Shown: positions 1 to 59,148 of the stretch, one piece after another | Layout of the letters: each line of letters opens with the position of its first letter | Position numbering within the stretch: the first letter of the stretch is position 1 | NCBI GenBank assembly: GCA_947623725.1 | Contig: CANQHI010000005.1 | Location: 1-59,148, forward strand | Length of the DNA stretch: 59,148 bases | From: an uncultured Clostridia bacterium | GTDB lineage: Bacteria; Bacillota; Clostridia; TANB77; CAG-508 | Reading direction: 5' to 3' | Translations under genes and position numbers: made by a program | Notes under the pieces: model-generated | What the model was told of the DNA's origin: nothing | Database searches by the model: none | Seen by the model: the letters and a program-made list of their open reading frames with translations, nothing else

Positions 1-81
1 AACCCAGGAGCATTCAACAAGACACCCACCTGTGAAAACAGGCTCTTAAAATATTTAATCTTACGGCTAATGTGGGGGTTT

Positions 82-930
82 TTAATTTATAATAATTTTT
101 CTTTTTACATTTCTATTTTTAATTTCCCCTATTCCTATAAATTTATTGTTATAATATAAATTAATTAACCCATCTTTTTTATCTGTTTCTATTTTTACTC
201 CATTTATTATTTTTTTATAATCTCTATCATTTAGATTAATTTTGATATTTTCTCTTATTTCGCAACTGCTACCTTCAATATATTCTAATGTATTTTCTAA
301 ATCAATGAATCTTCCTGAATCTTCAATTTTAAAATTTCCTATTCTTGTCCTTTTTAAATCTTTCATATATCCTAATGTATCTAACTTTTCAGCAATATCT
401 TCACATAAACTTCTTATATACGTTCCTTTCGAACATACTACTCTAAATATAATTTCTTTATTATCAAACTTTATAAGTTCTATATCATATATATTTATTT
501 TTCTTGGTTTTCTTTCTACTTCTATTCCCTTTCTTGCTAAATCATATAATTTTTCGCCATTTATCTTTATTGCAGAATACATTGGCGGAATTTGCATGGA
601 TTCTCCTTTAAATCTATCTAGCACTTCTGTAATATTTTCTTTACTTATATCATCAGGAACCGCTTTTTCTTCTATAATTTTTCCTTCACTATCTCCTGTA
701 TCTCTTTTTTCACCTAAACATAAAGTTGCAATATATTCTTTATCATGTTCAACAAGATAATCCGATAGTTTAGTAGCTTCTCCAATTAATATTGCTAAAA
801 CTCCTGTTGCCATTGGATCTAATGTTCCTATATGTCCAACTTTTTTTATATTATACTTTTTTCTTGCATCTCTGACCATATCAAAAGAGGTTTTTCCAAG
901 AGGTTTATCAACTATTAATATCCCATTCAT
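82..930 (-). CDS. truB: tRNA pseudouridine(55) synthase TruB
   Basis: 282-aa ORF with GILIVDKPLGKTSFDMV, HIGTLDPMATGVL (catalytic Asp) and MQIPPMYSA motifs typical of TruB. Confidence 0.9.
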   Translation of the reverse strand: MNGILIVDKPLGKTSFDMVRDARKKYNIKKVGHIGTLDPMATGVLAILIGEATKLSDYLVEHDKEYIATLCLGEKRDTGDSEGKIIEEKAVPDDISKENITEVLDRFKGESMQIPPMYSAIKINGEKLYDLARKGIEVERKPRKINIYDIELIKFDNKEIIFRVVCSKGTYIRSLCEDIAEKLDTLGYMKDLKRTRIGNFKIEDSGRFIDLENTLEYIEGSSCEIRENIKINLNDRDYKKIINGVKIETDKKDGLINLYYNNKFIGIGEIKNRNVKRKIIIN

Positions 931-986
931 TTATTTGTAATTTTACCTTTCTAATCGTTTTTAATCTTTTAGCTTTTTAACTAAAT

Positions 987-1970
987 TCAATTCATAAAAA
1001 ATGATTTTAAAGCTTCTTCTACTTCATTTTTAGTTTCTAAGTGATTTATTATATTCCTTAAATTTGAAGCATTAGGCATATTTTTTAAATAATAACAAAT
1101 ATGTTTTCTCATTTCTCTTATACCAACATATTCTCCTTTTTCTTCAACTTCAAGATTAATATGTTCTAACATTATATCAAGTATCTCTTTTTTATCAATT
1201 TCTCTCAAAGGTTTATGTAATAAGTAATTTTGAATATGCTCAAAAATCCATGGATTTCCTAAACTTGCCCTAGATATCATTATTCCATCACAATTTGTTT
1301 GCTGAAACATTTTTTCTGCATCATATATTGTTTTTATATCTCCATTTCCAATTATAGGAATACTTACTTTTTCTTTTATTTCTTTAATAATATTCCAATC
1401 TGCATTGCCTGAATAATACTCTGCTCTTGTTCTACCATGTACTGTTATTGCTTGAGCTCCTGCTTTTTCTATTGCCTGTGCTACTTCTATTCCATTAATA
1501 TGTTCACTATCCCAGCCTTTTCTAATCTTAACTGTTACTGGCATTTGTGAGTTTTCTACAGCAGTCTTAGTTATGCTATATACTTTATCTAAATTTAAAA
1601 GTAATTTACTCCCATCTCCATTTTTTACTATTTTAGGAGCCGGACACCCCATATTAATATCTATGATGTCTCCAATTTTTTCTTCATTTATATATTTTGT
1701 TGCAAATTCAATAGATTCTTCATCACTTCCAAAAATTTGCACAGCAACTGGTCTTTTTTCCCCTTCCATATTAAAAAGCTTTTTTGTTTTTTCATCACCA
1801 TAAAATAATGCTTTGCTACTAATCATTTCTGTATAAACAAGACCTGGATTAAATTTTTCACAAATAATACGAAAAGACCTATCTGTAAGTCCAGCCATAG
1901 GTCCTAAAAAAATATTGTTTTCTAATTCTAAATCTCCAATTTTTAATTTTTTTATTTTGTTTTTGCCCAA
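987..1970 (-). CDS. dus: tRNA-dihydrouridine synthase (Dus family), the C-terminal module of the fused 701-aa ORF 987..3092
   Basis: FLGPMAGLTD, DINMGCP and VHGRT motifs. A candidate own start is TTG 1968-1970 (or ATT 1971-1973), right after a purine-rich GAAGGACGGAGA. No stop codon separates it from the upstream SEDS module. Confidence 0.8.
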   Translation of the reverse strand: MGKNKIKKLKIGDLELENNIFLGPMAGLTDRSFRIICEKFNPGLVYTEMISSKALFYGDEKTKKLFNMEGEKRPVAVQIFGSDEESIEFATKYINEEKIGDIIDINMGCPAPKIVKNGDGSKLLLNLDKVYSITKTAVENSQMPVTVKIRKGWDSEHINGIEVAQAIEKAGAQAITVHGRTRAEYYSGNADWNIIKEIKEKVSIPIIGNGDIKTIYDAEKMFQQTNCDGIMISRASLGNPWIFEHIQNYLLHKPLREIDKKEILDIMLEHINLEVEEKGEYVGIREMRKHICYYLKNMPNASNLRNIINHLETKNEVEEALKSFFMN

Positions 1971-1976
1971 AATTCT

Positions 1977-3092
1977 CCGTCCTTCTTTTCCAACAAATAT
2001 TGCTTTTTGTCTTCTTCCACTTATATTTAAAAGCATTGCTATCATAATAAAATTGCTCAAAAGCGAACTTCCTCCATAACTAACAAATGGAAGTGGAACT
2101 CCTGTTATTGGCAGTAATCCCATAGTCATTCCAATGTTTTCTATCATGTGAAAGAAAAGTATTCCTGAAATTCCTGCCGCAATTAATGCACCTAAATCAT
2201 CTTTTGCAGTTTTAGCAACATACAGTGATTTTGTAACTAACACAACATAAAGTATTATTACAGATCCTGCAACTATAAATCCCATTTCTTCACCTATAAC
2301 AGAAAATATAAAGTCTGTAGATTTAGGATACAAGAAACCCAGTTGTGTTTGATTACCTTTTAATAATCCCATTCCTAAAAGTTCTCCTGCCCCTATTGCA
2401 ATCTTTGATTGTGTTAGGTTATACCCAGAACCTCTAGGATCTAAATCAGGATTTAAAAATACATCTATTCTCTTTTTTGCATGGTCTGGCAAAACAAATT
2501 TATATAAAAGCGGAATTGCTATAGCAATTAGTATAGCTGATATTATAATATATCTTTTATCTATACCACCAACAAATAACATAAACAAAAATGCTATTAA
2601 AAATGCTGCTGCAGTTCCATAGTCTGGTTGCTTAACTATCAACGCTAATGGAATTGCTATTATTAGAAAAAGTATAATTAACCTTGTTGGTCTACTTATT
2701 TCTTTTTCACCTTTTTTCTTCATTCTAGACATTATAAATGCTAAAAAAATTACTATAATTATTTTGGCAAATTCAGATGGCTGTATTGAAAATGTTTTAA
2801 AGTTATACCAACTTGTTGCACCAGATATTGGTGCAGTAAACAGTACTCCTATTAAGCTTAATATAATTAAAACATATAGTATAGGAGATATTTTAGCAAT
2901 TGTATCATAATCTATGAGTGTAAATATCAATAAAAATGGAATACTTATACCTGTCCACATTAATTGCTTTCTAAATTCTTCTTGATTTGTACTTTCAGTT
3001 GCTGAATAAATTGCAAATAATCCTATTATTACTAATAGGATTGTGCATATTAATATCCACCATTCAAGATTTTTTGTAATTTTTTTCTTCAT
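1977..3092 (-). CDS. rodA: SEDS-family protein (FtsW/RodA/SpoVE), the N-terminal module of the fused ORF 987..3092
   Basis: Polytopic membrane protein with QPDYGTA and LPITGVPLPFVSYGGSS motifs. Sits directly downstream of minD-minE as in many Firmicutes. It runs in frame into dus. Confidence 0.8.
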
Positions 3093-3124
3093 AGTTTATC
3101 CTTTATATTATGACCTACATAGGT

Positions 3125-3895
3125 TTATTTTCTATTTTTCTTTTGATTTTTATTCTTTTTACTTTTATTTATTGTATTTACTTTATTATTCATTACTTTT
3201 TCTGTGTTATCATTCTTTTTGTTTTCTGTATTGTTTACCGTATCTTCATTATCATTTTTATTGTTTAAATTTTCTTTATTTTCGTTATCACTTTTATTAT
3301 TTACATTTTCTTTGTTTTCATTATCAACTTTATTATTTACATTCTCTTTATTTTCATTATCACTTTTATTATTCACATTTTCTTTATTTTCGTTATTACT
3401 TTTATTATTTTCATTTTCTTTATTTTTATCATCATTTTTATTATTTGCATTTTTTTCATTATCATTAGGTTTTTTGTTCTCTTTGTCATTTTTATTTTTT
3501 GAATCTTCTTTTTTGTTTGCATTTTCACTATTTTCTTCTTTATTATCTTTTTTATTCTTTTCTAGTTTTTCTAAATTCATTTTATTCGATAATTTTCTAG
3601 TTTCACTCTTAATTCCTGCAATTGGAATATTTGCATAAAGTGCTGGTGCTCCAGTTGTACCATCACTATTTTGCTTATTTGTTAACTTTACATCTATCTC
3701 GTCTTCATTAACATCTATGTATTTTTTTATTACATCAATTATTTCTTGTTTCATCATATCAAGAAAATCCGCTGAAACATTTGCTCTATCTTGCAAAAGA
3801 ACTAAATGTAATCTTTCTTTTGCTTCATTTTTATTTATACTTTCTAGTTGCTTATTTGAAATTTTCTTTAAAAATCTTGTAATGCTCTCAAACAT
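3125..3895 (-). CDS. minE: Cell division topological specificity factor MinE with a roughly 155-aa N/K/E-rich repeat tail
   Basis: The first ~100 aa are MinE-like (AKERLHLVLLQDRANVS...DVKL...APALYANIPI). The rest is low complexity with (NENKENVNNKSD)n. Sits immediately downstream of minD. Confidence 0.85.
   Translation of the reverse strand: MFESITRFLKKISNKQLESINKNEAKERLHLVLLQDRANVSADFLDMMKQEIIDVIKKYIDVNEDEIDVKLTNKQNSDGTTGAPALYANIPIAGIKSETRKLSNKMNLEKLEKNKKDNKEENSENANKKEDSKNKNDKENKKPNDNEKNANNKNDDKNKENENNKSNNENKENVNNKSDNENKENVNNKVDNENKENVNNKSDNENKENLNNKNDNEDTVNNTENKKNDNTEKVMNNKVNTINKSKKNKNQKKNRK
3270..3449 (-). repeat. Five contiguous, in-frame 36-bp tandem repeats inside the minE tail
   Basis: Units at 3270-3305, 3306-3341, 3342-3377, 3378-3413 and 3414-3449. 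Consensus is ttttctttattttcgttatcacttttattatttaca on the + strand. Confidence 0.9.
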
Positions 3896-3925
3896 CTCTC
3901 AATACCTCCGATTTAAGATCTATTC

Positions 3926-4720
3926 TTATTTTCTCTTTTTTCTTTTTAATCTTTTTAAAAATCCTTCTTTTTTTCTACCTGGAATAGTTACTTCTATATT
4001 TTCACCTAAAATTCTTCTTGCAATTTCTATATATGCTTTTCCAGACGGAGCCTTTTTATTTGATACCGCAGGCTCACCTTTATTGGTTTGAGTTATTATA
4101 TTTTCATCTTCTGGTACAACACCTATTAAGTCTATTGATAATAAGTCTAAAATATCTTCTACATCCATCATTTCGCCTTTTTTTACCATTTCTGGTCTTA
4201 ATCTATTTATTATCAATTCTGGATTTTTTATTTCTGATGCTTCTAACAAACCTATTATTCTATCTGCATCACGTATTGAGGATATTTCAGCATTTGTAAC
4301 GACGATTGCTCTATTTGCTCCTGATATTGCATTTTTAAATCCTTGCTCTATACCTGCAGGGCAATCCACTAATATAAAATCAAATTCTTCTTTTAATCTT
4401 GATGTTAATTCTTTCATTTGTTCTTCATTTACTGATGTTTTATCCCTTGTCTGTGCCGCCGGTAATAAAAATAAATCTGTAAATCTTTTATCTTTGATTA
4501 GTGCTTGTCTAAGTTTACATTTTTCTTCAACTACATCAACAATGTCATACACTATTCTATTTTCTAGTCCCATAACAACGTCTAAGTTTCTTAATCCAAT
4601 ATCAGTATCAACTAAGACAACTTTTTTTCCTTTTAGTGCTAAGGCAGCTCCAAGATTAGCTGTAGTAGTAGTTTTACCGACACCACCTTTTCCTGATGTT
4701 ATGACTATAACCTCTCCCAT
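3926..4720 (-). CDS. minD: Septum site-determining ATPase MinD
   Basis: GEVIVITSGKGGVGKTT deviant Walker A. Start chosen at the ATG at 4720, preceded by AAGGAGGAAAAT. The longer ORF to 4747 begins at TTG with no SD. Confidence 0.9.
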   Translation of the reverse strand: MGEVIVITSGKGGVGKTTTTANLGAALALKGKKVVLVDTDIGLRNLDVVMGLENRIVYDIVDVVEEKCKLRQALIKDKRFTDLFLLPAAQTRDKTSVNEEQMKELTSRLKEEFDFILVDCPAGIEQGFKNAISGANRAIVVTNAEISSIRDADRIIGLLEASEIKNPELIINRLRPEMVKKGEMMDVEDILDLLSIDLIGVVPEDENIITQTNKGEPAVSNKKAPSGKAYIEIARRILGENIEVTIPGRKKEGFLKRLKRKKRK

Positions 4721-4895
4721 ATTTTCCTCCTTGTAATTTATATGCAAATTACATATATATTATATTTTTTATTTAGCTAAAAGTCAATGTAAAAATACAA
4801 AATTATTACAAAAATATTACATATTTTTTACTTTTATTAATTAATTATTTTAACTTAAAATTATTTGAATATTTATTCATAAAAATGAACCCTCT

Positions 4896-4974
4896 TTATT
4901 AAACTTTTTTGTCTAATAATTTGGGTTTACTTCGTTATTAAACAAATTTTGTCTAACAATTTAGGTTCACTTCA
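4896..4974. repeat. Two tandem copies of a 39/40-bp unit in the spacer upstream of minD
   Basis: 4896-4934 is ttattaaacttttttgtctaataatttgggtttacttcg. 4935-4974 is ttattaaacaaattttgtctaacaatttaggttcacttca. Confidence 0.85.
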
Positions 4975-5006
4975 TTAATTGTTACTACTTTAATTATAAT
5001 TATTTA

Positions 5007-5706
5007 TTATGCTTCTTCGATTTGCCCGTTATTTTCTTCACTTGCACTTTCATCATTATTTTCATTAACTAATTCTAAACTTGCTATTGATACTTCATAT
5101 GCAACTCTTTGTTCTACTGTTCCATCTTCATGCTTTTTCTCATAATTTCTAGATTGAACTCTACCTATTATTTTTACTTCTGTTCCAACTTCCATTTTTG
5201 AACAAAATCTTGCATTTCTACCCCATGCAATACATGGAATATAATCTGATTTATTATATGCTCTATTTACTGCAAGTAAAATATCTGCAATTTCTCTTCC
5301 GAAAGGGAGTTTGTCTGTAAATAGGAGTTTTACATATATATCCTATTAAAGTTACTTCATTTGATATAAAGTCTTTGCTTGCAACAACTTCTTCGTCTTG
5401 ATTTTCTAAAAATTCAATGTCTTTTGCAAATACTGTTAAAATCAATCTATTTTTTTCTTTTTCATAACTATTGTATGATCTAAATTGACCTTTTACTTTT
5501 ACTTTTTTATCAACTACTAATTCATCTTCTTTAAATAATCTTTCAGAAATTGTAATTGGTATAATATCTGCATTTCCACTAAGTCTTGGTACACTTAAAT
5601 TAAATGTAAAAAATTTTTCTCCATATATTTCATGACTAAATACTTTTTCATCTGTTATTTTTCCTACTAATACTAAATTGTTATTCTCTAAATAATTTGT
5701 TTCCAA
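5007..5706 (-). pseudogene. SSB-family protein with two OB-fold halves, reading frame broken by 1 nt near 5299-5301
   Basis: ORFs 5263..5706 and 5007..5195 join when one base is removed at TTT-CGG-AAG. The product then reads ...YRQTPF(G/R)REIADILLAVNRAYNKSDYIPCIAWGRNARFCSKMEVGTEVKIIGRVQSRNYEKK..., which is SSB/OB-like. Confidence 0.7.
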
Positions 5707-5862
5707 TTTGTTTTCCTCCTTAAATTTTTGTTCTTGTGTATCTCTTTATTTTTATACGCTAATTATTATTATACAATAAAATTTTAATTTTGTCTACATA
5801 AAAAGTTGATTTTCTTCTTATTTTTGTAAAAATTTTGTAATATTTCTAAAATTTTCTATATT

Positions 5863-6156
5863 TTAATCAACTTTATTTTCATTATTATCCCTTGTATTAA
5901 CAACATTTGAGCTTTCTGTCTTAACATAATTTTCTTGTGCATTTGGATTTAATCCAGAATCTGTATCTAATATTTGTGTATTTTGATTCATTTCAACTGA
6001 ACTTTCTACACTATTCGATAAAATTGTATTTGCTGAAGTCTTTAAAATTTCGTCATTTTTTTTAGTTATGGCAAATGATAGCACAAAAAGTAATGCTACT
6101 GTACTTAATGAAATTAAATAAGATAATATCTTCTCTTTATTAAAAACCATAAACAT
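5863..6156 (-). CDS. Small hypothetical membrane-anchored protein
   Basis: Start MFMVFNKEK preceded by GGAGGTAATTTT. One N-terminal TM segment. Confidence 0.5.
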   Translation of the reverse strand: MFMVFNKEKILSYLISLSTVALLFVLSFAITKKNDEILKTSANTILSNSVESSVEMNQNTQILDTDSGLNPNAQENYVKTESSNVVNTRDNNENKVD

Positions 6157-6234
6157 AAAATTACCTCCAACTAATGTATTTATATTCATATTAATTGGAG
6201 AATATTACTTTGTATAAAATAATTCTATTTTAAA

Positions 6235-6372
6235 TTATATTAAACCCATTTTTTTCATCATTTTCTTTCCTTGTTTTACCATTTTATTTGATCCCATTGA
6301 ACATTCTGCATAGATCATAGCTGCTCCTGCTGTTATTACCATTCCAGTTATCATTCCTTTAACAAATTTCAT
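6235..6372 (-). CDS. 45-aa hypothetical small protein, not in the supplied ORF track
   Basis: GGAGGTAATAATT precedes the ATG. Translation is MKFVKGMITGMVITAGAAMIYAECSMGSNKMVKQGKKMMKKMGLI. Hand-translated. Confidence 0.35.
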   Translation of the reverse strand: MKFVKGMITGMVITAGAAMIYAECSMGSNKMVKQGKKMMKKMGLI

Positions 6373-6457
6373 AATTATTACCTCCTTAAATTTTTAATTT
6401 GCTTTTCATAGATTAACAACAAATGATTAATTATCATTCAGATATTTTCTTCTATTA

Positions 6458-6826
6458 TTATGTGTGTTTTACATATTTTCTATACCAAAAAATTATTTCA
6501 TAAATTGCAATTATTATTAAAAAAATTGCAAATGCTTTTCTTAAAAAACTTAAATTTATTTTATTTGCAATATTTGATCCACATATTGCACCTATTATTC
6601 CTGAGATTGCAAGTGGTATTGCTATTTTCCAATTTAATTTTTTATTCTTTATATTTATAATAGTAGCTATTATTGATGTTGGAATAAAAAATATTATGTT
6701 GCTAGATTGAGCAATTAATTGATTAACATTCATAAAACAAGTTAAAAATGTAATAAGTATAGTTCCTCCTCCCATTCCCATACCACTTACTATGCCTGAT
6801 ATTATTCCTATCAAAATTATTATCAT
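6458..6826 (-). CDS. TauE/SafE (TSUP) family membrane protein, second-half module only
   Basis: 122 aa and 4 TM, with the GMGMGGGTILITFL motif. Its ATG overlaps the stop of the preceding half (ATGA). Confidence 0.65.
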   Translation of the reverse strand: MIIILIGIISGIVSGMGMGGGTILITFLTCFMNVNQLIAQSSNIIFFIPTSIIATIINIKNKKLNWKIAIPLAISGIIGAICGSNIANKINLSFLRKAFAIFLIIIAIYEIIFWYRKYVKHT

Positions 6827-7255
6827 TTATTAAATATTAGAATAGCTGAATAAATTAAAAAAATTATAAAAATTAATACTAAATATTTATCATTTATTTT
6901 TTTTAAAATATTTGCTCCAAGCCAGCCTCCTATTAAACCTCCTATTCCACTTAATACGCCTAATCTCAAATCTACATTTCCTGCTCTTTTATAAAAAATC
7001 ATACCTGCTAACACCATTGGCAAAATACAAAAAATCGCAATTGCTCTTGCTTCTTTTTCTTCTGTATGAATTAAATAAACTAAGCCGTGGCACAGCTATT
7101 AAGCCTCCTCCTGAAGCAAATAAACCACTTAAAAATCCTGTACATATTCCTAGCAAAATGATTTTTATTTTTGTTCTTTTATCTAATTTTTGATCTTTTT
7201 TCATATTTTTATTTTTTTCATTTAGTTTATTTTTATACAATAAATTTGTTTTCAT
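6823..7255 (-). pseudogene. TauE/SafE (TSUP) family first-half module, frame broken near 7085-7087
   Basis: ORFs 6989..7255 and 6823..7023 join if one base is removed at CCA-CGG-CTT. The product then reads SGGGLIAVP(G/R)LVYLIHTEEKEARAIAIFCILPMVLAGMIFY. Confidence 0.65.
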
Positions 7256-7308
7256 TTTTTATTGTTTTAAATATTTTTTAACATTAATAAAATTTTCAAT
7301 TTCTATAG

Positions 7309-7334
7309 TAAAAAGTCGGCCTAAAACCGACTTA
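7309..7334 (-). terminator. Rho-independent terminator after pilin-like gene 1
   Basis: The minus strand reads AAGTCGG-ttttagg-CCGACTT followed by TTTT. Confidence 0.65.
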
Positions 7335-7352
7335 AAAACTTAATATAAATTA

Positions 7353-8792
7353 TTAATTGCTTTCTAATAAAGCATGATACTCTGTTGATTTTTTGTAGTT
7401 TGCTTCAACTTCTTTTTCAGACAATCCTTTACTATATAGCCTTAATGCATAACAGTTTAATTTTGAATAATTCCATGCATAATTTTCGTATTCTTCATTA
7501 ATCCTTCCAATTGTAAAACAATTAAAAGAATTTAAAAGTTCATTTGTGAAAATATCCCATTGTACTTTATTAAAATCTGCATCATACACTTTCTTACCAT
7601 TTATGTAACATTTATAACTGTAAAATTCTCCACTTTTATTAAAACTTGATCCATCACTATAAACCCCATTTTCACTATTCTTATTTTGACTCTTTGAAGT
7701 GTCCAATGTAATCGTTATGTAACAAGGTTTATTAGGCTCAAATTCAGTTTCTGATAAACTATTAACTACATTCCACTGGTACGATTTATGACAATAGTCA
7801 GACAATTCTCTACACTGTTTATATCCACCATTAACAGACCATTCTATACCTGGATTACTTGCATTTCCATTATTATGAACAATCCCAAATCTAAACCATG
7901 ACCACTCATTACTATCTTTAATTCCATAATAGAATAAACCATTACAATATCCATTAAACTTTTCATTATTAGAAATCCAATAATTATTTCCTAGGTTCCA
8001 ACTTCCATAAAATTCAAATGTAAATCCTTGTTTTGACAATGCCTCTTTTTGTTCTTGTTTATCATATTGTATTGTAATATAATCATCAACTCCATCAAAA
8101 TTAAATGATGTACTTGTTAATCCACTTTCATTTGTTCCTTCTTCACTAAAGTTATGTAATTCTACTCCTGTCCCTAATTGTTTCTCAATATCTTCTTTAC
8201 TTTGTCCTGTTCCTTTATCTATTATTGATGAATCTATATTTATTATTAAATTATCTTTTACTGCTAGCATATCTCCTGCTGACCATGATTTATATTTTCC
8301 TTCTTCTAATTGAATTATTTCTCCTGTTTCATAATTTACTAGCCAATTATAATTTGCATTTCCATATCCACTTAATTCTGTTCCTTTTTCTACATAATAC
8401 CAACCATTGTCATATTGTTTTCCAGTATTTTCTACTTTTACTATATGCCAATTATATGAATTTTCTATGTTTTTTTCTTTTAACTCATCTCCTAATCTTT
8501 CCGAGCTTACATTTTCTAAATATTTACCTAATTGTACCGAGATTACATTTTGTCCTAAATATTCTCTTTCACTCTCTAAATTATACTTTTCTACTGTTGT
8601 TTTTGCTCTTTTAAACAATCCATTTTGGCTTAAAGCTGTAGTTAAAGTTACTCCTGTTAATATTAAGAGTATTATTATCGTTATTACTAATGCTACCAAG
8701 GTGATTCCACATTCTTTATAATTTACTTTTCTCATTATTTTTTGCTTTCTTACTGATTCTTTTTTTATAAACTTTATTTTTTTATTCATCAT
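7353..8792 (-). CDS. Pilin-like-anchored protein, paralog 1, with a LamG/concanavalin-like C-terminal region
   Basis: N-terminus is ...RKVNYKECGITLVALVITIIILLILTGVTLTTALSQNGLFKRAK. It resembles a class III (prepilin) signal but has Ala, not Glu, at +5. FNFDGVDDYITI is a typical LamG-like motif. Start chosen at the ATG at 8792 after AAAAGGAGATTTT. Confidence 0.7.
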   Translation of the reverse strand: MMNKKIKFIKKESVRKQKIMRKVNYKECGITLVALVITIIILLILTGVTLTTALSQNGLFKRAKTTVEKYNLESEREYLGQNVISVQLGKYLENVSSERLGDELKEKNIENSYNWHIVKVENTGKQYDNGWYYVEKGTELSGYGNANYNWLVNYETGEIIQLEEGKYKSWSAGDMLAVKDNLIINIDSSIIDKGTGQSKEDIEKQLGTGVELHNFSEEGTNESGLTSTSFNFDGVDDYITIQYDKQEQKEALSKQGFTFEFYGSWNLGNNYWISNNEKFNGYCNGLFYYGIKDSNEWSWFRFGIVHNNGNASNPGIEWSVNGGYKQCRELSDYCHKSYQWNVVNSLSETEFEPNKPCYITITLDTSKSQNKNSENGVYSDGSSFNKSGEFYSYKCYINGKKVYDADFNKVQWDIFTNELLNSFNCFTIGRINEEYENYAWNYSKLNCYALRLYSKGLSEKEVEANYKKSTEYHALLESN

Positions 8793-8842
8793 AAAATCTC
8801 CTTTTATTATCAATACTTTACAAGTAATTTTATACACAAATT

Positions 8843-9039
8843 TTTTTATTAATTAAAAAGCTTAATAAAAAAACTATAAATCTTATAACTCAACTTTTTC
8901 AATGAGTTTATAAAATTTATAGTTTTTTATTTGTTATTAAATTGTAATAATTTTATTTTTCTAAAATCTTGTTAAAATATTATATTTATGATAAATTTTA
9001 TTTATATTCATTTTTATTAAGCTTTTTAATTAATTATAA
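8843..9039. promoter_or_regulatory. Putative invertible segment (switch L1) bounded by inverted arm-core-arm sites
   Basis: Site 8843-8871 is TTTTTATTAA/TTAAAAAGC/TTAATAAAAA. Site 9011-9039 is TTTTTATTAA/GCTTTTTAA/TTAATTATAA. They form a 24-nt perfect inverted repeat. The interior holds hairpin 8868-8928 and the promoter-like TTGTTA-17-TAAATT (8969-8997, + strand). Confidence 0.55.
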
Positions 9040-9065
9040 TATATTTATTTATCTATTTTTATCAA

Positions 9066-10320
9066 TTAATTATCTACTACTAGCTTAAAACTAACAACAC
9101 CATCTGTTTCATTTTTTTCTAATCTATAACCACTTGATGTCAAATCAATAGAAACCATTGGTCGAAGTGAATTTTGTGCACCAACTTCATATCCGATGTG
9201 CAGTACATACATTCGCACCTGCAACTCGATATGCATCAGTAAAATAGAATACAGCTTGTAATCCAAAGTCACAATTATCATCATATAAATGAACATAACG
9301 CCCTGCCAAGTAATAACTAACACCAAAATAATCTAAACCATCCTCTTTTTTTAATAACAAATCATAATATTTAGGATTTATAAATTCACTTTGTCTATTA
9401 AGATAATCATGTCCATAGAATGATTCTCTAAATGTTAAATTACTATTTCCCGTTTCATTATTAGTTTTATATCCATTCTCTTGTTCCCACATCAGGCATT
9501 CTTTATCACTTCCATTCTCTGTACCATCAACCTCATTATATTCATACATCCATTTTGAATCATATTCTTCCCACATTTTAGGATATTTTAGACTTGTATA
9601 TGTTGTTTTACTTCCTCCAAAATGCATCTTTCCTTCATCATTTTCAAACCAACCACTAGGATCATACTTATATTTTCTATAATCATAATTGCTTACCTTT
9701 TGTATATCACTTCTTCTTAAATTTGCTACACTTATTCCATTTTTCATTTTACCATTTTCATCATATTGTCCATAACATTGTCTACATATCTCATTTATTG
9801 CCCATACGCCATTATTATATCCTGTTGCTCCTCTTAATGTTAAGGTTTCATTTGTTGGTCTACTTGATATTAATCTTATTGTCTTTGTATATTTATTATA
9901 ATCCCAGATTCTCCAATCCAAGTCTTCTGTTGTAAATTTTTGATCTCCATTTTCTTCTGCATTTACAATTGTATTACCATCATTATCTTGTTGTGAAGTT
10001 AATCCTGATGTTATACTTTTTATTATAAATGAACTGGTATCATTTTTTTCTATTGGTTCATATCCTTCTACATAACATCCTACATAGTCATTATAATCTA
10101 TTGATATCTCATCTAACTCTTCTGCTATACTATCCAATGCTAATTGTTCTTGTTTTTCTGACTCTTGATATTCTTTTACTGCCTTTTTTGCCATTTTAAA
10201 CAATCCATTTTGCCCTAATGCTGTAGTTAAAGTTACTCCTGCTAGAATCAATAATAATATTATTGTTATTACCAAAGCTACCAATGTAATACCTTTTTCT
10301 TTATAATTTACTTTTCTCAT
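9066..10320 (-). pseudogene. Pilin-like-anchored protein, paralog 2, frame broken near 9193-9195
   Basis: Same N-terminus (MRKVNYKEKGITLVALVITIILLLILAGVTLTTALGQNGLF). Frame A stops at 9187. Frame B (9066..9326) supplies the family C-terminus ...NSLRPMVSIDLTSSGYRLEK..., which matches paralog 3. Removing one base at CAT-CGG-ATA joins them. Confidence 0.7.
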
Positions 10321-10346
10321 CCTTTGCACCTCTAACTTCATTAATT

Positions 10347-10567
10347 TTTTTATTAATCTAAAAACTTAATAAAAAAAATAATTAAACATTTATAGACCTT
10401 GTATTATAGATTCGAAGCTAGAATCCAGTTAAATTTTTTATAAAAATTTAACTAAAATTTTGGTCAATAAAGTTTAATTATTTTTTATTTTATACTTGTT
10501 TAAATATTTATGTTATGATAATATTCTTATATATAAAATTTTTATTAAGTTTTTAGATTAATAATTT
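10347..10567. promoter_or_regulatory. Putative invertible segment (switch L2)
   Basis: Site 10347-10375 is TTTTTATTAA/TCTAAAAAC/TTAATAAAAA. Site 10539-10567 is TTTTTATTAA/GTTTTTAGA/TTAATAATTT. They form a 26-nt perfect inverted repeat. Promoter-like TTGTTT-17-TAATAT with TGn lies at 10496-10524 (+). Confidence 0.55.
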
Positions 10568-10968
10568 TATGGTGCCGGATTAATTTTTATTTCTTTAGGC
10601 TTTATTTTTTTTACATTTTTAGATAATTCATATGTTTGATTCTCATTCCATCTCATAACTTTTATATTTTTATAAATATCAAGTACTTCTTGATACTTAT
10701 CGCGTTCTTCTTCCCAAACTGAATCTGGAATTTTATCAAAAGCATCAAACATTTTTTCAGCTTCTGCTAAATATATCACTTGTTCTTGTGGAGACATTTT
10801 GTCATATTTTTTTGCAAATTCTGCAAGATTATCTAGACTAGCATTTGCTTTAATAAATGTAAAAAAATCTTTAACTTTAATGCCAGCCATTTGTATTTGC
10901 ATAACAGCCATTACAATTAAAATAACTATGAAAATTAATAATAAAAATATTATTGCTAAAATAGTCAT
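10567..10968 (-). CDS. Hypothetical N-terminally anchored protein
   Basis: 133-aa ORF with a hydrophobic N-terminus. No recognisable family. Confidence 0.5.
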   Translation of the reverse strand: MTILAIIFLLLIFIVILIVMAVMQIQMAGIKVKDFFTFIKANASLDNLAEFAKKYDKMSPQEQVIYLAEAEKMFDAFDKIPDSVWEEERDKYQEVLDIYKNIKVMRWNENQTYELSKNVKKIKPKEIKINPAP

Positions 10969-11064
10969 TTATCTTTTGTTACTCCTCACATTCAAAATTA
11001 TACAAATTTATTATAGCATTAGATTAATTTAATAGCAAGTATTTTTTCTTTACTCATAAATGAC

Positions 11065-11092
11065 AGAAAAGGCACCACCTATTAGTGATGCC
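11065..11092 (-). terminator. Probable terminator after the lipoprotein gene
   Basis: Minus strand has GGCATCACT-aatag-GGTGGTGCC (with G-U pairs) followed by TTTTC. Confidence 0.45.
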
Positions 11093-11123
11093 TCTTCCTT
11101 TTTTATGCACTTTGAAAAAAATA

Positions 11124-12026
11124 TTATACTTCATTTGCTTCTTCATAATACCTTACAATTGATGTCAAATATCCGTCGTATGTTCTTCCTTCTTCCTCCA
11201 CACTATTATATATTTGGGTTGAATATAATATTCCTTCTTCTTCATCTATCCAACACTGCTTAACATGTTCATCTACAAATTGTATATCCGACATGTTATA
11301 ATCTTTAAAAACGTATAACTCTCCCGGATCAGTTCTTTCTAAAGATGAATGATATTGTAAAAATAGTCCATCATGCACATCATCATATAATAGTAAAAGG
11401 TATGCTAAATCTGTTGGATCATAATTATAGCCTAAATCTTTTATTTTTTCTGGAATTAATTCATTTCCTTGTAAATCAATCCTTTCTCCTCTTAAATATT
11501 TCACTAACTTACAATTCTGTATTATATATGTCCCTTCGCCTGGAATATATTGATAATTTTTTGAATTTATATTATTTTCATTATTTGAAAAAAAATCCAT
11601 ATCACTTGGTAAATCCAAATTATCCTTGTTATAGTAATTTCCATCAATCAATATATATCCACATAATACTTCATCAGATGCTTCTAACTCAATAGTATGT
11701 TTTTTATATATAGTTTTCTTACCATCCCATTTGCCAGACATATACAGTTCTTTTACTTCATCGTAAATTTCTTTAAAAGGAGTTTTTACTCCGCTACTTT
11801 CTCCATCTACAAATATCACTCCTTTACTACATGTTATTTTATTCAGACCGATATGTTTAACAACATCATGTTCGTCACCTTCTGACACATTTTCAAAATA
11901 TGCAGAAGCTTCTTGTGCAATGGAGACAATATCTTTTTCATTTTCAGTCTCGGATTCGCTTTGTGAAGTGCAGGCTGTTAAAATACAAGCCAAGATAATA
12001 AAACTTAGAAGTAATCTCTTTTTCAT
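11124..12026 (-). CDS. Hypothetical lipoprotein
   Basis: MKKRLLLSFIILACILTAC contains a lipobox (LTAC). The ATG at 12026 is preceded by AAAGGAGAGCAACAAA. Confidence 0.65.
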   Translation of the reverse strand: MKKRLLLSFIILACILTACTSQSESETENEKDIVSIAQEASAYFENVSEGDEHDVVKHIGLNKITCSKGVIFVDGESSGVKTPFKEIYDEVKELYMSGKWDGKKTIYKKHTIELEASDEVLCGYILIDGNYYNKDNLDLPSDMDFFSNNENNINSKNYQYIPGEGTYIIQNCKLVKYLRGERIDLQGNELIPEKIKDLGYNYDPTDLAYLLLLYDDVHDGLFLQYHSSLERTDPGELYVFKDYNMSDIQFVDEHVKQCWIDEEEGILYSTQIYNSVEEEGRTYDGYLTSIVRYYEEANEV

Positions 12027-12254
12027 TTTGTTGCTCTCCTTTTTTGTATTTATTTTTTCAATGTGCATTTTTAGATACTATCCTTAACATATCAAGAATA
12101 GCCTCTAATTTAATGTTTCAAAAAACACTATAATATATTATACTAAAAATTTACTTGTTAGTCAAATATTATGTTAATCTAATATTTTTTCTAAAAATTA
12201 AATATTTTCGAAAAATAATGAGCTAAAAATATAATTTTTAACTCATCATTTTTA

Positions 12255-14690
12255 TTATTTTACAACTATTTCTTCTTCACTTGCTGTGATTTTTGCTTTA
12301 CCTTTTATCTTTTGATCAAGCATTGCTTCAGCAATCTTATCTTCAACCATAGTTTGAATTGCCCTCTTTAATGGTCTTGCACCATAAGAATCATCAGTTC
12401 CTTTTTTAGCAATTAAGTCTTTAGCTTTTTCATCAACTTCTAATTCTATATCTTGATTTTTTAGAAGCTTCTTAACATTTTCAATTAACAAGTCTACTAT
12501 TTTTCTTATTTGCTCATCACTTAATTTATGGAATACTATTGTTTCATCAATACGATTTAAAAATTCTGGTTTAAATTCTTTCTTCAATTCTGCCATAACA
12601 TCTTTTTTAGTATTCTCATATTCTCTATTTCTGTCTGCTTCATCATTATTGCTTGTAAATCCTAGAGTTTTCTTTTCTGTAATTAATCTTGCTCCAACAT
12701 TTGATGTCATTATTACTACTGTATTCTTGAAGCTCACAGTTCTTCCTTGATTGTCCGTTAATCTTCCATCATCTAATAATTGCAAAAGCATATTCATAAC
12801 ATCAGGGTGAGCTTTTTCAATTTCATCAAATAATATTACAGAATATGGTTTTCTTCTAACTTTTTCTGTTAATTGTCCTGCTTCATCATATCCAACATAT
12901 CCTGGAGGAGCACCAATAAGTTTTGCTGTAGAATGAGATTCCATATATTCAGACATATCAATTCTAATCATTGCATCTTCAGTTCCAAATAGACTCTCTG
13001 CTAATGCTTTTGAAAGTTCTGTTTTTCCTACACCTGTTGGTCCTAAGAATAAGAACGAACCAATTGGTTTATTTGGATCTTTTAATCCCATTCTGCTTCT
13101 TTTAATTGCTTTTGCAACTGCCGAAACAGCTTCATCTTGTCCTATTACTCTCTTATGTAGATTTTCTTCTAAGTTCTTTAATTTTTCGTTTTCATTTTCT
13201 GAAACTTTTGTTACTGGAATTCCTGTCCATGATGCAACTACTTCTGCTATATCATCATATTTTAAATATAAGACTTCTTTTGAATTTTTGTCTTCCCACT
13301 CTTTTTTAGCTTTTTCATATTCTTTTTTCAATTTCTTTTGTTCATCACGAAGTTTTGCTGCCTTTTCAAAATCTTGTACTCTAATTGCATCTTCTTTTGA
13401 TTTATCTAATTTTTCTACTTCATCTTTATATTTTTTAAGTTCATCTGGCTCTGTATAATTTCTCATTTTTACTTTAGATGCAGCTTCATCCATTAAATCA
13501 ACTGCTTTATCTGGTAAAAATCTATCATTAATATATCTTGATGAAAGTTCGACTGATGCTTTAATTGCTTCATCTGTAATTTTTACATTATGATGAGCTT
13601 CATATTTATCTCTTAAACCATTTAAAATTTTGATTGTATCTTCTTCTGATGGTTCATCAACTGTAACTTTGCTAAATCTTCTCTCTAATGCTGCATCTTT
13701 TTCAATGTATTTCATATATTCTTTTAAAGTTGTTGCACCAATTAATTGAATTTCTCCCCTTGCTAAAAGTGGTTTTAAAATATTTGCAGCATCAACTGCC
13801 CCTTCTGCAGAACCTGCCCCAACTATTGTATGAATCTCGTCTATAAATAAAATTACATCTTTTGCTTTTTGTACTTCTTTTAATGCTTTCTTTATTCTTT
13901 CTTCAAAATCTCCTCTATATTTTGCACCTGCTACCATACTTGATATATCAATGCTTACAACTCTTTTACCTTTTAATAATTCTGGTACATCATTTGCAAC
14001 TATTCTCTCAGCTAAACCTTCAACAACTGCTGTTTTTCCAACTCCTGGTTCACCAAGTAAACAAGGATTATTTTTTGTTCTTCTAGATAAAATTTGTATA
14101 ACTCTTTGAATCTCATCTAATCTTCCTATAACTGGATCAAGCTTTCCTTCTTCTGCTTGTTTAGTTAAATCTGTTCCATATTGATTTAATGTTGGAGTAG
14201 AATTAAAACTACTACGAGTTTCAACTTTAGTTGTTTGATTCTTATGCTCTTCCTCTTCATTCATTATTTTAATAATGTCATTGTAAAGTTCTTGAGGATT
14301 AGCATTTAACTCTAATAAAATTCTAGCTGCAACACTATCCCCTTCTCTTAAAATTCCAACTAAAATGTGTTCTGTTCCGATATATTCACTTCCAATTCGT
14401 CTTGCTTCTATAAAGGCATTTTCAATTACCTTTTTACTTCTTGGAGTAAATCCAATTTCTTCTGGATCAACTGCTTGTTCTCCAACTCCTAAAATACCTT
14501 CAATTTCTTCTTTTATTTTATCAGAAGTTATATTTTGATTTTCTAAAACTTTGCTTGCAATTCCTGTACCTTCTTCTGCAAGTCCATACAAAATATGTTC
14601 TGACCCAATATAATCATGACCAAATTCTATAGACAAATCTTGTGCTAATTCAAGGGCTTTCTCTGCTCTTGCGGTAAATTTATAATACAT
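12255..14690 (-). CDS. clpC: ATP-dependent Clp protease ATP-binding subunit ClpC
   Basis: Clp N-repeat, two AAA+ modules (GEPGVGKTA and GPTGVGKTE) and a UVR-like linker. Last gene of the ctsR operon. Start chosen at MYYKFTARAEKAL after AAAGGAA. Confidence 0.92.
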   Translation of the reverse strand: MYYKFTARAEKALELAQDLSIEFGHDYIGSEHILYGLAEEGTGIASKVLENQNITSDKIKEEIEGILGVGEQAVDPEEIGFTPRSKKVIENAFIEARRIGSEYIGTEHILVGILREGDSVAARILLELNANPQELYNDIIKIMNEEEEHKNQTTKVETRSSFNSTPTLNQYGTDLTKQAEEGKLDPVIGRLDEIQRVIQILSRRTKNNPCLLGEPGVGKTAVVEGLAERIVANDVPELLKGKRVVSIDISSMVAGAKYRGDFEERIKKALKEVQKAKDVILFIDEIHTIVGAGSAEGAVDAANILKPLLARGEIQLIGATTLKEYMKYIEKDAALERRFSKVTVDEPSEEDTIKILNGLRDKYEAHHNVKITDEAIKASVELSSRYINDRFLPDKAVDLMDEAASKVKMRNYTEPDELKKYKDEVEKLDKSKEDAIRVQDFEKAAKLRDEQKKLKKEYEKAKKEWEDKNSKEVLYLKYDDIAEVVASWTGIPVTKVSENENEKLKNLEENLHKRVIGQDEAVSAVAKAIKRSRMGLKDPNKPIGSFLFLGPTGVGKTELSKALAESLFGTEDAMIRIDMSEYMESHSTAKLIGAPPGYVGYDEAGQLTEKVRRKPYSVILFDEIEKAHPDVMNMLLQLLDDGRLTDNQGRTVSFKNTVVIMTSNVGARLITEKKTLGFTSNNDEADRNREYENTKKDVMAELKKEFKPEFLNRIDETIVFHKLSDEQIRKIVDLLIENVKKLLKNQDIELEVDEKAKDLIAKKGTDDSYGARPLKRAIQTMVEDKIAEAMLDQKIKGKAKITASEEEIVVK

Positions 14691-14726
14691 AATTATCATT
14701 CCTTTCTTTATATAATTCATTAATTA

Positions 14727-14854
14727 AAAGATAAATATAGTTATTTTTTCATGCCTTGTTGTCGCTGAAAAGTGATAAATCACTTTTCGCTCCATTCGCG
14801 GGCTTCGCCCTTGAGCGCTACGCGGCTATTCAAAAATAACTATATTTATCTTTT
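14727..14854. repeat. GC-rich insert flanked by 23-bp perfect inverted repeats in the mcsB-clpC spacer
   Basis: 14727-14749 (aaaagataaatatagttattttt) is the reverse complement of 14832-14854. The interior is far more GC-rich than its surroundings and contains the palindrome GAAAAGTGAT-nn-ATCACTTTTC. Confidence 0.85.
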
Positions 14855-14876
14855 TAATAGCCACAAATTATAACAA

Positions 14877-15893
14877 TTATTTTCCATTTATAATATCTTG
14901 TACAATTTTTGCTCTTTCAATATATTGCTCATATATAGAAAGTTCCTTACCCACTCTTAATTGCAAATTAGCAGGCTTCGTTTGCAAAATTAATTTACTT
15001 ATTTTAGTATCATCTAGTTCTTTTATTATTCCTAAATCAGTTCCTAATTTTACACTTGAAAGTAATTCTCGTGCTTCTTCCTCTGACAGTTTTCTAGCAT
15101 TTGAAAGCACCCCAAAGTCTCTATAAATTTTATCTTCTAAATCAATTCCTTTTTTAGCTAAATATTTTCTTGCTGTTCTTTCCTGTTCTATTACTTTTTG
15201 CGAAATTAATTTTACATTTTTGGTTATTTCTTTTTCTGTTACACCTAAAGTTTGGTTATTTGATATTTGATATAAGTCACCTTCGGGTTTTGAGCCTTCT
15301 CCATACATTCCTCTAATGCTCATTCCTAAGTTATTTACAGCATTTAATACTTTTCTAATATTTTCTGTTAAAGATAAAGCAGTAAGATGTGCTAAAACTG
15401 ATACTTTTAATCCAGTTCCAACATTAGTAGGACAAGCTGTTAAATAACCATATTTTTTGCTAAAACTATATGGAACTAATTCTTCTAGTTTTTGGTCTAT
15501 CTCTATTGCTAAATTCATTAAGTTTTCAAGTTCCATTCCTGAACTAAATACTTGTAGCTTAATGTGGTCTTCTTCATTAACTTCTATACAAATATTTTCT
15601 TCTTCATTAATTATTATTGCTGCATATTTATTTCTACTTTTTGAAAACTCTGGGCTTATGATGTGCTTTTCAACTAAGGCTTGTTTATTTATATTATCTA
15701 AATCATTTAAACTTATAAATTTTAAACCATAACCTATACTTGGTGTTACATCTTTTAATTTATTATATACTGTTTTCAGTTGCTCTTCATTACATTTTTG
15801 CACATAAGGAAGTCCTTCTATATTTCTTGATAATCTTACTCTTGAGCTTATTATTACATCAGAATCTTTTCCATTTTGTAAATACCAATTCAT
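14877..15893 (-). CDS. mcsB: Protein arginine kinase McsB
   Basis: 338 aa, ATP:guanido phosphotransferase-like (LTACPTNVGTGLK, SNNQTLG). Sits between mcsA and clpC. Confidence 0.9.
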   Translation of the reverse strand: MNWYLQNGKDSDVIISSRVRLSRNIEGLPYVQKCNEEQLKTVYNKLKDVTPSIGYGLKFISLNDLDNINKQALVEKHIISPEFSKSRNKYAAIIINEEENICIEVNEEDHIKLQVFSSGMELENLMNLAIEIDQKLEELVPYSFSKKYGYLTACPTNVGTGLKVSVLAHLTALSLTENIRKVLNAVNNLGMSIRGMYGEGSKPEGDLYQISNNQTLGVTEKEITKNVKLISQKVIEQERTARKYLAKKGIDLEDKIYRDFGVLSNARKLSEEEARELLSSVKLGTDLGIIKELDDTKISKLILQTKPANLQLRVGKELSIYEQYIERAKIVQDIINGK

Positions 15894-16432
15894 TACTTAT
15901 TCATCTCCTTTATTTCATCTCTTATTTTAGCTGCATCTTCATATCTTTCTTCTTTTATAGCTTTCTCTAATTCTTTTTCTAATCTTTCTTTTTTGTTTTC
16001 ATTTTGGTCTTGTTTATTTGAATCTTCTTTCTTATTTTCTTCTACTTTTATTTTTTCTGCTTTTCCATTTGGCCCTCTACCTATATGTTTTGCTGTACCA
16101 TGTAAATTTTTAAGTAATGAATCTATTGGACTTGAAAATACATCATAACAATCGCTACATCCAAACATTCCTGTATCTATGAAATCATTATATGTCATTC
16201 CACAAGTTTTGCACTTTAGTTCATTTGTTTGTAACATTGGCAAAAACTCTGTTTCTGCATAATCATTAAAGAAATCTCCTAAAAAGCTATTGAAACTTAT
16301 AGGCATTTCTAAGTTTTCCATTCCTAATTTTTTTGCACAACTACTACAAAGTGCAATTTCCTTTTTTACTCCATTTATAATCTGAGTATATCTAATATTG
16401 GCTTCATTTTTTCCACAATTTTGACACAACAT
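15893..16432 (-). CDS. mcsA: McsA (zinc-finger and UVR-motif activator of McsB)
   Basis: N-terminal CxxC pairs (CQNCG...CSSC, CKTCG...CSDC) and a C-terminal UVR-like EERYEDAAKIRDEI. Operon position fits. Confidence 0.85.
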   Translation of the reverse strand: MLCQNCGKNEANIRYTQIINGVKKEIALCSSCAKKLGMENLEMPISFNSFLGDFFNDYAETEFLPMLQTNELKCKTCGMTYNDFIDTGMFGCSDCYDVFSSPIDSLLKNLHGTAKHIGRGPNGKAEKIKVEENKKEDSNKQDQNENKKERLEKELEKAIKEERYEDAAKIRDEIKEMNK

Positions 16433-16523
16433 TTTTTGTTCCTCCTTAAAAAATTTATAATTTTAAGCTTGCATAATATTTAATTTATATTTATTGTCTG
16501 TTATTGTCCAAAATAACTATTTT

Positions 16524-16967
16524 TTATACTAAATTGATTAGCATATTTTTAAATATTTTTGCTCTTAGCTCATCTTTATTATCTTTTACTGAGCTAAGTA
16601 CTTTATCATTAGTTGCTCCTTTAATTAACTTTGCTATTTTTTCATCTATGATGTTATAGTCAAGAAAGTTATTTACAAAAATGTCAACTTCTTTTGCACT
16701 CACTCTATCTCCTATACTTGTTATAATATGCATTAAATAGTCACTGTGAGTAAGATTTACTTTTTTTATTTTAATGTAACCTCCACCTCCTCTTTGGCTT
16801 TCTACATAATAACCATGTATTGGTGTAAATCTTGTTGATATTACATAGTTTATTTGAGATGGCACACAATTAAAATGTTCTGCTAAATCATTTCTTTGTA
16901 TTACTGCTTGATTATCTTCATCTAACATATCTTTTATAAATTCTTCTATTATGTCTGATATTCTCAT
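16524..16967 (-). CDS. ctsR: Class III stress-gene repressor CtsR
   Basis: MRISDIIEEFIKDML...VESQRGGGGYIKI is the characteristic CtsR glycine loop. First gene of the operon. Confidence 0.9.
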   Translation of the reverse strand: MRISDIIEEFIKDMLDEDNQAVIQRNDLAEHFNCVPSQINYVISTRFTPIHGYYVESQRGGGGYIKIKKVNLTHSDYLMHIITSIGDRVSAKEVDIFVNNFLDYNIIDEKIAKLIKGATNDKVLSSVKDNKDELRAKIFKNMLINLV

Positions 16968-17040
16968 ATATTTTTCTTTGATATATTCGATATTAAATGG
17001 TTTTAGGTATTTAATATTGAAATAATCATTCTCTCCTTTC

Positions 17041-17064
17041 TTGACTTTGACTTTCTTTGACTTT
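17041..17064 (-). promoter_or_regulatory. CtsR operator
   Basis: The minus strand reads AGTCAAAGAAAGTCAAA (17062..17046), matching RGTCAAA-NAN-RGTCAAA. A third GTCAA follows, and the site lies immediately downstream of the -10. Confidence 0.8.
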
Positions 17065-17068
17065 TATT

Positions 17069-17097
17069 ATTATACTACCTAAATTTTTAAAATGCAA
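17069..17097 (-). promoter_or_regulatory. SigA-type promoter of the ctsR operon
   Basis: The minus strand has TTGCAT, a 17-nt spacer and TATAAT. Confidence 0.7.
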
Positions 17098-17184
17098 TAC
17101 TTTTTACAAAAAAATCTTGATAATTTTATAATTATTCTATATAATGTGTTTGTAAAATCTTTTAAATTTGAAAGGAGTGTTTTT

Positions 17185-17718
17185 ATGAATTTAAACATAA
17201 CAGGAAAAGATTTCGATTTGACTGATTCAATTAGAAATTATATTGAAGATAAAGTTAGTAAAATATCAAAATATATAGGAGATGAATTTGACGCAACAGC
17301 TACACTCAAAATAGAAGGAAATGAACAAGTTGCTGAAATTAGAGTAACTTATGATGGTGAAGTTATAAAAGCTGTCACAGCAAGTAAGGACTTATACTCT
17401 TCTGTTGATAAGGATATTGATATATTAGAAGGACAAATTAGAAAAATAAAAACAAAAAAAGATAGACAAAACATGACAGATACTATTAGATTCCAAGCTT
17501 CACAATCTGAAAATGATAATTTAGATTTAGATGGAGAAATAATTAAAACAATATATTATAGCATCAAGCCTCTTACTCCAGAAGATGCTAAACTAATACT
17601 TGAAGAAGATGTTAAAAATAAATTTTTACCTTTTATCAATGTAGATACAAATAAGGTAAATGTTATATATAAATTAAAAGACGGCAAAAACTTTGGTATG
17701 CTTGAACCAGAAGCCTAA
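17185..17718 (+). CDS. hpf: Ribosome hibernation-promoting factor, long form
   Basis: MNLNITGKDFDLTDSIRNYIEDKV... plus a C-terminal dimerisation domain. ATG follows GAAAGGAGTGTTTTT. The longer ORF from 17092 overlaps the ctsR promoter. Confidence 0.88.
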   Translation: MNLNITGKDFDLTDSIRNYIEDKVSKISKYIGDEFDATATLKIEGNEQVAEIRVTYDGEVIKAVTASKDLYSSVDKDIDILEGQIRKIKTKKDRQNMTDTIRFQASQSENDNLDLDGEIIKTIYYSIKPLTPEDAKLILEEDVKNKFLPFINVDTNKVNVIYKLKDGKNFGMLEPEA

Positions 17719-17731
17719 GTAAAAATATACA

Positions 17732-17766
17732 AAAGAGAGATTTTTAACATTTTATCTCTCTTTTTA
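17732..17766 (+). terminator. Terminator after hpf
   Basis: AGAGAGAT-12 nt-ATCTCTCT followed by TTTTT. Confidence 0.7.
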
Positions 17767-17821
17767 TATGCAAAAAAATATATATGTCTTGTGTGTGACG
17801 GAAGAAAGGAATTAAACATTT

Positions 17822-19258
17822 ATGAAATACGATGTAATTGTTATAGGAATGGGCCCTAGTTCAGTTTTCTTAGCTTATGAACTTACAAAACTTAACAAAG
17901 CTAAAAATATTTTATTAATCGAAGAAGGAAAAGAAGTTGAAAATCGTTCTTGCCCAATTGAAAAAGCTGGTAAATGTGTAAAATGTAAACCTTTTTGCAA
18001 TATTACAAGTGGATTTTCAGGAGCTGGTGCATTTTCTGATGGAAAACTCTCTTTATATAATCCTGAAGATGATGATATTTATATTGGTGGTGAACTACAT
18101 AAATACATTGGCGTTCAAGAAACTAAAGATTTAATCGACTATACTGATAAAATTTATCTTGATTTTGGTGCTGATAAAAAATTAGAAGGTACCGAATTTA
18201 AAGATGAAATTAAAAAATATTATGATAAAGCTAAAAAGAATGGAATTAACTTAATTAGCATTCCTATAAGACATTTAGGTACAGAAAAAAGTCATGAGCT
18301 TTATGGTAGAATAGAAAAACATCTTGTAGACAATAATGTAAATATGAGATTCAATTGCATTGTTGATGATGTAATTATCGAAAACGACAAAATAAAAGGT
18401 GTAAAAGTTAAAGATTCTAATTTAGTAAATGATGAAAATGCTCCATTAGAAGAAATTTATGCAGATAATGTTGTTATTGCTGTTGGAAGAAAAGGAGCAA
18501 ATTGGCTTACAGATTTATGCTCAAAACATAATATAAAAACAGAAGCCGGAATTGTTGATATTGGAATAAGATATGAACTTCCTGATGAAATTATGAAGGA
18601 CATAAATAAATATATGTATGAAGGAAAATTCATTGGTCATCCCTACCCTTTCGGTGATAAAGTTAGAACATTTTGTCAAAATCCTAGTGGCTTTGTTGCT
18701 CCAGAAGTTTATGATAACAATTTAACTCTAGTTAATGGACATTCGTATAAGGATAGAAAAAGCACTAATACCAATTTAGCAATCTTAGTTTCTCACCATT
18801 TTAACTATCCTTTCAATAAGCCTATTGAATATGGTAGAAATGTGGCTAAAAATCTAAATGAATTAGGAAACGGAAATGTTGTTGTTCAAAGACTTGGAGA
18901 TATTTATCGTGGAAAACGTACTTGGCAAGAAGAATTTGAAAATAATGAAGTCGTTCCTACACTAAAATCAGCTGTAGCTGGTGATATTACTTTTGCTCTA
19001 GGTTATAGAACAATGACGGATATATTAGAATTTATTAAACAAATGGATAAAGTTGTTGAAGGTTTTGCTAATCCATCAAATTTGTTATATGGTCCAGAAA
19101 TTAAATTTTATAGTAATAAAGTTATTATTGATAAAAATCTTGAAACTAATATTAAAGGATTGTATTCTATTGGAGATGGTGGAGGTCTTACTCGTGGACT
19201 TATGATGGCATCGTGCTCTGGAGTTTATCTTGCAAGAATACTTGCTGAAAAAATATAA
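17822..19258 (+). CDS. FAD-dependent protein (COG2509-like uncharacterised dehydrogenase)
   Basis: N-terminal YDVIVIGMGPSS dinucleotide fold and C-terminal GDGGGLTRG. 478 aa. Confidence 0.7.
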   Translation: MKYDVIVIGMGPSSVFLAYELTKLNKAKNILLIEEGKEVENRSCPIEKAGKCVKCKPFCNITSGFSGAGAFSDGKLSLYNPEDDDIYIGGELHKYIGVQETKDLIDYTDKIYLDFGADKKLEGTEFKDEIKKYYDKAKKNGINLISIPIRHLGTEKSHELYGRIEKHLVDNNVNMRFNCIVDDVIIENDKIKGVKVKDSNLVNDENAPLEEIYADNVVIAVGRKGANWLTDLCSKHNIKTEAGIVDIGIRYELPDEIMKDINKYMYEGKFIGHPYPFGDKVRTFCQNPSGFVAPEVYDNNLTLVNGHSYKDRKSTNTNLAILVSHHFNYPFNKPIEYGRNVAKNLNELGNGNVVVQRLGDIYRGKRTWQEEFENNEVVPTLKSAVAGDITFALGYRTMTDILEFIKQMDKVVEGFANPSNLLYGPEIKFYSNKVIIDKNLETNIKGLYSIGDGGGLTRGLMMASCSGVYLARILAEKI

Positions 19259-19284
19259 ATCATTTTAATAAAATTTTACAAAAA

Positions 19285-19316
19285 ATATGTGCATCTTAAA
19301 ATGCACATATTTTTTA
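19285..19316. terminator. Bidirectional terminator between the FAD protein gene and rpsT
   Basis: ATATGTGCAT-cttaaa-ATGCACATAT flanked by an A-run and a T-run. Confidence 0.75.
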
Positions 19317-19332
19317 TAAGTATTAAAACTAA

Positions 19333-19746
19333 TTATTCTGCTTTTTTTGTTGTCTTTTTTGCTGTTGTTGCTTTTGTAGCAGATTTTTTTGTTTCAGTTT
19401 TTTCTTTCTTTTCCTCTACTACTTCTGGCTTTTTAGTTTCAGCTTCTTTTACAACTGTTTTCTTAGCTGGAGCTTTTTTTGCCTTTTCTGTTTTTACTGC
19501 TAACTTCTTATCTAAATTAGATTTTTTTCTTGAAGCTGCATTTTTAGAAATAACTCCTTTTGATGCTGCTTGATCTATTTTCTTTTTAGCAGCTCTTAAC
19601 AATTCTTCAGCATTTTTATCACCTTTAGCATTTGCTGATTCATATTTTTTAACAGCTGTCTTATATTCTGATTTAACCATATTGTTATTTAATGTTTTCT
19701 TTTCTGCGATTTTTACTCTCTTTATAGCTGATTTAATGTTTGGCAT
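19333..19746 (-). CDS. rpsT: 30S ribosomal protein S20 with a roughly 50-aa Lys/Ala/Thr/Glu-rich C-terminal extension
   Basis: MPNIKSAIKRVKIAEKKTLNN...ASKGVISKNAASRKKS is S20. The ORF continues for 137 aa in total. Confidence 0.88.
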   Translation of the reverse strand: MPNIKSAIKRVKIAEKKTLNNNMVKSEYKTAVKKYESANAKGDKNAEELLRAAKKKIDQAASKGVISKNAASRKKSNLDKKLAVKTEKAKKAPAKKTVVKEAETKKPEVVEEKKEKTETKKSATKATTAKKTTKKAE

Positions 19747-19992
19747 TTTTGCACCTCCTCCTAGTGTGTTAATTTATAACATAAACTATTATACCACTAT
19801 TTTTTCAGTTGTGCAAGATTTTTACTAGTTATTTTTAGATTATTTGTTAAAAATTTATAATTTATTTTTAAAACTGCCAATGTTTTAGACAAAAAACAAG
19901 GAATTACCTTTAGAGCAATCCCTTGTTTCATAATTAAATAATATTCTTACGTTTATATTTTCTTAATAAATTTTGTTAAGTTTATTCAAAAA

Positions 19993-20193
19993 CTATTTCA
20001 TTTCAGATTCAGCTTTTTGAATTAATTTCTTAACCATATTTCCACCTATTCTTCCAGCATCTCTTGAAGATAAATCACCATTGTATCCATCTTTTAAAGA
20101 AACACCAACTTCATTAGCTACTTCATATTTAAACTTATTTAATGCATCTGTAGCTTCTGGAACTGCTTTGTAATTGCTGTTTGAGTTTGCCAT
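19993..20193 (-). CDS. Alpha/beta-type small acid-soluble spore protein
   Basis: MANSNSN...LNKFKYEVANEVGV...SRDAGRIGGNMVKKLI is the SASP signature. ATG is preceded by AGGAGGTGAATGAC. Confidence 0.9.
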   Translation of the reverse strand: MANSNSNYKAVPEATDALNKFKYEVANEVGVSLKDGYNGDLSSRDAGRIGGNMVKKLIQKAESEMK

Positions 20194-20385
20194 GTCATTC
20201 ACCTCCTGAATTTCTATTAAAAAAGTTTAAAAATTAATTTAAATAAAATAAATCAATTTTTAATTTTCTTTTTCAATATATATGATGCACATAATTTATA
20301 ATTTTAATCTGGAAATTTCTAGGATTTTTTATTTTACAATTTTTTACATTTTTTATTTTAAATTATTATAAATTTTATAATATTA

Positions 20386-21204
20386 TTAATAACTTGTCCA
20401 ATAATAATATAAAATATTATTATCTATATCATAAACTCCTATTTCCCATCCGGTTGCTTCTTCATCTGTAAAATGATGTTTTTTATATTCATCACTTGTT
20501 CTGCACACTTTTTCATAGTGATAATATCCATTTTCTATTGAAAGTACTTCTTCATTGTATTCAAAATCATCTAATTTTTCATCTTCTAGTCTATTCTTGT
20601 TCCACTTTGGACTTTGTTCTAATGTTTTTATTACTTCTTTTCCTTGTTCATCTGTAAATTGATATGTATAATAATCTAAACCATCACCCTGAGGACCACC
20701 TCTTACACTATATATTTCTCTTGTTTTATAATTATTTGTTTTTATACCTAAAATCTCACTATAATTTTTATGATGATTAAAAGGACCATTTTCAAAATAA
20801 TATAGTTTTGCATTTTTTAAATCAAATATGGCATATCCCTTCTCATAATAATATAAATCTTCTCTATCTATTTCTACTACATAATCATCTCTAATTTCAT
20901 AAAACTCCTTCATTATATATTCATAATATTTATTTTTACTCCATATATCACTATTTTCTAATTGTTTTCTAAAAGTATCCATACTATCACTATAATAGTT
21001 TTTTATTTTATATACCTTATATTTTCCAAACCTGTCAAAACCATATTTCGTACAATATTCTATATTAATATCTTCTATTTGTAATCCCAAGTTTTTATAA
21101 TCTGTGTCACCTTTTATTTTATAAAAAAATATAGATAAATGAGAAATAATTATAACAATTATAATTATTAATAATATATATATAATTATCTTTTTATTTT
21201 TCAT
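20386..21204 (-). CDS. Hypothetical N-terminally anchored protein
   Basis: 272-aa ORF with one TM. Tyr/Glu/Lys-rich with no recognisable domain. Confidence 0.5.
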   Translation of the reverse strand: MKNKKIIIYILLIIIIVIIISHLSIFFYKIKGDTDYKNLGLQIEDINIEYCTKYGFDRFGKYKVYKIKNYYSDSMDTFRKQLENSDIWSKNKYYEYIMKEFYEIRDDYVVEIDREDLYYYEKGYAIFDLKNAKLYYFENGPFNHHKNYSEILGIKTNNYKTREIYSVRGGPQGDGLDYYTYQFTDEQGKEVIKTLEQSPKWNKNRLEDEKLDDFEYNEEVLSIENGYYHYEKVCRTSDEYKKHHFTDEEATGWEIGVYDIDNNILYYYWTSY

Positions 21205-21230
21205 ATTTTCTCCTTGTTTAATAAAAGTTA

Positions 21231-22304
21231 TTATTTTATTACAAAATTATTCTTTTGTACTTTTATTGTAACTTTATATGACTTTATAACTCCATATTTA
21301 CTAGAAACAACTCCAAAATTGTTTAGTATGCTTGAAAATATACTAATTAGTAATGATTTATTAGATGTTACATATTCTTTTAAATCTGTAAAATCTGTAA
21401 AATCATAAGTATCTTCAATTACCATATTTACTTTCCAAGTATTATCTAAGTTTTTTTCAATTTCTATACTTGTTGGAGAACCATGTATAGCAAATAATAA
21501 ATCTTTATTATTAAATTCAATTATACAATCTTCATTATTTTCACTATTATCCTTAAATTTATCTTTTTCACTACAATATTTTTTTATAAGTTCTTTTATT
21601 TTATTATCAAATTCTTCACTTTCTAGTATATCTTCAATAACTTCTTTATCATTAATCAATAAATCTTGTGGTTGCTTTCCAAATAAAGATAATGAATGCG
21701 ATAATAATTTAGCTGAAAGTTTCATATTTGCTAATAATCCTCCAACAACCACAACTTGCCAAAATGTATATTGCATTGCATAAAAAACGGTATAAGCAAT
21801 AGGAGAGTTTTTCTTAGTTAAATCAAATATAAAACTCATACTTTTTATAAAGTTCTCTGCTACATCTTTATCTACTTCTTCCCAATTAGTTTTTTTAGCT
21901 TCTTTTAATAATTCATTAAATTTTTGTGTATAATTAAACAATTTGTATATTTCATTTAGTGAAAACGACATCGTCTCTATTATATTTTTTGAAAAAGTTT
22001 TGATATTTTTTATATCATTAGAAACTTTTTCTTTTACATCATTTAAAGCTTCATAGTTCATCATGTTTAGATACGTTAATGCAATATATTTTTGAGCTAA
22101 AACATATTTTTTCTTTTTACTAAGAAAAAACTTATGATTTTTCCATGCTATTCTAGTACATAAATACAATTCTTTATTCCATATTATTCTAGGTGATTTA
22201 GCAAATCCCAATAATTCATATAAATTATCTAGGCATCCTCTTCCAAACATTTCATATTTATAATTATATGGTCTATTACATAATAAACATCTTTTTTCTT
22301 CCAT
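21231..22304 (-). CDS. Hypothetical protein
   Basis: 357-aa ORF with an N-terminal CLLCNRP...GRGC motif. No family recognised. Confidence 0.5.
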   Translation of the reverse strand: MEEKRCLLCNRPYNYKYEMFGRGCLDNLYELLGFAKSPRIIWNKELYLCTRIAWKNHKFFLSKKKKYVLAQKYIALTYLNMMNYEALNDVKEKVSNDIKNIKTFSKNIIETMSFSLNEIYKLFNYTQKFNELLKEAKKTNWEEVDKDVAENFIKSMSFIFDLTKKNSPIAYTVFYAMQYTFWQVVVVGGLLANMKLSAKLLSHSLSLFGKQPQDLLINDKEVIEDILESEEFDNKIKELIKKYCSEKDKFKDNSENNEDCIIEFNNKDLLFAIHGSPTSIEIEKNLDNTWKVNMVIEDTYDFTDFTDLKEYVTSNKSLLISIFSSILNNFGVVSSKYGVIKSYKVTIKVQKNNFVIK

Positions 22305-22327
22305 TTTTAATACTCATTTCTTACCAT

Positions 22328-22423
22328 TTATTTTTGTTTATTCATTATATTTGATATTTGTTCTTTTAACTCATTTATATAGTTTAATATCTTTGTTAAT
22401 ATTATATTATCTTTACTTTTCAT
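22328..22423 (-). pseudogene. Truncated HEPN/DUF86-like toxin remnant (31 codons)
   Basis: Its ATG overlaps the MNT stop. Translation MKSKDNIILTKILNYINELKEQISNIMNKQK resembles the N-terminus of DUF86 HEPN partners of MNT, then stops. Hand-translated. Confidence 0.4.
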
Positions 22424-22721
22424 ATACTATTACTCCTGTTCTTTCTATTTCCTTTTCAATTTTAGAATTTTTATTTATTTCTATTTTCTCTATTACATCA
22501 ACTTCTTTATTTAATTTTTCTTGTATCTTTCCAACTATTGCATAAAATTTTAATCCTTTAACTTTTCCTTTACTATCTAATAGTATATCTATGTCACTAT
22601 TTTGATTTGGATTTTTCTTCGCATATGATCCAAATAATATCGCTTTTTCAACTTCTGTATTACTAAGTATTTCATATAATATTGCTTTTATTTCATCAAT
22701 TGAATATATTTTTGTTGTCAT
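22413..22721 (-). CDS. Nucleotidyltransferase-domain protein (MNT-type antitoxin-like)
   Basis: ILFGSYAKKNPNQNSDIDILLD is a minimal nucleotidyltransferase motif. Confidence 0.75.
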   Translation of the reverse strand: MTTKIYSIDEIKAILYEILSNTEVEKAILFGSYAKKNPNQNSDIDILLDSKGKVKGLKFYAIVGKIQEKLNKEVDVIEKIEINKNSKIEKEIERTGVIVYEK

Positions 22722-22851
22722 TTTTTTCACACACCTTTCTTTTTATTATTATATCATATTTTATAATATAATTTCTTTTTATAAAGTTCTGATACACTTT
22801 TATTTACTTATTTTCAATTATTTTTTATCTCTTTTCTTATCTTACTATTTT

Positions 22852-24048
22852 TTAATTTATTACACTAGAAATAGGTATAATATAATTCTTTTCATCTATT
22901 TTCATTAGTTTATCATATAAACAAATAATTCCACCATTTCCTATTTTCATATTTGTTTTTTCAAGATGTTTAAAACTTTTTATCATATCTTTTCTAGGAT
23001 TTGCTGTTTTCTTTATTACTAATGGGTATAATGTGTTATTCTTAAAAATAATTAAATCGATTTCTTCCGTTTCTTTATTTCTAAAATGTGATATTTCTAA
23101 ATTTATTCCTTTATTTTCATATGACTTTATAAGTTCTGAAATTACATACGATTCAAAAAAATTGTCTGATAAATCACTCAATTGTAATGTTCTTGCACTT
23201 TCCCAATTTGCTAGATAACAAGCTAATCCTAAATCCATAAATATTATTTTAGGCATATGAGTAAGTCTTTTTATTTTATTTGATGAATATGGTTCTAATA
23301 AATATACAAGTCCTGTACTTACTAATATTGAAAACCAATCTTTAATTGTATTTACTGAAACTCCTACATCATTTGCAATATCTGAATAATTTAAATTTGT
23401 ACCTGTTCTTATTGCAACAGCCCTCATAAATTTTTTAAATGCCTCTACATTGCCTATTTTTTTTATATCTTTTTCTATATATTTGTCAATATATGAATAA
23501 TAAAAGTCATTTCTATCCATATTTTCTATATCATATAATTCTGGCATTCCTCCATTGAAAATTCGTTCAAATATTTCATTTACATCTATATATTTATTCT
23601 GTTTCAGATTATCTGGATCAAAAATTTCTTTTCTTGTATTTCTCATAATTTCGCTATATGTAAAACTATTCATTTTAACTATACCAGCTCTATTTGCAAG
23701 TGATTCTGTAACATTTTTCATAAGATCAAATAATTGAGAACCAGACAACCAATATTGTCCTCTTGTCTTATCCTTATCAACTTTCATTTTTATATATGGA
23801 AGTAGCTCTGGAGCATATTGTACTTCATCAATAAAAAGTGGTGCAGGATATGAATCTAAAAATATTTTTGGATTTTCTTTTGCTTCTCTTCTTAAGATTT
23901 CATCTTCTAATGAAATTTTAGTCATATTTTCTGGTATTACACTTTCAAGCAAAGTTGTTTTTCCAACTTTTCTTGGTCCTGTTACCACTAATACTTTGAA
24001 TGTATCATTAATTTTTTTTATTCGTTCTTTTACCTCTCTTTCATACAT
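22852..24048 (-). CDS. AAA-family ATPase with a DUF4143-like C-terminus
   Basis: VVTGPRKVGKTTLL Walker A. 398 aa, an architecture common in mobile or accessory DNA. Confidence 0.7.
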   Translation of the reverse strand: MYEREVKERIKKINDTFKVLVVTGPRKVGKTTLLESVIPENMTKISLEDEILRREAKENPKIFLDSYPAPLFIDEVQYAPELLPYIKMKVDKDKTRGQYWLSGSQLFDLMKNVTESLANRAGIVKMNSFTYSEIMRNTRKEIFDPDNLKQNKYIDVNEIFERIFNGGMPELYDIENMDRNDFYYSYIDKYIEKDIKKIGNVEAFKKFMRAVAIRTGTNLNYSDIANDVGVSVNTIKDWFSILVSTGLVYLLEPYSSNKIKRLTHMPKIIFMDLGLACYLANWESARTLQLSDLSDNFFESYVISELIKSYENKGINLEISHFRNKETEEIDLIIFKNNTLYPLVIKKTANPRKDMIKSFKHLEKTNMKIGNGGIICLYDKLMKIDEKNYIIPISSVIN

Positions 24049-24093
24049 TTTTTTATTCCCCCAAATAACATATATTTATATTTTATATTTTCG

Positions 24094-24159
24094 TTGCAAA
24101 AAAGTCAATATTATTATTGCAAAAAAGTCAATATGTTTGCTTAAAAAAAGTCAAATATT
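24094..24159. repeat. Three direct repeats with 23-bp periodicity upstream of the ATPase gene
   Basis: ttgcaaaaaagtcaatat at 24094 and 24117, and ttgcttaaaaaaagtcaaatat at 24137. The GTCAA cores lie at 24104, 24127 and 24150. Confidence 0.8.
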
Positions 24160-24259
24160 ATATTTCATATTAGACATTTATTTCATTACAAAAAAAAATT
24201 TAAACTACTATACTTTTTAATTTATAGCAATTTAAATTTTTCCATATATAAATTATATT

Positions 24260-25189
24260 TTAAGCTAAAATTTTTGCTTCAATATTTCTAATTTTATATT
24301 TTCCATTTTCTTCAATAAAATCATATAAGCTTTTATCTAAGCTGTCACTGTTTTGTTTTAAATCAGTTGTATAATAAAAATTAATTTTGTCTATTTTTAC
24401 GCCATTTGTAACTAAAGCTTTAAAAGTTTCTGCCATGTGTCTTTCATCTTCACATATAAAAACAAGTTGTGGTATCGAAATGAAATCTGAATCTCCAGGA
24501 TTAAAATTATCATAAAAATCTTTCCATAAATTCATTCTTTCGACTAATCTTTTTTCCCAATTTTCATTTCTTCTAACTACTTCATATACAAAACTTATTT
24601 TTCTATTATTTGCAACTAAATCAATACTTAATGTAGGTTTAAACTGTTTACTAAGAGTTTTTGCTTGAATTACTGGTTTTAGTTTATAATCTGAAAAAGT
24701 TTTTACTTTTCTCATATATGCAATAACTAATTGATTTCCAGCAAGTTTTTTCTTTATCATTTCAACAGGTTTTGCATTATCACTTGGTTGCCATTTGCAT
24801 TCTACCTCTCTTGATGTAAGCAAATATTTTCCCATCTTCTCCATGCAGTAAACTCTATATATTCCACTTCCTTCTGGTGATGTAAAATAATATCTTGTAA
24901 GTATTTTGCTTCTAATTAATTGGTCTAATTTATTGTTTAATTTATCTTGAGTTTTTATATCTGCTTTTTGAAGTTGTAATAATTGAAACATTTGTCTTGA
25001 TGTTAAAAATTCAAATTTATTTATTAATTCTAAAATTTGAAAATGTATTTCATTTATATGTCCTACATTTATCTTCTGTATAATCTGATTCATTGAGACA
25101 TAACCGTCTTTTCCATCAAATACTTTTATCTCCCCTTCTCTCATTCTAAAAGGTGAGACTGTTGTTTTAATTTCATTATCTGCTAACAT
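24260..25189 (-). CDS. Replication-relaxation family protein (plasmid/ICE-type)
   Basis: 309-aa ORF whose N-terminal winged-helix-like region and overall pattern resemble the replication-relaxation family. ATG follows AGGAGGAAAAA. Confidence 0.55.
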   Translation of the reverse strand: MLADNEIKTTVSPFRMREGEIKVFDGKDGYVSMNQIIQKINVGHINEIHFQILELINKFEFLTSRQMFQLLQLQKADIKTQDKLNNKLDQLIRSKILTRYYFTSPEGSGIYRVYCMEKMGKYLLTSREVECKWQPSDNAKPVEMIKKKLAGNQLVIAYMRKVKTFSDYKLKPVIQAKTLSKQFKPTLSIDLVANNRKISFVYEVVRRNENWEKRLVERMNLWKDFYDNFNPGDSDFISIPQLVFICEDERHMAETFKALVTNGVKIDKINFYYTTDLKQNSDSLDKSLYDFIEENGKYKIRNIEAKILA

Positions 25190-25323
25190 TTTTTCCTCCT
25201 ACAAAAAATTATTTATAGTTTTAGTACTATTTTTTAATTACATCAATTAATTTAATTAAAAATAGTATACTCACATTTTTATTATATCACTTATGTCAAC
25301 AAGATACAATACTTATATTTATT

Positions 25324-26097
25324 TTAATTTTCTGATACAATACTTAGTTTTATTTTCTTTTTCTCAGGAATGATTTTTTTTACTTTTACATTTACATTTT
25401 GACCATATTTTATATCACTATTATATTCACACAATCCAACTAAATTAGGCTTAAGTTCAATAAAAATTCCATCTTTATTTTTTGTATATTCTTTTGCTAT
25501 TCCTTGAACAATGCTTCCTTCTTTTATATCTTTAATATTTTCTTCCCAACTGCCAAGCATATCTTTATATGATAAATAAAATTTTTTATTTTCTTTATCT
25601 ATTTCTTTTATTTTTACTTTTATTTTTTGGCCTATTTTCAATTTTTCTTCTGGTGATTTCATTCTTGATACTGAAATATCATTGATATAAAGTAGACCTG
25701 TTGAACCTCCACCTATTTCAACAAAGGCTCCATAAGGTTTTATATTCCTTACAATTCCATTAACTACATCTCCTTCTGATAATTCATTTATCACCCAAAA
25801 AAGACTTTCATCTTTTACTTTTTTTCTTGATAAATTACATATCTTCTGAGCTTCATTAACTTTATCTACTTTAAACTGAATATAATTATTTCCTTTTAAA
25901 ATTTCGCCTAATTCATCACTTGGAACTATTCCCTTTATGCTATTTCCTAAATCAATATAGGCATTATGCTTTCTATCAATATTAGTTATCTTTCCACTTA
26001 ACGTAATGTTGTTATCTGAAGCATTTTTTAAATCTTTAATAGAATATTTAATTTCTTCTTGATTCCAGCCTTCTGGAATAAATCTTTGGTATATCAT
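25324..26097 (-). CDS. S1 RNA-binding domain protein
   Basis: Repeated S1-like segments (GDVVNGIVRNIKPYGAFVEIGG, GSIVQGIAKEY...GIFIEL). Confidence 0.7.
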   Translation of the reverse strand: MIYQRFIPEGWNQEEIKYSIKDLKNASDNNITLSGKITNIDRKHNAYIDLGNSIKGIVPSDELGEILKGNNYIQFKVDKVNEAQKICNLSRKKVKDESLFWVINELSEGDVVNGIVRNIKPYGAFVEIGGGSTGLLYINDISVSRMKSPEEKLKIGQKIKVKIKEIDKENKKFYLSYKDMLGSWEENIKDIKEGSIVQGIAKEYTKNKDGIFIELKPNLVGLCEYNSDIKYGQNVNVKVKKIIPEKKKIKLSIVSEN

Positions 26098-26170
26098 ATT
26101 TTCTTCCTTCGTTTTTATAATTATATATTTAATTAGAAGTTATCAAAATTTCTAGTAGCTTCTAAGAAGT

Positions 26171-26653
26171 TTATCCTAAAAAACTATATCCCCAATCACT
26201 TTTAAAATTGTGAACTAATCTCAAAATATCTTCATACATGTTCTGATTATTTTTTCCATATGGATATTCTTTTTTTAGTTCATCCTCATTAGATATTATC
26301 CTATCTTTTAAATCATGATATACATTTTTTTCAATTACAAATGGTGATTTTTTCATCATTTCATGATCGATTTGAAAATATAGTATATTAACTGCACTCC
26401 AAATGTCAAAAGCAGATCCATTTATTGCCTTTATAATTGCATTTTGATATTCATTTAAAATATTTACATCTTTATTTTCTTCATATAATGCATAAATTCC
26501 ATGTGGTATAATTCTTGTCCAATCTGTTGGAACATCTACTTGAGCGTCTAATACAGGAAGATTATATCCATTTCTCCCTGTTAAAAATTCAAATAGCTCA
26601 CCTGATTCAAAAGCTTTTTTAGCATTTTCTTTTATACTATTAAATTGTATCAT
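26171..26653 (-). CDS. Hypothetical protein
   Basis: 160-aa ORF with no recognisable family. Confidence 0.5.
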   Translation of the reverse strand: MIQFNSIKENAKKAFESGELFEFLTGRNGYNLPVLDAQVDVPTDWTRIIPHGIYALYEENKDVNILNEYQNAIIKAINGSAFDIWSAVNILYFQIDHEMMKKSPFVIEKNVYHDLKDRIISNEDELKKEYPYGKNNQNMYEDILRLVHNFKSDWGYSFLG

Positions 26654-26688
26654 TTATATTTCCCTCCATAAATAATATATATACACTA

Positions 26689-27537
26689 TTATTTTATTCT
26701 ATTTAAAATCGCTTCTACCTCTTTTTCACTTAAATATCTCCATTGTCCTAATTTTAAATCTTTTACATCTATATTTCCTATTTTTACTCTATGCAGTGCT
26801 AGTACTTTTTTTCCTACTGCTTCACACATTTTTCTAATTTCTCTATTCTTGCCTTCTTTTATTGTTATTTGCAATCTTGAAAAATTTTTTTCTTCATCTG
26901 TTTTTAGAATTTTTACTTTTGCTGGTCTTGTTAAGTATTCTTCCTTCTCTATATCTTTTTGATTTGCTTTATTTTTTATATTTTCTTTACTTTTTGAATT
27001 TTCTTTGTTTTTTATATTTTCATGATTTTTAATACTAGAATAATCTTTCTTTTCTAAAGATATTTTTACACCTTTTTCTATTTCATCTATTTCTTCTTTA
27101 GTAATAATTCCCTTTAAAGTAACATTATATGTTTTTGGAATTTCATTTTTCGGATGAGTTATTTTATTTATAAAATCTCCATCGTTAGATAATATTAGTG
27201 CTCCTGATGTATACATATCTAGCCTACCTGCTGGTACTAATCTTTCACTAATTCCACCTATCAAATCTACGACTTTCTCTCTATTAAATTGATCATCTAA
27301 TGTTGTTACATATCCTATAGGTTTATTTAATAATACATAAATTTTTTTATCTTCTATTTTTAGCACTTTGCCGTCATATTCTATTACATCTTTTTTTGGA
27401 TTTACTTTAGTTCCAAGTTCTAAAACAGTTTGTCCATTAACTTTGATTTTTCCTTGCAAAATTAATTCTTCTGCTTTTCTTCTTGATGCAACTCCAGAAC
27501 TTGCAATAAATTTTTGTAGTCTTACATTTTCTTCCAA
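26689..27537 (-). CDS. rluB: Pseudouridine synthase, RsuA/RluB family, with a K/N/E-rich internal insertion
   Basis: S4 domain (RLQKFIASSGVASRRKAEELI) and a catalytic GRLDMYTSG motif. Confidence 0.8.
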   Translation of the reverse strand: MEENVRLQKFIASSGVASRRKAEELILQGKIKVNGQTVLELGTKVNPKKDVIEYDGKVLKIEDKKIYVLLNKPIGYVTTLDDQFNREKVVDLIGGISERLVPAGRLDMYTSGALILSNDGDFINKITHPKNEIPKTYNVTLKGIITKEEIDEIEKGVKISLEKKDYSSIKNHENIKNKENSKSKENIKNKANQKDIEKEEYLTRPAKVKILKTDEEKNFSRLQITIKEGKNREIRKMCEAVGKKVLALHRVKIGNIDVKDLKLGQWRYLSEKEVEAILNRIK

Positions 27538-27539
27538 AT

Positions 27540-28223
27540 TTATTTTTCCTCCATTAGATCTTTTACTATAAAATCAATACAATTGTTAAAAATATTTTTT
27601 AACGTCTGTTCATCAAACATAGTATAAACTCCATTTTCTATTTCCATATTTTTTATATTATTCAAATAATCTAATGTTTTTGTAATATCATTTTTAGTTA
27701 TCTGAAATCCCTCACCATCTTTTAATATCACATCTTCACTAACATTAGTACTAACTTCTATCTTTTTTTGTAAATCTATAGTAAATATTCTAAAATCTTT
27801 TTGTTTTTCAGCAACTGCATCATCCCATGTTTTTATTTCTTCACTATTATCTAATTTTTTTAGCTTAATTAAATCTTTATCATTATCAAAACCAAAGAAA
27901 TGATTACGATAGCTATATTCATTCCAAAAATAATCTGTTATCAAATGTATATAATAACCTAAAACAAAAGGATTATTAAAATTAGATTTATAGTTTTGTT
28001 TAAATTTCTTTAAGTCTGGAATTAATAAATGTATTCCATTTATATCAACATATTCTCCAAAATGAGTAATCTCATAAGGAAGTACTTTTGAAGTATTTTC
28101 TATAATATGTCCTGCTAAAATATCAGGTGCAACATTTCCAAAAATGAATTCATCAATATCATTGACTTTTATTTTTTTAGTTAACTCATTTGCAGTTGCT
28201 ATATGTATTATCCAACTTGGCAT
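27540..28223 (-). CDS. Hypothetical protein, possibly of the zinc-dependent phospholipase C-like hydrolase family
   Basis: MPSWIIHIA...GNVAPD...HLITDYFWN pattern. Weak assignment from memory. Confidence 0.4.
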   Translation of the reverse strand: MPSWIIHIATANELTKKIKVNDIDEFIFGNVAPDILAGHIIENTSKVLPYEITHFGEYVDINGIHLLIPDLKKFKQNYKSNFNNPFVLGYYIHLITDYFWNEYSYRNHFFGFDNDKDLIKLKKLDNSEEIKTWDDAVAEKQKDFRIFTIDLQKKIEVSTNVSEDVILKDGEGFQITKNDITKTLDYLNNIKNMEIENGVYTMFDEQTLKNIFNNCIDFIVKDLMEEK

Positions 28224-29147
28224 TTATATATTCTCCTCTAATTTTTCTAACACATTTTTAAAGTAATCTGGTAATTCTGCTTCTAAATGCATTTGTTTTC
28301 CTGTTTTAGGATGAGTAAATTCTAAAATTGTACTATGAAGCATTTGACCTTTTACTCCAAACTCATTTTTTCCACTAGAATATACTTCATCACCAACAAC
28401 TGGATGCCCTATTTTAGCTAAATGCACTCTTATTTGATGGGTTCTTCCTGTATCAATTTTAACTTTTAACAATGTATATTTTCCATATCTTTTAATTACT
28501 TTTATATGTGTGATTGCTTCTTTTCCATCTACTCTTGCTTCCATCTTTTTTCTATCTAATTTACTTCTTCCAATTGGCATATCAATTGTTGCCTCTTCTT
28601 CACTAATATTGCCTTTTACTAATGCTGTATAAATCTTTTTAACTTTGTGATTTTGTATTTGATTAGATATGTTCAGATGTGCCTCATCATTTTTAGCTAC
28701 AATAATTAAACCAGAAGTATCTTTATCAAGTCTATGTACTATTCCAGGTCTTATCTCTCCTCCAATTCCAGATAAACTCCCTTTTGCATAATTTAATACT
28801 GCATTTACTAAAGTTCCTTCTTGATTACCATTTCCGGGATGAACTACCATTCCCTTTTGTTTATTAATAACTATTATATCATCATCTTCATAAACAACAT
28901 TTAATGGAATATCTTCTGCTTTAATTTCAGTTTCTTTAGGAGGTTCTATTATAATTTTAATTTTATCATTTTCTTTTACTTTATATGACTCTTTTTGTGA
29001 TTTTTCATTTACTAAAATTTTATTATTTTTAATTAGCTTTTGAGCCATACTTCTCGTAATATGAATATCAAGACTTGCTACATAAGTATCAAGTCTTTGA
29101 TTATTTTCTTTTTCATTTACTGTATAAATTTTTTCTTGCATTTCCAC
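28224..29147 (-). CDS. rluD: RluA/RluD-family 23S rRNA pseudouridine synthase
   Basis: S4 domain plus HRLDKDTSGLIIVAKN and GRTHQIRVH motifs. Confidence 0.85.
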   Translation of the reverse strand: MEMQEKIYTVNEKENNQRLDTYVASLDIHITRSMAQKLIKNNKILVNEKSQKESYKVKENDKIKIIIEPPKETEIKAEDIPLNVVYEDDDIIVINKQKGMVVHPGNGNQEGTLVNAVLNYAKGSLSGIGGEIRPGIVHRLDKDTSGLIIVAKNDEAHLNISNQIQNHKVKKIYTALVKGNISEEEATIDMPIGRSKLDRKKMEARVDGKEAITHIKVIKRYGKYTLLKVKIDTGRTHQIRVHLAKIGHPVVGDEVYSSGKNEFGVKGQMLHSTILEFTHPKTGKQMHLEAELPDYFKNVLEKLEENI

Positions 29148-29181
29148 TCTTCCTATTACAATAAAATTTGCTAGTGGTTAA

Positions 29182-31023
29182 TTAACTTTGTTCTTCTGCT
29201 AATCTTTCATATATAATAAAATTTGAATCACTATATAATTCTTTATATTTTTCATCTCTAGATAAAAGCATTTTTAATTTTGAATTTACTTTGCATATAA
29301 TATGTGTTACTCCGTATGTTTCAAATTTTGTATCATAATAAGTTGTTATACTTGATACATTTATGAAATCTGTAAATATATCTTGTCCTTCATATTTTCC
29401 ATTTTCTTTATTATAAGTACCATTAAATTCTGGAGTATACAAGTCACATCTAGAATCTATGAATACTGGTACATCATTTAAAAGTATGTAACTACCATAA
29501 TTATAATCATTAAACAATTTTATGTTTTTGTAATCTAAGTTTTCTTTTATCCAATTAACCGCATCTACCGGATATGTACTAGTACTAATATATGAGGCTC
29601 TTGAATTTTTTGTATATAAGTTTAAGCTTATCATCAATACAATTGCAATAGCCACTATTTCCCCAACTATACTAGTTGAATATTTCATAAAATCTTCAGT
29701 GCCTTGCTTATCATACATATCGATTAAGTTTGTTAGCATTTCGCCAACAACCATTCCTCCAAATAACACTAGCATTGAAACTTGTCTTCTTGTCATTAAT
29801 GCAAGTAAAGTTAACCCACCAAGGAAAAATATATCTCTTAATTTTAATTTAATTTTTGTAAACATTGCCATTGCAATTGTTATTGCCAATGTTATCAATA
29901 TAGGAATATTTTCGATTAATGTTAGTGGTAAATGTTCATTTACACTTTTAGTTGTATTTCCTTGCATTATTCTATATGTATAAGTGTAAGGCATATCTTT
30001 TATTGGTGTAAGAAGTCCTGTAAATAAGCAAATTACCATAATAACAAATAATTTTAAAGTATTATGATTTTTTTCTAATACAATCTTATATGGTTTCTTT
30101 CTTCTTTCATTTTGTTTTATTAAATCTGATTCAAAAATAGAATTTGATTTTTCTAACAATTTATTTAATTTTTGTAATTGAGCTTGATATTTTTCTACTT
30201 TATTTTTCTGTGCTTTCTTTAATTTTTGATTTGTTTCTTTTATTCTTTCTTTTATCCACCATTGATACACTTTATGTGGAATATGCCAGTCTAATATTAC
30301 TGCAATCACATATTCTGCTAAGAATGGTAAATATAATACAAAGTAAAATGGGAATACTGCGGCATGCACATTTGCAATAATTATCGGAATAACAATCAGC
30401 CCAATAGCATATCGCAACTTTGGTTTTTCTAAATATTTTACAATTAATAAAATTGTTGCAACAAATAATATAAATGTCACTAGCTGAGCTCTTGCTGCAA
30501 TATATTCTCTCATGAGTTCCATTTGTCCTAAGGTTAAAACTGCGGACACTACTGGATTTTTACACATTTTCTTATTAGTAAAATATAATAAAATACCTAA
30601 AATTATTGTTAAAATAATTGTAGAAATATATATACCTGTATATCCACCCATAAAATCAAAGATAAGTGAAATTATTATATCATATAGCCAGTGAGGATAC
30701 ATATATGGCAAGTTTTCAATCCATGAAAAATGGTCTTTATAATCTATGCCATTTTCCCTAATTAGTTGCCCTGTTTTTATTGTATAAAAAGTATCATTTT
30801 GTAAACTCTTTGGCACTATTGAAATACAGAATATTGTTATACAAAATACCGCTAAAATATTAAATGCTAAATGTAATGATTTTCTTTCTTTATCTGTTAA
30901 TTTTTTTTCTTTTGTATTTTTCTTTAAAGTACTCTCAATCATATTATTTTTTATCTCTGATTTTTCTGCTTCTTTTGTATTCTCTTCCTTTTTTAAAGAA
31001 TTATTTTTTTTCGGTTTAAACAT
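29182..31023 (-). CDS. Large polytopic membrane protein of unknown function
   Basis: 613 aa with many TM segments, an internal charged coiled-coil-like insertion and a soluble C-terminal domain. Confidence 0.55.
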   Translation of the reverse strand: MFKPKKNNSLKKEENTKEAEKSEIKNNMIESTLKKNTKEKKLTDKERKSLHLAFNILAVFCITIFCISIVPKSLQNDTFYTIKTGQLIRENGIDYKDHFSWIENLPYMYPHWLYDIIISLIFDFMGGYTGIYISTIILTIILGILLYFTNKKMCKNPVVSAVLTLGQMELMREYIAARAQLVTFILFVATILLIVKYLEKPKLRYAIGLIVIPIIIANVHAAVFPFYFVLYLPFLAEYVIAVILDWHIPHKVYQWWIKERIKETNQKLKKAQKNKVEKYQAQLQKLNKLLEKSNSIFESDLIKQNERRKKPYKIVLEKNHNTLKLFVIMVICLFTGLLTPIKDMPYTYTYRIMQGNTTKSVNEHLPLTLIENIPILITLAITIAMAMFTKIKLKLRDIFFLGGLTLLALMTRRQVSMLVLFGGMVVGEMLTNLIDMYDKQGTEDFMKYSTSIVGEIVAIAIVLMISLNLYTKNSRASYISTSTYPVDAVNWIKENLDYKNIKLFNDYNYGSYILLNDVPVFIDSRCDLYTPEFNGTYNKENGKYEGQDIFTDFINVSSITTYYDTKFETYGVTHIICKVNSKLKMLLSRDEKYKELYSDSNFIIYERLAEEQS

Positions 31024-31046
31024 ATATATCTCCTTTTTAACGTCCT

Positions 31047-33455
31047 TTATTTTATTACAATATTATAAATTCTATTTGGTACATAAATTTCTTTAACTAT
31101 TTCTTTGCCTTCGATATATGATTTTATTTTTTCACAATTATGAACTTGAGTCTTAACTTCATCATTGCTTGCATCTTTCATTATATCAATATTTGCTCTT
31201 AATTTTCCATTAACTTGTATTGGTAAATCAATCATCTCATCTAAAGTTTTTGCCTCGTCATATTCTGGCCATTTTCTATATGCTAATTCATCTGTATGTC
31301 CTAGTCTTTGCCATATTTCTTCAGTTATATGAGGTGCAAATGGATTTAATAATTGTAAAAATGTCTCATATTCTTTTTTATTTATTTTTTTAGCCTTAGT
31401 AAATTCATTTACCATTGTCATAAATGTTGATACTGATGTGTTAAATTTCATTTCTTCAATATCTTTTGAAACTTTTTTTACTGCTTTATGCATCATTGAT
31501 TCAAATTCTTTTGAATACTCGTCACCATCAACCATTATATCTTGCAAGCACCAAACTCTATCTAAGAATTTACTACATCCTCTAATGCTTTCCATAGACC
31601 AAGGTGCTGTTTGATCAAATGGTCCCATAAACATTTCATAAACTCTAAAGCTATCAGCTCCAAATTCTCTTACTATATCATCTGGATTAACAACATTTCC
31701 TTTTGATTTAGACATCTTTTCGCCATTTTCACCAAGTATCATACCATGTGAAGTTCTTTTTTGATATGGTTCCTTAGTTGGTACTTTGCCAATATCATAT
31801 AAGAATTTGTGCCAAAATCTTGAATATAATAAGTGAAGTGTTGTATGCTCCATTCCACCATTATACCAATCAACTGGAGACCAGTATTCTAGGGCTTCTT
31901 TTGAAGCAAATTCTTTATCATTGTGTGCATCCATATATCTTAGATAATACCAAGAAGAACCTGCCCATTGTGGCATTGTATCAGTTTCACGTCTTGCATC
32001 TTTTCCGCAATGTGGACATTTTGTTTTTATCCAATCAGTTTGCTTTGCTAAAGGTGATTCTCCATTTTCACCTGGTTCATAATCTTCTATTTCTGGTAAT
32101 TTAAGAGGAAGTTCCTCTTCTGGTACTGGTACCCAACCACAATCTTCACAATAAACCATTGGAATTGGCTCTCCCCAATATCTTTGACGAGAAAATACCC
32201 AATCACGTAATTTATAATTTACTTTTCTCTCTCCAATGCCTTCTTTTTCTAGATAATTAATTACTTTTTCTATTGATTCTTTTTTATTATCAATTCCATT
32301 TAAGAAATCAGAATTAATCATTATCCCGTCACCTGTATATGCACCTTCTGTTTGATCTTCTGCTGGTCTCTCAATTACAGGAATTATATCTAGTCCAAAT
32401 TTTTTAGCAAATTCATAATCTCTTTCATCATGTGCTGGAACAGCCATTATAGCTCCTGTTCCATAAGTAATAAGTACATAATCAGAAATCCAAATAGGTA
32501 TTTCCTTGTTATTTATAGGATTAATTGCTTTTATTCCTTTAATTTCAACACCTGTTTTTTCTTTGTTTAATTCTGATCTTTCAAAATCTGATTTCATTGC
32601 TGCTTTTTCTTGATAAGCTTTAACCTCATCAAGATTTTCAATCATATCTTTATGCTTTTCAATAAAATCATGTTCTGGTGCAACTACCATATATGTTGCT
32701 CCAAATAAAGTATCTGGTCTTGTTGTATAAACAAGTAAAGAATCATCTGTTCCTTTAATTTTGAATTTTACATCTGCTCCTTCACTTCTTCCTATCCAAT
32801 TTTTTTGTTGAGCTTTAATTTTATCAAGAAAATCAACATCATCTAAATCGTCAATTAATCTTTGTGCATATTCAGTAATTTTAAGCATCCATTGAGATTT
32901 TTCTTTTTGAACAACTGGGCTACCACATCTTTCACAAACACCATTTACAACTTCTTCATTTGCTAATCCTACCTTACAACCAGTACAGAAATTAATTGGC
33001 ATAGTTGCTTTATAAGCTAGTCCTTTCTTGAATAATTGTATAAATATCCATTGAGTCCATTTATAATAATCTGGATCAGTTGTATTTATTTCTCTAGACC
33101 AGTCAAAAGAAAATCCTATTGATTTAAGTTGATTTTTAAAATGTGCAATATTTTGTTCTGTTGTAATTTTTGGATGAATATGATTTTTTATTGCATAATT
33201 TTCTGCTGGAAGTCCGAAAGCATCAAAACCTATCGGATATAAAACATTATATCCTTGCATTCTTCTTTTTCTTGCAACTATGTCTAATGCCGTATAACTA
33301 CGTGGATGTCCAACATGAAGTCCTTGTCCTGATGGATATGGGAACTCAATTAATCCAAACCACTTAGGCATTGTGTAATCATCTTTTGCATTAAATGTAC
33401 CATCTTTTTCCCATTTTTTTTGCCATTTTTCTTCTACTTCTTTAAAATTATACAT
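31047..33455 (-). CDS. leuS: Leucine--tRNA ligase
   Basis: 802 aa with HVGHPRSY (HIGH) and KMSKSKGN (KMSKS) motifs. Confidence 0.95.
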
Positions 33456-33725
33456 AAGCTTATTTCCTTGTAAATTAATATTTAGGTTTTTGCTTTAAGG
33501 ATTTGCCTATAAACCATATCTTTATATCATTTAAAAAATGATGCTTTTGTTAAGTTATTTATTTCCGTAAGAATTAATGTATACATTATACAACATAAAT
33601 ACATAAAAATCCATACATTTTAGTGAAATATTATTACTATAATGTTACATTTTTTTAATCTAGCTGTTATATTATTTTTCAATTTATAGTGTATAATGTA
33701 TAGTGTTAAACAAAGGAGAATGTTA

Positions 33726-34820
33726 ATGGATTCAGTTAACCAAGAACTTGAAAAAAGTGGAATTCAAGTAATTTGCCCTATAAACATTATTAATGTAAAC
33801 GAGATTTCAACGTATATTTCTCGCTTACTTTGTTCAAAATTTCCAGACTTTAATTTAAACTATAATGATATGTTTATACGCATTTCAAAACTTAACATGT
33901 ATATTGCAGATATGCCTTTTGGTATGTCTGATGCTTGTTATTTTTACAAGAATCAGAGTATCTACTTTAGAAAAGGGCTTAGTTTTGATGATATAAAAAG
34001 ACTTGCTTTTCATGAGATAGTCCATCATTTCCAAGAAGTTAAGGATTCAAATGGTAATTTACACAAATTAGGTTTATGCACATATTTAAAGCTAAAGTCT
34101 TACGGATTAGCTCTAAATGAAGCTTCTGTTCAACTTATGTCTTCATTTGCAACTGGAGAAAAGCGTGATATTGTTACATACTACGGAATTACTTTACCAA
34201 CTGACAGTCCATCTTACTACCCAATCCTTTGTAATTTAATAAAACAAATTGGATACTTAACTGGTTTTGCTTGTTTATTTAATAGTACATTTTTTTCTAA
34301 TGATAAATTTTTTGATAGATTTAAAGCTTTATTTGGCGAAAAAAATGCATTTATTATTCAGCAAAATTTTGAAAAACTACATGACATAGAAGGAAAAATC
34401 ATTAAGATAAATACAAAAATTCAAACTACTGATATGTCTTATCATAAATTTAAAAATTCGACTGATACTATAAATGGCTATAAAGAACAAATAAGAAAAA
34501 CTTTCTTTGATACGCAAAATTTGATTATTACTTCATATTTCGATGCGAGAATGCGTGAATTATCTAGTGTTGATGCTATTCAAGAATTCAGAAAACGTTT
34601 GTCAAGTTTTAGTAACTTAATTGGTACAAGTGAAAATTATACATTTTTTAACGACTATTATTTAAAGAAAATGGTAGAAGTTGATAAAAAATACGAAGAA
34701 ATTACAAGTGGAGAAAATAATACTCTTATTGTTGTAAAAAAATCTATGTTTTCTACTCTTTTCAGTGCTTTGAAAAAAATATTTATGCATAATCAAGAAG
34801 AACTTGAAAGTGATAATTAA
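33726..34820 (+). CDS. Hypothetical protein with an HExxH metalloprotease-like motif
   Basis: FHEIVHHFQ. The ATG at 33726 lies 8 nt after AAAGGAG. Confidence 0.5.
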   Translation: MDSVNQELEKSGIQVICPINIINVNEISTYISRLLCSKFPDFNLNYNDMFIRISKLNMYIADMPFGMSDACYFYKNQSIYFRKGLSFDDIKRLAFHEIVHHFQEVKDSNGNLHKLGLCTYLKLKSYGLALNEASVQLMSSFATGEKRDIVTYYGITLPTDSPSYYPILCNLIKQIGYLTGFACLFNSTFFSNDKFFDRFKALFGEKNAFIIQQNFEKLHDIEGKIIKINTKIQTTDMSYHKFKNSTDTINGYKEQIRKTFFDTQNLIITSYFDARMRELSSVDAIQEFRKRLSSFSNLIGTSENYTFFNDYYLKKMVEVDKKYEEITSGENNTLIVVKKSMFSTLFSALKKIFMHNQEELESDN

Positions 34821-34832
34821 AATTTTTTATAT

Positions 34833-34864
34833 AAAAGCTGGTCTAAATTTAGACCAGCTTTTTA
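34833..34864. terminator. Bidirectional terminator between the HExxH gene and pilin-like gene 3
   Basis: AAAGCTGGTCT-aaattt-AGACCAGCTTT with flanking A and T runs. Confidence 0.75.
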
Positions 34865-34909
34865 TATTAACAATTCTTGCTTTAAAAAAATTTTCTGTAA
34901 TTTATATAA

Positions 34910-36202
34910 CTAATTATATTTAATTAATTTGAATTTCACAGTTTCATCTTCTTCAACTTTTTCTAAATCGTATCCACTAGATATTAAGTTGATACTAACT
35001 ATTGGGCGAAGTGCACTTCCCTGACACCAAACCTGATTCCAAGTCTCAATCATAGACCTACCTCCTATATCTTCCGAAGTGATAAAACCATTACTCCCCT
35101 CTACCGTACATATACCAAACTCACCATGATCCACAAATAAATGAGTATATCGACACGAAAGCCAGTAAGTCATATAATGCTTGTCAAATAAGATATCCTT
35201 ATATTTCTCATCTTTGAATTCTTCGTTCGAATATTTATGCCCGATACTACTCGATTGTTTTAGTTCCACATTATCACAACTTTTTTGGGCTGTATCAACT
35301 TTCATATTATCATTTTCTAGTTCCCATATCAAGCCTTCTTTATCTTCTCCCACTCCTTCTCCATCTTTATATTCATAAGACCACTCTTCATCTTTTTCCC
35401 ACATTACTGGATAATAACAATTACTTTCATATTTATGAGTACTTCCATAAGATATATCTCCACTTGAATCATATTGCCACCCATTCTCTCTATTTCCAAG
35501 CTTATGCTTATACTGGGTAAAATCATAAGTACTTACATTTTGTATATCACTTCTTTTTAAATTTGCTACTGATATTCCTCTTTTCATTTGATTATTTTCA
35601 TCATATTGTCCATAACATTGTCTACATATTTCATTTACTGCCCACACTCCGTTATTATATCCTGTTGCTCCTTTTAATGTTAATGTTGCCTCTGTTGGTT
35701 TATCTGATATTAATCTTATTGTTTTTGTATATTTATCATAATCCCAGATTCTCCATTCTAATTCTTCTGTTGTAAATTTTTGATCTCCATTTGTTTCTAC
35801 ACCATCAATTGTATTACCATTTTCACCTTGATTTGAAGTCACTCCTGATGTTTCACTTTTTATTATAAATTCACTTCCTGTTGTTTTTCCTGTTGGCTCG
35901 TATCCTTTTACATATGCTCCTACATAATCATTATAATCTATTGATATTTTTTCCATCTCTTCTGCTATACTATCCAATGCTGATTGTTCTTGTTTTTCTG
36001 CCTCTTGATATTCATTTACTGCTTTTTTTGCCATTCTAAACAATCCATTTTCACTTAATGCTGTATTTATTGTTATTCCTGCTAATATTAATAGTATTAT
36101 TATGGTTATTACTAGTGCTACTAATGTGATTCCTTTTTCTTTATGATTTATTTTTCTCCTATTGTGCATTTTATTTTCTTTTACATTATCCTTATTTTTC
36201 AT
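34910..36202 (-). CDS. Pilin-like-anchored protein, paralog 3 (intact counterpart of paralog 2)
   Basis: ...HKEKGITLVALVITIIILLILAGITINTALSENGLFRMAKKAV... with C-terminal YWLSCRY...ALRPIVSINL. ATG follows AAAGGAGAACTAAC. Confidence 0.75.
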   Translation of the reverse strand: MKNKDNVKENKMHNRRKINHKEKGITLVALVITIIILLILAGITINTALSENGLFRMAKKAVNEYQEAEKQEQSALDSIAEEMEKISIDYNDYVGAYVKGYEPTGKTTGSEFIIKSETSGVTSNQGENGNTIDGVETNGDQKFTTEELEWRIWDYDKYTKTIRLISDKPTEATLTLKGATGYNNGVWAVNEICRQCYGQYDENNQMKRGISVANLKRSDIQNVSTYDFTQYKHKLGNRENGWQYDSSGDISYGSTHKYESNCYYPVMWEKDEEWSYEYKDGEGVGEDKEGLIWELENDNMKVDTAQKSCDNVELKQSSSIGHKYSNEEFKDEKYKDILFDKHYMTYWLSCRYTHLFVDHGEFGICTVEGSNGFITSEDIGGRSMIETWNQVWCQGSALRPIVSINLISSGYDLEKVEEDETVKFKLIKYN

Positions 36203-36317
36203 GTTAGTTCTCCTTTTTTTTATTTTTTACTTTTGTTTTATTTTATATACCTTAATTTGAAATTTTTATATTATGCATTGAATTATAATATTATGTTATA
36301 TTATTTCATTTGAAATA

Positions 36318-36346
36318 ATTTTATCAATACTAAAGTATTAAGTCAA
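36318..36346 (-). promoter_or_regulatory. Promoter-like element between switch L3 and gene 3
   Basis: The minus strand has TTGACT, a 17-nt spacer and TAAAAT with an upstream TGn. The same block is conserved at 58850-58878. Confidence 0.45.
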
Positions 36347-36372
36347 TATTAAACAAGACTTTACTTCTATAC

Positions 36373-36569
36373 TTTTTATTAAGTAATAAACTTAATAAAA
36401 AAGCTATAAATTTTATAATCCATATATTTCAACGAATTAATAAGATTCATAACTTTTATTTTTTACTAATTTGTAATAATTTTCTTTATCTATATTATTG
36501 CTTAACTGCTTATATTTATTATATAAATTTATTTATACTATTTTTATTAAGTTTATTACTTAATTATTT
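36373..36569. promoter_or_regulatory. Putative invertible segment (switch L3)
   Basis: Site 36373-36401 is TTTTTATTAA/GTAATAAAC/TTAATAAAAA. Site 36541-36569 is TTTTTATTAA/GTTTATTAC/TTAATTATTT. They form a 24-nt perfect inverted repeat. Promoter-like TTGCTT-18-TATAAA lies at 36498-36527 (+). Confidence 0.55.
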
Positions 36570-36786
36570 TTTTCTGTAATTTTTGTTACTTAAAATTAAA
36601 TTCTAATCTTGTTTTCAGTAAAAAAATCAAATTATACTTTAAAACTTAAAAATTATATCAAATTGATATAATTATTTTTTTTATTTAACATTTATCTGTA
36701 TATTTTTTCTTAATTTGGAAATATTAACTATAAAATTGTTTAGAAGTACTTACATCTTCTAAAAAAGAAAGGATTTTAGTTTTATT

Positions 36787-36999
36787 ATGGGTATTGAAAA
36801 ACATATTCAAGTTACAGGTAAATCAACTGTTTCATGGAAGGACGCAATTGTTCAAACTGTTGAGGAGGTATCAAAAACAATTAATTTTGTAACATCAATT
36901 AAGATTCTTGAACAACGTGCAAAAATAACCGTAAATAAAATAACTGAATACTATGTTGATTTAGATATTACATTTATGGTTGAACAAAAAAATTCATAA
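36787..36999 (+). CDS. Dodecin-family protein
   Basis: 70 aa. KHIQVTGKSTVSWKDAIVQTVEEVSKT...ITEYYVDLDITF matches the dodecin pattern. Confidence 0.7.
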   Translation: MGIEKHIQVTGKSTVSWKDAIVQTVEEVSKTINFVTSIKILEQRAKITVNKITEYYVDLDITFMVEQKNS

Positions 37000-37040
37000 T
37001 TTATTTTACAAAACATTATGAGAAAGGAGATAAATATACT

Positions 37041-37484
37041 ATGAATCCCACTGATACATCAAAAGAGTATGGAGAATATGTAAAAAAGAAAGCTCCAAAT
37101 TCACCTATTTTAAAAGATTGTTTCAATGCTTTCTGGGTTGGTGGATTAATATGCTCTATTGGTCAATTAATATTTTTTTATTGCAAATTTAAAGGTTTAG
37201 ATCAGACAGCATCATCTACAGTAGTTTCAATTTGTTTAATCCTTATATCTGTAATTCTAACTTCTTTAAATATATTTAATAGAATAGGAAAATTTGCAGG
37301 TGCTGGTTCACTTATCCCTATTACTGGATTTGCTAATTCAATTGTTTCACCTTCTATCGAATATAAATCTGAAGGTTATGTTATGGGTGTTGGCGCAAAA
37401 ATGTTTACAGTAGCAGGACCTGTTTTAGTTTATGGAATTTCTGCATCAGTAATTATTGGAATTATTGCTTGTTTATTCATATAA
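37041..37484 (+). CDS. spoVAC: Stage V sporulation protein AC
   Basis: YVKKKAPNSPILKDCFNAFWVGGLICSIGQ...ITGFANS. Operon context fits. Confidence 0.9.
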   Translation: MNPTDTSKEYGEYVKKKAPNSPILKDCFNAFWVGGLICSIGQLIFFYCKFKGLDQTASSTVVSICLILISVILTSLNIFNRIGKFAGAGSLIPITGFANSIVSPSIEYKSEGYVMGVGAKMFTVAGPVLVYGISASVIIGIIACLFI

Positions 37485-37587
37485 CCTTTAACTTAAATTA
37501 ATAATAAAAAATATTTTTTATATACCAAACAAGGTTATAGGCTTGCCTTTTAAAAACCTAAATATATTTACGAGGAATGATTTTTTA

Positions 37588-38592
37588 ATGAAAAAAATAG
37601 GAAAACAAACTTTACAATTAGATAATAAACCTAGCATTTTAAATACTGCTGCTATCGTTGGTCCTAAAGAACTTGATGGACCACTTGCAAAATATTTTGA
37701 CAAATGTGTTGAAGATGAATTTTGGGGTGAAAGTTCTTGGGAAAAAGCAGAAAGTAAATTTATAAAAGAAACCATTAATACAGTTTTAGGAAAAGCTAAT
37801 ATATCTAGTACAGATGTTGATTATGTTTTTGCAGGAGATTTATTAAATCAATGTATTTCATCATGCTTCGGACTTAGAGATAGCAATATCCCTTTTTTTG
37901 GACTTTTTGGTGCTTGTTCAACTTTTGTTGAAGGATTGTGCTTAGGTTCTGTCTTTATGGATTCAGGTGCATGTAATCATATACTTTGTGCTACTTCAAG
38001 TCACTTCTGCAGTGCAGAAAAGCAATTTAGATTTCCACTTGAATTGGGAAATCAAAGAACTCCTACTAGTCAATGGACTGTTACTGGCTCTGGAGCTGTT
38101 ATTCTTGGTAAAAATAATGTTGGTCCTTATATTACTCATATTACACCAGGAAAAATTGTTGATTTAGGAATAAAAGATGCAAATAACATGGGTGCAGCAA
38201 TGGCTCCTGCTGCTTTATCCACACTTTGCACACATTTTGAGGATACAGGAAGAACTCCTGATTATTATGATGCAATTATCACTGGAGATTTAGGTCATTT
38301 AGGAAAAGATATTTTAATTGATATTGCTAAAAATAAAGGATATGACATTGCAAAAAATTATAATGATTGTGGAGTATTAATTTTTGATAAAAAGAAACAA
38401 GATACTCATTCTGGTGGAAGCGGATGTGCTTGCATAGCTACAGTATTTTCAGGATATTTATATAAATTAATGACTGAAAATAAGATTAAAAAATTGTTAT
38501 TGATTGCAACTGGAGCCTTAACTAATTCTACTACAGCTCAACAAGGTGAATCTATTCCTGGTATAGCTCATGCAGTTTCAATAGAAATGTAG
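37588..38592 (+). CDS. spoVAD: Stage V sporulation protein AD
   Basis: Thiolase-like fold protein, MKKIGKQTLQLDNKPSILNTAAIVGPKE... Sits between spoVAC and spoVAE. Confidence 0.9.
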   Translation: MKKIGKQTLQLDNKPSILNTAAIVGPKELDGPLAKYFDKCVEDEFWGESSWEKAESKFIKETINTVLGKANISSTDVDYVFAGDLLNQCISSCFGLRDSNIPFFGLFGACSTFVEGLCLGSVFMDSGACNHILCATSSHFCSAEKQFRFPLELGNQRTPTSQWTVTGSGAVILGKNNVGPYITHITPGKIVDLGIKDANNMGAAMAPAALSTLCTHFEDTGRTPDYYDAIITGDLGHLGKDILIDIAKNKGYDIAKNYNDCGVLIFDKKKQDTHSGGSGCACIATVFSGYLYKLMTENKIKKLLLIATGALTNSTTAQQGESIPGIAHAVSIEM

Positions 38593-38688
38593 TTTGCTTA
38601 TTGTTAAAAGAAAGGAGAAATATATAAATTTTTAAATAATTTGATAAAATTCTGCTAATTTATTTACAAATTTATATTGTAATTTAAA

Positions 38689-39075
38689 ATGGATTATTTT
38701 CAAAGTATCAATTGGATGACAATGCTTAATTGTTTTATAGTTGGTGGAGTACTATGTGTAATCGGACAAATTTTAATAGATAAAACAAAACTAACTCCAG
38801 CTAGAATATTAGTTCTATATGTTACTGTAGGTACTATTTTAGGTGGAATTGGAATTTATCAAAAATTAATTGATTTCGCAGGTTGTGGTGCAACAGTTCC
38901 ATTAACTGGTTTTGGTGCAAATCTTGCTAAAGGTGCTCTTGAAGCAGTAAAAGAACAAGGATTATTAGGAGCATTCATTGGTGGAGTCAAAGCTTCTGCT
39001 GGTGGAATTGCCGCTGCAGTATTCTTTGGTTACCTTGCTTCTCTTATTGCTAAGCCAAAAATAAAGAAACAATAA
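38689..39075 (+). CDS. spoVAE: Stage V sporulation protein AE (AEB-type)
   Basis: FIVGGVLCVIGQILID...VPLTGFGANLAKG. The start is uncertain because no SD lies directly upstream. Confidence 0.8.
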   Translation: MDYFQSINWMTMLNCFIVGGVLCVIGQILIDKTKLTPARILVLYVTVGTILGGIGIYQKLIDFAGCGATVPLTGFGANLAKGALEAVKEQGLLGAFIGGVKASAGGIAAAVFFGYLASLIAKPKIKKQ

Positions 39076-39192
39076 ATTTATATAAAAATTTAATATATAT
39101 AATTAAGTAAAATGTGGTTCTAAAAACAAAACCACATTAAATATTAGAAATATATATAATGTTATAAGGAGCTTATTTGAAGTATAAAATAA

Positions 39193-39222
39193 CCTCAGAA
39201 GTATTAAAACTTCTGAGGTTTG
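39193..39222. terminator. Terminator after rpsI
   Basis: ACCTCAGAAGT-attaaa-ACTTCTGAGGT, an 11-bp stem. Confidence 0.7.
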
Positions 39223-39229
39223 ATATTTT

Positions 39230-39634
39230 TTATCTCTTACTAAATTGAGGTGCTTTACGAGCTTTTTTAAGTCCGTATTTCTTTCTTTCTTTCATACGAG
39301 CATCTCTTGTAAGTAATCCATTAGATTTTAATATTGGTCTGTATTCTTCTCTATTAGCTTCATTTAATGCTCTTGCTATTCCATGACGAACTGCTCCTGC
39401 TTGACCTGCAAATCCACCTCCTGTAACTTTAGCAATAACATCATATTTTGATAAAGTTTCTGTAAGTGTTAATGGTTGTTTTACTATAACTCTTAATGTT
39501 TCTTCACCAAAATATTCTTGTATATCTTTTCCATTTACAGTTATTTTTCCTTTTCCTTCTGTAAGTCTAACTCTTGCTATTGAACTTTTTCTTCTACCTG
39601 TACCTAAGAATACATCTTTCTTTGACTTAGTCAT
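39230..39634 (-). CDS. rpsI: 30S ribosomal protein S9
   Basis: [14 protein letters not shown]...[29 protein letters not shown]. Confidence 0.95.
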
Positions 39635-39653
39635 TTATAGTTTCTCCTCTCTC

Positions 39654-40088
39654 TTAAAATTTCCATACTTCTGGTTTTTGTGCTTCGTTTTCGTGTTCTG
39701 CTCCAGCATATACTCTTAATTTTTTAAGCATTTCTCTTCCAAGTGTATTATGTGGTAACATTCCTTTTACTGCAATCATCATAGCTTTTTCTGGTTTATT
39801 TTCCATCATAACTCTTGCACTTGTTTTTCTCATATTTCCAATGTATCCTGTAAAATGAGTATAAACTTTTTGATCTAATTTCTTTCCTGTAAGTACAGCT
39901 TTTGAACAGTTTATAATTATTACATAATCTCCTACATCCATATTAGGAGTAAATGTTGGTTTATGTTTTCCTCTTAATAATTTAGCAGCTTCTGAAGCAA
40001 CTCTTCCTAAAGGTTTTCCTTCAGCATCTATAATATACCATTTTCTTTCAATTTCATCTTTTTTAACACTATAAGTAGTATTATTCAT
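39654..40088 (-). CDS. rplM: 50S ribosomal protein L13
   Basis: [18 protein letters not shown]...HFTGYIGN... Confidence 0.95.
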
Positions 40089-40237
40089 GGTAAAATTTCC
40101 TCCATTCTATTAAAATAAATATATATGAAACCTTTTAAGAGACTAACCGGGGAATTGTCCTTAAAAGCCATATTATTATAATGCTTTATTATTTTATAAC
40201 AATTTTACAAAAAAGTCAATAAATTTTGTTAAAAATA

Positions 40238-40266
40238 TTGACATAATCGGAAAAATATAGTATCAT
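40238..40266 (+). promoter_or_regulatory. SigA-type promoter of the infC-rpmI-rplT operon
   Basis: TTGACA, a 17-nt spacer and TATCAT. Confidence 0.65.
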
Positions 40267-40269
40267 TAT

Positions 40270-40416
40270 TAATGTTATTAAAGAAGAAGATTTACTTCTC
40301 ACCTTGACTAGCTTAAGTCTTAGAAAAAGGTATTTATAAATTTTTATATTAAGTTGCTTAATATATGTTTTATAGATTTGGGAAGTAGATTGGCTTTAGA
40401 ACAAGCCAATTTTTTA
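40270..40416 (+). promoter_or_regulatory. infC operon leader with an attenuator terminator (L20-leader-like position)
   Basis: A long leader ends in ATTGGCTT-tagaac-AAGCCAAT plus TTTTT (40389-40416), just upstream of the infC SD. The L20-leader assignment rests on position only. Confidence 0.5.
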
Positions 40417-40450
40417 ATTTCTAAATAATTCTTATTGGAGGTGTTTTAAC

Positions 40451-40960
40451 ATAAAACAAGAATTACCTATTAATGAACAAATTAGAGCAGATAAAGTTCA
40501 AGTTATTGATGAAAATAATCAAAAATTGGGGGTTTTGTCTTTAAATGAAGCTTTAGATCTAGCATTTGAAAAACAATTAGATTTAGTTTTAGTTGCTCCA
40601 AATAATAACCCTAAAGTTTGTAAAATTATGAACTATGGTAAATATAAATTTGAGCAATCTAAAAAAGAAAAAGAAGCTAAGAAAAAATCAAGAGCTTTTG
40701 AATTAAAGGAAATTAGAATAACACCAAATATTGATAATCATGATTTAGAATTTAAAATAAAAAATGCTCAAAGATTTTTAGAAGATGGTAATAAAGTTAG
40801 ATTCACTGTTAGATTTAGAGGTAGAGAAATGAATTATTTAAAACAAGGTGAAGAAGTTTTAAATAATATTATCACATCTTTACAAGATATAGCAGTACCT
40901 GAAAAAAAGCCTATTCTAGAAGGTAGAAATATGTTTGTAATTTTTAGTAAAAAAGCTTAA
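40451..40960 (+). CDS. infC: Translation initiation factor IF-3, with non-canonical ATA start
   Basis: In-frame IF-3 sequence (IKQELPINEQIRADKVQVIDENNQKLGVLSL...) begins at ATA 40451-40453, 8 nt after GGAGGTG. The first ATG (40526) would truncate the conserved N-domain. Confidence 0.85.
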   Translation: MKQELPINEQIRADKVQVIDENNQKLGVLSLNEALDLAFEKQLDLVLVAPNNNPKVCKIMNYGKYKFEQSKKEKEAKKKSRAFELKEIRITPNIDNHDLEFKIKNAQRFLEDGNKVRFTVRFRGREMNYLKQGEEVLNNIITSLQDIAVPEKKPILEGRNMFVIFSKKA

Positions 40961-41143
40961 ATTATAAATCTAAATTCATAAATATTTTTCATTAATTATA
41001 TTAAATAATTATTTTATCTTATAATTTTATTACATAATATAAATAATTATTGATTTGTTTATTTTATTTAATTAATATTTAGTTTTTAAACATTTAGTTT
41101 AAATTACTAATTTATTATATATTTTTACAAGGAGGATATTGTT

Positions 41144-41347
41144 ATGCCAAAATTAAAAACAAATAAAGCTGCAAAGAAAAGATATAGTTATACAGCTACT
41201 GGTAAAGTAAAAAGAACAAAAGCTAATAGAAGACATTTGTTAGCTAATAAAACAAACAGACAAAAGTCAAGTGGAAGCGTACAAAATGCTTATGTTGATA
41301 AAACATGTAAAAATCATGTAAAGAAAATGCTACCATATGGTAACTAA
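41144..41347 (+). CDS. rpmI: 50S ribosomal protein L35
   Basis: [14 protein letters not shown]... 67 aa. Confidence 0.93.
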
Positions 41348-41366
41348 AAAAGGAAGGTGAATATAA

Positions 41367-41720
41367 ATGGCAAGAGTAAAAACAGCAGTTATTACTAAGA
41401 AAAAACATAAAAAAATATTAAGAAGAGCTAAAGGTTATTATGGCGCTAAAGGTTATAGATTTAGACAAGCTAAGCAAGCTGTTATGAAATCTGGAAACTA
41501 CGCTTTTACTGGAAGAAAAGATAGAAAAAGTGATTTTAGAAAATTATGGATTGTAAGAATTAACGCAGCTGCTAGATTAAATGATATGACTTATAGTACT
41601 TTAATAGCAGGTCTAAAAAAAGCTAATGTTACAATTAATAGAAAAATGCTTGCAGATTTAGCTGTAAATGATGCTAAAGCATTTGCAGAAGTTTGCAAAA
41701 TTGCTAAAAGTGCAAAATAA
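41367..41720 (+). CDS. rplT: 50S ribosomal protein L20
   Basis: [28 protein letters not shown]... Confidence 0.95.
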
Positions 41721-41730
41721 ATTTTTATAA

Positions 41731-41768
41731 AAAACCATTCTACTTTTGATAAGAGAATGGTTTTTTTA
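41731..41768. terminator. Bidirectional terminator between rplT and spo0A
   Basis: AACCATTCT-12 nt-AGAATGGTT flanked by an A-run and a T-run. Confidence 0.75.
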
Positions 41769-41798
41769 TTTTTTTCAAATATAATAAATTTGCTTAGT

Positions 41799-42620
41799 TT
41801 ATGCAGTTTTTAATTCAAGTCTTAATTTATCAGCAATCATTGCGATAAATTCGCTATTTGTAGGTTTTCCTTTATCTGCTGAAATTGTATATCCAAATAT
41901 ACCTTCAACAGTTTTTGGATCTCCCCTTCCCCACGCAACTTCTATTGCATGACGAATTGCACGTTCAACTCTTGATGGAGTTGTACCAAACTTTTCTGCA
42001 ATATCAGGATAAAGTTCTTTAGTAATTTGATTTATTATATTTATATCGTTTACAACCATTATAATTGCTTCTCTTAAAAACTGATAACCTTTTATATGAG
42101 CAGGTACTCCTACTTCGTGAATCACATTTGTTACTAATGCTTCTAAATTTTCTTTTTCATCTTTATTTGTAACCTGTATATATTGTGATTTTGTTTCTTT
42201 ATTTCCTGTAATTGTTCTTTTTAGTTCTTCTGGATTATAATTTTTAATTTCTTTAATTCTGTCTATTAATACTGCAATGTCAAAAGGTTTTACAATATAA
42301 TAATCTGCACCTAATGCAATTGCTTTTTGAGTTATTTTATCTTGTCCAACTGCTGAAACCATTATATAAACTGGTGTTTTTCCTAATGAAATTTTACTTA
42401 ATCTTTCAAGTACGCCTAAGCCATCTAAATGAGGCATTATTACATCTAATAAAACTACATCTGGCTTTAAAGCTATTATTTGATCATAAGCTTCTTCTCC
42501 GTCACTTGCAACTCCAACAACCTCTAGTTCACTATCTCCTTCTAAATATTTTTTCAATGTGTTACTAAATTCATAATTGTCATCTGCTATTAAAACTTTA
42601 ATTTTCTCATTCATATTCAC
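41799..42620 (-). CDS. spo0A: Sporulation master regulator Spo0A
   Basis: Receiver domain (VLIADDN...[11 protein letters not shown]) and a Spo0A-specific C-terminus ([18 protein letters not shown]). Start is GTG 42620 or ATG 42614. Confidence 0.95.
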
Positions 42621-42874
42621 TTTTGTTTCCCTCCTAAATATTTTTTAATTTGTAAATTTTACCATTTCATTATATTGTATTTTATTTAGGATTTCAAGTA
42701 TTTTTACTAACTTTTTCCAATTTTCTTTGTAAAGGTTGATTTTACTGCAAATTATCGTATAATTTTTTTCGACTTTTTTATATATTTTTTTATATCACAA
42801 AAAATACAATAGTTTTTATTTGTGCGTAAATAACGACAGCAAACACTAAAACTATTGTATTTTATTATACTTAT

Positions 42875-43471
42875 TTAAGTTTCTATGTATATATTATCTT
42901 CATTTATAATGTAATTTTTTATTTTATTTACATTATCAAAAAGTTTTTCTCTAGCTTCTTTTGTAGATTCTAGTTGTAATTCTACATCATTATTATAATT
43001 CGTTTCTATTACCTTTATATTCATCTTTTTGCACCAATATAATACATCTTTTTGATCTTCATAATTTATAAAAATTGTATATTTTTCTCCTTTAATTTTA
43101 GTAGTAACTTCAGACATTTCAAGAGCTTCTTGAGCAGCTTGCGAATATGCTCTAACTAATCCTCCTGTGCCTAATAAAATTCCACCAAAATATCTTGTTA
43201 TTATTACTAGTACATTTTGTAGATTTTTCTTTTTTAATATGTCTAAAATTGGTGCTCCTGCTGTTTTGCTTGGTTCTCCATCATCACTACTTTTTTCTAT
43301 ATTTTCTACAATATATCCATAACAATTATGTTTTGCATCATAATATTTTTTTCTTATCTCATTTATTTTCTCTTCTGCTTCTTCCTTTGTATTTACTTGA
43401 AAAGTATTTGCTATAAATTTTGATTTTTTTACAACAATTTCTGCTGTACATTCATTTTTTATAGTATTCAA
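42875..43471 (-). CDS. yigZ: YigZ/IMPACT-family protein
   Basis: IVVKKSKFIANTFQV...KHNCYGYIV...SDDGEPSKTAG pattern. Confidence 0.8.
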   Translation of the reverse strand: MNTIKNECTAEIVVKKSKFIANTFQVNTKEEAEEKINEIRKKYYDAKHNCYGYIVENIEKSSDDGEPSKTAGAPILDILKKKNLQNVLVIITRYFGGILLGTGGLVRAYSQAAQEALEMSEVTTKIKGEKYTIFINYEDQKDVLYWCKKMNIKVIETNYNNDVELQLESTKEAREKLFDNVNKIKNYIINEDNIYIET

Positions 43472-43543
43472 TTTTACTATTATTCCTCTCTTACCAATAA
43501 ATTTACTTTTATAATGTCTTTACAATAAATTTTATATACTCCT

Positions 43544-44863
43544 TTAATTCAATCCTGCTGTATATCCTGTTGAGTATGCTATCTGCAAATTGAATCCACC
43601 TGTATATCCATCTACATCTATAATTTCACCTGCAAAATATAGTCCTTTTACTATTTTCGACTCCATTGTTTTTGGATTTATTTCCTTTACATTTATTCCA
43701 CCTGAAGTTATTATTGCCTCTTCTATGTTTCCAAAATCACTTATTTCAATCTCAAAATTTTTCAAAATTTCTACTAATTTTATTCTTTCTTCTTTAGTAA
43801 TCTCATTAACTTTTTTATCTGGCTTTATATTGCTTATATCTACTATTACTGGTATTAATTTTTTTGGAAGTAAATCATCTAAACTATTTTTAAAATCTTT
43901 ATTTTTTTGACTATCAAAATCTCTTAATATTCTTGCTTGTAATTTCTCATTTGTTAATGCTGGTTTAAAATCAATTTTTATTTTATATGTATGTGCTTTT
44001 ATATTCCTTACATGCGCAGATGCACTTAATATTATAGGACCAGATAATCCAAAATGAGTAAATAACATTTCTCCAAAATCTTCATAAATTTTTTTATCAT
44101 CTTCAAATAAGCCTATTTTTACATTTTTTAAACTTAAACCTTGTAATTTTTGACATATATCAATATCTTTTTTGCTTGCCTTAAGTGCCACTAATGATGG
44201 TTTAATTTCTGTTATTGTATGGCCTAATTTTTTTGCAATAACATAACCATCACCTGTTGAACCAGTTCCCGGATAACTCATACCACCAGTTGCCAAAATT
44301 ATTTTATCTGCTTTAATTAATCCTTTATTAGTTTTTACTCCTACTACCTTTTTTATATTATCTTCTAATTTACTATATATTTCATTATTAATATTTTTTT
44401 CTTGATTTATTTTACATTTTTTATCTATATTATTCTTTTTTATCAATTCTTCACTAGAACTAATTTTTTCTACAATTATCTCTTCTGCTTTACAATTTGT
44501 AATTACTTCTACTCCATTTAATTTTTTCATAAGTGCTTCTAATACATCTGATGATTTATCACTTACTGGAAATACTCGATTTCCTCTTTCTACTTTTGTA
44601 GGTATATCAAGCAGATTTAAAATATCTTCATTATTAAAATTTTTAAATGCACTAAATAGAAACTTTCCATTACAAGGAATGTTTTTCATAAATTCAGATA
44701 TATCTATTGCATTCGTAATATTACATCTTCCTTTTCCTGTAATCAAAAGTTTCTTTCCTAAACTATTCATTTTTTCAATTAATGTTACTTGATTTCCTTC
44801 TTTTTTTGCACTTATGGCTGATAATATTCCTGCAGGACCACCACCAATTACAATAACTTTCAT
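43544..44863 (-). CDS. NAD(P)/FAD-dependent oxidoreductase, HI0933/BaiN-like family
   Basis: VIVIGGGPAGILSA...ITGKGRCNITN...GGFNLQ, with a K/N-rich insertion. Confidence 0.8.
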   Translation of the reverse strand: MKVIVIGGGPAGILSAISAKKEGNQVTLIEKMNSLGKKLLITGKGRCNITNAIDISEFMKNIPCNGKFLFSAFKNFNNEDILNLLDIPTKVERGNRVFPVSDKSSDVLEALMKKLNGVEVITNCKAEEIIVEKISSSEELIKKNNIDKKCKINQEKNINNEIYSKLEDNIKKVVGVKTNKGLIKADKIILATGGMSYPGTGSTGDGYVIAKKLGHTITEIKPSLVALKASKKDIDICQKLQGLSLKNVKIGLFEDDKKIYEDFGEMLFTHFGLSGPIILSASAHVRNIKAHTYKIKIDFKPALTNEKLQARILRDFDSQKNKDFKNSLDDLLPKKLIPVIVDISNIKPDKKVNEITKEERIKLVEILKNFEIEISDFGNIEEAIITSGGINVKEINPKTMESKIVKGLYFAGEIIDVDGYTGGFNLQIAYSTGYTAGLN

Positions 44864-44885
44864 ATAAATTATCCTTTAGTTATAA

Positions 44886-46121
44886 TTAATTTAACAAATT
44901 TTCTACTGCTTTCATTACTCCTAATTTTCCATATTCATAAGTTAATCCACCTTGTTGAAATGCTATAAAAGGTGATCTTAATGGTCCATCACATGAAAGC
45001 TCTATTGATGAACCTTGTGTAAATGCACCTGCTGCCATTATTACTTGGTCAACATATCCTGGCATATCTCCTGGAATTGGTGCAGAAGAAGAATCTATTG
45101 GTGAACCCATTTGAATTCCTTGACAATATTTTATCAATTTTTCTCTATCACCAAATTCTATAGTTTGGACTATATCTGATCTTTCTTCATTCCATTTTGG
45201 TACAACTTTATATCCTAAATCTTCCATTATTTTACTTGTTAAAATTGCTGTTTTTAAACTACTTGCAACAACACTAGGTGCAAAGAATAATCCTTGCAAT
45301 ATTTTTTTATTCATTCCTAATGTTGGACCAACATCTTTTCCTTCACCTGGTAAAGTTAATCTTTCTGATACTAATTTTATTAAATCTTTTCTTCCTACTA
45401 CATAAGCTCCATTTGGTGCAATTCCACCACCAAGATTTTTTATAAGTGAACCAACTAAAATATCTGCACCTAAATTACTTGGCTCTAATTTATTAGTAAA
45501 TTCTCCATAGCAGTTATCTATCATTATTATTACATCTTTATTTACTTCTCTAATTGCTTTTATTACTTTTTCTATTTTATCTAATGTAATACTTTTTCTA
45601 AGTGCATATCCTCTTGACCTTTGAATTTCAACTAATTTTATATCATTTTTTGATAATCTATCTTTTATTTTTTCATAATCAAAATCATCATTAATTAAAT
45701 CTATTTGTTCATATTTTATGCCAAAAGATTTTAAAGAACTTGGATTTTCTCTAATTCCTATTACTTCATCAAGTGTATCATAAGGCTTACCACTTATGCT
45801 TATCATTGTTTCATTAGGTCTTAATAAACCAAATAAAGTTACATTCAATGCATGTGATGCTGAAATAAATTGTCCTCTAACTAAACTATCTTCTGCTCCA
45901 AATATTTCACTATACATTTTTTCTATTGCTTCTCTTCCAATATCATCATAGCCATATCCTGTTGTTTCATTAAAATGTACTTCTGATATATTATTATGTT
46001 GAAAGGCTTCTAGAACTTTAAGCGAATTGTATTCATTTATTTTATCAATCTTTTCAAATTCTTCTTTTACTTCATTTTCTGCTTTATCTACTATTTTTTT
46101 TATTTCTTCTTTTACAAACAT
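44886..46121 (-). CDS. YnbB-like PLP-dependent (methionine gamma-lyase family, aluminium-resistance) protein
   Basis: VLEAFQHNNISEVHFNETTGYGYDDIGREAIE... pattern. 411 aa. Confidence 0.75.
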   Translation of the reverse strand: MFVKEEIKKIVDKAENEVKEEFEKIDKINEYNSLKVLEAFQHNNISEVHFNETTGYGYDDIGREAIEKMYSEIFGAEDSLVRGQFISASHALNVTLFGLLRPNETMISISGKPYDTLDEVIGIRENPSSLKSFGIKYEQIDLINDDFDYEKIKDRLSKNDIKLVEIQRSRGYALRKSITLDKIEKVIKAIREVNKDVIIMIDNCYGEFTNKLEPSNLGADILVGSLIKNLGGGIAPNGAYVVGRKDLIKLVSERLTLPGEGKDVGPTLGMNKKILQGLFFAPSVVASSLKTAILTSKIMEDLGYKVVPKWNEERSDIVQTIEFGDREKLIKYCQGIQMGSPIDSSSAPIPGDMPGYVDQVIMAAGAFTQGSSIELSCDGPLRSPFIAFQQGGLTYEYGKLGVMKAVENLLN

Positions 46122-46193
46122 TTTATCTCCACAAAATTTATTTTTATATAATATTTAATTCTATTTTTCTAAACTTAACATTGTATAATACTT

Positions 46194-47921
46194 CTAATCT
46201 CCACAATAAATTGGTAATCCTAGATTTGAATATATTGCATAATATTCTCCTAAAAATTTAACATCATTATATTCTAATTCATAAGTACATTCTTTCACAA
46301 CATTTCCACTTAAATCAAGAACCCCCCATTTACCGTCTTTTTTTACACCAACATTATTTCCATTTTGCTCAGTAACAAAATCATATTGATAATCTACTAT
46401 AACATTACCATCGCTGTCTTTGAATCCCCACTTATCATTTTGTTTTGTAGCATATATTGTGTTATTTGGAAATAAATTTTTATATGTTGTTTCATCTCCA
46501 TCTAAAGTAAAATACTTGATAGCTTTATCTGAAATAATTTCTAAATAATTTTCTTCTTGTATTATAGTTCCATTCTCTAACCCTTCTTGTATTTCACCTT
46601 TACTATTAATTATAGTATTTTTGTTATCATCTAAATTCATTGCTTGTAGGCAATTAGTTCCATCTATTTTTTGAATTGTATTATATTCTAAAGGAACTAC
46701 ATTTGATCCATCTGCTTTTATAAGTCCTGTTTTTGATTCATTCGTCGCAATAAATAAATCATCTCTAAAATATTCAATATATGAATAATTAGTATTTAAT
46801 AATTTATTGTTGTCATTGTCCATAATATTATAATTATCATCTTTATCAATTATTATGCTATATTTATCTGAAACTTTTTCTTTGCTTGTATCTTCAGTAT
46901 CTATAGTGTTTCCGGTTTTATCAAATATTATTGTATTTTCTTCTTTTATTGCATTAATATATTCTCCACCAATTATAATTGTATCATAATCAATTGGAAT
47001 AATATTTTTTCCATTTATATCAAAAACACCTTGTGAAGAGTCTTTTTGAACAATTATTACTTCATTTGTTTTATCATAATCAATATTTATATATTCATTT
47101 TCTAAAATAGTTTTATTATTCTTTAAAAGTCCATATCTACCATTTAATGATGTTATGAAATATACATCTTTAGTATTTTCGATTTCTGTTATTCTATTTA
47201 CTTCATTGTAAATCGGCTCTAAAACTATTTTTCCTGATGTTGTAGCATATCCAAATTTATATCCATCATCAGTTTTTATTCTTAGTATAAATCCTGCTTC
47301 AGAATATTTTGTTTTCTCATCATAATATCCGTCAGATAATATATTTTCATATTCTTCGTCTAATATTTTTTGTCCTTTAATATCTATAACTCCATAGTTT
47401 TCTTCTTTTTTAACTTTTAAATATCCTTCTTTATAATCTATATTCACTATTTCTTCATATTCTGCTTCTGTGATTTTATTTCCTTCATAATCCATTATTC
47501 CATATAAGTTACCTTCTTGATATTTAAGAACAGTCTTTTCATAAGGTACTAAGCTTGTGATTGTTTTAAGAGAAATAGCATCTACACTAGTATAGTTTGT
47601 CCATAATTTTTCATTATTTATATCTACTGCATTCCATATGTCATTATCATTATCCACTAAACAAACAAAGACTTCTTTAGTTGGATTAGGAATTTTTAGT
47701 CCATCATATTGTGGTTCAATTACGACTTGTCCATTTGCGTCAATTACTCCAAACTTATTATCTTTTTGTAAAATAAAATATTTTGCATCTTTTGCTTCTA
47801 TTTCTTCAAGTTTTAAAGTGTGTTTTGAATTCATTCCTAGAGTTATACCTACTATTACTCCTATCACTAATAAAATTAATATTACTATAATCAATATTTT
47901 TTTATTATTATTTTTTAGCAT
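46194..47921 (-). CDS. WG-repeat (KWG-type) protein with an N-terminal anchor
   Basis: Repeated xKFGVIDxxGxxVIEPxYD and KWGFKDSDGNVIV units. One N-terminal TM. Confidence 0.75.
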   Translation of the reverse strand: MLKNNNKKILIIVILILLVIGVIVGITLGMNSKHTLKLEEIEAKDAKYFILQKDNKFGVIDANGQVVIEPQYDGLKIPNPTKEVFVCLVDNDNDIWNAVDINNEKLWTNYTSVDAISLKTITSLVPYEKTVLKYQEGNLYGIMDYEGNKITEAEYEEIVNIDYKEGYLKVKKEENYGVIDIKGQKILDEEYENILSDGYYDEKTKYSEAGFILRIKTDDGYKFGYATTSGKIVLEPIYNEVNRITEIENTKDVYFITSLNGRYGLLKNNKTILENEYINIDYDKTNEVIIVQKDSSQGVFDINGKNIIPIDYDTIIIGGEYINAIKEENTIIFDKTGNTIDTEDTSKEKVSDKYSIIIDKDDNYNIMDNDNNKLLNTNYSYIEYFRDDLFIATNESKTGLIKADGSNVVPLEYNTIQKIDGTNCLQAMNLDDNKNTIINSKGEIQEGLENGTIIQEENYLEIISDKAIKYFTLDGDETTYKNLFPNNTIYATKQNDKWGFKDSDGNVIVDYQYDFVTEQNGNNVGVKKDGKWGVLDLSGNVVKECTYELEYNDVKFLGEYYAIYSNLGLPIYCGD

Positions 47922-48066
47922 TTATACTTTCTCCTCGCATAATATGTTTAATATAGATTTTATAAACATATTCTTTCTTAATATATTTTTTAAGTTAATT
48001 AACATTTTGCCTCATTTTATTCAATTAACTTTTAATTTTGATATAACTATTATAGACACAAACGCC

Positions 48067-48636
48067 TTATATGTCAATTATTTTTTTCGCACAGATATAT
48101 CTTAATTTATTATCTAAATCTTTTATGTATGTAAATAATTTTAAATATTGTTCATAGTTATTATTAACTTTTATAATATTTTTTAAACTAGTTTTTTCTA
48201 TTATTTTGTTTGAAATAACTTTATATACTCGTCTTTCATTATTAACAGTATAAACAATTTTTTCACCTAGTTCTATATCCTTTAAATTCGCAAAATAATT
48301 ATTCTTATGTCCATAATTGTAAGCTATTAAAGCAACATTGTTTCCCATAATATTACTTTCCTTAAAGTGACCTATATATCCGTCATCAGGTATATCTTCA
48401 TTCATCTGCTTAATATTGGCCTCAAGTTTTATACTATCTATCTGTAATGTCCATTCCTTTATATCATTAATATTAGGCTCAGATATGCTATTTTCTATAT
48501 TATTTTCTTCCGAGATTAATTCACTTGTTTCAATAGTTTTCATTGAGAAATTTATAAAAAAAATTATGATTATAAAGATTATTGAAGAAATTAATACTGA
48601 TAAAATATTTACATTGAATTTATTAAAATTAATCAT
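48067..48636 (-). CDS. Sortase-like protein lacking the canonical TLxTC cysteine
   Basis: N-terminal TM, then W.L.I..I.L.A.I, ...GH..., FANL..IELGEKIVY...YKV, and LKLFTY where sortases have LTLxTC. An Arg lies 9 residues downstream. Confidence 0.55.
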   Translation of the reverse strand: MINFNKFNVNILSVLISSIIFIIIIFFINFSMKTIETSELISEENNIENSISEPNINDIKEWTLQIDSIKLEANIKQMNEDIPDDGYIGHFKESNIMGNNVALIAYNYGHKNNYFANLKDIELGEKIVYTVNNERRVYKVISNKIIEKTSLKNIIKVNNNYEQYLKLFTYIKDLDNKLRYICAKKIIDI

Positions 48637-48703
48637 ATAAATATTTTACCAGTATTTTACAATTTTGTAAATAGATTTTATTATTTTTTATTTGAAATTA
48701 ATA

Positions 48704-49543
48704 TTAATCTATTAGCTTTTTTAATTCATTTTCCTCTATTCCAACTAATTCTGATATATAACTAATATCTTTTCCTTCTTTAATTAATTTTTTTGCTATT
48801 TCTAACTTTCCTTTTTTATAACCATATAGTTCTATTGAATGTTCATCTCTTATTGCTTTTTCTCTTAAAAATTGCAATCTCTCCATCTTCTCATCTTCAC
48901 TTAATTCTTTTACTGTTATTACACATTTTTCTATTTCTTTATTTTCTTTCATTATCTCCTTAACCTCCTTTGAGTTCGGATTATCTAGAAATAGCATCCA
49001 TTGTGCTTTCTTATTTTTCTTGTCTTTTTCATACTCTTTGAGTGCTTTCCTTAAATTTATTATATTTATTTCTATTAGCTCTGTCAATATCTTTTCACGA
49101 TTTTTCGTCTCTATTAGTTTCCACTTTGTTTCCATTTCATCTATATCTTTTAGTTCTTCTATTTCAAAATCTATTATTGCTATTAATACTGTCCTTTTTA
49201 CATTTTCATATGGCTCTCCTCTTTTAAATTGATCTGAATACAGTCTTGTTGCATAATATAATATTCTCTCTATAAAATTTCCTTTATTTAATAATTGTAC
49301 TTCTACATCTACTTTCTCTTTATTATTAATTTCCAGTTCTAAGTCTAATATTCCTAATTTATCATTCGGTCTATTTCTTATTAATTCTTTATCTTCATTT
49401 ATTTTTATACTTTCTATTTTTTCTTCTAATAGTACTTCTGCAAATGCTTTCGTTATTTCTGGATTGTTTTTACTAAATAAACTTTGAAAAACAACATCTA
49501 TCTTTGGTATTAATAAATTATTTTTTCCATTTGTCATAGGCAT
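48704..49543 (-). CDS. Rpn/YhgA-like PD-(D/E)XK nuclease family protein (putative transposase-like)
   Basis: IPKIDVVFQSLF...LGILDLELE...VDVEVQL...YYATRLY pattern. Confidence 0.7.
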   Translation of the reverse strand: MPMTNGKNNLLIPKIDVVFQSLFSKNNPEITKAFAEVLLEEKIESIKINEDKELIRNRPNDKLGILDLELEINNKEKVDVEVQLLNKGNFIERILYYATRLYSDQFKRGEPYENVKRTVLIAIIDFEIEELKDIDEMETKWKLIETKNREKILTELIEINIINLRKALKEYEKDKKNKKAQWMLFLDNPNSKEVKEIMKENKEIEKCVITVKELSEDEKMERLQFLREKAIRDEHSIELYGYKKGKLEIAKKLIKEGKDISYISELVGIEENELKKLID

Positions 49544-49753
49544 CTTTCCTTCCTGTCTTATTTTTTATATTGGGATTTTTTAAGAAATAAAATTTTTGAA
49601 AAAAATCTTAATTAAATTATAATGTCAAAATATAACAATTGTCAACAAAAATCGTGCGACATAATTTGACATTTTTTTCGCAAAAAAATTTCATATTAAA
49701 TTATTCAATTCCAATTAATTTAATATGAAAACTTTTTTATCTATAAGATTAAT

Positions 49754-51223
49754 TTATTTTATGTTTATATCACAATAAAACTCAACCCCATTTTTATAAT
49801 TATTTATACCATACTTGTTATTATATTTATTCATAATTGCCTTAACAATTGCTAAACCTATACCTGTTCCACCATCATCTCTATTTCTTGATGAATCAAC
49901 TTTATAAAATCTATTCCATATTTTTTCCTGTGCATCATCATCAATTTTATCTCCAGTATTATAAACAAATAACCTTAACTTATTTTCCTTTGTTTTTTCT
50001 GTTCTAATTTCAATTTTCTTTTCTTTATCTTTCATTTTGCAATGTTTTATTGCATTAGTCAAATAATTATTAACTATTTTTTCTATATATTCAGGATTTG
50101 CATATACTTTAATTTTCTTATTTCGTTCATAATCAATTTCTATATTATTTTCCTTTATAACTTTAGTTTCTCTCTTTATCTCTTCTTTAATTATTTCATT
50201 CAAATCAAATTCTTCATCTTTTATTTGTAATTCACCTTGCTCTAATTTCATAAGCTCAAGCAATTCTTTTACCATCTTATCCATTTTATTTGATTCATCA
50301 ATTATTACTTCAGCATAAAACTTTCTTGATTCATCATCTGTATTTACATTTTCTGCTAAGCCTTCTGCATATCCTTGAATTAAAGCTATTGGCGTTTTTA
50401 GTTCATGTGACACATCAGATATAAATTGCTTTCTCATATCATCTATCTTTGATTTTTCTTCAATATCTTTTTCTAGTTGATTATTATTTTTTCTTAATTG
50501 ACCAATTGTAGATTCTAGCTTTTCTGACATTATATTTATATTTCTTCCTAATGTATCAATCTCATCATCATTTATTCCATTTTCTTCGAATTTTTCACTA
50601 AAATCTAATTTCGACATTTTCTTAGTTATGTCATTTAATTTTACAATTCTTTGCGTAACTTTTTTAGAAATAATCGATGCAACAATTCCAGATACTACAG
50701 CCATAAATATTCCTATGATTATAAGCGCTTCACTCGAAATCTTAACTGATTCTTCGATTGGTATAATAGGAATTCTAATATATAATTTATAGCCATTATC
50801 TAAATTAGATATTAACATCATGAATTTATCATTTCTCTCATTGCTCTGTTTTATTATTGTATTTTTATCAGAATATATAGTTTTGGCATTTTTATCAATT
50901 GATATTCTCGAAACATAGTTTATAATTGCTTTATTTTCGCAATATACTATTTCATCATAATTATCTCTTATTAATATCTCCATGTCATTTTTAGTTTCTA
51001 ATTGCCTTAATTCTGAATTAATATTATATTGAATTACACTATTATAATATCTATTTAATTCATCATTAATTTTTTTAGCTTCTTTTGCTTTAGAATATGT
51101 ATAAAATGTTTTTAAAACAATATTGTTTACTATGACTATTACAAAAATTATAAGCATTGTTGAGATTAATAATATTGCAAAAAGTCTAAATCTTATAGAT
51201 TTTAATTTCTCTTCAAAATTCAT
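49754..51223 (-). CDS. Sensor histidine kinase
   Basis: Two TM segments, a HAMP-like region, H-box SHELKTPIALIQGY, and N/G boxes (NAIKH, GGTGIGLAIV). Confidence 0.88.
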   Translation of the reverse strand: MNFEEKLKSIRFRLFAILLISTMLIIFVIVIVNNIVLKTFYTYSKAKEAKKINDELNRYYNSVIQYNINSELRQLETKNDMEILIRDNYDEIVYCENKAIINYVSRISIDKNAKTIYSDKNTIIKQSNERNDKFMMLISNLDNGYKLYIRIPIIPIEESVKISSEALIIIGIFMAVVSGIVASIISKKVTQRIVKLNDITKKMSKLDFSEKFEENGINDDEIDTLGRNINIMSEKLESTIGQLRKNNNQLEKDIEEKSKIDDMRKQFISDVSHELKTPIALIQGYAEGLAENVNTDDESRKFYAEVIIDESNKMDKMVKELLELMKLEQGELQIKDEEFDLNEIIKEEIKRETKVIKENNIEIDYERNKKIKVYANPEYIEKIVNNYLTNAIKHCKMKDKEKKIEIRTEKTKENKLRLFVYNTGDKIDDDAQEKIWNRFYKVDSSRNRDDGGTGIGLAIVKAIMNKYNNKYGINNYKNGVEFYCDINIK

Positions 51224-51231
51224 TTTTCCCT

Positions 51232-51909
51232 CTATTTTACTTCAAATTTATATCCTATTCCCCTCATTGTTTTAATATACTTTCCTTTTTTTCCTAATTT
51301 ATGTCTAATCTTTTTTATATGACTATCGATTGTCCTTGAATCTCCATAATAGTCATAATTCCATACATTATTTAAAATTTTATCTCGAGATAAAGCCACA
51401 TTTTCATTGTCTAATAAATATTTTAAAAGTTCATATTCTCTTAAACTTAATTCTACATTTTTACCATCTATTGAAACATTTCTTCCATCTAAATCTATTT
51501 TTATTCCACCATAATCTTTTACTTCATTTTTTTCTGGCTTAGCTCTATTTAAAATAGCTTTGATTCTAGCAACTAATACTTTTGGGCTAAATGGTTTTGT
51601 AATATATTCATCAACTCCAAGTTCAAATCCAAATAATTCATCTTGCTCTTCTGCTCTTGCTGTTAGCATAATTACTGGAATTTTTGAAGTCTGTCTTATT
51701 TGTCTTAAAACAGACCACCCATCAAGCTTTGGCATCATAACATCTAACAAAATTAAGTTTATTTCTTTATTATTTTCTTCATAAATTTTTAATGCTTTTT
51801 CGCCATCTTCTGCCTCTAAAGTTTTATATCCTTCTTTGGTCAAGAAATCTTTTACTAATTTTCTAATTCTTGCCTCATCGTCCACTATTAATATTGTTAT
51901 ATCTTCCAT
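51232..51909 (-). CDS. OmpR/PhoB-family response regulator
   Basis: Receiver domain (ILIVDDE...LLDVMMPKLDG) and a winged-helix C-terminus (LSLREYELLKYL...RGIGYKF). Confidence 0.9.
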   Translation of the reverse strand: MEDITILIVDDEARIRKLVKDFLTKEGYKTLEAEDGEKALKIYEENNKEINLILLDVMMPKLDGWSVLRQIRQTSKIPVIMLTARAEEQDELFGFELGVDEYITKPFSPKVLVARIKAILNRAKPEKNEVKDYGGIKIDLDGRNVSIDGKNVELSLREYELLKYLLDNENVALSRDKILNNVWNYDYYGDSRTIDSHIKKIRHKLGKKGKYIKTMRGIGYKFEVK

Positions 51910-51984
51910 TTTTATAATCCTTTCTAAGATCTCATTAAAAGATTTAACTTAAATTTTATCAGATAAATATGTTTATTCTGTGAA

Positions 51985-53094
51985 TTATTTGAGTATTTTT
52001 GCTGGTTTTGTTTTTGTAGTAGATTTTTTTCCTTTATCACTATCTTTTAAATAAATATTTCTTCCCGGATATGCAAGCTGAACACCTTGACTTTCTAGAA
52101 TATTTAAAATTGTCAAATTTATTTTATTGTAAAAATCTCTGTATTCAGAATATTTAGTAACAGTTGTCTCTAGATAAATTTCAATATTTAGTGCATCTTC
52201 TTCTATTTTTCCTAATTGCACACTTATAGATTCTGCTATTATATCCTCATTATATTTTAAAATAAATCTAATTCTATTTAAAACCTTTTCTACAGTACTT
52301 TCATCTGTTTCTAATGCAAGCTTAATATTAGCTCTAAAAACTCTTTTCTTAATTTTTTGCCAATTTATCACATTAGAACTTGTTACCAAATCATTAGGAA
52401 CTACAACAATTGTATCTTCAATTGTTCTAATTCTAGTACTTTTTATTGTAATATCTTCTACATTTCCAGAAATTTCTCCTATTTCAACCCAATCACCTAT
52501 TTCAAATGGTTTATCAGTAAAAATAGCTAATCCAGAAATTATCTGCTTTATAAAATCCTGTGCAGCTAAAGCTACAACCGCTCCAGTTAATCCAAGTCCA
52601 GTTGCAAGTCCACTAATGTCATAGCCAAACTCTTTAAGTGTTATATATAATGCAATAATATACAAAATAATTCTAACCACTTTACTTACAACTGTAGTAA
52701 AAAGTGTGTTGTTAACATGTGCTGCTTTATTTATCTTTTCTATGAGAAGTTGTCTTTCTTCAAATACACTTGATATTAATCTCGCAAGTGTCCATATCAC
52801 AATTACAAAAAAACATTTATCTACAAATTCATCTTGAAATTGTTGTAATTCAATCACTTTGCTTGCTATATATACACCTAATACTTTCAAAAATGTTTTT
52901 AATGTTTTGTAAATATTACTCTTTTTTATCTCTTCTTTTTCATATTTTCTAAAAAATAGTTTTACTATTCCATAAGAAATTATTGAGCTAACTAAACAAA
53001 AAGCTATTATTATTGCTAAAGCTATTAGCCAATTTATAACTTGTGACATTTCAATACTTTTTATAAAATCAAAAAACTCATTTAATTTGTCCAT
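51985..53094 (-). CDS. Mechanosensitive ion channel (MscS family)
   Basis: TM segments followed by PFEIGDWVEIG...G.VEDITIKSTRIRT. Confidence 0.85.
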   Translation of the reverse strand: MDKLNEFFDFIKSIEMSQVINWLIALAIIIAFCLVSSIISYGIVKLFFRKYEKEEIKKSNIYKTLKTFLKVLGVYIASKVIELQQFQDEFVDKCFFVIVIWTLARLISSVFEERQLLIEKINKAAHVNNTLFTTVVSKVVRIILYIIALYITLKEFGYDISGLATGLGLTGAVVALAAQDFIKQIISGLAIFTDKPFEIGDWVEIGEISGNVEDITIKSTRIRTIEDTIVVVPNDLVTSSNVINWQKIKKRVFRANIKLALETDESTVEKVLNRIRFILKYNEDIIAESISVQLGKIEEDALNIEIYLETTVTKYSEYRDFYNKINLTILNILESQGVQLAYPGRNIYLKDSDKGKKSTTKTKPAKILK

Positions 53095-53287
53095 AAAATT
53101 CCTCTTAATAAAAATAAAACTATTTAATTTATACCATTTTTTTCAGGAAAATACAAGTATTTTTGTTCTATTAGCCAAATATTTTTTCCATATTTTAACT
53201 TTTAAATTTTAAATTTATTATGTTAAAATTTCAAATTGCAAAAGAGCCAAATTTATAAATTTTAAAACAAAAAAATAAAAATATAAA

Positions 53288-53354
53288 GCTTTGCAGTGGT
53301 GTGCAGCAACCAAGCGTAAGCGCGAATGGAGCACTGAAATGAAATTTCAATTTC
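53288..53354 (+). repeat. Partial second copy of the GC-rich element core
   Basis: AAGCGTAAGCGCGAATGGAGC followed by a hairpin. It matches the minus-strand core GGGCGAAGCCCGCGAATGGAGC plus hairpin of element 14727-14854. Confidence 0.6.
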
Positions 53355-53545
53355 TATAAAATTTTAACTTATTATAATTACTATTTTAATGTTGTAACAA
53401 ATAAAAAAATATGATAATATAAAAAAAACTAATGAAAAATTTTTAGAATTAATTTCTATATTATTTTTCTTAATTTGTATTCAATTACAAAATAAGAAAG
53501 GAGAAGTCGTATAATAACTTATTTGCATTATACGAGGAATAACTT

Positions 53546-55012
53546 ATGAAAAGCAATAATAAAACAATGATACAATATTTTGAATGGTACCTTCCTAACA
53601 ATTGCAATTTATGGCAAAAACTAATAAAAAAGGCTCCAGAACTTAAAAAGTTAGGCATCACCTCTATATGGCTTCCACCAGCTTGTAAATGTGCTGGAGG
53701 AATAAATGATACTGGTTATGGTGTATATGATTTATATGATTTAGGAGAATTCAATCAAAAAGGAACTGTTAGAACAAAATATGGAACTAAAGATGAATAT
53801 ATTGCAGCAATTAGAGCTCTTCAATTAGAGGGAATTCAAGTTCTAGCTGATATTGTTTTAAATCATAGAATGGGTGCTGATGAAAAACAAGATATTATAT
53901 CATATAAAATAAATCCAGATAATCGAAACGAGGTAATTGGAGATTTAAGACATATATCTGCTTGGACTAAATATAACTTTGAAGGCAGACACAATAAGTA
54001 TTCTGATTTTAAACTTGATTGGTCACATTTTACCTCTATTGATTATGATGATAATGCAAAAGAAACTGGGATTTTTAGATTTTATGGAAAACATTTTAGT
54101 GATGAAGTTGATAAAGAACTTGGCAATTATGATTATTTAATGGGCTGTGATGTTGACTTCAATAATTTAGATACAGTTGATGATCTTAATTCTTGGGGCA
54201 AATGGTTTTTGACTCAAACAAATGTTGATGGTTTTAGATTAGATGCTGTAAAGCATATTCGTTCATCATTTTATAAAAGATGGCTTTCTCGATTAAAAAA
54301 TACTTTTAATAAAGATTTATTTACAGTTGGAGAATATTTTAGTACAAATGTTGACGCATTAATTAATTACTTAGACTATAATGACCAAGTAGATTCACTT
54401 TTTGATGTTCCATTACATGATCATTTTAAAATAGCTTCTGAAAGTTCTGGTTATTATGATATGCGACAAATTTTTGAAGATACTTTAGTTGATAGAAGAC
54501 CTTCTAAAACAGTTACTTTCGTTGATAATCATGATACAGAGCCCGGACAGTCTCTTGAATCATGGATAAAAGATTGGTTTAGACCTCTTGCATACAGCAT
54601 GATAATGCTTAGAGAAAAAGGAATTCCTTGCATTTTCTATGGTGATTATTATGGTGTTCCTGATAAAAATATTCCTTCAATGAAAGAATTTTTAGATATT
54701 CTTTTACTTGCTAGAAAAAATTTAGCTTATGGAAAGCAACGAGATTATATAGATGATCCTAATATTATTGGATGGACTCGTGAAGGAGATTACTATCACC
54801 AAGACTCTGGTTTAGCAGTAATTCTAAGTGACGGTGAAGGTGGTTGTAAACAAATGAATGTTGGAAAAAATCTTGCAAATACAATTTTATATGATTGTAC
54901 TGGTAACATAAAAGAAACCGTATATGTTGATGAAGAAGGAAATGGCATTTTCTATGTAAATGGTGGAAGCGTTTCTGTTTGGATAAAAAAAGATAATATG
55001 TATAATCTATAA
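53546..55012 (+). CDS. Alpha-amylase (GH13), apparently cytoplasmic
   Basis: MIQYFEWYLP..., DIVLNHR, GFRLDAVKHI, VGEYF and FVDNHD conserved regions. No signal peptide. Confidence 0.9.
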   Translation: MKSNNKTMIQYFEWYLPNNCNLWQKLIKKAPELKKLGITSIWLPPACKCAGGINDTGYGVYDLYDLGEFNQKGTVRTKYGTKDEYIAAIRALQLEGIQVLADIVLNHRMGADEKQDIISYKINPDNRNEVIGDLRHISAWTKYNFEGRHNKYSDFKLDWSHFTSIDYDDNAKETGIFRFYGKHFSDEVDKELGNYDYLMGCDVDFNNLDTVDDLNSWGKWFLTQTNVDGFRLDAVKHIRSSFYKRWLSRLKNTFNKDLFTVGEYFSTNVDALINYLDYNDQVDSLFDVPLHDHFKIASESSGYYDMRQIFEDTLVDRRPSKTVTFVDNHDTEPGQSLESWIKDWFRPLAYSMIMLREKGIPCIFYGDYYGVPDKNIPSMKEFLDILLLARKNLAYGKQRDYIDDPNIIGWTREGDYYHQDSGLAVILSDGEGGCKQMNVGKNLANTILYDCTGNIKETVYVDEEGNGIFYVNGGSVSVWIKKDNMYNL

Positions 55013-55060
55013 TCATATTTTTACAGTTAAAAAGCTAAAATGAAAGTAAACACGGTTAGA

Positions 55061-55102
55061 AAATAAATGTAAACACACAAAAATGTTTACATTTATTTTT
55101 TT
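55061..55102 (+). terminator. Terminator after the amylase gene
   Basis: AAATAAATGTAAACA-loop-TGTTTACATTTATTT followed by a T-run. Confidence 0.7.
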
Positions 55103-55197
55103 GCACATAATTTTCGAAAATATTTTTATTTGTTTGCGAAATGTCGCAAATATTTAAAACTCTCTTTTGGTATAATTTTGACGGAAAGAGGTGTAAA

Positions 55198-55440
55198 ATG
55201 GAATTATGTTATGCTATACAAAATAGAATAATAGATTTATGTGATGAACAAGACATATCACTAAATAAATTAGCAACGAAATCCGGACTTCCTTTTTCAA
55301 CAATTTTTAGTATATTTTACGGAAAAAGTAAAAGCCCTAGACTTTCTACGATATTACATATATGTGAAGGTTTTAGCATTGACTTATCCGAATTTTTCAA
55401 TGATCCGATATTTGATGATGTTGAATATGAAGATGAATAA
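55198..55440 (+). CDS. XRE-family helix-turn-helix protein
   Basis: IIDLCDEQDISLNKLATKSGLPFSTI is an HTH. ATG follows AAAGAGGTGTAAA. Confidence 0.7.
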   Translation: MELCYAIQNRIIDLCDEQDISLNKLATKSGLPFSTIFSIFYGKSKSPRLSTILHICEGFSIDLSEFFNDPIFDDVEYEDE

Positions 55441-55474
55441 AAAACTCTACCTAAAAATAGTAGATAGAGTTTTT

Positions 55475-56176
55475 TTATTGCAAAACATTCAGTGTGTCAC
55501 TTTCATTAATTCCATTTAAATTATAATACGTATCTGGTATATTACCAACTATGACTGCTTCTGCTAATAACACCTGTGTTTGAACATCTTCATCAATATC
55601 TTTATATGGAGAAAGCATTGTAATATGACAAGTTATATCTATATAAATTCTATGAAGCGTTTGATTAATACCTGCATCTGAAAATTCTGATTTTATATTT
55701 GTTTCTATGTTTCCTTCTGTAACCAAAATCAATCTAATTTTAGGTCCTTTTCCAATAAAAAATTTATTACCTGTAATTGTACCTAAGCTTATATCAAAAT
55801 TAGAATTTCCTTGTTTACTTAATTCTTCTTGTACCTGAAGAGCAATACTTGAGCAAAGTTGATTTATCGTTATTACATCTAATTTTATTAATTTTACATT
55901 TCCCTCTTCATCTTTTTCTACAGAACATAAATCTTGATAGGATATTCCTTCTGTTTTTTCTTTTGTTGCATTGTTAGAAATTGTAGCTGCTGCCGACCTA
56001 GCTAGAACTCTTGATTGCCTTTCTATAAATGGAGTAATTCCATCTATTATTTTTACTGCTGAAAAGTATGCAATGATTATAACTATCATTAAAATTATCA
56101 AGAATTTTTTATGTCTATCTATTTTTTTCGTACTAACTATTCTCGGTATTCGAAATCTTGAATAAATTTTATCCAT
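55475..56176 (-). CDS. yunB: Sporulation protein YunB
   Basis: N-terminal TM, then ...GTITGNKFFIGKGPKIRL...IETNIKSEFSDAGINQTLHRIYI... Confidence 0.8.
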   Translation of the reverse strand: MDKIYSRFRIPRIVSTKKIDRHKKFLIILMIVIIIAYFSAVKIIDGITPFIERQSRVLARSAAATISNNATKEKTEGISYQDLCSVEKDEEGNVKLIKLDVITINQLCSSIALQVQEELSKQGNSNFDISLGTITGNKFFIGKGPKIRLILVTEGNIETNIKSEFSDAGINQTLHRIYIDITCHITMLSPYKDIDEDVQTQVLLAEAVIVGNIPDTYYNLNGINESDTLNVLQ

Positions 56177-56177
56177 C

Positions 56178-57704
56178 TTACCCCATATATTTTTCTATAA
56201 ACAATTGTTGGCCTGGCATTATTTGGTCACTTTTCAACTCATTTGTATCAATTATACTTTGGACTGTACTATTAAACTCTTTAGCAATTTTCCACAAACT
56301 ATCATTTTTTCTTACTTGATATATAACCATATTGTAGTCGTCTTGATTTTGATTTTCTATCTCTTGTATATCATTAATTAATCTTAATTGTACATCATTT
56401 GAAGATATTATATTAAAGTTAATGTCTAATTTAATATTAATTTCGCCTCCCGGCAATATATTAAAATCTTGCAAACTTACATCTGTTTTTAATTTTATAT
56501 TTGCATCTCTATTTAAACCATTGCAACTGATTTTATTTTCAAAAGGAATACTTAAATTTTTCGTCTGAATTCCTGTATTTCCATTTGCTGAACAAATAAA
56601 CATTAAATTAATATTTCCACTAACCCAAACTTCATTATCATTTACTTTTATTTCTTCAACAAGAACATTAACATCTACATCATGAACTTTTTCATCTGCT
56701 ATACTTAATAGTTCTTTTTGATTTACATTTAAAGTTCCATTAAACATTGATTTATTCTGTATCATCTGTATATTATTTTGTTTAAAACTTAAATTCGTGC
56801 TAGGACTATATAAATCCTCAATAACATTAATTTCTTTATTATTATATGCAGTCGCATTTATACCAATTTCCACTTCTACATATATTGAATGTTCTGTTGC
56901 ACTATTAGGCTTTATTACCATATTTTTTATTTCAAAATCATATTCACAAGGATCATTTTCATTAATGTCTTGCATATCAATAAATCCTATAATAGGAAAT
57001 TTTGCATTAGCTGTATTAATTCTTCCATCTTCTGTTAAATATAATATTTTCAAACGCAAATCCGCTTTAGCTAAGATTTTATTATAACTAATTTTTATAT
57101 TCCTATTTCCTATATCACTGTTTACCTTTAAAATTTCTGCTAAATTATCATTCGCATCGATTTTTATAGTTTCTTTTACTGTTGACCTAGTTTGACCAAT
57201 TCCTAAAATAGTGTTAACTTGAATTGTCTTTTCTAATTTCTGTATATCTTTTAAATCAACATTATTAACATATTCAACATCATTACTTGCTAATACTTGT
57301 ATATCAAAATTTAGCATTGCTTTTAAATTTATTTTTCTCTCATTTATAATTCTGCTCTCTATTGAAAGTAATTTAACATCTATATTTACATTCATATCAG
57401 ATGTGATATCTTCTATATTAAAACTTTGTGAAAAATCTAAAACATGGTTTATACTTCTTACTCCTTTAGTCTTTCCATCATCTCCAATGTACATAACATA
57501 TACATTTACTGCACCATCAATTCTAATTTTTCCATCCATTACTTCTTTTTTATAAACATTTACTATTCCGCTTGTTCCAATAAGTTCTAGTATGTCCGGT
57601 TTTATGTCAGGGACAATGCTATCTCCTTCAATTGTTATTGATTCATTTTGATTTGAAATAACTTGATTGACAGCTAGTTTATTTTTTTCTAACTTTATAG
57701 CCAT
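56178..57704 (-). CDS. DUF3794-domain plus C-terminal LysM protein (SipL-like spore-coat morphogenetic protein)
   Basis: N-terminal SIVPDIKPDILELI... (DUF3794-type). C-terminal YQVRKNDSLWKIAKEFNSTVQSIIDTN is a LysM domain. Confidence 0.7.
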   Translation of the reverse strand: MAIKLEKNKLAVNQVISNQNESITIEGDSIVPDIKPDILELIGTSGIVNVYKKEVMDGKIRIDGAVNVYVMYIGDDGKTKGVRSINHVLDFSQSFNIEDITSDMNVNIDVKLLSIESRIINERKINLKAMLNFDIQVLASNDVEYVNNVDLKDIQKLEKTIQVNTILGIGQTRSTVKETIKIDANDNLAEILKVNSDIGNRNIKISYNKILAKADLRLKILYLTEDGRINTANAKFPIIGFIDMQDINENDPCEYDFEIKNMVIKPNSATEHSIYVEVEIGINATAYNNKEINVIEDLYSPSTNLSFKQNNIQMIQNKSMFNGTLNVNQKELLSIADEKVHDVDVNVLVEEIKVNDNEVWVSGNINLMFICSANGNTGIQTKNLSIPFENKISCNGLNRDANIKLKTDVSLQDFNILPGGEINIKLDINFNIISSNDVQLRLINDIQEIENQNQDDYNMVIYQVRKNDSLWKIAKEFNSTVQSIIDTNELKSDQIMPGQQLFIEKYMG

Positions 57705-57799
57705 AGCTTACCTCCTTAATATTTACTTAAATATATGCGAGGTAAATTAAAATATGATTGAATTATTATATATTTCTATTTTTTATAATTTGGTAAAAT

Positions 57800-58792
57800 T
57801 TAATCTTTGATTGCAGATTTTGGAATCGAAATTACAGGTCGTACACCTTCCTTATTATGGTCAAACGTAGCATTATCGAAAGTCCCTATTATACAACGTA
57901 TTGTACACACATATTTATAATTATTATCATTATTATTATCATTACCTCCACGTGCTGCCAACCAATAACCCCACACATCGTTCGTATCACCTAGAAAAAA
58001 AACCTTGTTACCCAAAATAGCTTCATTTCTTACATATACGCTAAATTCTTCACTTTCCTCACCTATTTTATACTTAACCTGCTGAGAATCGTCTTTTATT
58101 ATTGTTAACTTATCTTCTACATTACTTCCATATCTTTCATTATACGCACTTTCTAGCTGTTCTGCAGTTGGACCTCCTGCTGCTGTTACTTCTACCTCTA
58201 TCCCTTTTTCCTTTAATGCCTTTTTAACTCCATTTGCAATGCTTGTCCAATTACTCGCTCCAGTCAAATAATTTATTAATTGCTCTCTATTACCACTTAT
58301 AACATTCCCATACACTACAATTCCACTATGCATTATACCTTTTACATATGGTATTGCATTTTCTTCTAAATAGTCTGAATATATAAAATATACTTTCCCT
58401 TCACTTTCATCTGTATAATAATATTGCCAACCATGTTCAAGAACTTTACCGTTTACTATAACATCACCTAAGTTTACCGTTTGACTATCGTCTGGTTTGT
58501 TGTCTACGTTTTTTGGTATTTCTATTTTTTCTTCTGATGGTGGTACCGGTGGCTCTGGTGTTTTATCTCCATCTACTATTTTGTCTATCTCTTTTTCTAC
58601 TTCTCCTAATTTTTCTGCCTCATCTGATTCTGATTCCTTATAATTTTCTCCTGCATATTTTGCCCTTTGAAATAGTCCATTTTGTCCTAGTGCTGTTGTT
58701 AATGTTACTCCTGCTAATATTAATAGTATTATTATTGTTATTACTAATGCTATTAATGTTATTCCTTTTTCTTTATAATTTTCTTTTCCCAT
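57800..58792 (-). CDS. Pilin-like-anchored protein, paralog 4
   Basis: MGKENYKEKGITLIALVITIIILLILAGVTLTTALGQNGLFQRAK... with C-terminal YWLAARG...EGVRPVISIP. ATG follows AAGGGGGAAAATCAAAAG. Confidence 0.75.
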   Translation of the reverse strand: MGKENYKEKGITLIALVITIIILLILAGVTLTTALGQNGLFQRAKYAGENYKESESDEAEKLGEVEKEIDKIVDGDKTPEPPVPPSEEKIEIPKNVDNKPDDSQTVNLGDVIVNGKVLEHGWQYYYTDESEGKVYFIYSDYLEENAIPYVKGIMHSGIVVYGNVISGNREQLINYLTGASNWTSIANGVKKALKEKGIEVEVTAAGGPTAEQLESAYNERYGSNVEDKLTIIKDDSQQVKYKIGEESEEFSVYVRNEAILGNKVFFLGDTNDVWGYWLAARGGNDNNNDNNYKYVCTIRCIIGTFDNATFDHNKEGVRPVISIPKSAIKD

Positions 58793-58849
58793 CTTTTGAT
58801 TTTCCCCCTTATTATTACTTACTTTTTTCTTATATTTATTAATAAATTA

Positions 58850-58878
58850 ATTTTATTATTTATAAAGTATTAAGTCAA
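58850..58878 (-). promoter_or_regulatory. Promoter-like element between switch L4 and gene 4
   Basis: The minus strand has TTGACT, a 17-nt spacer and TAAAAT. It is homologous to 36318-36346. Confidence 0.45.
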
Positions 58879-58904
58879 TGCCAAGCAATATTTTACTTCT
58901 GTTT

Positions 58905-59101
58905 ATTTTATTAAGTAGAAAGATTAATAAAAAAGTATAAAATCTTGCAATTCATTTATTCCAATGATTATGCAAAATTTTATACTTTACTTTTTTACGA
59001 TTTTGTAATAATTTTTATCTTTATTTTTTTCTTATAATTGACTATATTATGCTATATTTTATATATATAATTTTTTTATTAATCTTTCTAATTAATAATA
59101 T
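58905..59101. promoter_or_regulatory. Putative invertible segment (switch L4)
   Basis: Site 58905-58933 is ATTTTATTAA/GTAGAAAGA/TTAATAAAAA. Site 59073-59101 is TTTTTATTAA/TCTTTCTAA/TTAATAATAT. 25 of 26 positions are inverted-repeat matches. Promoter-like TTGACT-18-TATATA lies at 59038-59067 (+). Confidence 0.5.
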
Positions 59102-59148
59102 TTTTTACTCTATACATTTCTTTATTAAATCTATCATCACTTTATATT

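Follow-up and report, generated by a model that had tools for sequence, protein, structure and literature searches.

Candidate modular type IV pilins with individual, putatively invertible promoters in a gut Clostridium-like bacterium

Modular pilins that carry a ConA-like module are already established (PMC9934059; PMC8179133). In S. sanguinis, PilB (with a vWA module) and PilC (with an Ig-like plus a ConA-like lectin module) are placed by the literature at the pilus tip and act as adhesins (PMC9934059, PMC8179133), while minor pilins without Glu5, of the GspK/PilX type and including S. sanguinis PilA, are thought to cap the fibre (PMC9934059). DNA inversion is known from the shufflon of IncI1/IncI2, which involves the Rci recombinase and PilV, a minor pilin of the thin type IVb pilus (PMC5430464, PMC9045228). 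Pilins are not mentioned in the inverton survey, and we found neither a report of type IV pilin genes under inverton control nor one of the site sequence described here; modular pilins and invertons are each known, and no report was found that combines both as a multi-gene, individually switched pilus-adhesin repertoire.

The window (the whole 59,148-nucleotide stretch of DNA analysed here) comes from a low-GC, spore-forming, gut Clostridium-like bacterium and contains four genes whose products have a near-identical N-terminus of ~45 residues and divergent C-termini. We consider it probable that these genes encode switchable modular pilins and belong to a divergent clostridial type IV pilus system whose pilins all lack Glu5. 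The four genes are:

7353-8792, minus strand: P1, modular pilin-like gene (database gene call, 479 aa; the mechanical ORF extends to 8837)
9066-10341, minus strand: P2, P3-type gene with a frame break (main ORF 9187-10341, likely start 10320)
34910-36202, minus strand: P3, intact modular pilin-like gene, 430 aa (ORF)
57800-58792, minus strand: P4, modular pilin-like gene, 330 aa (ORF)

In a four-way alignment of P1-P4, 31 of the 45 leading positions (counted on the first sequence) are invariant and the 5' coding DNA also aligns closely, yet whole-length identity is only 24-33%, so that ORFs, protein and 5' DNA confirm the four-gene family with a common N-terminus and differing C-termini proposed in the initial annotation, whose interval of 7353-10320 spans P1 and P2 only. 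All four proteins share a short basic leader ending in K-E-(K/C)-G, with Gly at -1, followed by ITL(V/I)ALVITII(I/L)LLIL(A/T)G in a stretch of ~20 hydrophobic residues. Beyond this stretch, helix is predicted for the linker at residues 11-70 of P1 and 23-87 of P3, in line with the coiled linker described earlier. Besides P1-P4, the family N-terminus is conserved in 101 ORFs from 80 related loci. The four genes are scattered among housekeeping genes, with clpC, spoVA, sipL, leuS and similar genes as neighbours, and Pfam scans of 50 window ORFs returned no gene for pilus assembly, for a prepilin peptidase or for a recombinase, in agreement with the initial annotation as to the first two.

The link to a pilus operon comes from related MAGs, not from the window's own genome. 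Five related Clostridia MAGs (L058, L069, L071, L075 and L078) conserve an operon in the order pilM/N-pilO-pilin-pilD-minor pilins-pilB-pilT-pilC, with Pfam support for A24_N_bact (1e-30), T2SSE (2e-101 and 5e-42) and T2SSF (3e-27). Directly upstream of the prepilin peptidase gene (the A24_N_bact match at 1e-30) lies the gene for a 76-aa short pilin that starts with the family N-terminus, KG followed by ITL(V/I)ALVVTIIILLILAGV...NG(L/I), and a second operon protein, a minor pilin (L069 7554-8000), likewise begins with KG followed by ITLIAL. Three of the five MAGs also carry family members, switch-bearing ones in two, and on one contig (L010/L075) a P3-type gene lies ~1.7 kb downstream of pilC. 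The prepilin-like N-terminus noted at the outset is thus supported by the same N-terminus on a pilin next to pilD in five related MAGs. Ala rather than Glu stands at +5 in P1-P4 and in the operon short pilin alike; since Ile+1/Ala+5 is a trait of the whole pilus system, it gives no reason to reject the pilin reading, and since the presumed major short pilin is itself Ala5, the loss of Glu5 is system-wide and by itself no sign of tip position.

Profile searches respond weakly to this N-terminus, and standard pilin detectors miss the family proteins because Glu5 is absent. Pfam N_methyl (PF07963) gave 15.6, 18.3 and 18.5 bits for three of the proteins against a gathering cut-off of 21.2 and no match for P1; it was matched at E<0.01 by 34 of 77 P3 homologues, and the P3-family profile had weak PDB matches to the N-termini of MshA and PilA. 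The operon peptidase (the related PilD) retains the IDxEH aspartate, lacks the canonical GxGD motif and has a catalytic domain that Pfam does not recognise. These sub-threshold scores, the missing Glu5 and GxGD, and the housekeeping surroundings of the genes, remote from any pilus operon, would also suit an uncleaved signal anchor, by which P1-P4 would be type II membrane-anchored adhesins with pilin-helix ancestry, outside pili and still switch-controlled. We regard this as unlikely, because similarity to the operon pilin goes beyond hydrophobicity to cover the KG leader end, positions +1 to +25 and the NG(L/I)F..AK helix, because the minor pilin at L069 7554-8000 has the same start, and because the module arrangement of P1 resembles that of a proven modular pilin. 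Under the preferred pilin reading, P1-P4 would be cleaved after the Gly and incorporated into a pilus.

In P1 a 29-aa basic leader that ends in Cys-Gly precedes ITLVALVITIIILLIL... and a long alpha-1 helix; next come a small beta domain, placed by the model near residues 97-168, and a predicted ConA/LamG jelly-roll. Its AF2 model (pLDDT 88.8) had 193 PDB matches at E<=0.001, headed by CBM40 and BoNT/TeNT Hc lectin-like domains; Foldseek returned E 5e-7 for CBM40 4c1w, the matched CBM40 domains being sialic-acid-binding, and E 2.5e-6 for S. sanguinis PilC 7oa7/7oa8. Going by the CBM40 and PilC matches, sialylated glycans would be a plausible ligand. P1 itself has no Pfam match for a LamG/ConA module, and two distant P1 homologues match PF13385. 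As judged from its model, the C-terminal module of P1 is a ConA/LamG lectin-like jelly roll, and the LamG-like module that had been recognised in the sequence is borne out by the structure search and by the PF13385 matches in those two homologues. In the models of both P1 and P3 the extra domains come straight after alpha-1.

P3 has a leader of 24 aa, then the pilin-type N-terminus, then a ~335-aa domain without a detected relative. Its AF2 model (pLDDT 88.1, pTM 0.80) has no PDB or BFVD match at E<0.1, the best, non-significant BFVD match being a phage DUF6273 protein, and its C-terminal part has no Pfam match across 77 homologues; on these grounds we discarded the idea that the P3 YWL...RPV motif marks a C-type-lectin/DUF1566-like fold. 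A tblastn search with P3 aligned P2 in one frame at 58% identity over residues 11-367, and P3 residues 397-427 correspond to the last 31 matching codons of P2 (9170-9078), which lie in a different frame inside ORF 9066-9326 and place the LRPMVSI tail out of the main P2 frame. By these alignments P2 and P3 are homologous over their full length, and P2 is broken by a frame break near its 3' end.

P4 begins with a 10-aa leader and the pilin-type N-terminus; a Pro-rich linker connects these to its C-terminal module. PF19789 (DUF6273) is matched by 10 of 33 P4 homologues (best 1.3e-8), not by P4 itself and not by any P3 homologue (n=77), which suggests that the C-terminal module of P4 is distantly related to DUF6273. 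As DUF6273 has been described as C-type-lectin-like (PMC10743442), the C-type-lectin idea stays open for P4 alone. The end motif YWL..R that the initial annotation assigned to P2, P3 and P4 in common is literally present, and P2 and P3 are homologous, but hhalign of the P3 family against the P4 family gave an alignment confined to the N-terminus; because P4 shares only the N-terminus with P2/P3 in this profile-profile comparison, homology of the end motif is not established. A seven-step BLAST chain that connects the P3 and P4 modules was set aside as too weak to count. Modular pilins are defined by a pilin N-terminus joined to a module whose function is not confined to pilus biology; this combination is found in P1 (ConA/LamG) and in relatives of P4 (DUF6273).

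Upstream of each of P1-P4 lie two inverted, dyad-symmetric 29-bp sites, 119-163 bp apart, with the following layout:

8843-9039: P1 switch (proximal site 8843-8871, segment 8872-9010, distal site 9011-9039); hairpin with U-run adjoining the proximal site, -23.2 kcal/mol
8969-8997, plus strand: P1 switch promoter, extended -10, TTGTTA-17-TAAATT with TG, directed away from P1
10347-10567: P2 switch (proximal site 10347-10375, segment 10376-10538, distal site 10539-10567); weak hairpin, -7.8 kcal/mol
10496-10524, plus strand: P2 switch promoter, TTGTTT-17-TAATAT with TG, directed away from P2
36373-36568: P3 switch (proximal site 36373-36401, segment 36402-36540, distal site 36541-36568); hairpin with U-run adjoining the proximal site, -18.2 kcal/mol
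58905-59101: P4 switch (proximal site 58905-58933, segment 58934-59072, distal site 59073-59101); hairpin with U-run adjoining the proximal site, -22.9 kcal/mol
near 59047-59055, plus strand: P4 switch extended -10 element, TGCTATATT, directed away from P4

The tandem genes P2 and P1 thus each have their own inverted repeat upstream, as had been observed at the outset, and the arms of the P2 switch are 26 nt long and 100% complementary. Each site has a dyad-symmetric layout of half-site, 7-bp spacer and half-site, which is typical of recombinase core sites. Where 1.49 matches to a 28-bp site pattern would be expected in the window, 17 are present, and 15 of them lie on the eight switch arms. 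No switch sites fall within coding regions of the window, all being upstream of complete genes; inverted repeats around a short promoter-bearing segment upstream of a gene, as in invertons, are present, and several invertible coding segments within one pilV-type gene, as in shufflons, are not found at the window loci. A scan for consensus promoters and terminators was uninformative in this AT-rich window (19 sites versus 18.4 expected). In a 49-locus consensus, the inner features conserved best are TTGATT-17-TGCTATATT and a T-run hairpin; the hairpin with its U-run is strong in three of the four window switches and weak in that of P2. We also considered whether a unique 7-bp spacer per switch blocks recombination between switches, which holds for the four window switches; spacers recur among related loci, and the idea was dropped.

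The sites are strongly associated with the family. Of 97 family upstream regions, 49 contain a strong inverted repeat, compared with 5 of 1000 control windows; a family gene adjoins 70 of 88 site pairs, and L087, a syntenic orthologue of P3 in another species, has the same switch and spacer. Family members without a switch also exist (distant lineages, the operon pilin, P0054 and P0107), and some members have ordinary promoters. Members lacking the upstream sites had been named in advance as an observation that would break the link between family and switch; such members were found, yet the sites remain strongly family-associated, and the relationship runs in one direction: switch implies family, and family does not imply switch.

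The promoter faces away from the gene in all four window switches, so all four are read as OFF. The flipped state, with the promoter towards the gene, occurs in seven related loci, namely L038 and six of 32 metagenome loci that came from a scan with the bare site, among which L103 and L146 are one locus and L128 and L138 another, both flipped. Between the paralogues L038 and L042 the outer half-sites are fixed and the inner segment is exactly reverse-complemented. No single locus was seen in both orientations: the contigs that encode the identical protein P0014, six in number, are all OFF, and no orientation polymorphism turned up at the P0006, P0054 and P0107 loci. An ON-specific DNA pattern had no match in metagenome contigs. 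Two contigs end at a switch, for which repeats are an equally possible cause. A crude search for tyrosine and serine recombinase motifs found none in 80 genome loci, and across loci it returned a single probable integrase ORF, in L149.

The absence of a recombinase from the window and from the crude motif search in loci, the single orientation of one locus in six samples, and the reduction of four flipped loci to two (L103/L146 and L128/L138) would be expected if the inverted sites were not a working switch. To this we give little weight, because of the exact inner reverse complement between fixed outer half-sites in L038 versus L042, the promoter elements as best-conserved inner positions, the recombinase-type site architecture, and the retention of an orthologous switch across species. 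The phase-variable repertoire envisaged by the initial annotation gains support from the enclosed conserved promoter, the family-associated sites and both orientations among related loci; the ON and OFF assignments, and active inversion in this genome, are inferred. We find it very improbable that P1-P4, instead of encoding host adhesins, are what is left of phage receptor-binding proteins or of other mobile cargo: DUF6273 is widespread among phage receptor-binding proteins and DGR targets and P3 has a non-significant phage DUF6273 match in BFVD, but no phage genes lie beside P1-P4, synteny of the P3 locus extends to another species, and the N-terminus ties the genes to a pilus operon.

In the mechanism that we propose for switchable modular pilins, the stem would comprise the short basic leader ending in Gly, the hydrophobic stretch and a helix of ~60 residues, a unit that matches the helix-only short pilin beside pilD in related genomes over its whole length. 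A ligand-binding module would be grafted on this stem: ConA/LamG in P1, a DUF6273-type module in P4, and in P2/P3 the domain without a detected relative. A prepilin peptidase with its gene in another part of the genome would cleave after the Gly, and the pilus machinery would insert the protein via its helix into the fibre, most likely at the tip, where the module would be displayed. Each gene would have its own invertible cassette with one outward-facing extended -10 promoter; in the OFF orientation the promoter would fire away from the gene and the hairpin would stand in front of the gene, and after inversion (ON) the promoter would abut the gene-proximal site and read into the gene. Each cassette would be inverted independently of the others by a recombinase whose gene lies beyond the window, and cells would consequently display different adhesin modules. 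We count against the proposal that all four window copies are OFF and that P2 is broken.

At least 15 loci of the family occur in one MAG. More tentatively, we suggest that Clostridia in the gut of mammals, among them rabbits and humans, may possess an unrecognised Glu5-less type IV pilus whose helix-only major subunit, ~66 residues after cleavage, serves as a common stalk for genome-wide interchangeable tip adhesins, each with its own inverton, under one shared recombinase. If the switchable-pilin reading is true, it would explain how binding specificity varies (through glycan-binding lectin modules and others) in uncultured small-genome gut Clostridia while the pilus machinery is unchanged, would enlarge the pilin superfamily by more than 3,800 proteins that lack annotation, and would provide a natural test of the Glu5 requirement in type IV filament assembly. 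For such loci, the conserved 29-bp site is a simple metagenome probe.

Compared with known systems, P1-P4 share with S. sanguinis PilB/PilC a pilin-type N-terminus with a grafted ligand-binding module, and the P1 model matches PilC. PilB/PilC differ in having canonical signal peptides with Glu5, a globular pilin module, a location inside the pil locus and no inversion phase variation, whereas P1-P4 have a helix-only pilin part without Glu5, are scattered in several to many copies per genome, and each have their own invertible promoter. The absence of Glu at +5 is shared with GspK/PilX-type minor pilins and S. sanguinis PilA, from which this system differs in that the presumed major short pilin is Ala5 too. 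As in the shufflon, site-specific inversion would alter the displayed C-terminal binding module of a type IV minor pilin and yield a population of mixed specificity (PMC5430464, PMC9045228); the shufflon, however, swaps C-terminal coding segments in one gene, whereas P1-P4 are complete genes subject to promoter inversion with no coding exchange. In this respect they resemble known invertons (E. coli fimS, the RecV-dependent switches of C. difficile, and Bacteroides capsule and fimbrial promoters), in which an inverted-repeat-bounded promoter lies upstream of a surface-structure gene and one recombinase, encoded elsewhere, is presumed to serve many loci of a genome.

The window has a G+C content of about 26% and its genes include housekeeping and sporulation ones (spo0A, spoVAC/AD/AE, sipL, yunB, ctsR-mcsA-mcsB-clpC, leuS and ribosomal proteins), together with four genes whose products, P1-P4, combine a common pilin-type N-terminus with differing C-terminal modules:

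7353-8792, minus strand: P1, 479 aa
9187-10341, minus strand: P2, broken near its 3' end
34910-36202, minus strand: P3, 430 aa
57800-58792, minus strand: P4, 330 aa

The shared N-terminus proposed in the initial annotation was confirmed in these four minus-strand ORFs: protein alignment gave 31 invariant positions among the first 45 of the first sequence, with overall identities of 24-33%, and the 5' coding DNA is likewise similar. P2 and P3 are homologous over their full length (58% identity), with a P2 frame break between 9250 and 9170 that leaves the final 31 matching codons, LRPMVSI included, in a different frame; P2 is probably a decaying copy. A break in the last ~60 codons (window 9066-9326) was also found in the related loci L004 and L006. 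Roughly 13 further P3-type genes stop near query residue 350-385, and no tail is detectable in them; repeated decay at the 3' end seems to be a feature of the family.

Directly downstream of P1, a TauE/SafE-type exporter gene (6458-7255) looks frame-shifted, reading as three overlapping ORFs (6458-6826, 6823-7023 and 6989-7255). At 46194-49543 a sortase (48067-48636) and a PD-(D/E)XK family transposase (48704-49543) cluster with a protein of 575 aa that has WG-containing beta repeats; P1-P4 have no LPXTG-type C-terminus and are therefore not obvious sortase substrates. No Pfam match (E ≤ 1e-4) was obtained for several sizeable window ORFs, in 10567-12068, 20386-22304, 24260-25189, 29182-31023 and 33696-34820, among them the 613-aa and 374-aa proteins flanking the P3 region. 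The P3 locus (36203-37040) is syntenic with CANPZY010000001.1 (L087; family gene, dodecin-like small gene and spoVAC) from MAG Lapin-005__bin108; of the relatives identified, this MAG is closest to the window's organism.

Judged by the usual criteria, the P1-P4 N-terminus is a borderline pilin signal: the basic leader, the hydrophobic stretch and Gly at -1 fit, but +5 is Ala, and Pfam N_methyl scores of 15.6-18.5 bits fall below the 21.2 cut-off, with no match for P1. The P3 query alone matched more than 3,800 proteins, none bearing a name or Pfam domain. Scanning one genome per species yielded 80 loci, nearly all from uncultured Clostridia MAGs of rabbit gut and at least 15 from a single MAG, with 101 motif-bearing ORFs extending 28 to 750 residues beyond the motif. 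Five of the short ORFs, with 68-76 residues past the motif, belong to a conserved operon ordered pilM/N-like, pilO-like, unknown gene, short pilin, pilD, two minor pilin-like genes, pilB, pilT and pilC, with Pfam matches to A24_N_bact (1e-30), T2SSE (2e-101 and 5e-42) and T2SSF (3e-27). The short pilin, MFKKENG-ITLVALVVTIIILLILAGVTLSIALQDGGL..., resembles the family from the end of the leader across the entire helix; a KG-ITLIAL start recurs in one minor pilin-like gene after pilD (L069 7554-8000), and on a single contig (L010/L075) a P3-type gene lies ~1.7 kb downstream of pilC. The prepilin-like reading thus gains support from the pilus operon of related MAGs: on this evidence we take Ile+1/Ala+5 to be what a normal pilin signal looks like in the pilus system of this lineage, and the family proteins to be the short pilin's helix with added domains. 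The operon PilD is itself atypical (L069 6335-7129; homologues in L058, L071, L075 and L078): it has the N-terminal Cys-rich A24 domain, the IDxEH aspartate (the first catalytic Asp) and an invariant Asp188 in a K-x-D-Y context and lacks the GxGD motif, and Pfam searches did not recognise its catalytic domain.

The C-terminal parts of 82 ORFs cluster into 14 groups, several of which are distinct module types. The AF2 model of P1 (pLDDT 88.8) runs from a long helix through a small beta domain to a jelly roll, and gave 193 Foldseek matches in the PDB at E ≤ 0.001, led by the sialic-acid-binding CBM40 of NanA (5e-7), lectin-like Hc domains of clostridial neurotoxins and the Streptococcus sanguinis minor pilin PilC (7oa7/7oa8; 2.5e-6, 364-421 aligned columns), whose status as a modular pilin carrying a ConA-like lectin module is proven (PMC9934059). 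These matches, with PF13385 in two distant P1 homologues, confirm the LamG-like module proposed for P1. The P3 model is of similar confidence (pLDDT 88.1, pTM 0.80); it found no match with E < 0.1 in the PDB or BFVD, and 77 P3 homologues contained no C-terminal Pfam domain. For the last 260 residues of P4, with 91 representative homologues, DUF6273 was matched by 10 of 33 aligned homologues; PMC10743442 describes this domain, in DGR target proteins and phage receptor-binding proteins, as C-type-lectin-like. An end motif had been taken to unite P2, P3 and P4. This holds for P2 and P3, but when P3- and P4-family profiles were compared, only the N-termini aligned, and the YWL...RPxxSI motif is therefore no proof of a common P3/P4 module.

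Each of the four genes has upstream of it a pair of inverted sites separated by 119-163 bp, each site being dyad-symmetric (TTTTTATTAAK, 7 nt, MTTAATAAAA). The window contains 17 matches to this pattern where 1.49 would be expected, 15 of them on the eight arms; the best matches are gene-proximal, and the distal sites are degenerate in their outer half. Strong inverted repeats occur in 49 of 97 family upstream regions and in 5 of 1,000 random windows, a core-motif search recovered ~13 additional family loci, and 70 of 88 site pairs adjoin a family gene, the other 18 being at contig ends or weak chance pairs. The P3 orthologue in the syntenic relative retains the same switch and spacer, and the operon short pilin never has one. 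The proposed link between family and switch thus stands as a strong association but not as a rule, as family members from distant lineages have no switch, nor do some from the same habitat.

The consensus of 49 cassettes conserves two elements inside the segment: near the distal site, a promoter (TTGATT-17-TATATT with extended -10 TG) faces away from the gene, and a hairpin flanked by A and T runs sits beside the proximal site (-23.2, -18.2 and -22.9 kcal/mol for P1, P3 and P4; weak for P2). The promoter points away in all four window cassettes, in 45 of 50 scored cassettes (window and related loci) and in 26 of 32 further switch-bearing family genes from a site-based metagenome scan, many in human gut assemblies; in the other six it faces the gene (TTGCAT-17-TATAAA with TG). 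Between L038 and its paralogue L042 the inner segment is exactly reverse-complemented with the outer half-sites unaltered, and the L038 promoter abuts the proximal site, facing the gene. Two metagenome contigs encoding an identical family protein (L085 and L086; P0014) start within the switch or precisely at its edge, as would be expected if assembly had broken at an element that is invertible or repeated.

We propose that the assembled orientation is OFF, the promoter reading away and the hairpin blocking read-through into the gene, and that inversion would place the promoter beside the gene (ON) and the hairpin upstream of it. A recombinase encoded elsewhere would act on all cassettes; the half-site/7-bp spacer/half-site layout suits a tyrosine recombinase, although a serine invertase may serve instead. 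Once expressed, the prepilin would be cut after Gly and inserted via its helix by the pilus machinery, displaying the module. The bulky modules, considered alongside the analogous PilB and PilC, suggest a location at the pilus tip; the major pilin also lacks Glu5, so its absence gives no argument for the tip.

Five family genes in two MAGs have their frame broken by +1 at one shared codon just past the hydrophobic helix (...ACA CTN CGG AA...; L011 3421, L018 29, L020 1832, L054 2806 and L056 1596), where skipping one base restores GTVLGQNGIF... with precisely the spacing of the family. An ORF of more than 300 codons then continues intact. With AT content this high, CGG is probably rare among the codons, and the break could be a case of programmed +1 frameshifting or mark a conserved pseudogene lineage. 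At each of three family loci (L098, L133 at about 5486-8100, and L193) the same insert splits the N-terminal coding region after ...AGIT; its L133 copy includes the gene for a 417-aa tyrosine integrase-like protein as well as cI/Cro-like regulators, and the conserved 5' coding sequence of the pilin appears to serve an integrative element as attachment site.

Our literature search found no paper describing invertons before pilin genes or the present site sequence; among known systems, those nearest in kind are the modular pilins of S. sanguinis, the IncI shufflon and the invertons of gut bacteria and C. difficile. The S. sanguinis pilins are alike in architecture but have Glu5, are encoded in the pil locus and are unswitched; the InterPro pilin signature, with which Raynaud et al. 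arrived at a count of over 1,200 modular pilins, is a filter that would miss the present family. In the IncI shufflon, inversion likewise varies the binding end of a minor pilin, but by swapping coding segments inside one gene; the invertons of gut bacteria and C. difficile are switches of the same type with other cargo.

Follow-up and report, generated by a model that had tools for sequence, protein, structure and literature searches.

Paired inverted sites upstream of paralogous genes in an uncultured gut Clostridia bacterium: a probable family of invertible promoter switches

In an uncultured Clostridia bacterium, a short DNA segment located directly upstream of a gene for a putative surface protein is bracketed by two inverted sites. 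We suggest that this element (L1) is an invertible promoter switch (inverton), one of four in the stretch of 59,148 nt that was analyzed (hereafter the window), and that it is flipped by a recombinase which is encoded elsewhere and which, judging from the geometry of the sites, is of the tyrosine type. We estimate the probability of this reading at about 0.78. The switch family belongs to a clade of uncultured, low-GC, spore-forming gut Clostridia. As in known invertons, L1 consists of a short segment between paired inverted repeats (24 nt each, with 139 nt between them). Both orientations, with unchanged flanks, were observed for a homologous member of the family, L088; for L1 itself, a single orientation was seen. 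In what follows, L1 to L4 are the switches of the window, G1 to G4 the genes downstream of them, and L001, L088, and similar labels denote loci in other assemblies. L1 and its neighboring genes are arranged as follows:

7353..8792, minus strand: gene 1 (G1), 479 aa; N-terminus conserved and pilin-like, C-terminal domain divergent; predicted to be controlled by L1
8843..8871, no strand: L1 gene-proximal candidate recombination site, TTTTTATTAATTAAAAAGCTTAATAAAAA, divided as TTTTTATTAA-T / TAAAAAG / C-TTAATAAAAA; arms perfectly palindromic, 0 mismatches to the generic arm pattern
8872..9010, no strand: L1 putative invertible segment, 139 nt; orientation here read as OFF; homologous segment flipped in L088 versus L097
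9011..9039, no strand: L1 distal candidate recombination site, TTTTTATTAAGCTTTTTAATTAATTATAA; core is the exact reverse complement of the proximal core; outer arm degenerate (TTAATTATAA)
8848-8871 and 9011-9034: L1 repeat arms
9066..10320, minus strand: gene 2 (G2), a paralogue of G3 (~60% identical), frameshifted near 9190-9230; predicted target of switch L2

Direct reading of the sequence returned both L1 sites exactly as the first-pass annotation had given them. Its 24-nt perfect inverted repeat was recovered as well: positions 8848-8871 are the exact reverse complement of 9011-9034, and 139 nt lie between them. The ATG of gene 1 is found at 8792, after an AAGGAG ribosome-binding site, and the proximal site starts at 8843, which agrees with the distance of 50 nt reported between L1 and the gene 1 start. 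On the other hand, the statement that L1 lies immediately 3' of the gene 2 stop was only partly correct. Gene 2 is frameshifted in the assembly and has its in-frame stop at 9187; the end at 9066, which lies 26 nt from the distal site, is that of the shifted frame alone.

The same design had been said to recur at three other paralogous genes, and three further inverted pairs were indeed found, each upstream of one paralogue:

10347..10567, no strand: switch L2; sites 10347-10375 and 10539-10567; repeat arms 10350-10375 and 10539-10564, with 163 nt between repeats; spacer CTAAAAA (TAAAAAG in L1)
34910..36202, minus strand: gene 3 (G3), 430 aa, pilin-like paralogue
36373..36569, no strand: switch L3, upstream of G3; sites 36373-36401 and 36541-36569; repeat arms 36378-36411 and 36531-36564; spacer TAATAAA; same sites in the syntenic locus L001
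57800..58792, minus strand: gene 4 (G4), 330 aa, pilin-like paralogue
58905..59101, no strand: switch L4; sites 58905-58933 and 59073-59101; repeat arms 58905-58934 and 59072-59101; spacer TAGAAAG; sole arm-to-arm mismatch at the base adjoining the outer arm

When the L1 24-mer was searched in the window with up to three mismatches, eight matches were detected, which form the four inverted pairs. The mean for shuffled sequence was 0.02, and eight matches were reached in 0 of 100 shuffles, indicating that the repeats are not a product of chance. A scan of the window with the more general pattern TTTATTAA-N9-TTAATAAA returned the eight sites and three additional two-mismatch matches. Chance alone expects 2.6 matches, so these extra matches are about as many as expected and the window has no orphan sites. 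The four elements are homologous along their full length and not just at their ends, and the segment between sites measures ~120-165 nt. In all four switches, the arms of the gene-proximal site are perfectly palindromic (0 mismatches) and the distal outer arm is degenerate. L1 and L2 are 1.3 kb apart and flank G2. All copies in the window, L1 included, have one orientation, with the four predicted promoters facing away from their genes, and this orientation is read as OFF.

Site anatomy was analyzed in an alignment of 14 distinct switches in gene orientation, comprising the four of the window and ten from related genomes or metagenomes, and representing at least five genomes or metagenome populations. 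Pairwise identity was 94-100% in the arms, 53-56% at the nine central bases, and 53% in the segment interior. Of the cells compared between partner sites, 97.6% were complementary. Double-sided changes occurred in the nine central columns only (34 cells), a count that none of 500 shuffles reached, and in slid controls pairing fell to 38-55%. The arm-core-arm site proposed in the first-pass annotation is supported by these data, as the arms are invariant in the 14 switches and the core varies between switches yet co-varies within pairs. However, the proposed 10-9-10 division fits worse than 11-7-11. Unpaired cells concentrate at the first central base, which adjoins the outer arm. Mismatches were readable in four switches (L4, L002, L012, and L084), and in all of them this base is G at the gene-proximal and T at the distal site, suggesting that it stays with the flank and is not exchanged. 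As the sole recurrent arm-to-arm mismatch thus remains with the outer flank, a division of 11-7-11, or an overlap that does not exceed 8 bp, describes the site better than 10-9-10.

Under this description, each site is built of an arm TTTTTATTAA(G/T), a 7-8-nt A-rich asymmetric spacer, and an arm (C)TTAATAAAAA. The last central base is mostly C; with it, the inner arm becomes the mirror image of TTTTTATTAAG. In 13 of the 14 switches the spacer is identical between partner sites; the remaining one, L101, has one mismatch inside the spacer and may be locked. A second site family of the same design, with arms TTCTTAGAG and a 7-nt spacer, is present upstream of homologous genes in other genomes.

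Two elements were predicted in the interior of L1:

8868..8928, no strand: long hairpin between an A-run and a T-run, adjoining the gene-proximal site; folding energy -22.5 kcal/mol (z -7.4) for the gene strand, -18.5 kcal/mol (z -5.3) for the opposite strand
8969..8997, plus strand: predicted extended -10 promoter, with -35 TTGTTA (8969-8974), TG (8989-8990), and -10 TAAATT (8992-8997); points away from gene 1

Folding of L3, L4, and L002 gave hairpins similar to that of L1 (z range -3.8 to -7.4), and the predicted L1 hairpin has the appearance of an intrinsic terminator that would work in both directions. Among the interior motifs, TATGnTA is the most strongly conserved; it lies 22-25 nt from the far segment end in nine of ten switches, usually with TTG 17 nt upstream. 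It is predicted to be an extended -10 promoter. Promoter and terminator calls were based on conservation and folding instead of consensus scans: in the window DNA (26% GC), generic consensus promoter and terminator scans gave no more sites than shuffled sequence, and the terminator rule (at least three G-C pairs) misses AT-rich hairpins. At G3 and G4, a further promoter-like element is located between the switch and the start codon, so the switch may modulate rather than gate expression of these two genes.

Orientations were compared in homologues of L1. In an exact-sequence look-up, the G1 and G4 proteins were absent from the protein collection searched, and the sole near-identical contig found for G3 (L089, 987 nt) does not include the upstream region. 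A metagenome collection was searched for the flipped state, that is, the promoter motif followed by a site and then by a coding start at the right distance. One contig matched, L088, which carries a homologous switch from another gut Clostridia species. In L088, the motif TTGCTT-N17-TGcTATATA faces the gene and the hairpin adjoins the distal site. A homologue search with its protein identified the intact gene as P0122, which is carried by four other assemblies. The interior of L088 (146/147 nt) is the reverse complement of that in L097, L099, and L100, with 143 of 147 positions identical when flipped and no direct alignment. Both sites are unchanged, the left flank is identical at 295 of 310 positions, and so are all of the ~60 nt that start at the proximal core. 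The expectation from the first-pass annotation that the segment would invert rather than be excised is thus borne out between natural samples in this homologous member of the family, flanks and sites being unchanged; L1 itself probably still flips as well.

A profile built from the 14 switches matched L088 on the strand opposite the gene (E = 8e-16), and all 46 other copies on the gene strand; an earlier nhmmer profile of ten switches had missed L088. About 46 of 47 contig-level copies therefore appear to be OFF, with L088 alone flipped, and switching may be rare or strongly OFF-biased. In this, the family resembles other switches that are mostly OFF. The switches of P0152, P0138, P0127, P0047, and P0014 were in the putative OFF orientation in every assembly compared, and P0054 and P0151 have no switch. 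The perfect repeat of L088 is only ~18 nt, shorter than the usual assembler k-mers, so it is unlikely that its flip is an assembly artefact, a judgment made at the level of a contig from a metagenome assembly. In addition, six contigs (L006, L007, L098, L100, L092, and L093) start or stop at or inside a switch, as mixed orientations would give; repeats would give the same.

The strong predominance of one orientation raises the question of whether the repeats are kept for a reason other than inversion, for example as sites of a dimeric regulator, and whether the single flip is a rare accidental recombination of short repeats that became fixed in one strain. Orientation was the same in 46 of the 47 contig-level copies, and a dimeric DNA-binding regulator could likewise make use of palindromic arms. 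However, a regulator has no need for two inverted copies 120-165 nt apart, nor for a variable spacer that is identical in both. In the flipped copy, the promoter is aimed exactly at the gene and keeps its fixed distance from the site, which is hardly expected of an accident, and RecA-dependent recombination is very inefficient on 18-24 bp. The coincidence of contig ends with switch borders in the six assemblies, as given by mixed orientations or by repeats, also speaks against this explanation, which we consider improbable.

The arms might instead act at the RNA level only: paired within a transcript, they would form a long stem through which gene 1 is controlled at termination, processing, or translation, and the DNA would not invert. 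The element sits in a 5' region, and its arms co-vary as a helix would, with the high degree of pairing given above and nine positions changed on both sides. However, G-U pairs account for only 3 of 336 cells, the mismatches are not of the wobble type, and a stem would not need arms that are invariant and internally palindromic. Moreover, the promoter points outward and the interior has its own T-run hairpin, so neither of the predicted transcripts would hold both arms. Searches with Rfam covariance models found nothing that reached the gathering score anywhere in the window, and within positions 8700-10700 nothing even at E <= 1. The RNA stem is also contradicted by the physical inversion of the homologous segment in the DNA of L088, and we rejected it as a very improbable explanation.

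The ~200-bp unit also resembles a miniature transposable element inserted near genes by chance, as it has terminal inverted repeats, is small, occurs in several copies per genome, and lies at some loci near genes annotated as PD-(D/E)XK 'transposases'. In contrast to what is expected of such an element, the copies found with the profile occur only upstream of the pilin-like paralogues, in the same place and orientation relative to the gene, and neither the rest of the 59 kb nor the flanking DNA of 80 other loci yielded dispersed copies. No target-site duplications are visible at the borders, the two sites of a copy agree even where the spacer differs between copies, and L088 and L097 differ by inversion in place rather than by insertion or excision. 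A transposable element is thus extremely improbable, and an invertible switch remains the preferred reading of the four elements.

To describe the occurrence of the switch, species-representative genomes were scanned for the gene family, which proved widespread in uncultured gut Clostridia (rabbit, chicken, and human MAGs). A scan for perfect repeats upstream of 80 loci detected the switch in few relatives only. Most homologous genes of other species have none, suggesting that the switch is not universal to the gene family. Relatives that keep the gene and lack the paired sites had been named in the first-pass annotation as evidence that would count against a switch; the opposite was seen in the syntenic locus L001, which adjoins dodecin and spoVA genes as L3 does. 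In L001, both 24-nt sites are unchanged (24/24 identical), whereas the interior is 64% identical and the protein 54-58% identical; the sites are thus better preserved than what surrounds them.

Based on these observations, a mechanism can be proposed. A recombinase encoded elsewhere most likely binds the arms and inverts the segment by strand exchange in the 7-8-nt spacer. In the present state, the promoter would fire away from gene 1 and the hairpin would lie directly in front of gene 1, leaving it OFF and shielding it from read-through of gene 2. The 50-nt leader of G1 contains no promoter-like sequence; considering this together with the outward promoter and the preceding hairpin, G1 should be silent. 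After inversion, the promoter would face gene 1 through a leader of ~85 nt and turn it ON, with a predicted transcription start ~5-7 nt into the site. The hairpin would then adjoin the end of gene 2 and terminate the gene 2 transcript. One enzyme may serve all four switches, with the different spacers preventing recombination between, for example, L1 and L2. Because the arms are shared and the spacers differ, a single enzyme could act without cross-recombination, the switch-specific spacers should keep the four switches independent, and the paralogues could vary independently.

Each of the four site pairs is located upstream of one paralogue, and G1 to G4 are the only genes in the window with the conserved N-terminus ..KEKGITLVALVITIIILLILAGVTL.. 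/ ..NYKEKGITLVALVITIIILLILAGVTLTTALGQNGLF... The description of these proteins as pilin-like was found to be weakly founded. The Pfam N_methyl model gave sub-threshold matches for G3 and G4 (E ~0.002; 18.3 and 18.5 bits versus a cut-off of 21.2 bits), but there was no match for G1 or G2, and the N-terminus of the paralogues reads KG-ITLVA, without the usual Glu5; type IV pilins and pseudopilins are marked by a class III signal peptide of the form G|(F/M)-T-L-(I/V)-E and by a pilin fold. NCBIfam and PDB sequence searches of the controlled proteins gave no informative match. The AlphaFold (AF2) model of G3 has a pLDDT of 85, with an N-terminal helix of low confidence, and showed no fold match in the PDB. 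Pilus assembly genes were absent from the 59-kb window.

With regard to the enzyme, no tyrosine or serine recombinase gene (Phage_integrase, Resolvase) was found in the 59-kb window when 20 ORFs were searched with Pfam and the rest were inspected by eye, and no recombinase gene was detected within ~4 kb of six related switch-bearing loci. The sites themselves point to a tyrosine recombinase, an assignment of class that is read solely from their geometry: they have inverted arms, an asymmetric overlap within the 6-8 bp typical of such enzymes, and a spacer that is identical between partners. Matched asymmetric spacers of 7-8 nt are classic for tyrosine recombinases (lox, FRT, dif, and lambda att). 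Hin/Gin-type sites, on the other hand, exchange at a central 2-bp step. A site for a serine invertase of the Hin/Gin/Mpi type is disfavored by the odd spacing (9 nt from ATTAA to TTAAT, or 7 if the arms are taken as 11 nt), which is a geometric argument only.

The inversion could also occur as described with an enzyme that is not a tyrosine recombinase, such as a serine invertase, a Piv/IS110-type DEDD recombinase, or a PDDEXK_2 (Rpn-like) protein; taken together, these enzymes are unlikely. The dyad center falls on a single base of an odd spacer (7 or 9 nt), which does not suit the 2-bp step of Hin and Gin, and spacer identity within pairs, together with the asymmetric 7-8-nt spacer, is the classic signature of tyrosine recombinases. 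In favor of another class, no recombinase of any class lies near any switch examined, so geometry is what the class is judged from, and a master recombinase that acts from another part of the genome can be of either kind, serine (Mpi, Bacteroides fragilis) or tyrosine (RecV, Clostridioides difficile; PMC5903667). In addition, PDDEXK_2 genes occur within ~2 kb of 4 of ~12 distinct switch-bearing loci (L015, L002, L088/L098, and L101/L111), versus 1 of ~74 switch-less loci. If a multicopy PDDEXK_2 protein (Rpn-like 'recombination-promoting nuclease / putative transposase'), which is neither a classical tyrosine nor a serine recombinase, were the flipping enzyme, the palindromic arm-7-nt-arm sites would be the substrate of a new kind of site-specific invertase. 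However, the association is confounded by phylogeny and high copy number, and to our knowledge Rpn proteins have no site-specific action, which makes this candidate highly doubtful. It is more likely that one recombinase from elsewhere in the genome serves many switches, with naturally heterospecific spacers preventing cross-recombination.

Several known systems can be compared with these switches. By host, the closest relatives are the RecV-dependent switches of C. difficile, in which invertible switches (cwpV/Cdi1, flagellar/Cdi4, and others) are flipped by a tyrosine recombinase, RecV, that is encoded elsewhere (PMC5903667; PMC7446863). Both systems are from the class Clostridia and have several short invertible segments upstream of surface or motility genes, a recombinase that is not next to the switches, and population states that are strongly biased. 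The C. difficile repeats are unrelated to those described here and wholly different between switches, whereas here the arms are shared and the spacer alone differs. Furthermore, the cwpV and flagellar switches act after transcription start (terminator formation, Rho) from a fixed upstream promoter, whereas here the promoter itself appears to be inside the flipped segment.

The fimS element of Escherichia coli (FimB/FimE) is similar in that a short invertible segment carries a pilus or adhesin promoter, with short inverted repeats and half-sites on both sides, and in that OFF is predominant. It has 9-bp repeats and adjacent recombinase genes, and needs IHF and Lrp. The present switches have, in contrast, 24-nt perfect repeats, no adjacent recombinase, a built-in terminator hairpin (as predicted), and four to several copies per genome.

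In B. fragilis, promoters of capsule and surface-protein loci are inverted by the serine recombinase Mpi and by Tsr tyrosine recombinases, and gut invertons have been catalogued by PhaseFinder or DeepInverton (PMC11892184; PMC11602134). The Bacteroides invertons likewise comprise many promoter-bearing invertible segments before paralogous surface loci of a gut commensal, which give combinatorial surface variation, and one master enzyme probably serves all of them. They differ in phylum and repeat motif, and the promoter predicted here is of the sigma-A type. Among the Bacteroides and gut inverton systems compared, we found no description of switch-specific spacers between shared arms. In the hCom2 community, Clostridia-like genomes have few invertons, with a median of 3, and the catalogues report two new Firmicutes_A motifs (PMC11892184; PMC11602134); our comparison was with the Bacteroides motif only.

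The sites also resemble lox, FRT, and dif, including engineered heterospecific lox spacers, as they have inverted arms of ~11 bp and an asymmetric 7-8-bp spacer that is identical between partners. Inverted orientation gives inversion, and sites with the same arms and different spacers should not cross-react. This likeness is geometric only: the arm sequences are unrelated, and no Cre-, Flp-, or Xer-like protein is linked to the sites. A full-text literature search with the arm sequences and 'invertible' returned nothing relevant, which is a weak check of novelty. Large inverton catalogues could already contain these loci, since relatives occur in many human gut metagenome assemblies.

The logic of L1 is of a known invertible-promoter kind (fimS, B. 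fragilis, and C. difficile), that of a fairly ordinary on/off switch. Since invertible promoters are well known and have been catalogued by the thousand in gut bacteria, no new category is opened. The family differs from these systems in four respects: the site sequence, the shared arms with switch-specific spacers, the putative built-in two-way terminator, and the target gene family. If the switches work as proposed, a lineage of uncultured gut Clostridia would vary at least four paralogous surface proteins independently, each with a common N-terminal anchor and very different outer domains, which include BspA-type leucine-rich repeats in some relatives. Among Firmicutes, such variation would parallel the combinatorial variation of surfaces known from Bacteroides. 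Shared arms combined with switch-specific spacers would be a natural equivalent of engineered heterospecific lox sites, which may explain how switches can lie only 1.3 kb from each other while the intervening gene is neither deleted nor inverted. The built-in two-way terminator, if active, would make the module a compact and insulated genetic toggle. The sites are short, well defined, and AT-rich, and they provide a simple search pattern for the family and its recombinase.

In some loci, the switch promoter in its predicted OFF state, that is, directed away from the pilin-like gene, is directed at a divergent gene:

L3 (switch in the window; neighboring region 36565-37484) and L001 (its syntenic locus in another genome): dodecin and spoVAC/AD genes
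L097 (related contig), 483-900: TauE-family gene, 70 nt away

Because the OFF-state promoter faces a divergent gene, this gene order suggests that the OFF state of the pilin-like gene could be the ON state of its neighbor in some loci. On the other side of the switch, the leader from the proximal (gene-side) site to the start codon is conserved among the window paralogs G3 and G4 and the related locus L012, and is absent from G1 and G2:

Window 36318-36346, minus strand: conserved leader of G3
Window 58850-58878, minus strand: conserved leader of G4
L012, ~3930-3960: conserved leader

This leader contains TTGACT-N17-TAAAAT, a possible switch-independent promoter of the three genes.

The AlphaFold model of G3 (window 34910-36202) is confident (pLDDT 85), with residues ~95-430 forming a globular domain; searched against PDB folds, the model matched nothing at E <= 0.001. 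More than 2000 proteins belong to the family, the best 120 matches of which list no Pfam domain. Relative to its paralog G3, a frameshift at about 9190-9230, where no homopolymer is found, breaks gene 2 in two:

Window 9066-9326, minus strand: piece of gene 2
Window 9187-10341, minus strand: piece of gene 2

Either gene 2 is a pseudogene, or the break stems from an assembly error.

Other Clostridia genome bins carry a second switch-like design, which lies upstream of homologous genes:

L080, ~1935-2130
L076, ~750-940
L013, ~3660-3860

Its arms, TTCTTAGAG and CTCTAAGAA, flank a 7-nt spacer (TATTGAA, TTAATTA), and its sites lie 162-167 nt apart. The geometry is identical to that of the L1-type switches in the window, whereas the arms are different, which suggests a different recombinase specificity.

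A PDDEXK_2 gene (Rpn-like nuclease or "transposase") was found within ~2 kb in 4 of ~12 distinct switch-bearing loci, compared with 1 of ~74 switch-less pilin-like loci, an association of which phylogeny may be the sole cause. Copies were located as follows:

L015, 2744-3391
L002, 1-123
L088, 2630-2959 (the same as L098, 1242-2177)
L101, 1-806 (the same as L111)
Window 48704-49543, with no switch adjoining

Contigs frequently break within these genes, implying that they are multicopy. Six metagenome contigs start (L006, L007, L098, L100) or end (L092, L093) at or inside a switch; in L092 and L093 (~30x coverage), the contig stops precisely where the second switch has its proximal end. Such ends fit assembly-graph branching, caused either by mixed orientations or by repeats.

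Window 20000-26000 (22-24% GC) may be a mobile island; besides ORFs whose function is unknown, it contains an AAA_14/DUF4143 ATPase and a small nucleotidyltransferase-like ORF and gives a weak match to Replic_Relax.

Follow-up and report, generated by a model that had tools for sequence, protein, structure and literature searches.

The window analysed here is the whole 59,148-nt stretch of contig CANQHI010000005.1 from an uncultured Clostridia bacterium, and it carries four members of one protein family on its minus strand. A short cassette lies 26-170 nt upstream of the family gene at all four loci (L1 to L4: 8843-9039, 10347-10567, 36373-36569 and 58905-59101; 196-221 bp, typically about 196 bp), and all four members, and only those genes, carry one. 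Every cassette is bounded by a palindromic site and its inverted partner (sites listed without strand):

7353-8792, minus strand: family gene 1, with the N-terminus ...KECGITLVALVITIIILLILTGVT
9187-10320, minus strand: family gene 2, with 1517 homologues, none of them named
34910-36202, minus strand: family gene 3
57800-58792, minus strand: family gene 4
8843-8871: L1 gene-proximal site, TTTTTATTAA-T-TAAAAAG-C-TTAATAAAAA, full dyad arms, core TTAAAAAGC
9011-9039: L1 distal site, TTTTTATTAA-GCTTTTTAA-TTAATTATAA, degenerate outer arm; inverted repeat I2
10347-10375: L2 gene-proximal site, core TCTAAAAAC
10539-10567: L2 distal site, core GTTTTTAGA; inverted repeat I7
36373-36401: L3 gene-proximal site, core GTAATAAAC
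36541-36569: L3 distal site, core GTTTATTAC; inverted repeat I3
58905-58933: L4 gene-proximal site, ATTTTATTAA-GTAGAAAGA-TTAATAAAAA
59073-59101: L4 distal site, core TCTTTCTAA, an exact complement but for core position 1; inverted repeat I6

The inverted repeats mark the site pairs, that of L2 being 26 nt long and 100% complementary. Searching the window for TTTTTATTAA-N9-TTAATAAAAA with up to 3 mismatches returned eight matches against 0.79 expected, a count reached in none of 100 shuffles; seven are switch sites, and the match at 24352, with 3 mismatches, is at chance level. The L3 partner site (TTTTTATTAA GTTTATTAC TTAATTATTT) is too degenerate for the full pattern and was recovered by other searches. 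Full arms occur at four sites, the very ones upstream of the four family genes. The sequence-only reading had described eight arm-core-arm sites with four different cores, and all were recovered, with the 7-bp overlaps TAAAAAG, CTAAAAA, TAATAAA and TAGAAAG; the motif is not scattered, and a search for unpaired copies found no orphans in the window. Small corrections apply to its description: partner cores are reverse-complementary at L1 to L3 but not perfectly at L4, where one site has G and its partner T at core position 1; the gene-proximal outer arm, described as essentially invariant, reads ATTTTATTAA at L4; and the distal outer arm does keep TTAAT, but not only that, a further A being conserved (roughly TTAATxAxxx in 96 relatives).

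Inside each cassette lie a promoter or part of one, directed away from the family gene, and a folded element beside the gene-proximal site:

8969-8997, plus strand: L1 promoter, TTGTTA-17-TAAATT with TG at -15/-14, directed away from gene 1
10496-10524, plus strand: L2 promoter, TTGTTT-17-TAATAT with TG, directed away from gene 2
36498-36527, plus strand: L3 promoter-like element, TTGCTT-16/18-TATA(T/A)A, directed away from gene 3 and towards dodecin and spoVA genes
59050-59058, plus strand: L4 extended -10 element, TGcTATATT with a weak -35, directed away from gene 4
8868-8928, minus strand: L1 terminator-like hairpin and U-run on the gene-sense strand, abutting the proximal site; repeat I13; -22.5 kcal/mol, z -6.4
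10367-10492, minus strand: L2 long-range stem (24-nt arms) with inner hairpins, its U-run end adjoining the proximal site; repeat I11; -17.2 kcal/mol, z -3.4
36399-36457, minus strand: L3 terminator-like hairpin, strand-specific (-16.5 kcal/mol sense, -6.1 kcal/mol antisense)
58932-58988, minus strand: L4 terminator-like hairpin with U-run; repeat I22; -22.9 kcal/mol, z -6.9

The hairpins have folding energies of -16.5 to -22.9 kcal/mol, with z of -4.6 to -6.9, and the L2 stem has a z of -3.4. The internal promoter is at least 90% conserved in an 81-sequence cassette alignment (consensus TTGATT-17-TGcTATATT), and the window copies occupy the homologous alignment position. Consensus promoter scans were uninformative at 26% GC, finding as many elements as expected, and the terminator scan was of no use because AT-rich hairpins fail its G+C rule. 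The cassettes have the layout of invertons: inverted repeats enclose a short stretch of DNA ahead of a regulated gene, and this stretch, judging from sequence evidence only, contains a promoter whose direction would change on inversion. A promoter pointing away from the gene combined with a gene-adjacent terminator hairpin reads as an OFF state. At L2 only 26 nt separate the proximal site from the start codon, leaving no room for another promoter; L3 and L4 contain an extra promoter-like element between switch and gene, so these two genes may not be fully switch-dependent.

The regulated genes appear to form a hypervariable family whose products are membrane-anchored or secreted and begin with a pilin-like helix. 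Family gene 3 is 69-75% identical to its orthologue, with flanks at 93.5%. The window proteins gave no Pfam or NCBIfam match above curated cut-offs, PF07963 scoring 18.3-18.5 bits, below its cut-off of 21.2. No obvious lipoprotein signal is seen on inspection of their N-termini (...KEKGITLVALVITII...), and the N-terminal KG/ITLVA has Ala at position 5, where type IV pilins, with a class III signal that ends in G and is followed by FTLxE, have Glu. An AlphaFold2 model of the family gene 2 product has an N-terminal helix and a globular part without a PDB fold match; PDB sequence and fold searches with the regulated proteins gave no match, and an exact look-up of two window proteins in public assemblies returned nothing.

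Comparison of the window cassettes with about 100 related cassettes gave a refined site model, TTTTTATTAAG-N7-CTTAATAAAAA, in which a 7-bp spacer separates two 11-bp arms. The dyad arms reach this length because core position 1 is mostly G (66 of 96 sites) and position 9 mostly C (81 of 96). The same arms were found in 94 switches from 15 related genomes, as well as in human-gut metagenomes. When partners were defined from the arms alone in 80 non-redundant relatives, 79 had perfectly complementary 7-nt centres against 7.0 expected from shuffling partners among loci, and these centres comprised 31 distinct sequences. An exact core complement lies 80-240 nt away for 96 of 112 gene-proximal sites. 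Partner mismatches are confined to core position 1 (34 of 94 switches, with none at positions 2-8) and the distal outer arm, the pattern expected if strand exchange needs overlap identity. Core-type sites, which enzymes with RHRY catalytic residues cleave with a 6-8-nt 5' stagger, have two inverted arms flanking a 6-8-bp asymmetric overlap that is identical between partners, and both features were found here, in an 11-7-11 structure; the paired sites therefore fit crossover sites of a tyrosine-type recombinase. The inverted cores and their covariation also bear out the earlier view that the sites are functional rather than decaying transposon ends. A literature search on the site sequence found nothing relevant.

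The orientation of public copies is strongly biased. More than 110 scored copies were all OFF-like, including at least 14 independent samples of one human-gut locus and three loci in 4-6 samples each, the sole flipped copy being L047. Comparison of the same locus across samples (P0014, P0078, P0104 and the human-gut 'KMNTKKKNARG' locus) revealed one orientation only, the P0093, P0128 and P0138 loci are without a switch, and a pattern specific to the ON orientation had no match in metagenome contigs. In L047 the promoter abuts the full site, precisely the geometry predicted for ON, and drives an operon containing a family gene. The same gene, at 99% identity, has an OFF-type junction in two other samples (L194 and L195), backed by 8-10 nt only at two contig ends.

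A search for the inverting enzyme, using catalytic-motif patterns and jackhmmer with an Xer-type seed on all loci, turned up no recombinase of either the tyrosine or the serine class within the 59-kb window or close to any switch, the related loci covered amounting to about 1.4 Mb. Apart from the seed, which is a Rickettsiales Xer-type gene from a chance locus, only two tyrosine recombinases came up, one in a prophage-like gene cluster and the other a contig-end fragment; both are prophage-type integrases by context. The ORF at 21231-22304 was rejected as a recombinase, its Phage_int_SAM_6 match being weak and below cut-off and catalytic motifs being absent. The inverting enzyme would be encoded elsewhere and most likely belong to the tyrosine family.

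The site anatomy, the partner covariation, the conserved promoter and hairpin, the one-to-one link with the gene family and the natural flipped copy make it likely that at each locus an invertible promoter cassette (about 196 bp) gives ON/OFF phase variation of one family gene, and we infer that inversion would occur in the window organism and would alter expression. The enzyme, most likely a tyrosine recombinase with its gene elsewhere, would bind the conserved 11-bp arms and exchange strands across the 7-bp overlap, which must match in both partners. In the sequenced orientation the internal promoter would fire away from the gene, and the hairpin and U-run directly before the proximal site would stop read-through, leaving the gene OFF. 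Flipping the cassette would bring the promoter up against the proximal site, through which it would transcribe into a short leader bearing a ribosome-binding site, turning the gene ON. The overlap, because it would not be contacted, could drift between paralogous loci, and within a locus its two copies would stay matched. The differing cores in the window would then be a by-product of drift, though they would also reduce crossing-over between loci.

Other explanations are less probable. The cassettes could be fixed, non-inverting modules whose sites are operators of a dimeric regulator or whose repeats pair as a long-range RNA stem, as the shared orientation of almost every public copy, the dyad within each site and the strand-specific hairpin, which points to an RNA-level function inside the cassette, might suggest. 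An operator gives no reason for spacers to be exactly reverse-complementary between partners across 31 variants, however, and an RNA stem would tolerate G-U pairs, which are absent at core positions 2-8, and needs no palindrome within each single site. As the promoter is directed away from the gene, no one transcript is known that covers both sites; an Rfam search gave no family match; and the flipped arrangement of L047 speaks against fixed modules, which are altogether improbable. Still harder to sustain, and very improbable, is a chance insertion of MITE-like miniature transposable elements upstream of family genes. The cassettes are indeed short, AT-rich and multi-copy, with terminal inverted repeats, but they occur upstream of one gene family only, at fixed distance and polarity, and the window holds no orphans. 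The variable 9-mers are inverted rather than direct and so are not target-site duplications; neither direct duplications nor copies at unrelated sites, as expected of transposons, were found.

If the cassettes do invert, a serine invertase of the Hin/Gin or Mpi type could be responsible instead of a tyrosine recombinase. Bacteroides fragilis, as described, offers the precedent of a master serine invertase acting on many promoters, and the enzyme class here leaves room for one. A serine invertase makes its cut around a 2-bp crossover at the centre of an even-length dyad, whereas the odd spacing here (7 or 9) centres the dyad on a single base, so that no even-length dyad around a 2-bp crossover is present; moreover, the partner-matched stretch of 7-8 nt is, from established mechanism, a typical tyrosine-recombinase overlap. 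A serine enzyme is improbable. A further question is whether selection keeps the overlaps different, so that one recombinase flips each switch independently, with no deletion or inversion between loci, as a natural counterpart of heterospecific lox sites. All four window overlaps differ, several relatives show similar variety (10 distinct cores in 12 loci, 5 in 5 and 6 in 8), and overlap divergence in the window (0.38 per site) somewhat exceeds that of the interior (0.26), over 6 locus pairs only. Against this, the L1 and L4 overlaps differ at one position only, and 146 of 434 same-genome locus pairs in the relatives share an overlap, at odds with the earlier proposal that locus-private cores are a design against inter-locus recombination. 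In Lapin-015 bin75, 14 of 18 loci share the core GGTAAAAAC, and in Lapin-033 bin63 5 of 14 loci share one core; adjacent tandem switches often share an overlap (L054, L061, L090, L036 and L002, in the last of which the two switches lie 1.5 kb apart). Mean overlap divergence per site (0.184) tracks that of the cassette interior (0.217; Spearman rho 0.51, p 4e-30) without exceeding it. At L3 the closest relative (L001) carries the same core in its orthologous locus; for L1, L2 and L4, orthology with that relative's loci was sought and not established, and no clean orthologous compensatory change was shown. Selection for difference is therefore doubtful, and the core differences between loci resemble, by sequence comparison, drift in a spacer that the enzyme does not contact.

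The best-known cases of phase-variable promoters come from Bacteroides, enterobacteria, mycoplasmas and C. difficile. In Cre/loxP and FLP/FRT, arms flank an asymmetric spacer that sets polarity and must be identical between partners, and sites with different spacers, such as the engineered heterospecific variants lox511 and lox2272, are insulated from each other; arm lengths are not those of the present sites (13-8-13 in lox). The present sites share the arm-spacer-arm architecture and the partner spacer identity, but their spacer variety is natural, apparently arising by drift, and any inter-locus insulation is putative. The E. coli fimS element (FimB/FimE) is likewise a promoter-bearing invertible element of a few hundred base pairs, flipped by tyrosine recombinases and controlling a surface appendage gene, but fimS occupies one locus, with recombinase genes next to it and 9-bp repeats, and has no multigene family and no embedded terminator module. 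Bacteroides fragilis Mpi is reported to be one global unlinked invertase acting on many invertible promoters per genome to give alternative surface structures (polysaccharide promoter invertons); it is a serine recombinase whose repeats share one consensus, whereas the odd spacing and matched 7-8-nt centre argue for a tyrosine enzyme here.

A close precedent is the mpl (P35) family of Mycoplasma penetrans, in which, according to the account in PMC3047005, every surface-protein gene comes with a small invertible promoter of its own, no two of the inverted repeats at 30 genes are alike, and a single unlinked tyrosine recombinase, MYPE2900, is proposed to act on all mpl promoters. As there, each family gene in the window has its own switch with repeats differing between genes (4 of 4), but in relatives many loci share a core. 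The present switches belong instead to spore-forming Clostridia and to another protein family, with a pilin-like N-terminus and no obvious lipoprotein signal, and are set apart by description in having 29-bp dyads with invariant 11-bp arms rather than 12-bp repeats. The RecV-dependent switches of Clostridioides difficile (cwpV, flgB and others) are, as reported in PMC5903667, invertible segments upstream of surface or motility genes, with a master tyrosine recombinase encoded elsewhere and inverted repeats that differ between loci. They resemble the present cassettes in being short segments upstream of surface genes in Clostridia, but comprise about seven unrelated switches with mostly unrelated repeats, as opposed to one stereotyped cassette before each family member with arms conserved across species. 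The cwpV switch also includes terminator logic. Precedents are thus on record for both unlinked master recombinases and locus-specific inverted repeats.

The host lineage comprises uncultured, low-GC, spore-forming gut Clostridia known from rabbit and human gut assemblies, in which one stereotyped switch precedes every member of a large, fast-evolving surface-protein family; one draft genome has at least 18 copies. The arm consensus provides an easy search pattern for annotating such switches in metagenomes, and the switches account for possible breaks at these loci in assemblies of these genomes. Invariant arms around a freely varying, always matched 7-bp centre, an unusually clean site anatomy, make this a good natural data set on overlap evolution when recombination requires identity. 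It is conceivable, if rather unlikely, that the overlap variety is exploited, one master recombinase reading the invariant 11-bp arms at dozens of promoters with the 7-bp overlaps serving as an address code. Such a code would keep most switches from recombining with each other, lineages rich in identical overlaps would pay with frequent inter-locus rearrangements, and this uncultured lineage would be a natural experiment in heterospecific recombination sites. The gene family itself is a candidate for host or phage interaction that may be mostly silent in the population.

Four inverted site pairs are present in the window, confirming the paired-core observation made at four loci by the sequence-only reading. 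A search for TTTTTATTAA-N9-TTAATAAAAA, allowing up to three mismatches, returned eight matches (0.79 expected), seven of which are members of these pairs; the remaining match, with three mismatches, is at chance level, and the L3 partner site, absent from the pattern matches, was located at 36541-36569. The earlier list of 9-nt cores is correct, and each core recurs inverted at its partner site, save for position 1 of L4, where the partners have G and T; L4 also has one mismatch in the proximal outer arm. The window has a GC content of 26%, uses the standard genetic code and carries spo0A, spoVA and ctsR-mcsB-clpC, marker genes of a spore-forming Clostridia genome. A 28-nt inverted repeat (14721-14748 / 14832-14859; 93% complementary, 83 nt between arms) occupies the mcsB-clpC gap.

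Site pairs of the four cassettes (L1 to L4) and the promoter in the homologous place in each
8843-9039: L1 site pair
8969-8997, strand opposite to the gene: L1 promoter
10347-10567: L2 site pair
10496-10524, strand opposite to the gene: L2 promoter
36373-36569: L3 site pair
~36498-36527, strand opposite to the gene: L3 promoter
58905-59101: L4 site pair
59050-59058, strand opposite to the gene: L4 promoter

Across 94 unique switches from 15 genomes, partner cores do not disagree anywhere at positions 2-8 (the overlap), disagreements occurring at position 1 in 34 switches and at position 9 in two. This search presupposed near-complementary cores and was rerun with the arms alone defining partners, which gave a perfect 7-nt match in 79/80 non-redundant switches, compared with 7.0 under random re-pairing, and 31 distinct 7-mers among the 80. 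The exact core complement was also present 80-240 nt away from 96 of the 112 gene-proximal sites that were followed by sufficient sequence. This matching of partners, around a centre that varies freely between loci, upholds the earlier claim that the paired cores are functional. G predominates at core position 1 and C at position 9, and the arms are therefore 11 bp and the variable centre 7 bp; TTAAT and one more A are conserved in the distal outer arm. The sole switch of the 80 with a foreign core at its arm-defined partner (GTTATAAAC versus GTTTTTAGA) lies at 2372-2400 of L136, a related locus on a contig with 1.6x coverage, and may be a two-locus hybrid or a chimera.

Given the established mechanism, an odd-length 11-7-11 dyad with a partner-identical variable centre is characteristic of tyrosine-recombinase core sites, and by the same reasoning it does not fit a serine invertase site. 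Transposon ends had already been argued against, and this holds, the 9-mers being inverted rather than direct. A model of operator pairs was rejected as offering no reason for the matched spacers, and an RNA stem on the absence of G-U pairs and the palindromic nature of every site by itself; an Rfam search gave no match.

Alignment of 81 related cassettes, oriented with the gene on the right, showed strong conservation of a promoter (TTGATT-17-TATATT, with TGc before the -10) that lies on the strand opposite to the gene, adjoins the distal site and is directed away from the gene; general promoter scans were uninformative at the base composition of the window. A long hairpin adjoins the proximal site and is followed by a U-run running into the T-rich arm of the site. 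In computed folding, the hairpins gave -16.5 to -22.9 kcal/mol on the gene-sense strand (z-scores -4.6 to -6.9), the L3 hairpin being strand-specific (-16.5 versus -6.1 kcal/mol on the other strand). Because the promoter faces outward and a putative terminator guards the gene, the sequenced orientation reads as OFF. Inversion would bring the promoter against the proximal site, from where it would transcribe through the site into a 26-60-nt leader. At L2 there is no space for another promoter between site and gene. At L3 and L4, but not at L1 and L2, a minus-strand promoter-like element (TTGACT-17-TAAAAT; 36318-36346 and 58850-58878) is located between proximal site and gene, owing to which genes 3 and 4 may not depend on the switch alone. 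As now oriented, the L3 promoter (36498-36527) is aimed at the plus-strand dodecin and spoVAC-spoVAD-spoVAE genes (36785-39075), and this switch could also affect that neighbour.

Actual inversion is the weak point of the switch reading. Practically all scored copies are OFF-like, including the window, MAGs and at least 14 independent human-gut samples of one locus; three further loci have the OFF-like orientation throughout in 4-6 samples each, and an ON-specific pattern had no match in metagenome contigs. For a large phase-variable family, most copies at each of many loci would be expected to be silent. The lone exception is the related locus L047: its promoter abuts the full site, precisely as predicted for the ON state, and leads into a small membrane protein gene and then a family gene. 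A 99% identical gene in two other samples has the same site before it with the OFF-type T-run junction, the contigs ending 8-10 nt beyond. Seven loci on contigs of protein P0128 (L196-L202) have one and the same gene for a small membrane protein under a fixed TTGACA-17-TAAAAT promoter with no switch, the downstream genes varying by sample (285 aa versus 908 or 1024 aa); this small protein is a homologue of the one encoded first in the L047 ON operon.

Neither the window nor ~1.4 Mb of related loci yielded a candidate recombinase. Besides the search seed (Xer-type gene, Rickettsiales chance locus), two tyrosine recombinases were found, one belonging to a cluster of prophage-like genes and one a truncated gene at a contig end. 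An unlinked master enzyme is described as usual in such switch systems (PMC5903667). In the human-gut locus L169 (OMFM01003929.1), a full site (1576-1604) with the family 5' leader lies directly between asd and tuf (EF-Tu), without an invertible segment or a family gene, and a truncated tyrosine recombinase gene is present downstream of tuf at the contig end; this arrangement may reflect chimeric assembly or be a remnant of recombination.

The further proposal that cores are private to each locus by design, of which engineered heterospecific lox sites are a functional analogue, was not supported. The four overlaps in the window are all different, L1 and L4 at one position only. Relatives include diverse genomes (10 distinct cores among 12 loci, 5 among 5 and 6 among 8) and uniform ones (GGTAAAAAC at 14/18 loci in one, GGAAAAAAC at 5/14 in another), and their neighbouring tandem switches frequently have one common overlap. 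Among 434 within-genome locus pairs, 146 have an identical overlap, and per-site divergence is 0.184 in the overlap and 0.217 in the cassette interior, with a Spearman rho of 0.51 between them. Since overlaps are shared and their divergence is correlated with that of the interior, the differences look like drift between old paralogues rather than enforced privacy; less inter-locus crossing-over would follow as a side effect.

To the left of every site pair is a minus-strand gene whose product begins ...KEKGITLVALVITIIILLILAGVT, and the four genes of this type in the window, all beside site pairs, are the only ones. The N-terminus resembles a prepilin signal, yet has Ala instead of Glu at position 5; the PF07963 score is under the Pfam cut-off, and an NCBIfam search with the family proteins gave no match. 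None of the 1517 relatives is named or has a Pfam domain. A confident AlphaFold2 model of the gene 2 protein (9187-10320; pLDDT 86, pTM 0.78) combines an N-terminal helix with a globular part; Foldseek against the PDB gave no match to the model at E <= 0.001, and the fold of the globular domain may be a hitherto undescribed one. Gene 3 (34910-36202) is 69-75% identical to its counterpart in L001 (10001-11089), the locus of the closest relative, compared with 93.5% over the flanking 8.6 kb, which points to rapid divergence or paralogue replacement.

In a scan of species-representative genomes, matches to the full site were concentrated in gut MAGs (rabbit, Hadza and other samples) that bear the label 'uncultured Clostridia bacterium', matches outside these being single and attributable to chance; human-gut metagenome contigs, scanned next, also contained the site. 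The closest relative, Lapin-005 bin108 (GCA_947588945.1), shares 8.6 kb of synteny around L3 at 93.5% identity and has an identical L3 core. Two MAGs, one from Hadza gut and one labelled Bacteroidaceae, carry a second switch lineage (L023, L035, L040, L044, L048, L050, L063, L066, L075, L093, L102 and L117), in which the spacing is 155 bp, the cores follow the pattern ATxxxxxAT and are notably diverse, and the distal inner arm is TTTTAATTAA.

Of known systems, the mpl family of Mycoplasma penetrans is the closest: in its published description, every gene carries an invertible promoter of its own, with repeats that are all different in 30 genes, and a single tyrosine recombinase is thought to serve all promoters (PMC3047005). 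Further systems alike in kind are C. difficile RecV, B. fragilis Mpi and E. coli fimS. These putative invertible promoter switches make up a real, tidy family, new both as to the lineage and as to the gene family that they precede.

Follow-up and report, generated by a model that had tools for sequence, protein, structure and literature searches.

The window analyzed here is the whole 59,148-nt stretch of contig CANQHI010000005.1, chromosomal DNA of ~26% G+C from a spore-forming member of the Clostridia. It carries ctsR-mcsA-mcsB-clpC, spo0A, spoVAC/AD, sipL, and ribosomal protein genes, and an Rfam scan of its entire length returned 0 matches. Four short segments, which we label L1 to L4, each sit immediately upstream of one gene on the - strand. 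Gene 1 (7353..8792, -) starts at the ATG at 8792 behind AAAGGAGA and encodes a product with a pilin-like N terminus (KECGITLVALVITIIILLIL). Gene 2 (9066..10320, -) is likewise pilin-like and has an apparent frameshift near its 3' end, where the open reading frames at 9187-10341 and 9066-9326 overlap. Gene 3 (34910..36202, -) joins a pilin-like N terminus to a confidently modeled globular domain, and gene 4 (57800..58792, -) again has a pilin-like N terminus.

The gene products open with a pilin-like hydrophobic helix (KGITLVALVITIIILLILAG). Against PF07963, for which the curated threshold is 21.2 bits, genes 3 and 4 scored only 18.3-18.5 bits and genes 1 and 2 gave no match. An NCBIfam search of the cargo, gene 3 included, returned no match, and pilins in the PDB matched only over the N-terminal helix with E-values of 0.11-0.55. 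The cargo is therefore called only "pilin-like" here. More than 2,379 homologues of gene 3 were found, and none of those listed had a Pfam domain or a name assigned by its source. An AlphaFold model of the gene 3 product (mean pLDDT 86.5) has a helix at the N terminus, a second, long helix, and a globular alpha/beta domain; a Foldseek search of the PDB with this model gave no neighbor at E ≤ 0.001. An exact-protein look-up of the gene 3 and gene 4 products found no record.

The segments are delimited by a 20-nt motif that occurs eight times in the window, against 0.55 occurrences expected by chance, and that forms four inverted pairs. The motif has the form (TTTTT)ATTAA-N9-TTAAT, and in the gene-proximal copy of each pair A/T runs on both sides extend it to a 29-bp dyad. 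Segment L1 occupies 8848-9034 and is exactly 187 bp long; its gene-proximal site at 8843..8871 reads TTTTTATTAA-TTAAAAAGC-TTAATAAAAA, with fully dyad-symmetric arms, and its distal site at 9011..9034 reads TTTTTATTAA-GCTTTTTAA-TTAAT. L2 (10352-10562) measures 211 bp, with its proximal site at 10347..10375 and its distal site at 10539..10562. L3 (36378-36564; proximal site 36373..36401, distal site 36541..36564) and L4 (58910-59096; proximal site 58905..58933, distal site 59073..59096) are, like L1, exactly 187 bp. The two site copies of L4 differ (G vs T) at position 1 of the N9 core, beside the outer arm. Applied as a two-site pattern, the motif picked out three loci in the window with 0 expected. 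The short segment bounded by inverted repeats that characterizes an inverton was found at all four pairs.

A scan of one-genome-per-species bacterial assemblies with the two-site DNA pattern detected at least 100 stretches. Among the matches listed, the hosts were metagenome-assembled genomes (MAGs) of uncultured Clostridia from rabbit gut ("Lapin") and one MAG from human gut. Extraction of the segments from the listed matches and the window gave 131 copies, of which 121 are 186-188 nt long. Single genomes hold many of them: at least 26 in MAG CANQYG, 21 in CANRLA, 14 in CANQMY, 13 in CANQCW, 12 in CANPZY, and 9 in CANQLM, all of these being minimum counts. Tandem gene-cassette-gene-cassette arrays are frequent among the family copies. 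A full-text search of the literature found no description of an ATTAA-N9-TTAAT cassette family associated with pilin-like genes. The family is previously undescribed and very abundant; the type of switch to which we assign it below is already known.

Near the distal site each segment carries a pair of promoter-like hexamers on the + strand. These are TTGTTA-17-(TGa)TAAATT at 8969..8997 in L1 (hexamers at 8969-8974 and 8992-8997; predicted start ~9004-9005), TTGTTT-17-(TGa)TAATAT at 10496..10524 in L2 (10496-10501 and 10519-10524; predicted start ~10531), and TTGCTT-18-TATAAA at 36498..36527 in L3 (36498-36503 and 36522-36527; predicted start ~36534). In these three segments the -10 hexamer ends 13-14 nt before the inner arm of the distal site, the position usual in the family. 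For L4, the original prediction had picked TTGACT-18-TATATA on the + strand (59038-59067; TTGACT at 59038-59043, TATATA at 59062-59067). All four of the predicted pairs are present as written, but that of L4 stops 5 nt short of the arm, and neither of its hexamers is conserved in the sub-family to which L4 belongs. The family-aligned candidate in L4 is instead TCTTAT-17-(TGc)TATATT at 59030..59058 on the + strand (TCTTAT at 59030-59035, TATATT at 59053-59058), with a predicted start at ~59065. In Gram-positive sigma-A promoters an extended -10 element can make up for a weak -35 hexamer. The TGn extension predicted for L1 and L2 is TGa in both.

In the window taken alone these hexamers carry little information. 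A scan of 8700-10700 found 19 promoter-like pairs where 18.4 were expected, in line with the caution in the original prediction that such hexamers are common by chance, and therefore only the relatives can decide the question. Across the family the element has a sigma-A-type consensus, TTGATT-17-TGcTATATT (also written TcTTGaTT-N-TTATGcTATaTT), and it is the strongest interior conservation of the cassette. A pair of the form TTGnnn-16..18-TAnnnT was present at this position in 119 of the 131 copies, with a 17-nt spacer in 112 and a TGn extension in 100; in 100 copies the -10 hexamer ended 13-14 nt before the inner-arm TTTTT. When the positions of TTGnnn/TAnnnT pairs were scanned in 125 members, 89 fell in one 10-nt bin on one strand, whereas every other bin held at most 7 and the peak on the opposite strand was 6. 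The outward-facing promoter-like element is thus real, far beyond chance, as judged by comparative data, from which alone it is evident. We regard it as a putative active promoter.

The promoter elements of all four segments point away from the gene next to the segment (genes 1-4), as had been predicted, and that of L3 aims at the dodecin gene and spoVAC. No terminator was found within 80 nt beyond the distal site, downstream of the element in this orientation. If active, the promoter would send antisense transcripts into the paralogue upstream of L1, and at L3 its transcripts would run towards the dodecin gene and spoVAC. A two-gene switch, with a second gene under control from the distal side, was considered and rejected, the distal side showing only a few incidental housekeeping genes.

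The second interior feature is a long hairpin, which adjoins the gene-proximal site in each copy. The hairpins lie at 8868..8928 in L1, 10373..10486 in L2, 36398..36458 in L3, and 58930..58990 in L4. The predicted AU-rich hairpin of L1 is confirmed: its 21-nt arms are 95% complementary, and, flanked by an A-run and a T-run, it appears terminator-like on both strands. The calculated free energy of its RNA is -18.5 kcal/mol (z = -4.9) for the + strand and -22.5 kcal/mol (z = -7.5) for the - strand. L2 has a composite structure, in which the outer stem of the family encloses an inserted loop region with two inner hairpins (-30.9 kcal/mol on the + strand, -31.2 on the - strand), and L4 gave values of -18.2 and -22.9 kcal/mol for the + and - strands. 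The claim that the hairpin folds on both strands holds for these three loci but fails for L3, where the structure is stable solely as - strand (gene-sense) RNA (-17.3 kcal/mol, z = -4.3, as against a non-significant -4.9 kcal/mol, z = -0.9, on the + strand). Overall, the window hairpins have stems of 15-25 bp, free energies of -18 to -23 kcal/mol, and U-tracts on both strands, and the stable ones have z-scores of -4.3 to -7.5. Median folding energies for the family are about -19.5 kcal/mol on the + strand and about -20.5 kcal/mol on the - strand.

Conservation of the stem was assessed in a 125-sequence alignment using 15 pairs, comprising a hand-defined 14-pair outer stem and one flanking pair. 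Of the cells in these pairs, 83% were paired, compared with 39-56% when the partners were slid by 1-3 columns. Double-sided changes numbered 147 against 56.5 in shuffled alignments, and the covariation score was 0.223 against 0.099. Compensating variants of the stem include AATAAATC/GATTTATT, AAAAAATC/GATTTTTT, and AGTAATC/GATTACT, so that pairing is kept through compensatory changes family-wide. RNAalifold returned no structure from a MAFFT alignment since the inner stems of different sub-families do not line up with one another. A G+C-based terminator scan of 8700-10700 (at least 3 G-C pairs, loop 3-8) yielded 0 terminators; the hairpin escapes such generic scans because its stem contains too few G-C pairs and its loop exceeds the permitted length, and for this reason termination is put forward here as a prediction. 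To a polymerase arriving from either side the hairpin nevertheless looks like an intrinsic terminator.

The orientation of every copy was set by its segment interior. Ninety-nine copies have a recognized flanking gene, and in 96 of these a pilin-like gene lies next to the hairpin end, the arrangement of the window; in the other three, L056, L019, and L072, the gene lies on the promoter side. In the three exceptions the flanks are collinear with those of other copies and the interior is reversed, so that the promoter end abuts the gene with the hairpin behind. The gene, leader, and site of L056 are collinear with those of L001, L087, and L051 at 88-94% identity, whereas its interior matches L001 and L087 in reverse at 92-95%; the alignments meet in the site, L056 occupies exactly the same junctions as its paralogues, and its leader is homologous to that of L4 in the window. 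On its promoter side L019 shows the outer flank typical of proximal sites, AAAAATAACA, and after it come a ribosome-binding site and the gene for a small membrane protein.

Metagenomes were also scanned with a flipped-junction pattern, which enriches for the flipped state and is not specific to it, given that in ~12 copies of the common orientation the distal site is likewise followed by an A-run. Human-gut contigs at three loci (L111/L113, L112/L118, and L114-116, which is the locus of L072) showed the order promoter, site, ribosome-binding site, and pilin-like gene, and L115 has a collinear flank and a reversed interior relative to L074. The original prediction that inversion would bring the promoter to the gene and place the hairpin behind it is thus borne out by L056, L019, L072, and the human-gut copies L111-L118. 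Both orientations against fixed flanks were found at the family level (L056, L019, L072, and L115 vs L074). Inversion at precisely these sites has thus occurred repeatedly. Read from assembled sequence, the flipped copies, which belong to paralogues or other species, prove past inversions and not frequent switching.

We refer to the common orientation, with the promoter facing away from the gene, as OFF and to the flipped one as ON. OFF dominates the assembled consensus sequences, and no assembled genome showed more than one flipped copy. Apart from the window's own assembly, one assembly (L123) spans a window segment; it is 100% identical across L2 and has the same orientation, and one rabbit-gut locus of a related organism was OFF in six of six assemblies sampled. 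Look-ups through the genes neighboring the window loci returned only contigs that were identical, in the same orientation, or non-covering, and the flipped state was not observed in assemblies at the four window loci themselves. For these loci we infer active switching.

One may ask whether the segments were flipped in place at all or were scattered by transposition, as MITE-like non-autonomous transposons resembling the Correia elements of Neisseria. With Correia-type MITEs the family shares a short and uniform length (186-188 nt), terminal inverted repeats, outward promoters, terminator-like folding, and dozens of copies per genome; many copies are near-identical, with only 36 distinct N9 cores in 131, and several contigs break at or inside copies. 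Insertion in either orientation and a target-site duplication are expected of such elements, whereas here the orientation relative to the neighboring gene is biased 96:3 and the distance from the site to the start codon of this one gene family is tightly fixed (median 38 nt, quartiles 36-41.5). The outer flank at one end differs systematically from that at the other, and no direct repeat or duplication is common to them, the flipped copy L056 sits at exactly the junctions of its paralogues, and 0 copies were found in 2.9 million viral contigs. We consider transposition a very unlikely origin of the observed arrangement.

Alternatively, there may be no inversion, the sites being operators for a DNA-binding protein, the hairpin the terminator of the upstream gene, and the promoter the source of an outward or antisense RNA product. 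Nearly all assemblies show one orientation, transcripts from the promoter would meet no terminator before entering the upstream paralogue at its 3' end, and the searches for a recombinase described below were negative; each of these observations would be accommodated. The flank-collinear, interior-reversed copies in several lineages, with the promoter correctly spaced before the gene, would not. Nor is a constant antisense target evident, because the distal flanks are unconserved and 45 of the 131 copies have no same-direction open reading frame of at least 150 amino acids ending within 400 nt beyond the distal site. A static arrangement of this kind appears to us highly improbable.

The possibility that the window orientation is in fact ON would require a gene-facing promoter on the - strand within the hairpin or the L2 insertion. 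The promoter scan did list such matches, namely TTGAAA-18-TATAGT in L1 (8902 to 8873, with similar matches in L3 and L4) and TTAACT-18-TATAAT in L2 (10432 to 10403), and one sub-family has TTGAAA as a recurrent loop motif. Matches of this stringency occur at chance frequency in this DNA, however, and the majority sub-family has a different loop. Neither match is conserved family-wide: a qualifying - strand pair was present in 6 of 125 copies as compared with 89 for the + strand promoter, and the element would sit inside a strong stem. We give this assignment almost no credence.

Our preferred reading is that each segment is an invertible promoter cassette (inverton), in which a promoter and an insulating hairpin are flipped together at the inverted ATTAA-N9-TTAAT sites, and we put its probability at roughly three in four. 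The proposed cargo is a sigma-A-type extended -10 promoter, with its start a few bases inside the distal site, and behind it the long AU-rich hairpin, set between an A-run and a T-run. With the predicted start inside the segment, the whole promoter would flip as a unit. In the OFF state the order towards the gene would be distal site, promoter facing upstream, hairpin, proximal site, leader of ~38 nt, and gene; the cassette would give the gene no transcription, and the hairpin, lying between the gene and any upstream transcription, would be the first structure met by read-through. In the ON state the order would become distal site, hairpin, promoter facing the gene, proximal site, leader, and gene. 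The promoter would then read through the proximal site into a short unstructured leader, predicted to be ~75-85 nt in the transcript, and into the gene, while the hairpin at the far end would still stop read-through from the upstream gene. In agreement with an unstructured leader, neither the leader nor the distal flank had structure beyond chance. The predicted combination of an OFF-oriented invertible promoter with an insulating hairpin is largely supported by these comparisons.

Being symmetric, the hairpin would insulate in both switch states. Read-through is a real threat, since 86 of the 131 loci have a same-direction open reading frame whose end lies past the distal site, at a median distance of 73 nt, and in tandem arrays the hairpin could also stop antisense transcription from the OFF-state promoter of the next cassette. 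It probably blocks stray transcription from both sides. In an invertible cassette the hairpin could instead serve recombination, either as a cruciform or as the site of an accessory or bending protein that sets directionality. Its perfect placement beside one site and its departure from the G+C content of canonical terminators would suit such a role, and an asymmetry of some kind is required to explain the strong OFF bias. Against this, the stem has changed in sequence but retained its pairing, as would be expected of a folded strand more than of a site read by a sequence-specific protein, and G-U-compatible mismatches slightly favor the gene-sense strand, on which 57 copies are the more stable as compared with 34 the other way (p = 0.004), L3 being the extreme case noted above. 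The strand asymmetry and the drift with pairing kept point to folded RNA rather than a protein-binding sequence. In addition, relatives of 172-174 nt have the sites and promoter of the 187-nt family and occur in both orientations, yet the strong hairpin is absent from them; the hairpin is on this account an accessory of the 187-nt family, dispensable for recombination. We therefore favor insulation as its function and judge a role in recombination unlikely.

The original prediction described the four loci as doubly locked in the OFF state, by a promoter facing away and by a hairpin between the gene and upstream transcription. Both features are present at each locus, but the description is doubtful for L3 and L4. 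The leaders of these two segments contain a fixed promoter-like element, TTGACT-17-TAAAAT, which lies outside the segment on the - strand (36318..36346 at L3, 58850..58878 at L4) and faces gene 3 and gene 4, respectively. This element is found between the proximal site and the gene in 12 of 12 copies of a sub-family defined by its leader motif (TTGACT in 10, TTAACT in 2), and it is kept even where its spacer has diverged. Since it is near-consensus and fixed, genes 3 and 4 may be transcribed, or separately regulated, whatever the orientation of the switch.

Among gut bacteria, reversible variation of the cell surface is known to arise mainly through invertible promoters, and the best studied of these are mostly from Bacteroides, enterobacteria, and Clostridioides difficile. 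The predicted switch logic of the cassettes is that of a classical promoter inverton of the fimS type. The fimS switch of Escherichia coli is a single locus with 9-bp repeats and adjacent recombinase genes (FimB/FimE). It shares with the cassettes a short inverted-repeat segment whose promoter drives an adjacent surface-structure gene in one orientation, and it is likewise OFF-biased. The family described here differs in having many loci, dyad-symmetric sites of 24-29 bp, a built-in hairpin, and no linked recombinase. The polysaccharide invertons of Bacteroides fragilis, on which Mpi acts in trans, are also close in genome organization: many promoter invertons are scattered through the genome of a gut commensal, they vary its surface, and in both cases an unlinked recombinase with global action probably serves them. 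The two systems have unrelated sites, and the B. fragilis invertons control biosynthetic operons where the cassettes control single protein genes.

In genome organization, with many paralogues that have their own switches, partly in tandem, and no linked recombinase, the closest counterpart appears to be the mpl (P35) family of Mycoplasma penetrans, in which many lipoprotein genes have individual invertible promoters, as summarized in a paper that cites the original work (Horino et al. 2003, via PMC2268961). According to that summary the two systems have in common dozens of paralogous surface-protein genes, arranged partly in tandem at several loci, each with its own short invertible promoter that is switched independently. 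They differ in lineage (spore-forming Clostridia here), in site sequence, and in cargo (pilin-like here, lipoproteins there), and the present cassettes hold a conserved bidirectional hairpin, the comparison again being with mpl as it is summarized in the citing paper.

The cwpV switch of C. difficile, which is flipped by RecV, is the nearest comparison with respect to the hairpin. It is a segment of ~195 bp with inverted repeats of ~21 bp and is ~5% ON; its promoter is external to the segment, and only one of the two orientations produces a terminator (PMC2784873). As in the present family, the switch belongs to the Clostridia, lies upstream of a surface-protein gene, includes a hairpin resembling an intrinsic terminator in its logic, and is mostly OFF. 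A cwpV-type mechanism was considered for the cassettes and rejected. Their promoter is inside the segment, and the only fixed external element, that of the L3/L4 sub-family, lies downstream of the switch. Their hairpin folds in both orientations, as is evident from the similar family medians on the two strands, with L3 as the exception; in contrast to that of cwpV, it would insulate rather than switch.

The cassettes extend inverton logic to dozens of loci per genome in uncultured, spore-forming, very A+T-rich Clostridia of rabbit and human gut, where their targets would be genes of a protein family that has more than 2,300 members and neither annotation nor structural neighbor. The design is compact, with two sites, one promoter, and one symmetric insulator in 187 bp, and it makes testable predictions of where transcripts start and stop. 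Recognition of the cassette could aid annotation pipelines, which now call such regions featureless, and it supplies a defined DNA substrate with which the missing recombinase could be sought. More tentatively, the cassettes might form a genome-wide bank of at least 26 flip cassettes, nearly all OFF, that is served by an unlinked recombinase and gives near-exclusive expression, in the manner of antigenic variation, of a very large and structurally novel family of pilin-like surface proteins, with antisense transcription from OFF-state promoters coupling adjacent switches. We regard this extended scheme as doubtful in its entirety, though interest in the family would grow if near-exclusive expression, coupling of neighbors, or a new type of recombinase proved to be true.

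No recombinase gene was found in the window when essentially all of its open reading frames were searched against Pfam, and none was found in 730 kb around related copies using regular-expression motifs and tblastn with approximate XerD and Hin queries. The cassettes are probably flipped by a site-specific recombinase that is encoded elsewhere in the genome and acts in trans, as do Mpi in Bacteroides and RecV in C. difficile. As to its type, the odd-length dyad of the sites would seem closer to the core site of a tyrosine recombinase than to the even, 2-bp-centered site of a serine invertase. Locus-specific N9 cores could have served as a barrier to recombination between loci, and the four window loci fit this idea; it was rejected family-wide because the distinct cores are so few among the 131 copies, one of them being common to 30. 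At position 1 of N9 the two sites of a segment differ in 64 of the 131 copies, L4 included, as G vs T in 57 and T vs G in 7, and this position presumably lies outside the exchanged region.

Each of the three metagenome-assembled genomes (MAGs) that contained a flipped copy of the cassette, with its promoter turned towards the gene (ON), had exactly one such copy among those detected. These were L056 in MAG CANPZY (at least 12 detected copies), L019 in CANQYG (at least 26), and L072 in CABUGH (at least 2). No flipped copies were present among the detected copies of four other MAGs (at least 9-21 in each). The numbers are small and the counts of detected copies are lower bounds, but they hint that very few loci per genome are ON.

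A second, fixed promoter-like element lies outside the invertible DNA at two of the window's loci. The near-consensus sequence TTGACT-17-TAAAAT is found on the minus strand between the proximal site of cassette L3 and the pilin-like gene 3 (36318-36346) and between the proximal site of L4 and gene 4 (58850-58878). All 12 family copies carrying the leader motif ACTTAATAC have this fixed element, the -35 hexamer being TTGACT in 10 and TTAACT in 2, and the flipped copy L056 is one of the 12. In MAG copies the element is overlapped by a 7-bp palindrome, AAGTATT-N5-AATACTT, which could be an operator.

The proximal and distal ATTAA-N9-TTAAT sites are unequal in 64 of the 131 copies, differing at the N9 position adjoining the outer arm, with G/T (proximal/distal) in 57 copies and T/G in 7. 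In the window this difference is seen at L4 (58910-58933 versus 59073-59096). The boundary of the exchanged DNA presumably lies at this position. No site-specific recombinase was found across the whole window. Several contigs, among them those of L018, L025, L106, and L107, start or end inside a cassette or within ∼50 nt of one, a pattern that assembly breaks at invertible or repeated cassettes would produce.

Cassette L2 is 24 nt longer than L1, L3, and L4. Its hairpin (10373-10486) retains the outer stem of the family, but its arms are 78 nt apart, compared with 19 nt in L1, and the enclosed region contains two further hairpins, one with a perfect 12-bp stem (AGTTAAATTTTT/AAAAATTTAACT). The adjoining gene 2 (9066-10341, minus strand) has an apparent frameshift, with the open reading frame 9187-10341 ending prematurely. 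An overlapping frame (9066-9326) encodes the conserved C terminus also seen in gene 3, and gene 2 is either a pseudogene or affected by a sequencing error.

The cargo family of gene 3 (34910-36202) comprises more than 2,379 proteins, and no Pfam domain or source name was attached to any of the best 120 homologues. The AlphaFold model of the gene 3 product is confident (pLDDT 86.5) and had no PDB neighbor at E ≤ 0.001. In the OFF state the L3 promoter is directed into the region 36565-37484, towards the gene for a dodecin (36787-36999) and towards the spoVAC-spoVAD-spoVAE operon; the gene order upstream of dodecin differs in a related strain (L121).

Elsewhere in the window, a sortase gene adjoins a gene for a PD-(D/E)XK "transposase" (Rpn-like) at 48067-49543 (minus strand). 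Leader RNAs are usual in the L13-S9 and IF3-L20 ribosomal operons of Firmicutes; despite the presence of both operons, an Rfam scan of positions 1-59148 gave zero matches at the gathering threshold. The mcsB-clpC intergenic region contains a 28-nt inverted repeat (14721-14859; 93% complementary), unrelated to the ATTAA-N9-TTAAT sites, with an unusually G+C-rich core of 83 nt between its arms.

Follow-up and report, generated by a model that had tools for sequence, protein, structure and literature searches.

Do the two inverted repeats in front of a frame-broken pilin-like gene delimit a DNA segment that can invert, and what would inversion do to the expression of that gene? The locus in question, termed L2, lies in a stretch of 59,148 nt that was analysed as a whole and is called the window below. 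The window has a GC content of approximately 26% and encodes ClpC/McsB/McsA/CtsR, MinD/E, a Spo0A-like regulator and SpoVA proteins; its source is a sporulating Firmicute. In one part of it (20386-25189) the GC content goes down to 22-23% and there are ORFs without a family match, next to genes for an AAA_14/DUF4143 ATPase, a nucleotidyltransferase and a protein with a weak Replic_Relax match. This part may be a mobile or defence island. As for L2, we put the probability that it is a genuine fimS-type promoter inverton, served by an unlinked recombinase, at about 0.6. We note that this makes it a well-supported prediction rather than a demonstrated switch.

L2 is a perfect 26-nt inverted repeat with arms at 10350-10375 and 10539-10564 and 163 bp between them. 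The gene-proximal site (10347-10375) consists of TTTTTATTAA, TCTAAAAAC and TTAATAAAAA in succession, the distal site (10539-10567) of TTTTTATTAA, GTTTTTAGA and TTAATAATTT. These readings and the 26-nt/163-bp geometry go back to a first-pass annotation of the sequence, and both letters and coordinates agreed when they were re-read in the window. The nested repeats that it described within L2 are present as well (10367-10390/10469-10492, 24 nt, 88%; 10427-10438/10442-10453, 12 nt, 100%). The parts of the putative switch are:

10350 to 10375, no strand: putative gene-proximal recombination site, i.e. outer arm, core and inner arm, then AAA
10350 to 10357: outer arm of the proximal site, TTATTAAT
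10358 to 10364: 7-nt core of the proximal site, CTAAAAA, an exact match to the core of the distal site
10365 to 10372: inner arm of the proximal site, CTTAATAA, palindromic with the outer arm
10376 to 10538, no strand: putative invertible segment, 163 bp as compared to 139-140 bp in the sister switches
10406 to 10428: 23-nt insertion found in L2 only, palindromic (GATTC...GAATC), a gap in the alignment of L1, L3 and L4
10539 to 10564, no strand: putative distal recombination site, i.e. TTT, then inner arm, core and outer arm
10542 to 10549: inner arm of the distal site, TTATTAAG
10550 to 10556: core of the distal site, TTTTTAG
10557 to 10564: outer arm of the distal site, ATTAATAA

The repeat greatly exceeds what chance would produce. 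When the window was shuffled 200 times with its dinucleotides preserved, perfect repeats at a spacing of 90-260 nt reached 17 nt at most, as opposed to 26 nt in the real sequence, and arms of at least 16 nt at this spacing appeared in 3 of the 200 shuffles vs four pairs in the real window. The palindromic motif TTATTAA-N9-TTAATAA was observed 6 times in the window, with 0.02 occurrences expected.

Exactly four strong repeat pairs with such spacing are found in the 59 kb, and they define the switches L1 to L4. There are also exactly four genes with a pilin-like N-terminus, and all of these, and no others, carry a switch upstream:

8846 to 9036: switch L1, core TAAAAAG, upstream of paralog P1 (7353-8792, minus strand)
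10350 to 10564: switch L2, core CTAAAAA, upstream of gene 2 (P2)
9187 to 10322, minus strand: body of gene 2 (P2), 377 codons, pilin-like N-terminus MRKVNYKEKGITLVALVITIILLLILAG, with a C-terminal tail in another frame (9173-9069)
36376 to 36564: switch L3, core TAATAAA, upstream of the intact paralog P3 (34910-36202, minus strand)
58908 to 59098: switch L4, core TAGAAAG, upstream of paralog P4 (57800-58792, minus strand)

The four switches can be aligned end to end, and their orientation relative to their own genes is identical in all cases. Between the inner arms there are 163 nt in L2, as against 139 nt in the three others. Four dispersed switches over 50 kb that share one repeat consensus correspond to what is seen in regulons of a master recombinase. 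A short AT-rich unit of which several copies exist, each with terminal inverted repeats, is at the same time reminiscent of a miniature inverted-repeat transposable element (MITE), here inserted upstream of pilin-like genes. We hold this origin to be extremely improbable. The copies are confined to the upstream regions of one gene family, where their place and orientation are constant, the likeness of their interiors is only partial (mean column identity ~62% over the four switch regions), and their terminal cores match within a copy and differ between copies. In other words, the picture of near-identical copies at unrelated loci with target-site duplications was not found. A two-site pattern scan of JGI metagenomes speaks against a MITE as well, as it returned 11 matches, all of them chance matches with unmatched cores.

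The construction of the sites was investigated in a set of 12 distinct switches, designated type A, which comprises L1-L4 of the window as well as L006, L009, L078, L094 (two switches), L100 and L107 (two switches). Each end of a type A switch is a 23-nt site made up of an outer arm TTATTAAK, an asymmetric 7-nt core and an inner arm MTTAATAA, after which AAA follows. The arms are 8 nt each and palindromic within the site. The inner arm with the A-run (TTAATAAAAA) is found in 12 of 12 switches across genomes, bar one base, and this invariance points to recognition by one protein. The pairwise identity between switches at the core positions (-7 to -1) is 0.36-1.00; the cores at the two ends of a switch are nevertheless identical in all 12 cases, though they differ between switches. 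At position -8 and in the outer flank the likeness within a switch is no higher than that between switches. The description of L2 in the first-pass annotation as having the same arms and a different core is thus true of the four switches of the window and of eight elsewhere. Judged from the sequences, the covariation of the cores fits a crossover region that is matched between partner sites, and neither an operator nor a transposon terminal repeat. Core sites with a matched crossover region, a trait of promoter invertons, make up the repeats of the 12 type A switches and also those of four out of four switches of a second type (type B, see below).

The length of the matched core bears on the class of the enzyme. 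Serine invertases need only the central dinucleotide, whereas the matched core comprises 7 bp, which suggests a tyrosine recombinase; the enzyme is probably of the tyrosine type. A more tentative idea, which we consider possible and still rather doubtful, is that one unlinked recombinase recognizes the identical arms while the 7-bp cores are switch-specific in the manner of heterospecific lox/FRT sites, so that the genes flip independently and give rise to combinatorial surface variation in a Gram-positive gut lineage that is uncultured. If this is true, there would be no deletions or large inversions between switches, and the +1 frame break that recurs toward the 3' ends of the genes (see below) would be a possible second layer of variation. 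Against a strict specificity of the cores, two adjacent switches in L107 share the core GTAAAAA, and recombination between these neighbours would be possible. Two switches also stand 1.5 kb apart in L118 (786-980 and 2246-2440); their promoter ends are near-identical and their cores different.

The interior of L2 has two conspicuous elements, and the gene upstream of the switch is transcribed toward them:

10496 to 10524, plus strand: conserved outward-facing candidate promoter, -35 TTGTTT (10496-10501) and -10 TAATAT (10519-10524)
10373 to 10486, minus strand: terminator-like structure directly upstream of gene 2, -31.2 kcal/mol, z = -5.95
10567 to 10968, minus strand: upstream gene for a 133-aa membrane protein, the transcript of which would extend into the switch and reach the hairpin

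The candidate promoter of L2 has a 17-nt spacer that ends in TATG-A (extended -10), and 14 nt separate it from the distal repeat. When 15 switches were aligned by anchoring them on the distal repeat, the pattern TTGnnn-17-(TATGn)TAtAtT was found at a constant offset from the repeat in most of them, i.e. 14-15 nt lie between the end of the -10 box and the distal repeat, and the direction is away from the gene. Consensus promoter scans gave results at chance level in DNA of 26% GC, and the conserved element scored below the scan threshold, so its function as a promoter is deduced from its conservation. Consensus scans for promoters and terminators were discarded as a line of evidence, as they do not discriminate in DNA of this composition. 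The same holds for the minus-strand TTAACT-18-TATAAT (10432 to 10403) that had been put forward as a promoter pointing toward the gene: it is located inside the L2-only insertion, and 4 promoter-like matches stand against 4.3 expected, which does not sustain the assignment. One may speculate that, if it were active, its transcript would be without the 5' half of the outer stem of the hairpin and could read into gene 2.

In the terminator-like structure of L2 an A-run and a U-run form a long outer stem, with two small hairpins inside it and a U-tract after it. The equivalent hairpins have z values of -6.5 (L1), -4.0 (L3) and -7.0 (L4), and compensatory changes were seen in 7 of 15 pairs across 11 switches. 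As the hairpin is symmetric, its A-run standing opposite a U-run, it is predicted to terminate transcripts that arrive from either side. The gene upstream of L2 has its stop codon (10567) only 2 nt from the distal repeat, so the hairpin is likely to be the terminator of the upstream gene as well. A terminator switch of the cwpV type was also considered as a candidate; it was rejected since the hairpin is equivalent on both strands and the upstream gene has its stop codon right at the distal repeat.

A strongly structured interior (z ~ -6) raises the question whether the repeats themselves could pair with each other and form the base of a large leader or terminator structure, i.e. whether L2 is a structural RNA or DNA element in which the covariation of the ends reflects base pairing. 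A conserved helix would indeed give end-to-end covariation too, and the sole within-switch mismatch in the matched region (G vs A in L009) would be a G-U pair. However, a helix explains neither why the arms are internally palindromic with invariant half-sites across genomes, nor why the matching stops exactly at the boundary of core and outer arm. Moreover, there was no Rfam match, and a paired stem does not account for the two orientations of the type B switches. We regard a purely structural role as very unlikely.

The distance between the repeat and gene 2 is short: the ATG is at 10322-10320, the Shine-Dalgarno sequence AGAGGTG at 10335-10329, and ~14 nt lie between the repeat and the latter. 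This bears out the earlier remark that the gap between L2 and gene 2 is too short for a fixed promoter. In most related loci the proximal repeat and the ATG are likewise only ~25-40 nt apart. The repeats thus flank a short intergenic segment immediately beside the gene, as is the case in promoter invertons. The first-pass annotation had held that the ON or OFF state could not be read from the sequence; the comparison of the switches, by contrast, reads OFF, since the sole conserved candidate promoter faces away from the gene and a terminator hairpin stands before it. A promoter that faces the wrong way from 140 nt off, combined with a terminator in front of the gene, makes a layout that is functional only if the segment inverts, and we infer from this comparison that the assembled state of L2 is OFF.

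L3 and L4 have, in addition, a promoter-like TTGACT-17-TAAAAT between the switch and the gene (36318-36346 and 58850-58878, both on the minus strand). This element is absent from L2, its counterpart in the relative L006 is diverged, and it would permit expression that is independent of the switch.

The orientation of the switches was compared across assemblies. At the level of the assembly consensus, all type A switches have an identical orientation relative to the gene, in ~14 distinct loci and ~30 locus-by-sample assemblies, and some of the loci are represented by 4-6 samples apiece. A second, independent contig of L2 (L001) is 100% identical and has the same orientation, and in the ortholog of L3 (L100) the core and the dodecin-spoVAC-spoVAD neighbours are unchanged. 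Exact-protein look-ups for P2, P3 and P4 returned no record. Eight further protein look-ups were made; five led to more type A switches, all in the one orientation, and two to loci without a switch. The look-up that returned L093 gave a fragment of P3 only, without a switch. Scans of IMG/VR gave one truncated OFF-like copy (L105) and one chance match inside a phage integrase. A single invariant orientation had earlier been named as an observation that would overturn the idea of a switch. One orientation is indeed what all type A assemblies have, and to that extent the objection stands; as these are consensus sequences, it does not extend to a low-frequency ON subpopulation. Contigs that end at or in a repeat (L098, L109, L110 and L116) were considered as a sign of inversion and set aside, since their end points are ambiguous and fit cleanly neither the branching caused by inversion nor paralog repeats.

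Both orientations are found in the type B switches, which precede members of this gene family in further MAGs of Clostridia. They have 9-nt arms (TTCTTAGAG/CTCTAAGAA), a 7-nt core and an interior of 140-167 nt, and the cores are matched within 4 of 4 switches and different in each:

L007, 3484 to 3686: type B switch
L023, 1836 to 2058: type B switch
L070, 747 to 948: type B switch
L074, 1939 to 2153: type B switch

In L023, L070 and L074 a canonical TTGAC(T/A)-17-TA..AT promoter adjoins the distal repeat and points away from the gene. The interior of L007 is inverted relative to L023 and L074 (alignment score 35/34 reversed vs 19/18 forward), and its TTGACT-17-TAAAAT faces the gene from a position 16 nt from the proximal repeat. 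Upstream of L007 there is an ABC transporter gene on the same strand, so the family gene is the sole target of this promoter. The type B orientations among genomes support, as far as sequence comparison goes, the inversion of this kind of architecture.

These data have to be weighed against a regulatory region that is fixed and never inverts, the 23-bp palindromes being operators at which a dimeric regulator loops ~190 bp around a promoter and a terminator. Such a region would be in agreement with the invariant orientation in ~30 assemblies, with sites that are themselves palindromic, with the lack of a recombinase nearby, and with the fact that some family members are conventionally controlled, e.g. 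L122, where a divergent HTH gene is found and a palindrome lies over the promoter. On the other hand, the spacer of an operator needs no exact reverse-complement match, yet 12 of 12 switches have one, though the spacers vary from switch to switch. It is also difficult to see a fixed region in which the sole conserved candidate promoter faces away from the gene and a terminator precedes the gene. Type B, which is equivalent in architecture, occurs in both orientations. We therefore judge a fixed region to be unlikely.

The enzyme that would invert L2 was sought in the window and near the related switches. Pfam and NCBIfam searches of ~45 ORFs and motif scans of six frames revealed neither a tyrosine nor a serine recombinase in the 59 kb, and there was no recombinase within 4 kb of any related switch. 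A PD-(D/E)XK_2 protein (48704-49543) was considered as an invertase and rejected, as it is an Rpn/transposase_31-like nuclease and not of an invertase type. Its gene is the sole recombination-related one in the window, and it adjoins genes for a sortase and a WG-repeat protein.

The products of the four regulated genes begin with ...KEKGITL(V/I)ALVITIIILLILAG... and are conserved over ~60 N-terminal residues, while their globular parts are divergent. No Pfam or NCBIfam family was found above threshold for the full-length paralogs. When the N-terminal 60 aa were searched separately, PF07963 (prepilin N_methyl) gave 22.2 bits for P4 and 19.6 bits for P2 at a cutoff of 21.2. The Glu at +5 of type IV pilins is replaced, i.e. 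the sequence is KG|ITLVA with Ala at position +5, and Pfam/NCBIfam and motif scans found no peptidase or assembly genes of a pilus machinery in the window. The AlphaFold model of P3 (pLDDT 85.6) has a long N-terminal helix and a beta-rich domain; a Foldseek search of the PDB with this model gave no match (best E-value 0.03), and a comparison of the regulated protein with PDB sequences gave no significant one (best E-value 0.028). The family is large, with 936 protein matches, none of which is named among the 120 matches listed, and with at least 401 relatives in species-representative genomes, nearly all of them MAGs of uncultured gut Clostridia (rabbit, chicken, human). Family members without a switch exist as well (L122, 640-800; L111, ~900-1000). 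In L122 a fixed TTGACT-17-TAAGAT promoter is overlapped by the palindrome ACACGTATTACGTGT and adjoins a divergent HTH regulator gene.

Gene 2 is frame-broken, as had been reported: the homology to paralog 3 runs in one frame from 10332 to 9250, and the last 35 residues are in another (9173 to 9069). A frame break of this kind recurs in 7 of 15 family loci (P2, 9069-9260; L003; L014; L100, ~3040-3090; L107, ~2224-2406; L111; L118, ~2040-2090). It is +1 in 6 of the 7 and shifts the last 40-60 codons with the LRPIVSI... motif. At each locus 3-5 independent samples have an identical break, and in L100 it falls at a T6 run. Since it is recurrent and stable across samples, it may not mean the death of the gene; it could be due to recoding, slipped-strand variation or a tolerated truncation.

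The 23-nt insertion and the frame break suggest that the L2 copy could be decaying. Carried further, this would make L2 a relic, i.e. a non-functional member of an invertible family that is locked or that regulates a dead gene. The insertion, which is seen in L2 only, makes the interior longer (163 nt instead of 139 nt) and alters the hairpin, and the broken frame of gene 2 agrees with this too. Nonetheless, the repeat of L2 is the longest perfect one among the four switches (26/26), the candidate promoter and the outer stem of the terminator are intact, and breaks like that of gene 2 are stable across independent samples in nearly half of the family loci. In our view a dead switch is quite unlikely.

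The reading that L2 has the architecture of a site-specific inversion switch, which was first made from the window itself, is supported by the matched cores, by a repeat beyond chance and by a family of like switches. For a promoter inverton we propose the following course of events. The 163-bp segment would be bounded by two inverted recombinase core sites, with an outward-reading sigma-A promoter (extended -10) beside one repeat and a two-way intrinsic terminator beside the other. In the assembled orientation the terminator would stand just before the ribosome-binding site of gene 2 with the promoter firing away, and the gene would be OFF. A recombinase encoded outside the window, probably of the tyrosine type, would exchange strands within the matched 7-bp cores. 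Inversion would then place the promoter ~60 nt before the start codon (ON) and the -10 box at ~10390-10395 on the minus strand. Transcription is predicted to begin ~7 nt past TAATAT and to give a 5'UTR of ~60 nt that includes the repeat, and the terminator would insulate the promoter from the upstream gene. The junctions of the inverted state are predicted to read, on the plus strand, ...CTAAAAACTTAATAAAAA joined to TTTTATATATAAGAATATTATC, and GGTCTATAAATGTTTAATTATTT joined to TTTTTATTAAGTTTTTAG. The same enzyme would serve L1, L3 and L4, so that a cell could vary the pilin-like surface proteins that it displays.

If confirmed, these switches would form a new inverton family with a site grammar of its own, i.e. 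8-nt arms, a switch-specific 7-bp core and a built-in promoter with a two-way terminator. They would place under inverton control a large and uncharacterised set of surface proteins of the pilin-like kind, which is widespread among uncultured Clostridia of the gut, and would suggest that such lineages use phase-variable surface display as a colonisation strategy. The sites would also provide a compact set of possibly orthogonal recombination sites.

Among known systems, L2 is predicted to resemble E. coli fimS (FimB/FimE) and the promoter invertons found by PhaseFinder/DeepInverton, in that a short intergenic segment between inverted repeats carries the promoter of the surface-structure gene beside it and one orientation is silent. 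Sites in the style of tyrosine recombinases would be a further common feature. In fimS the repeats have 9 bp, the segment has 314 bp, and the recombinase genes are linked to it. Switches of the L2 type, in contrast, have 26-nt sites with palindromic arms and a 7-nt core, a segment of 139-163 bp, a two-way terminator and no linked recombinase, and their inversion is deduced. We found no report in the literature of invertons upstream of pilin-like genes in Clostridia.

The switches of C. difficile that are served by RecV are similar to L2 in that they occur in low-GC Clostridia and have repeats of at least 21 bp around ~150-200 bp close to a start codon. RecV is an unlinked tyrosine recombinase that serves several switches, cwpV/Cdi1, flgB/Cdi4 and others (PMC5903667). 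In the published genome cwpV is OFF, with ~5% of cells being ON; its promoter is outside the switch and the OFF state is brought about by an orientation-specific terminator (PMC2784873), whereas L2 has a symmetric hairpin and a conserved candidate promoter inside the segment. Most repeats of the C. difficile switches are mutually unrelated (PMC5903667), unlike the type A switches, which share one arm consensus. The Mpi system of B. fragilis comprises an unlinked master recombinase and many dispersed polysaccharide promoter switches with a common repeat consensus, and it gives combinatorial surface variation (PMC5903667). Mpi is, however, a serine recombinase that acts on capsule loci in Bacteroidota, while the 7-bp cores of L2 point to a tyrosine enzyme, in an uncultured lineage of Clostridia and with pilin-like targets. 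The 'inverton group 139' of Clostridia can be likened to L2 by its geometry. Its inversion was measured, and the example from Clostridium sp. D5 has 26-nt repeats around ~205 bp (PMC11892184). Both are from gut Clostridia; nearly all members of group 139 have a tyrosine recombinase gene within 5 kb (PMC11892184), and L2 differs in having none within the window. By analogy with these systems, L2 would work like a fimS-type promoter inverton within a multi-site regulon similar to those of RecV and Mpi.
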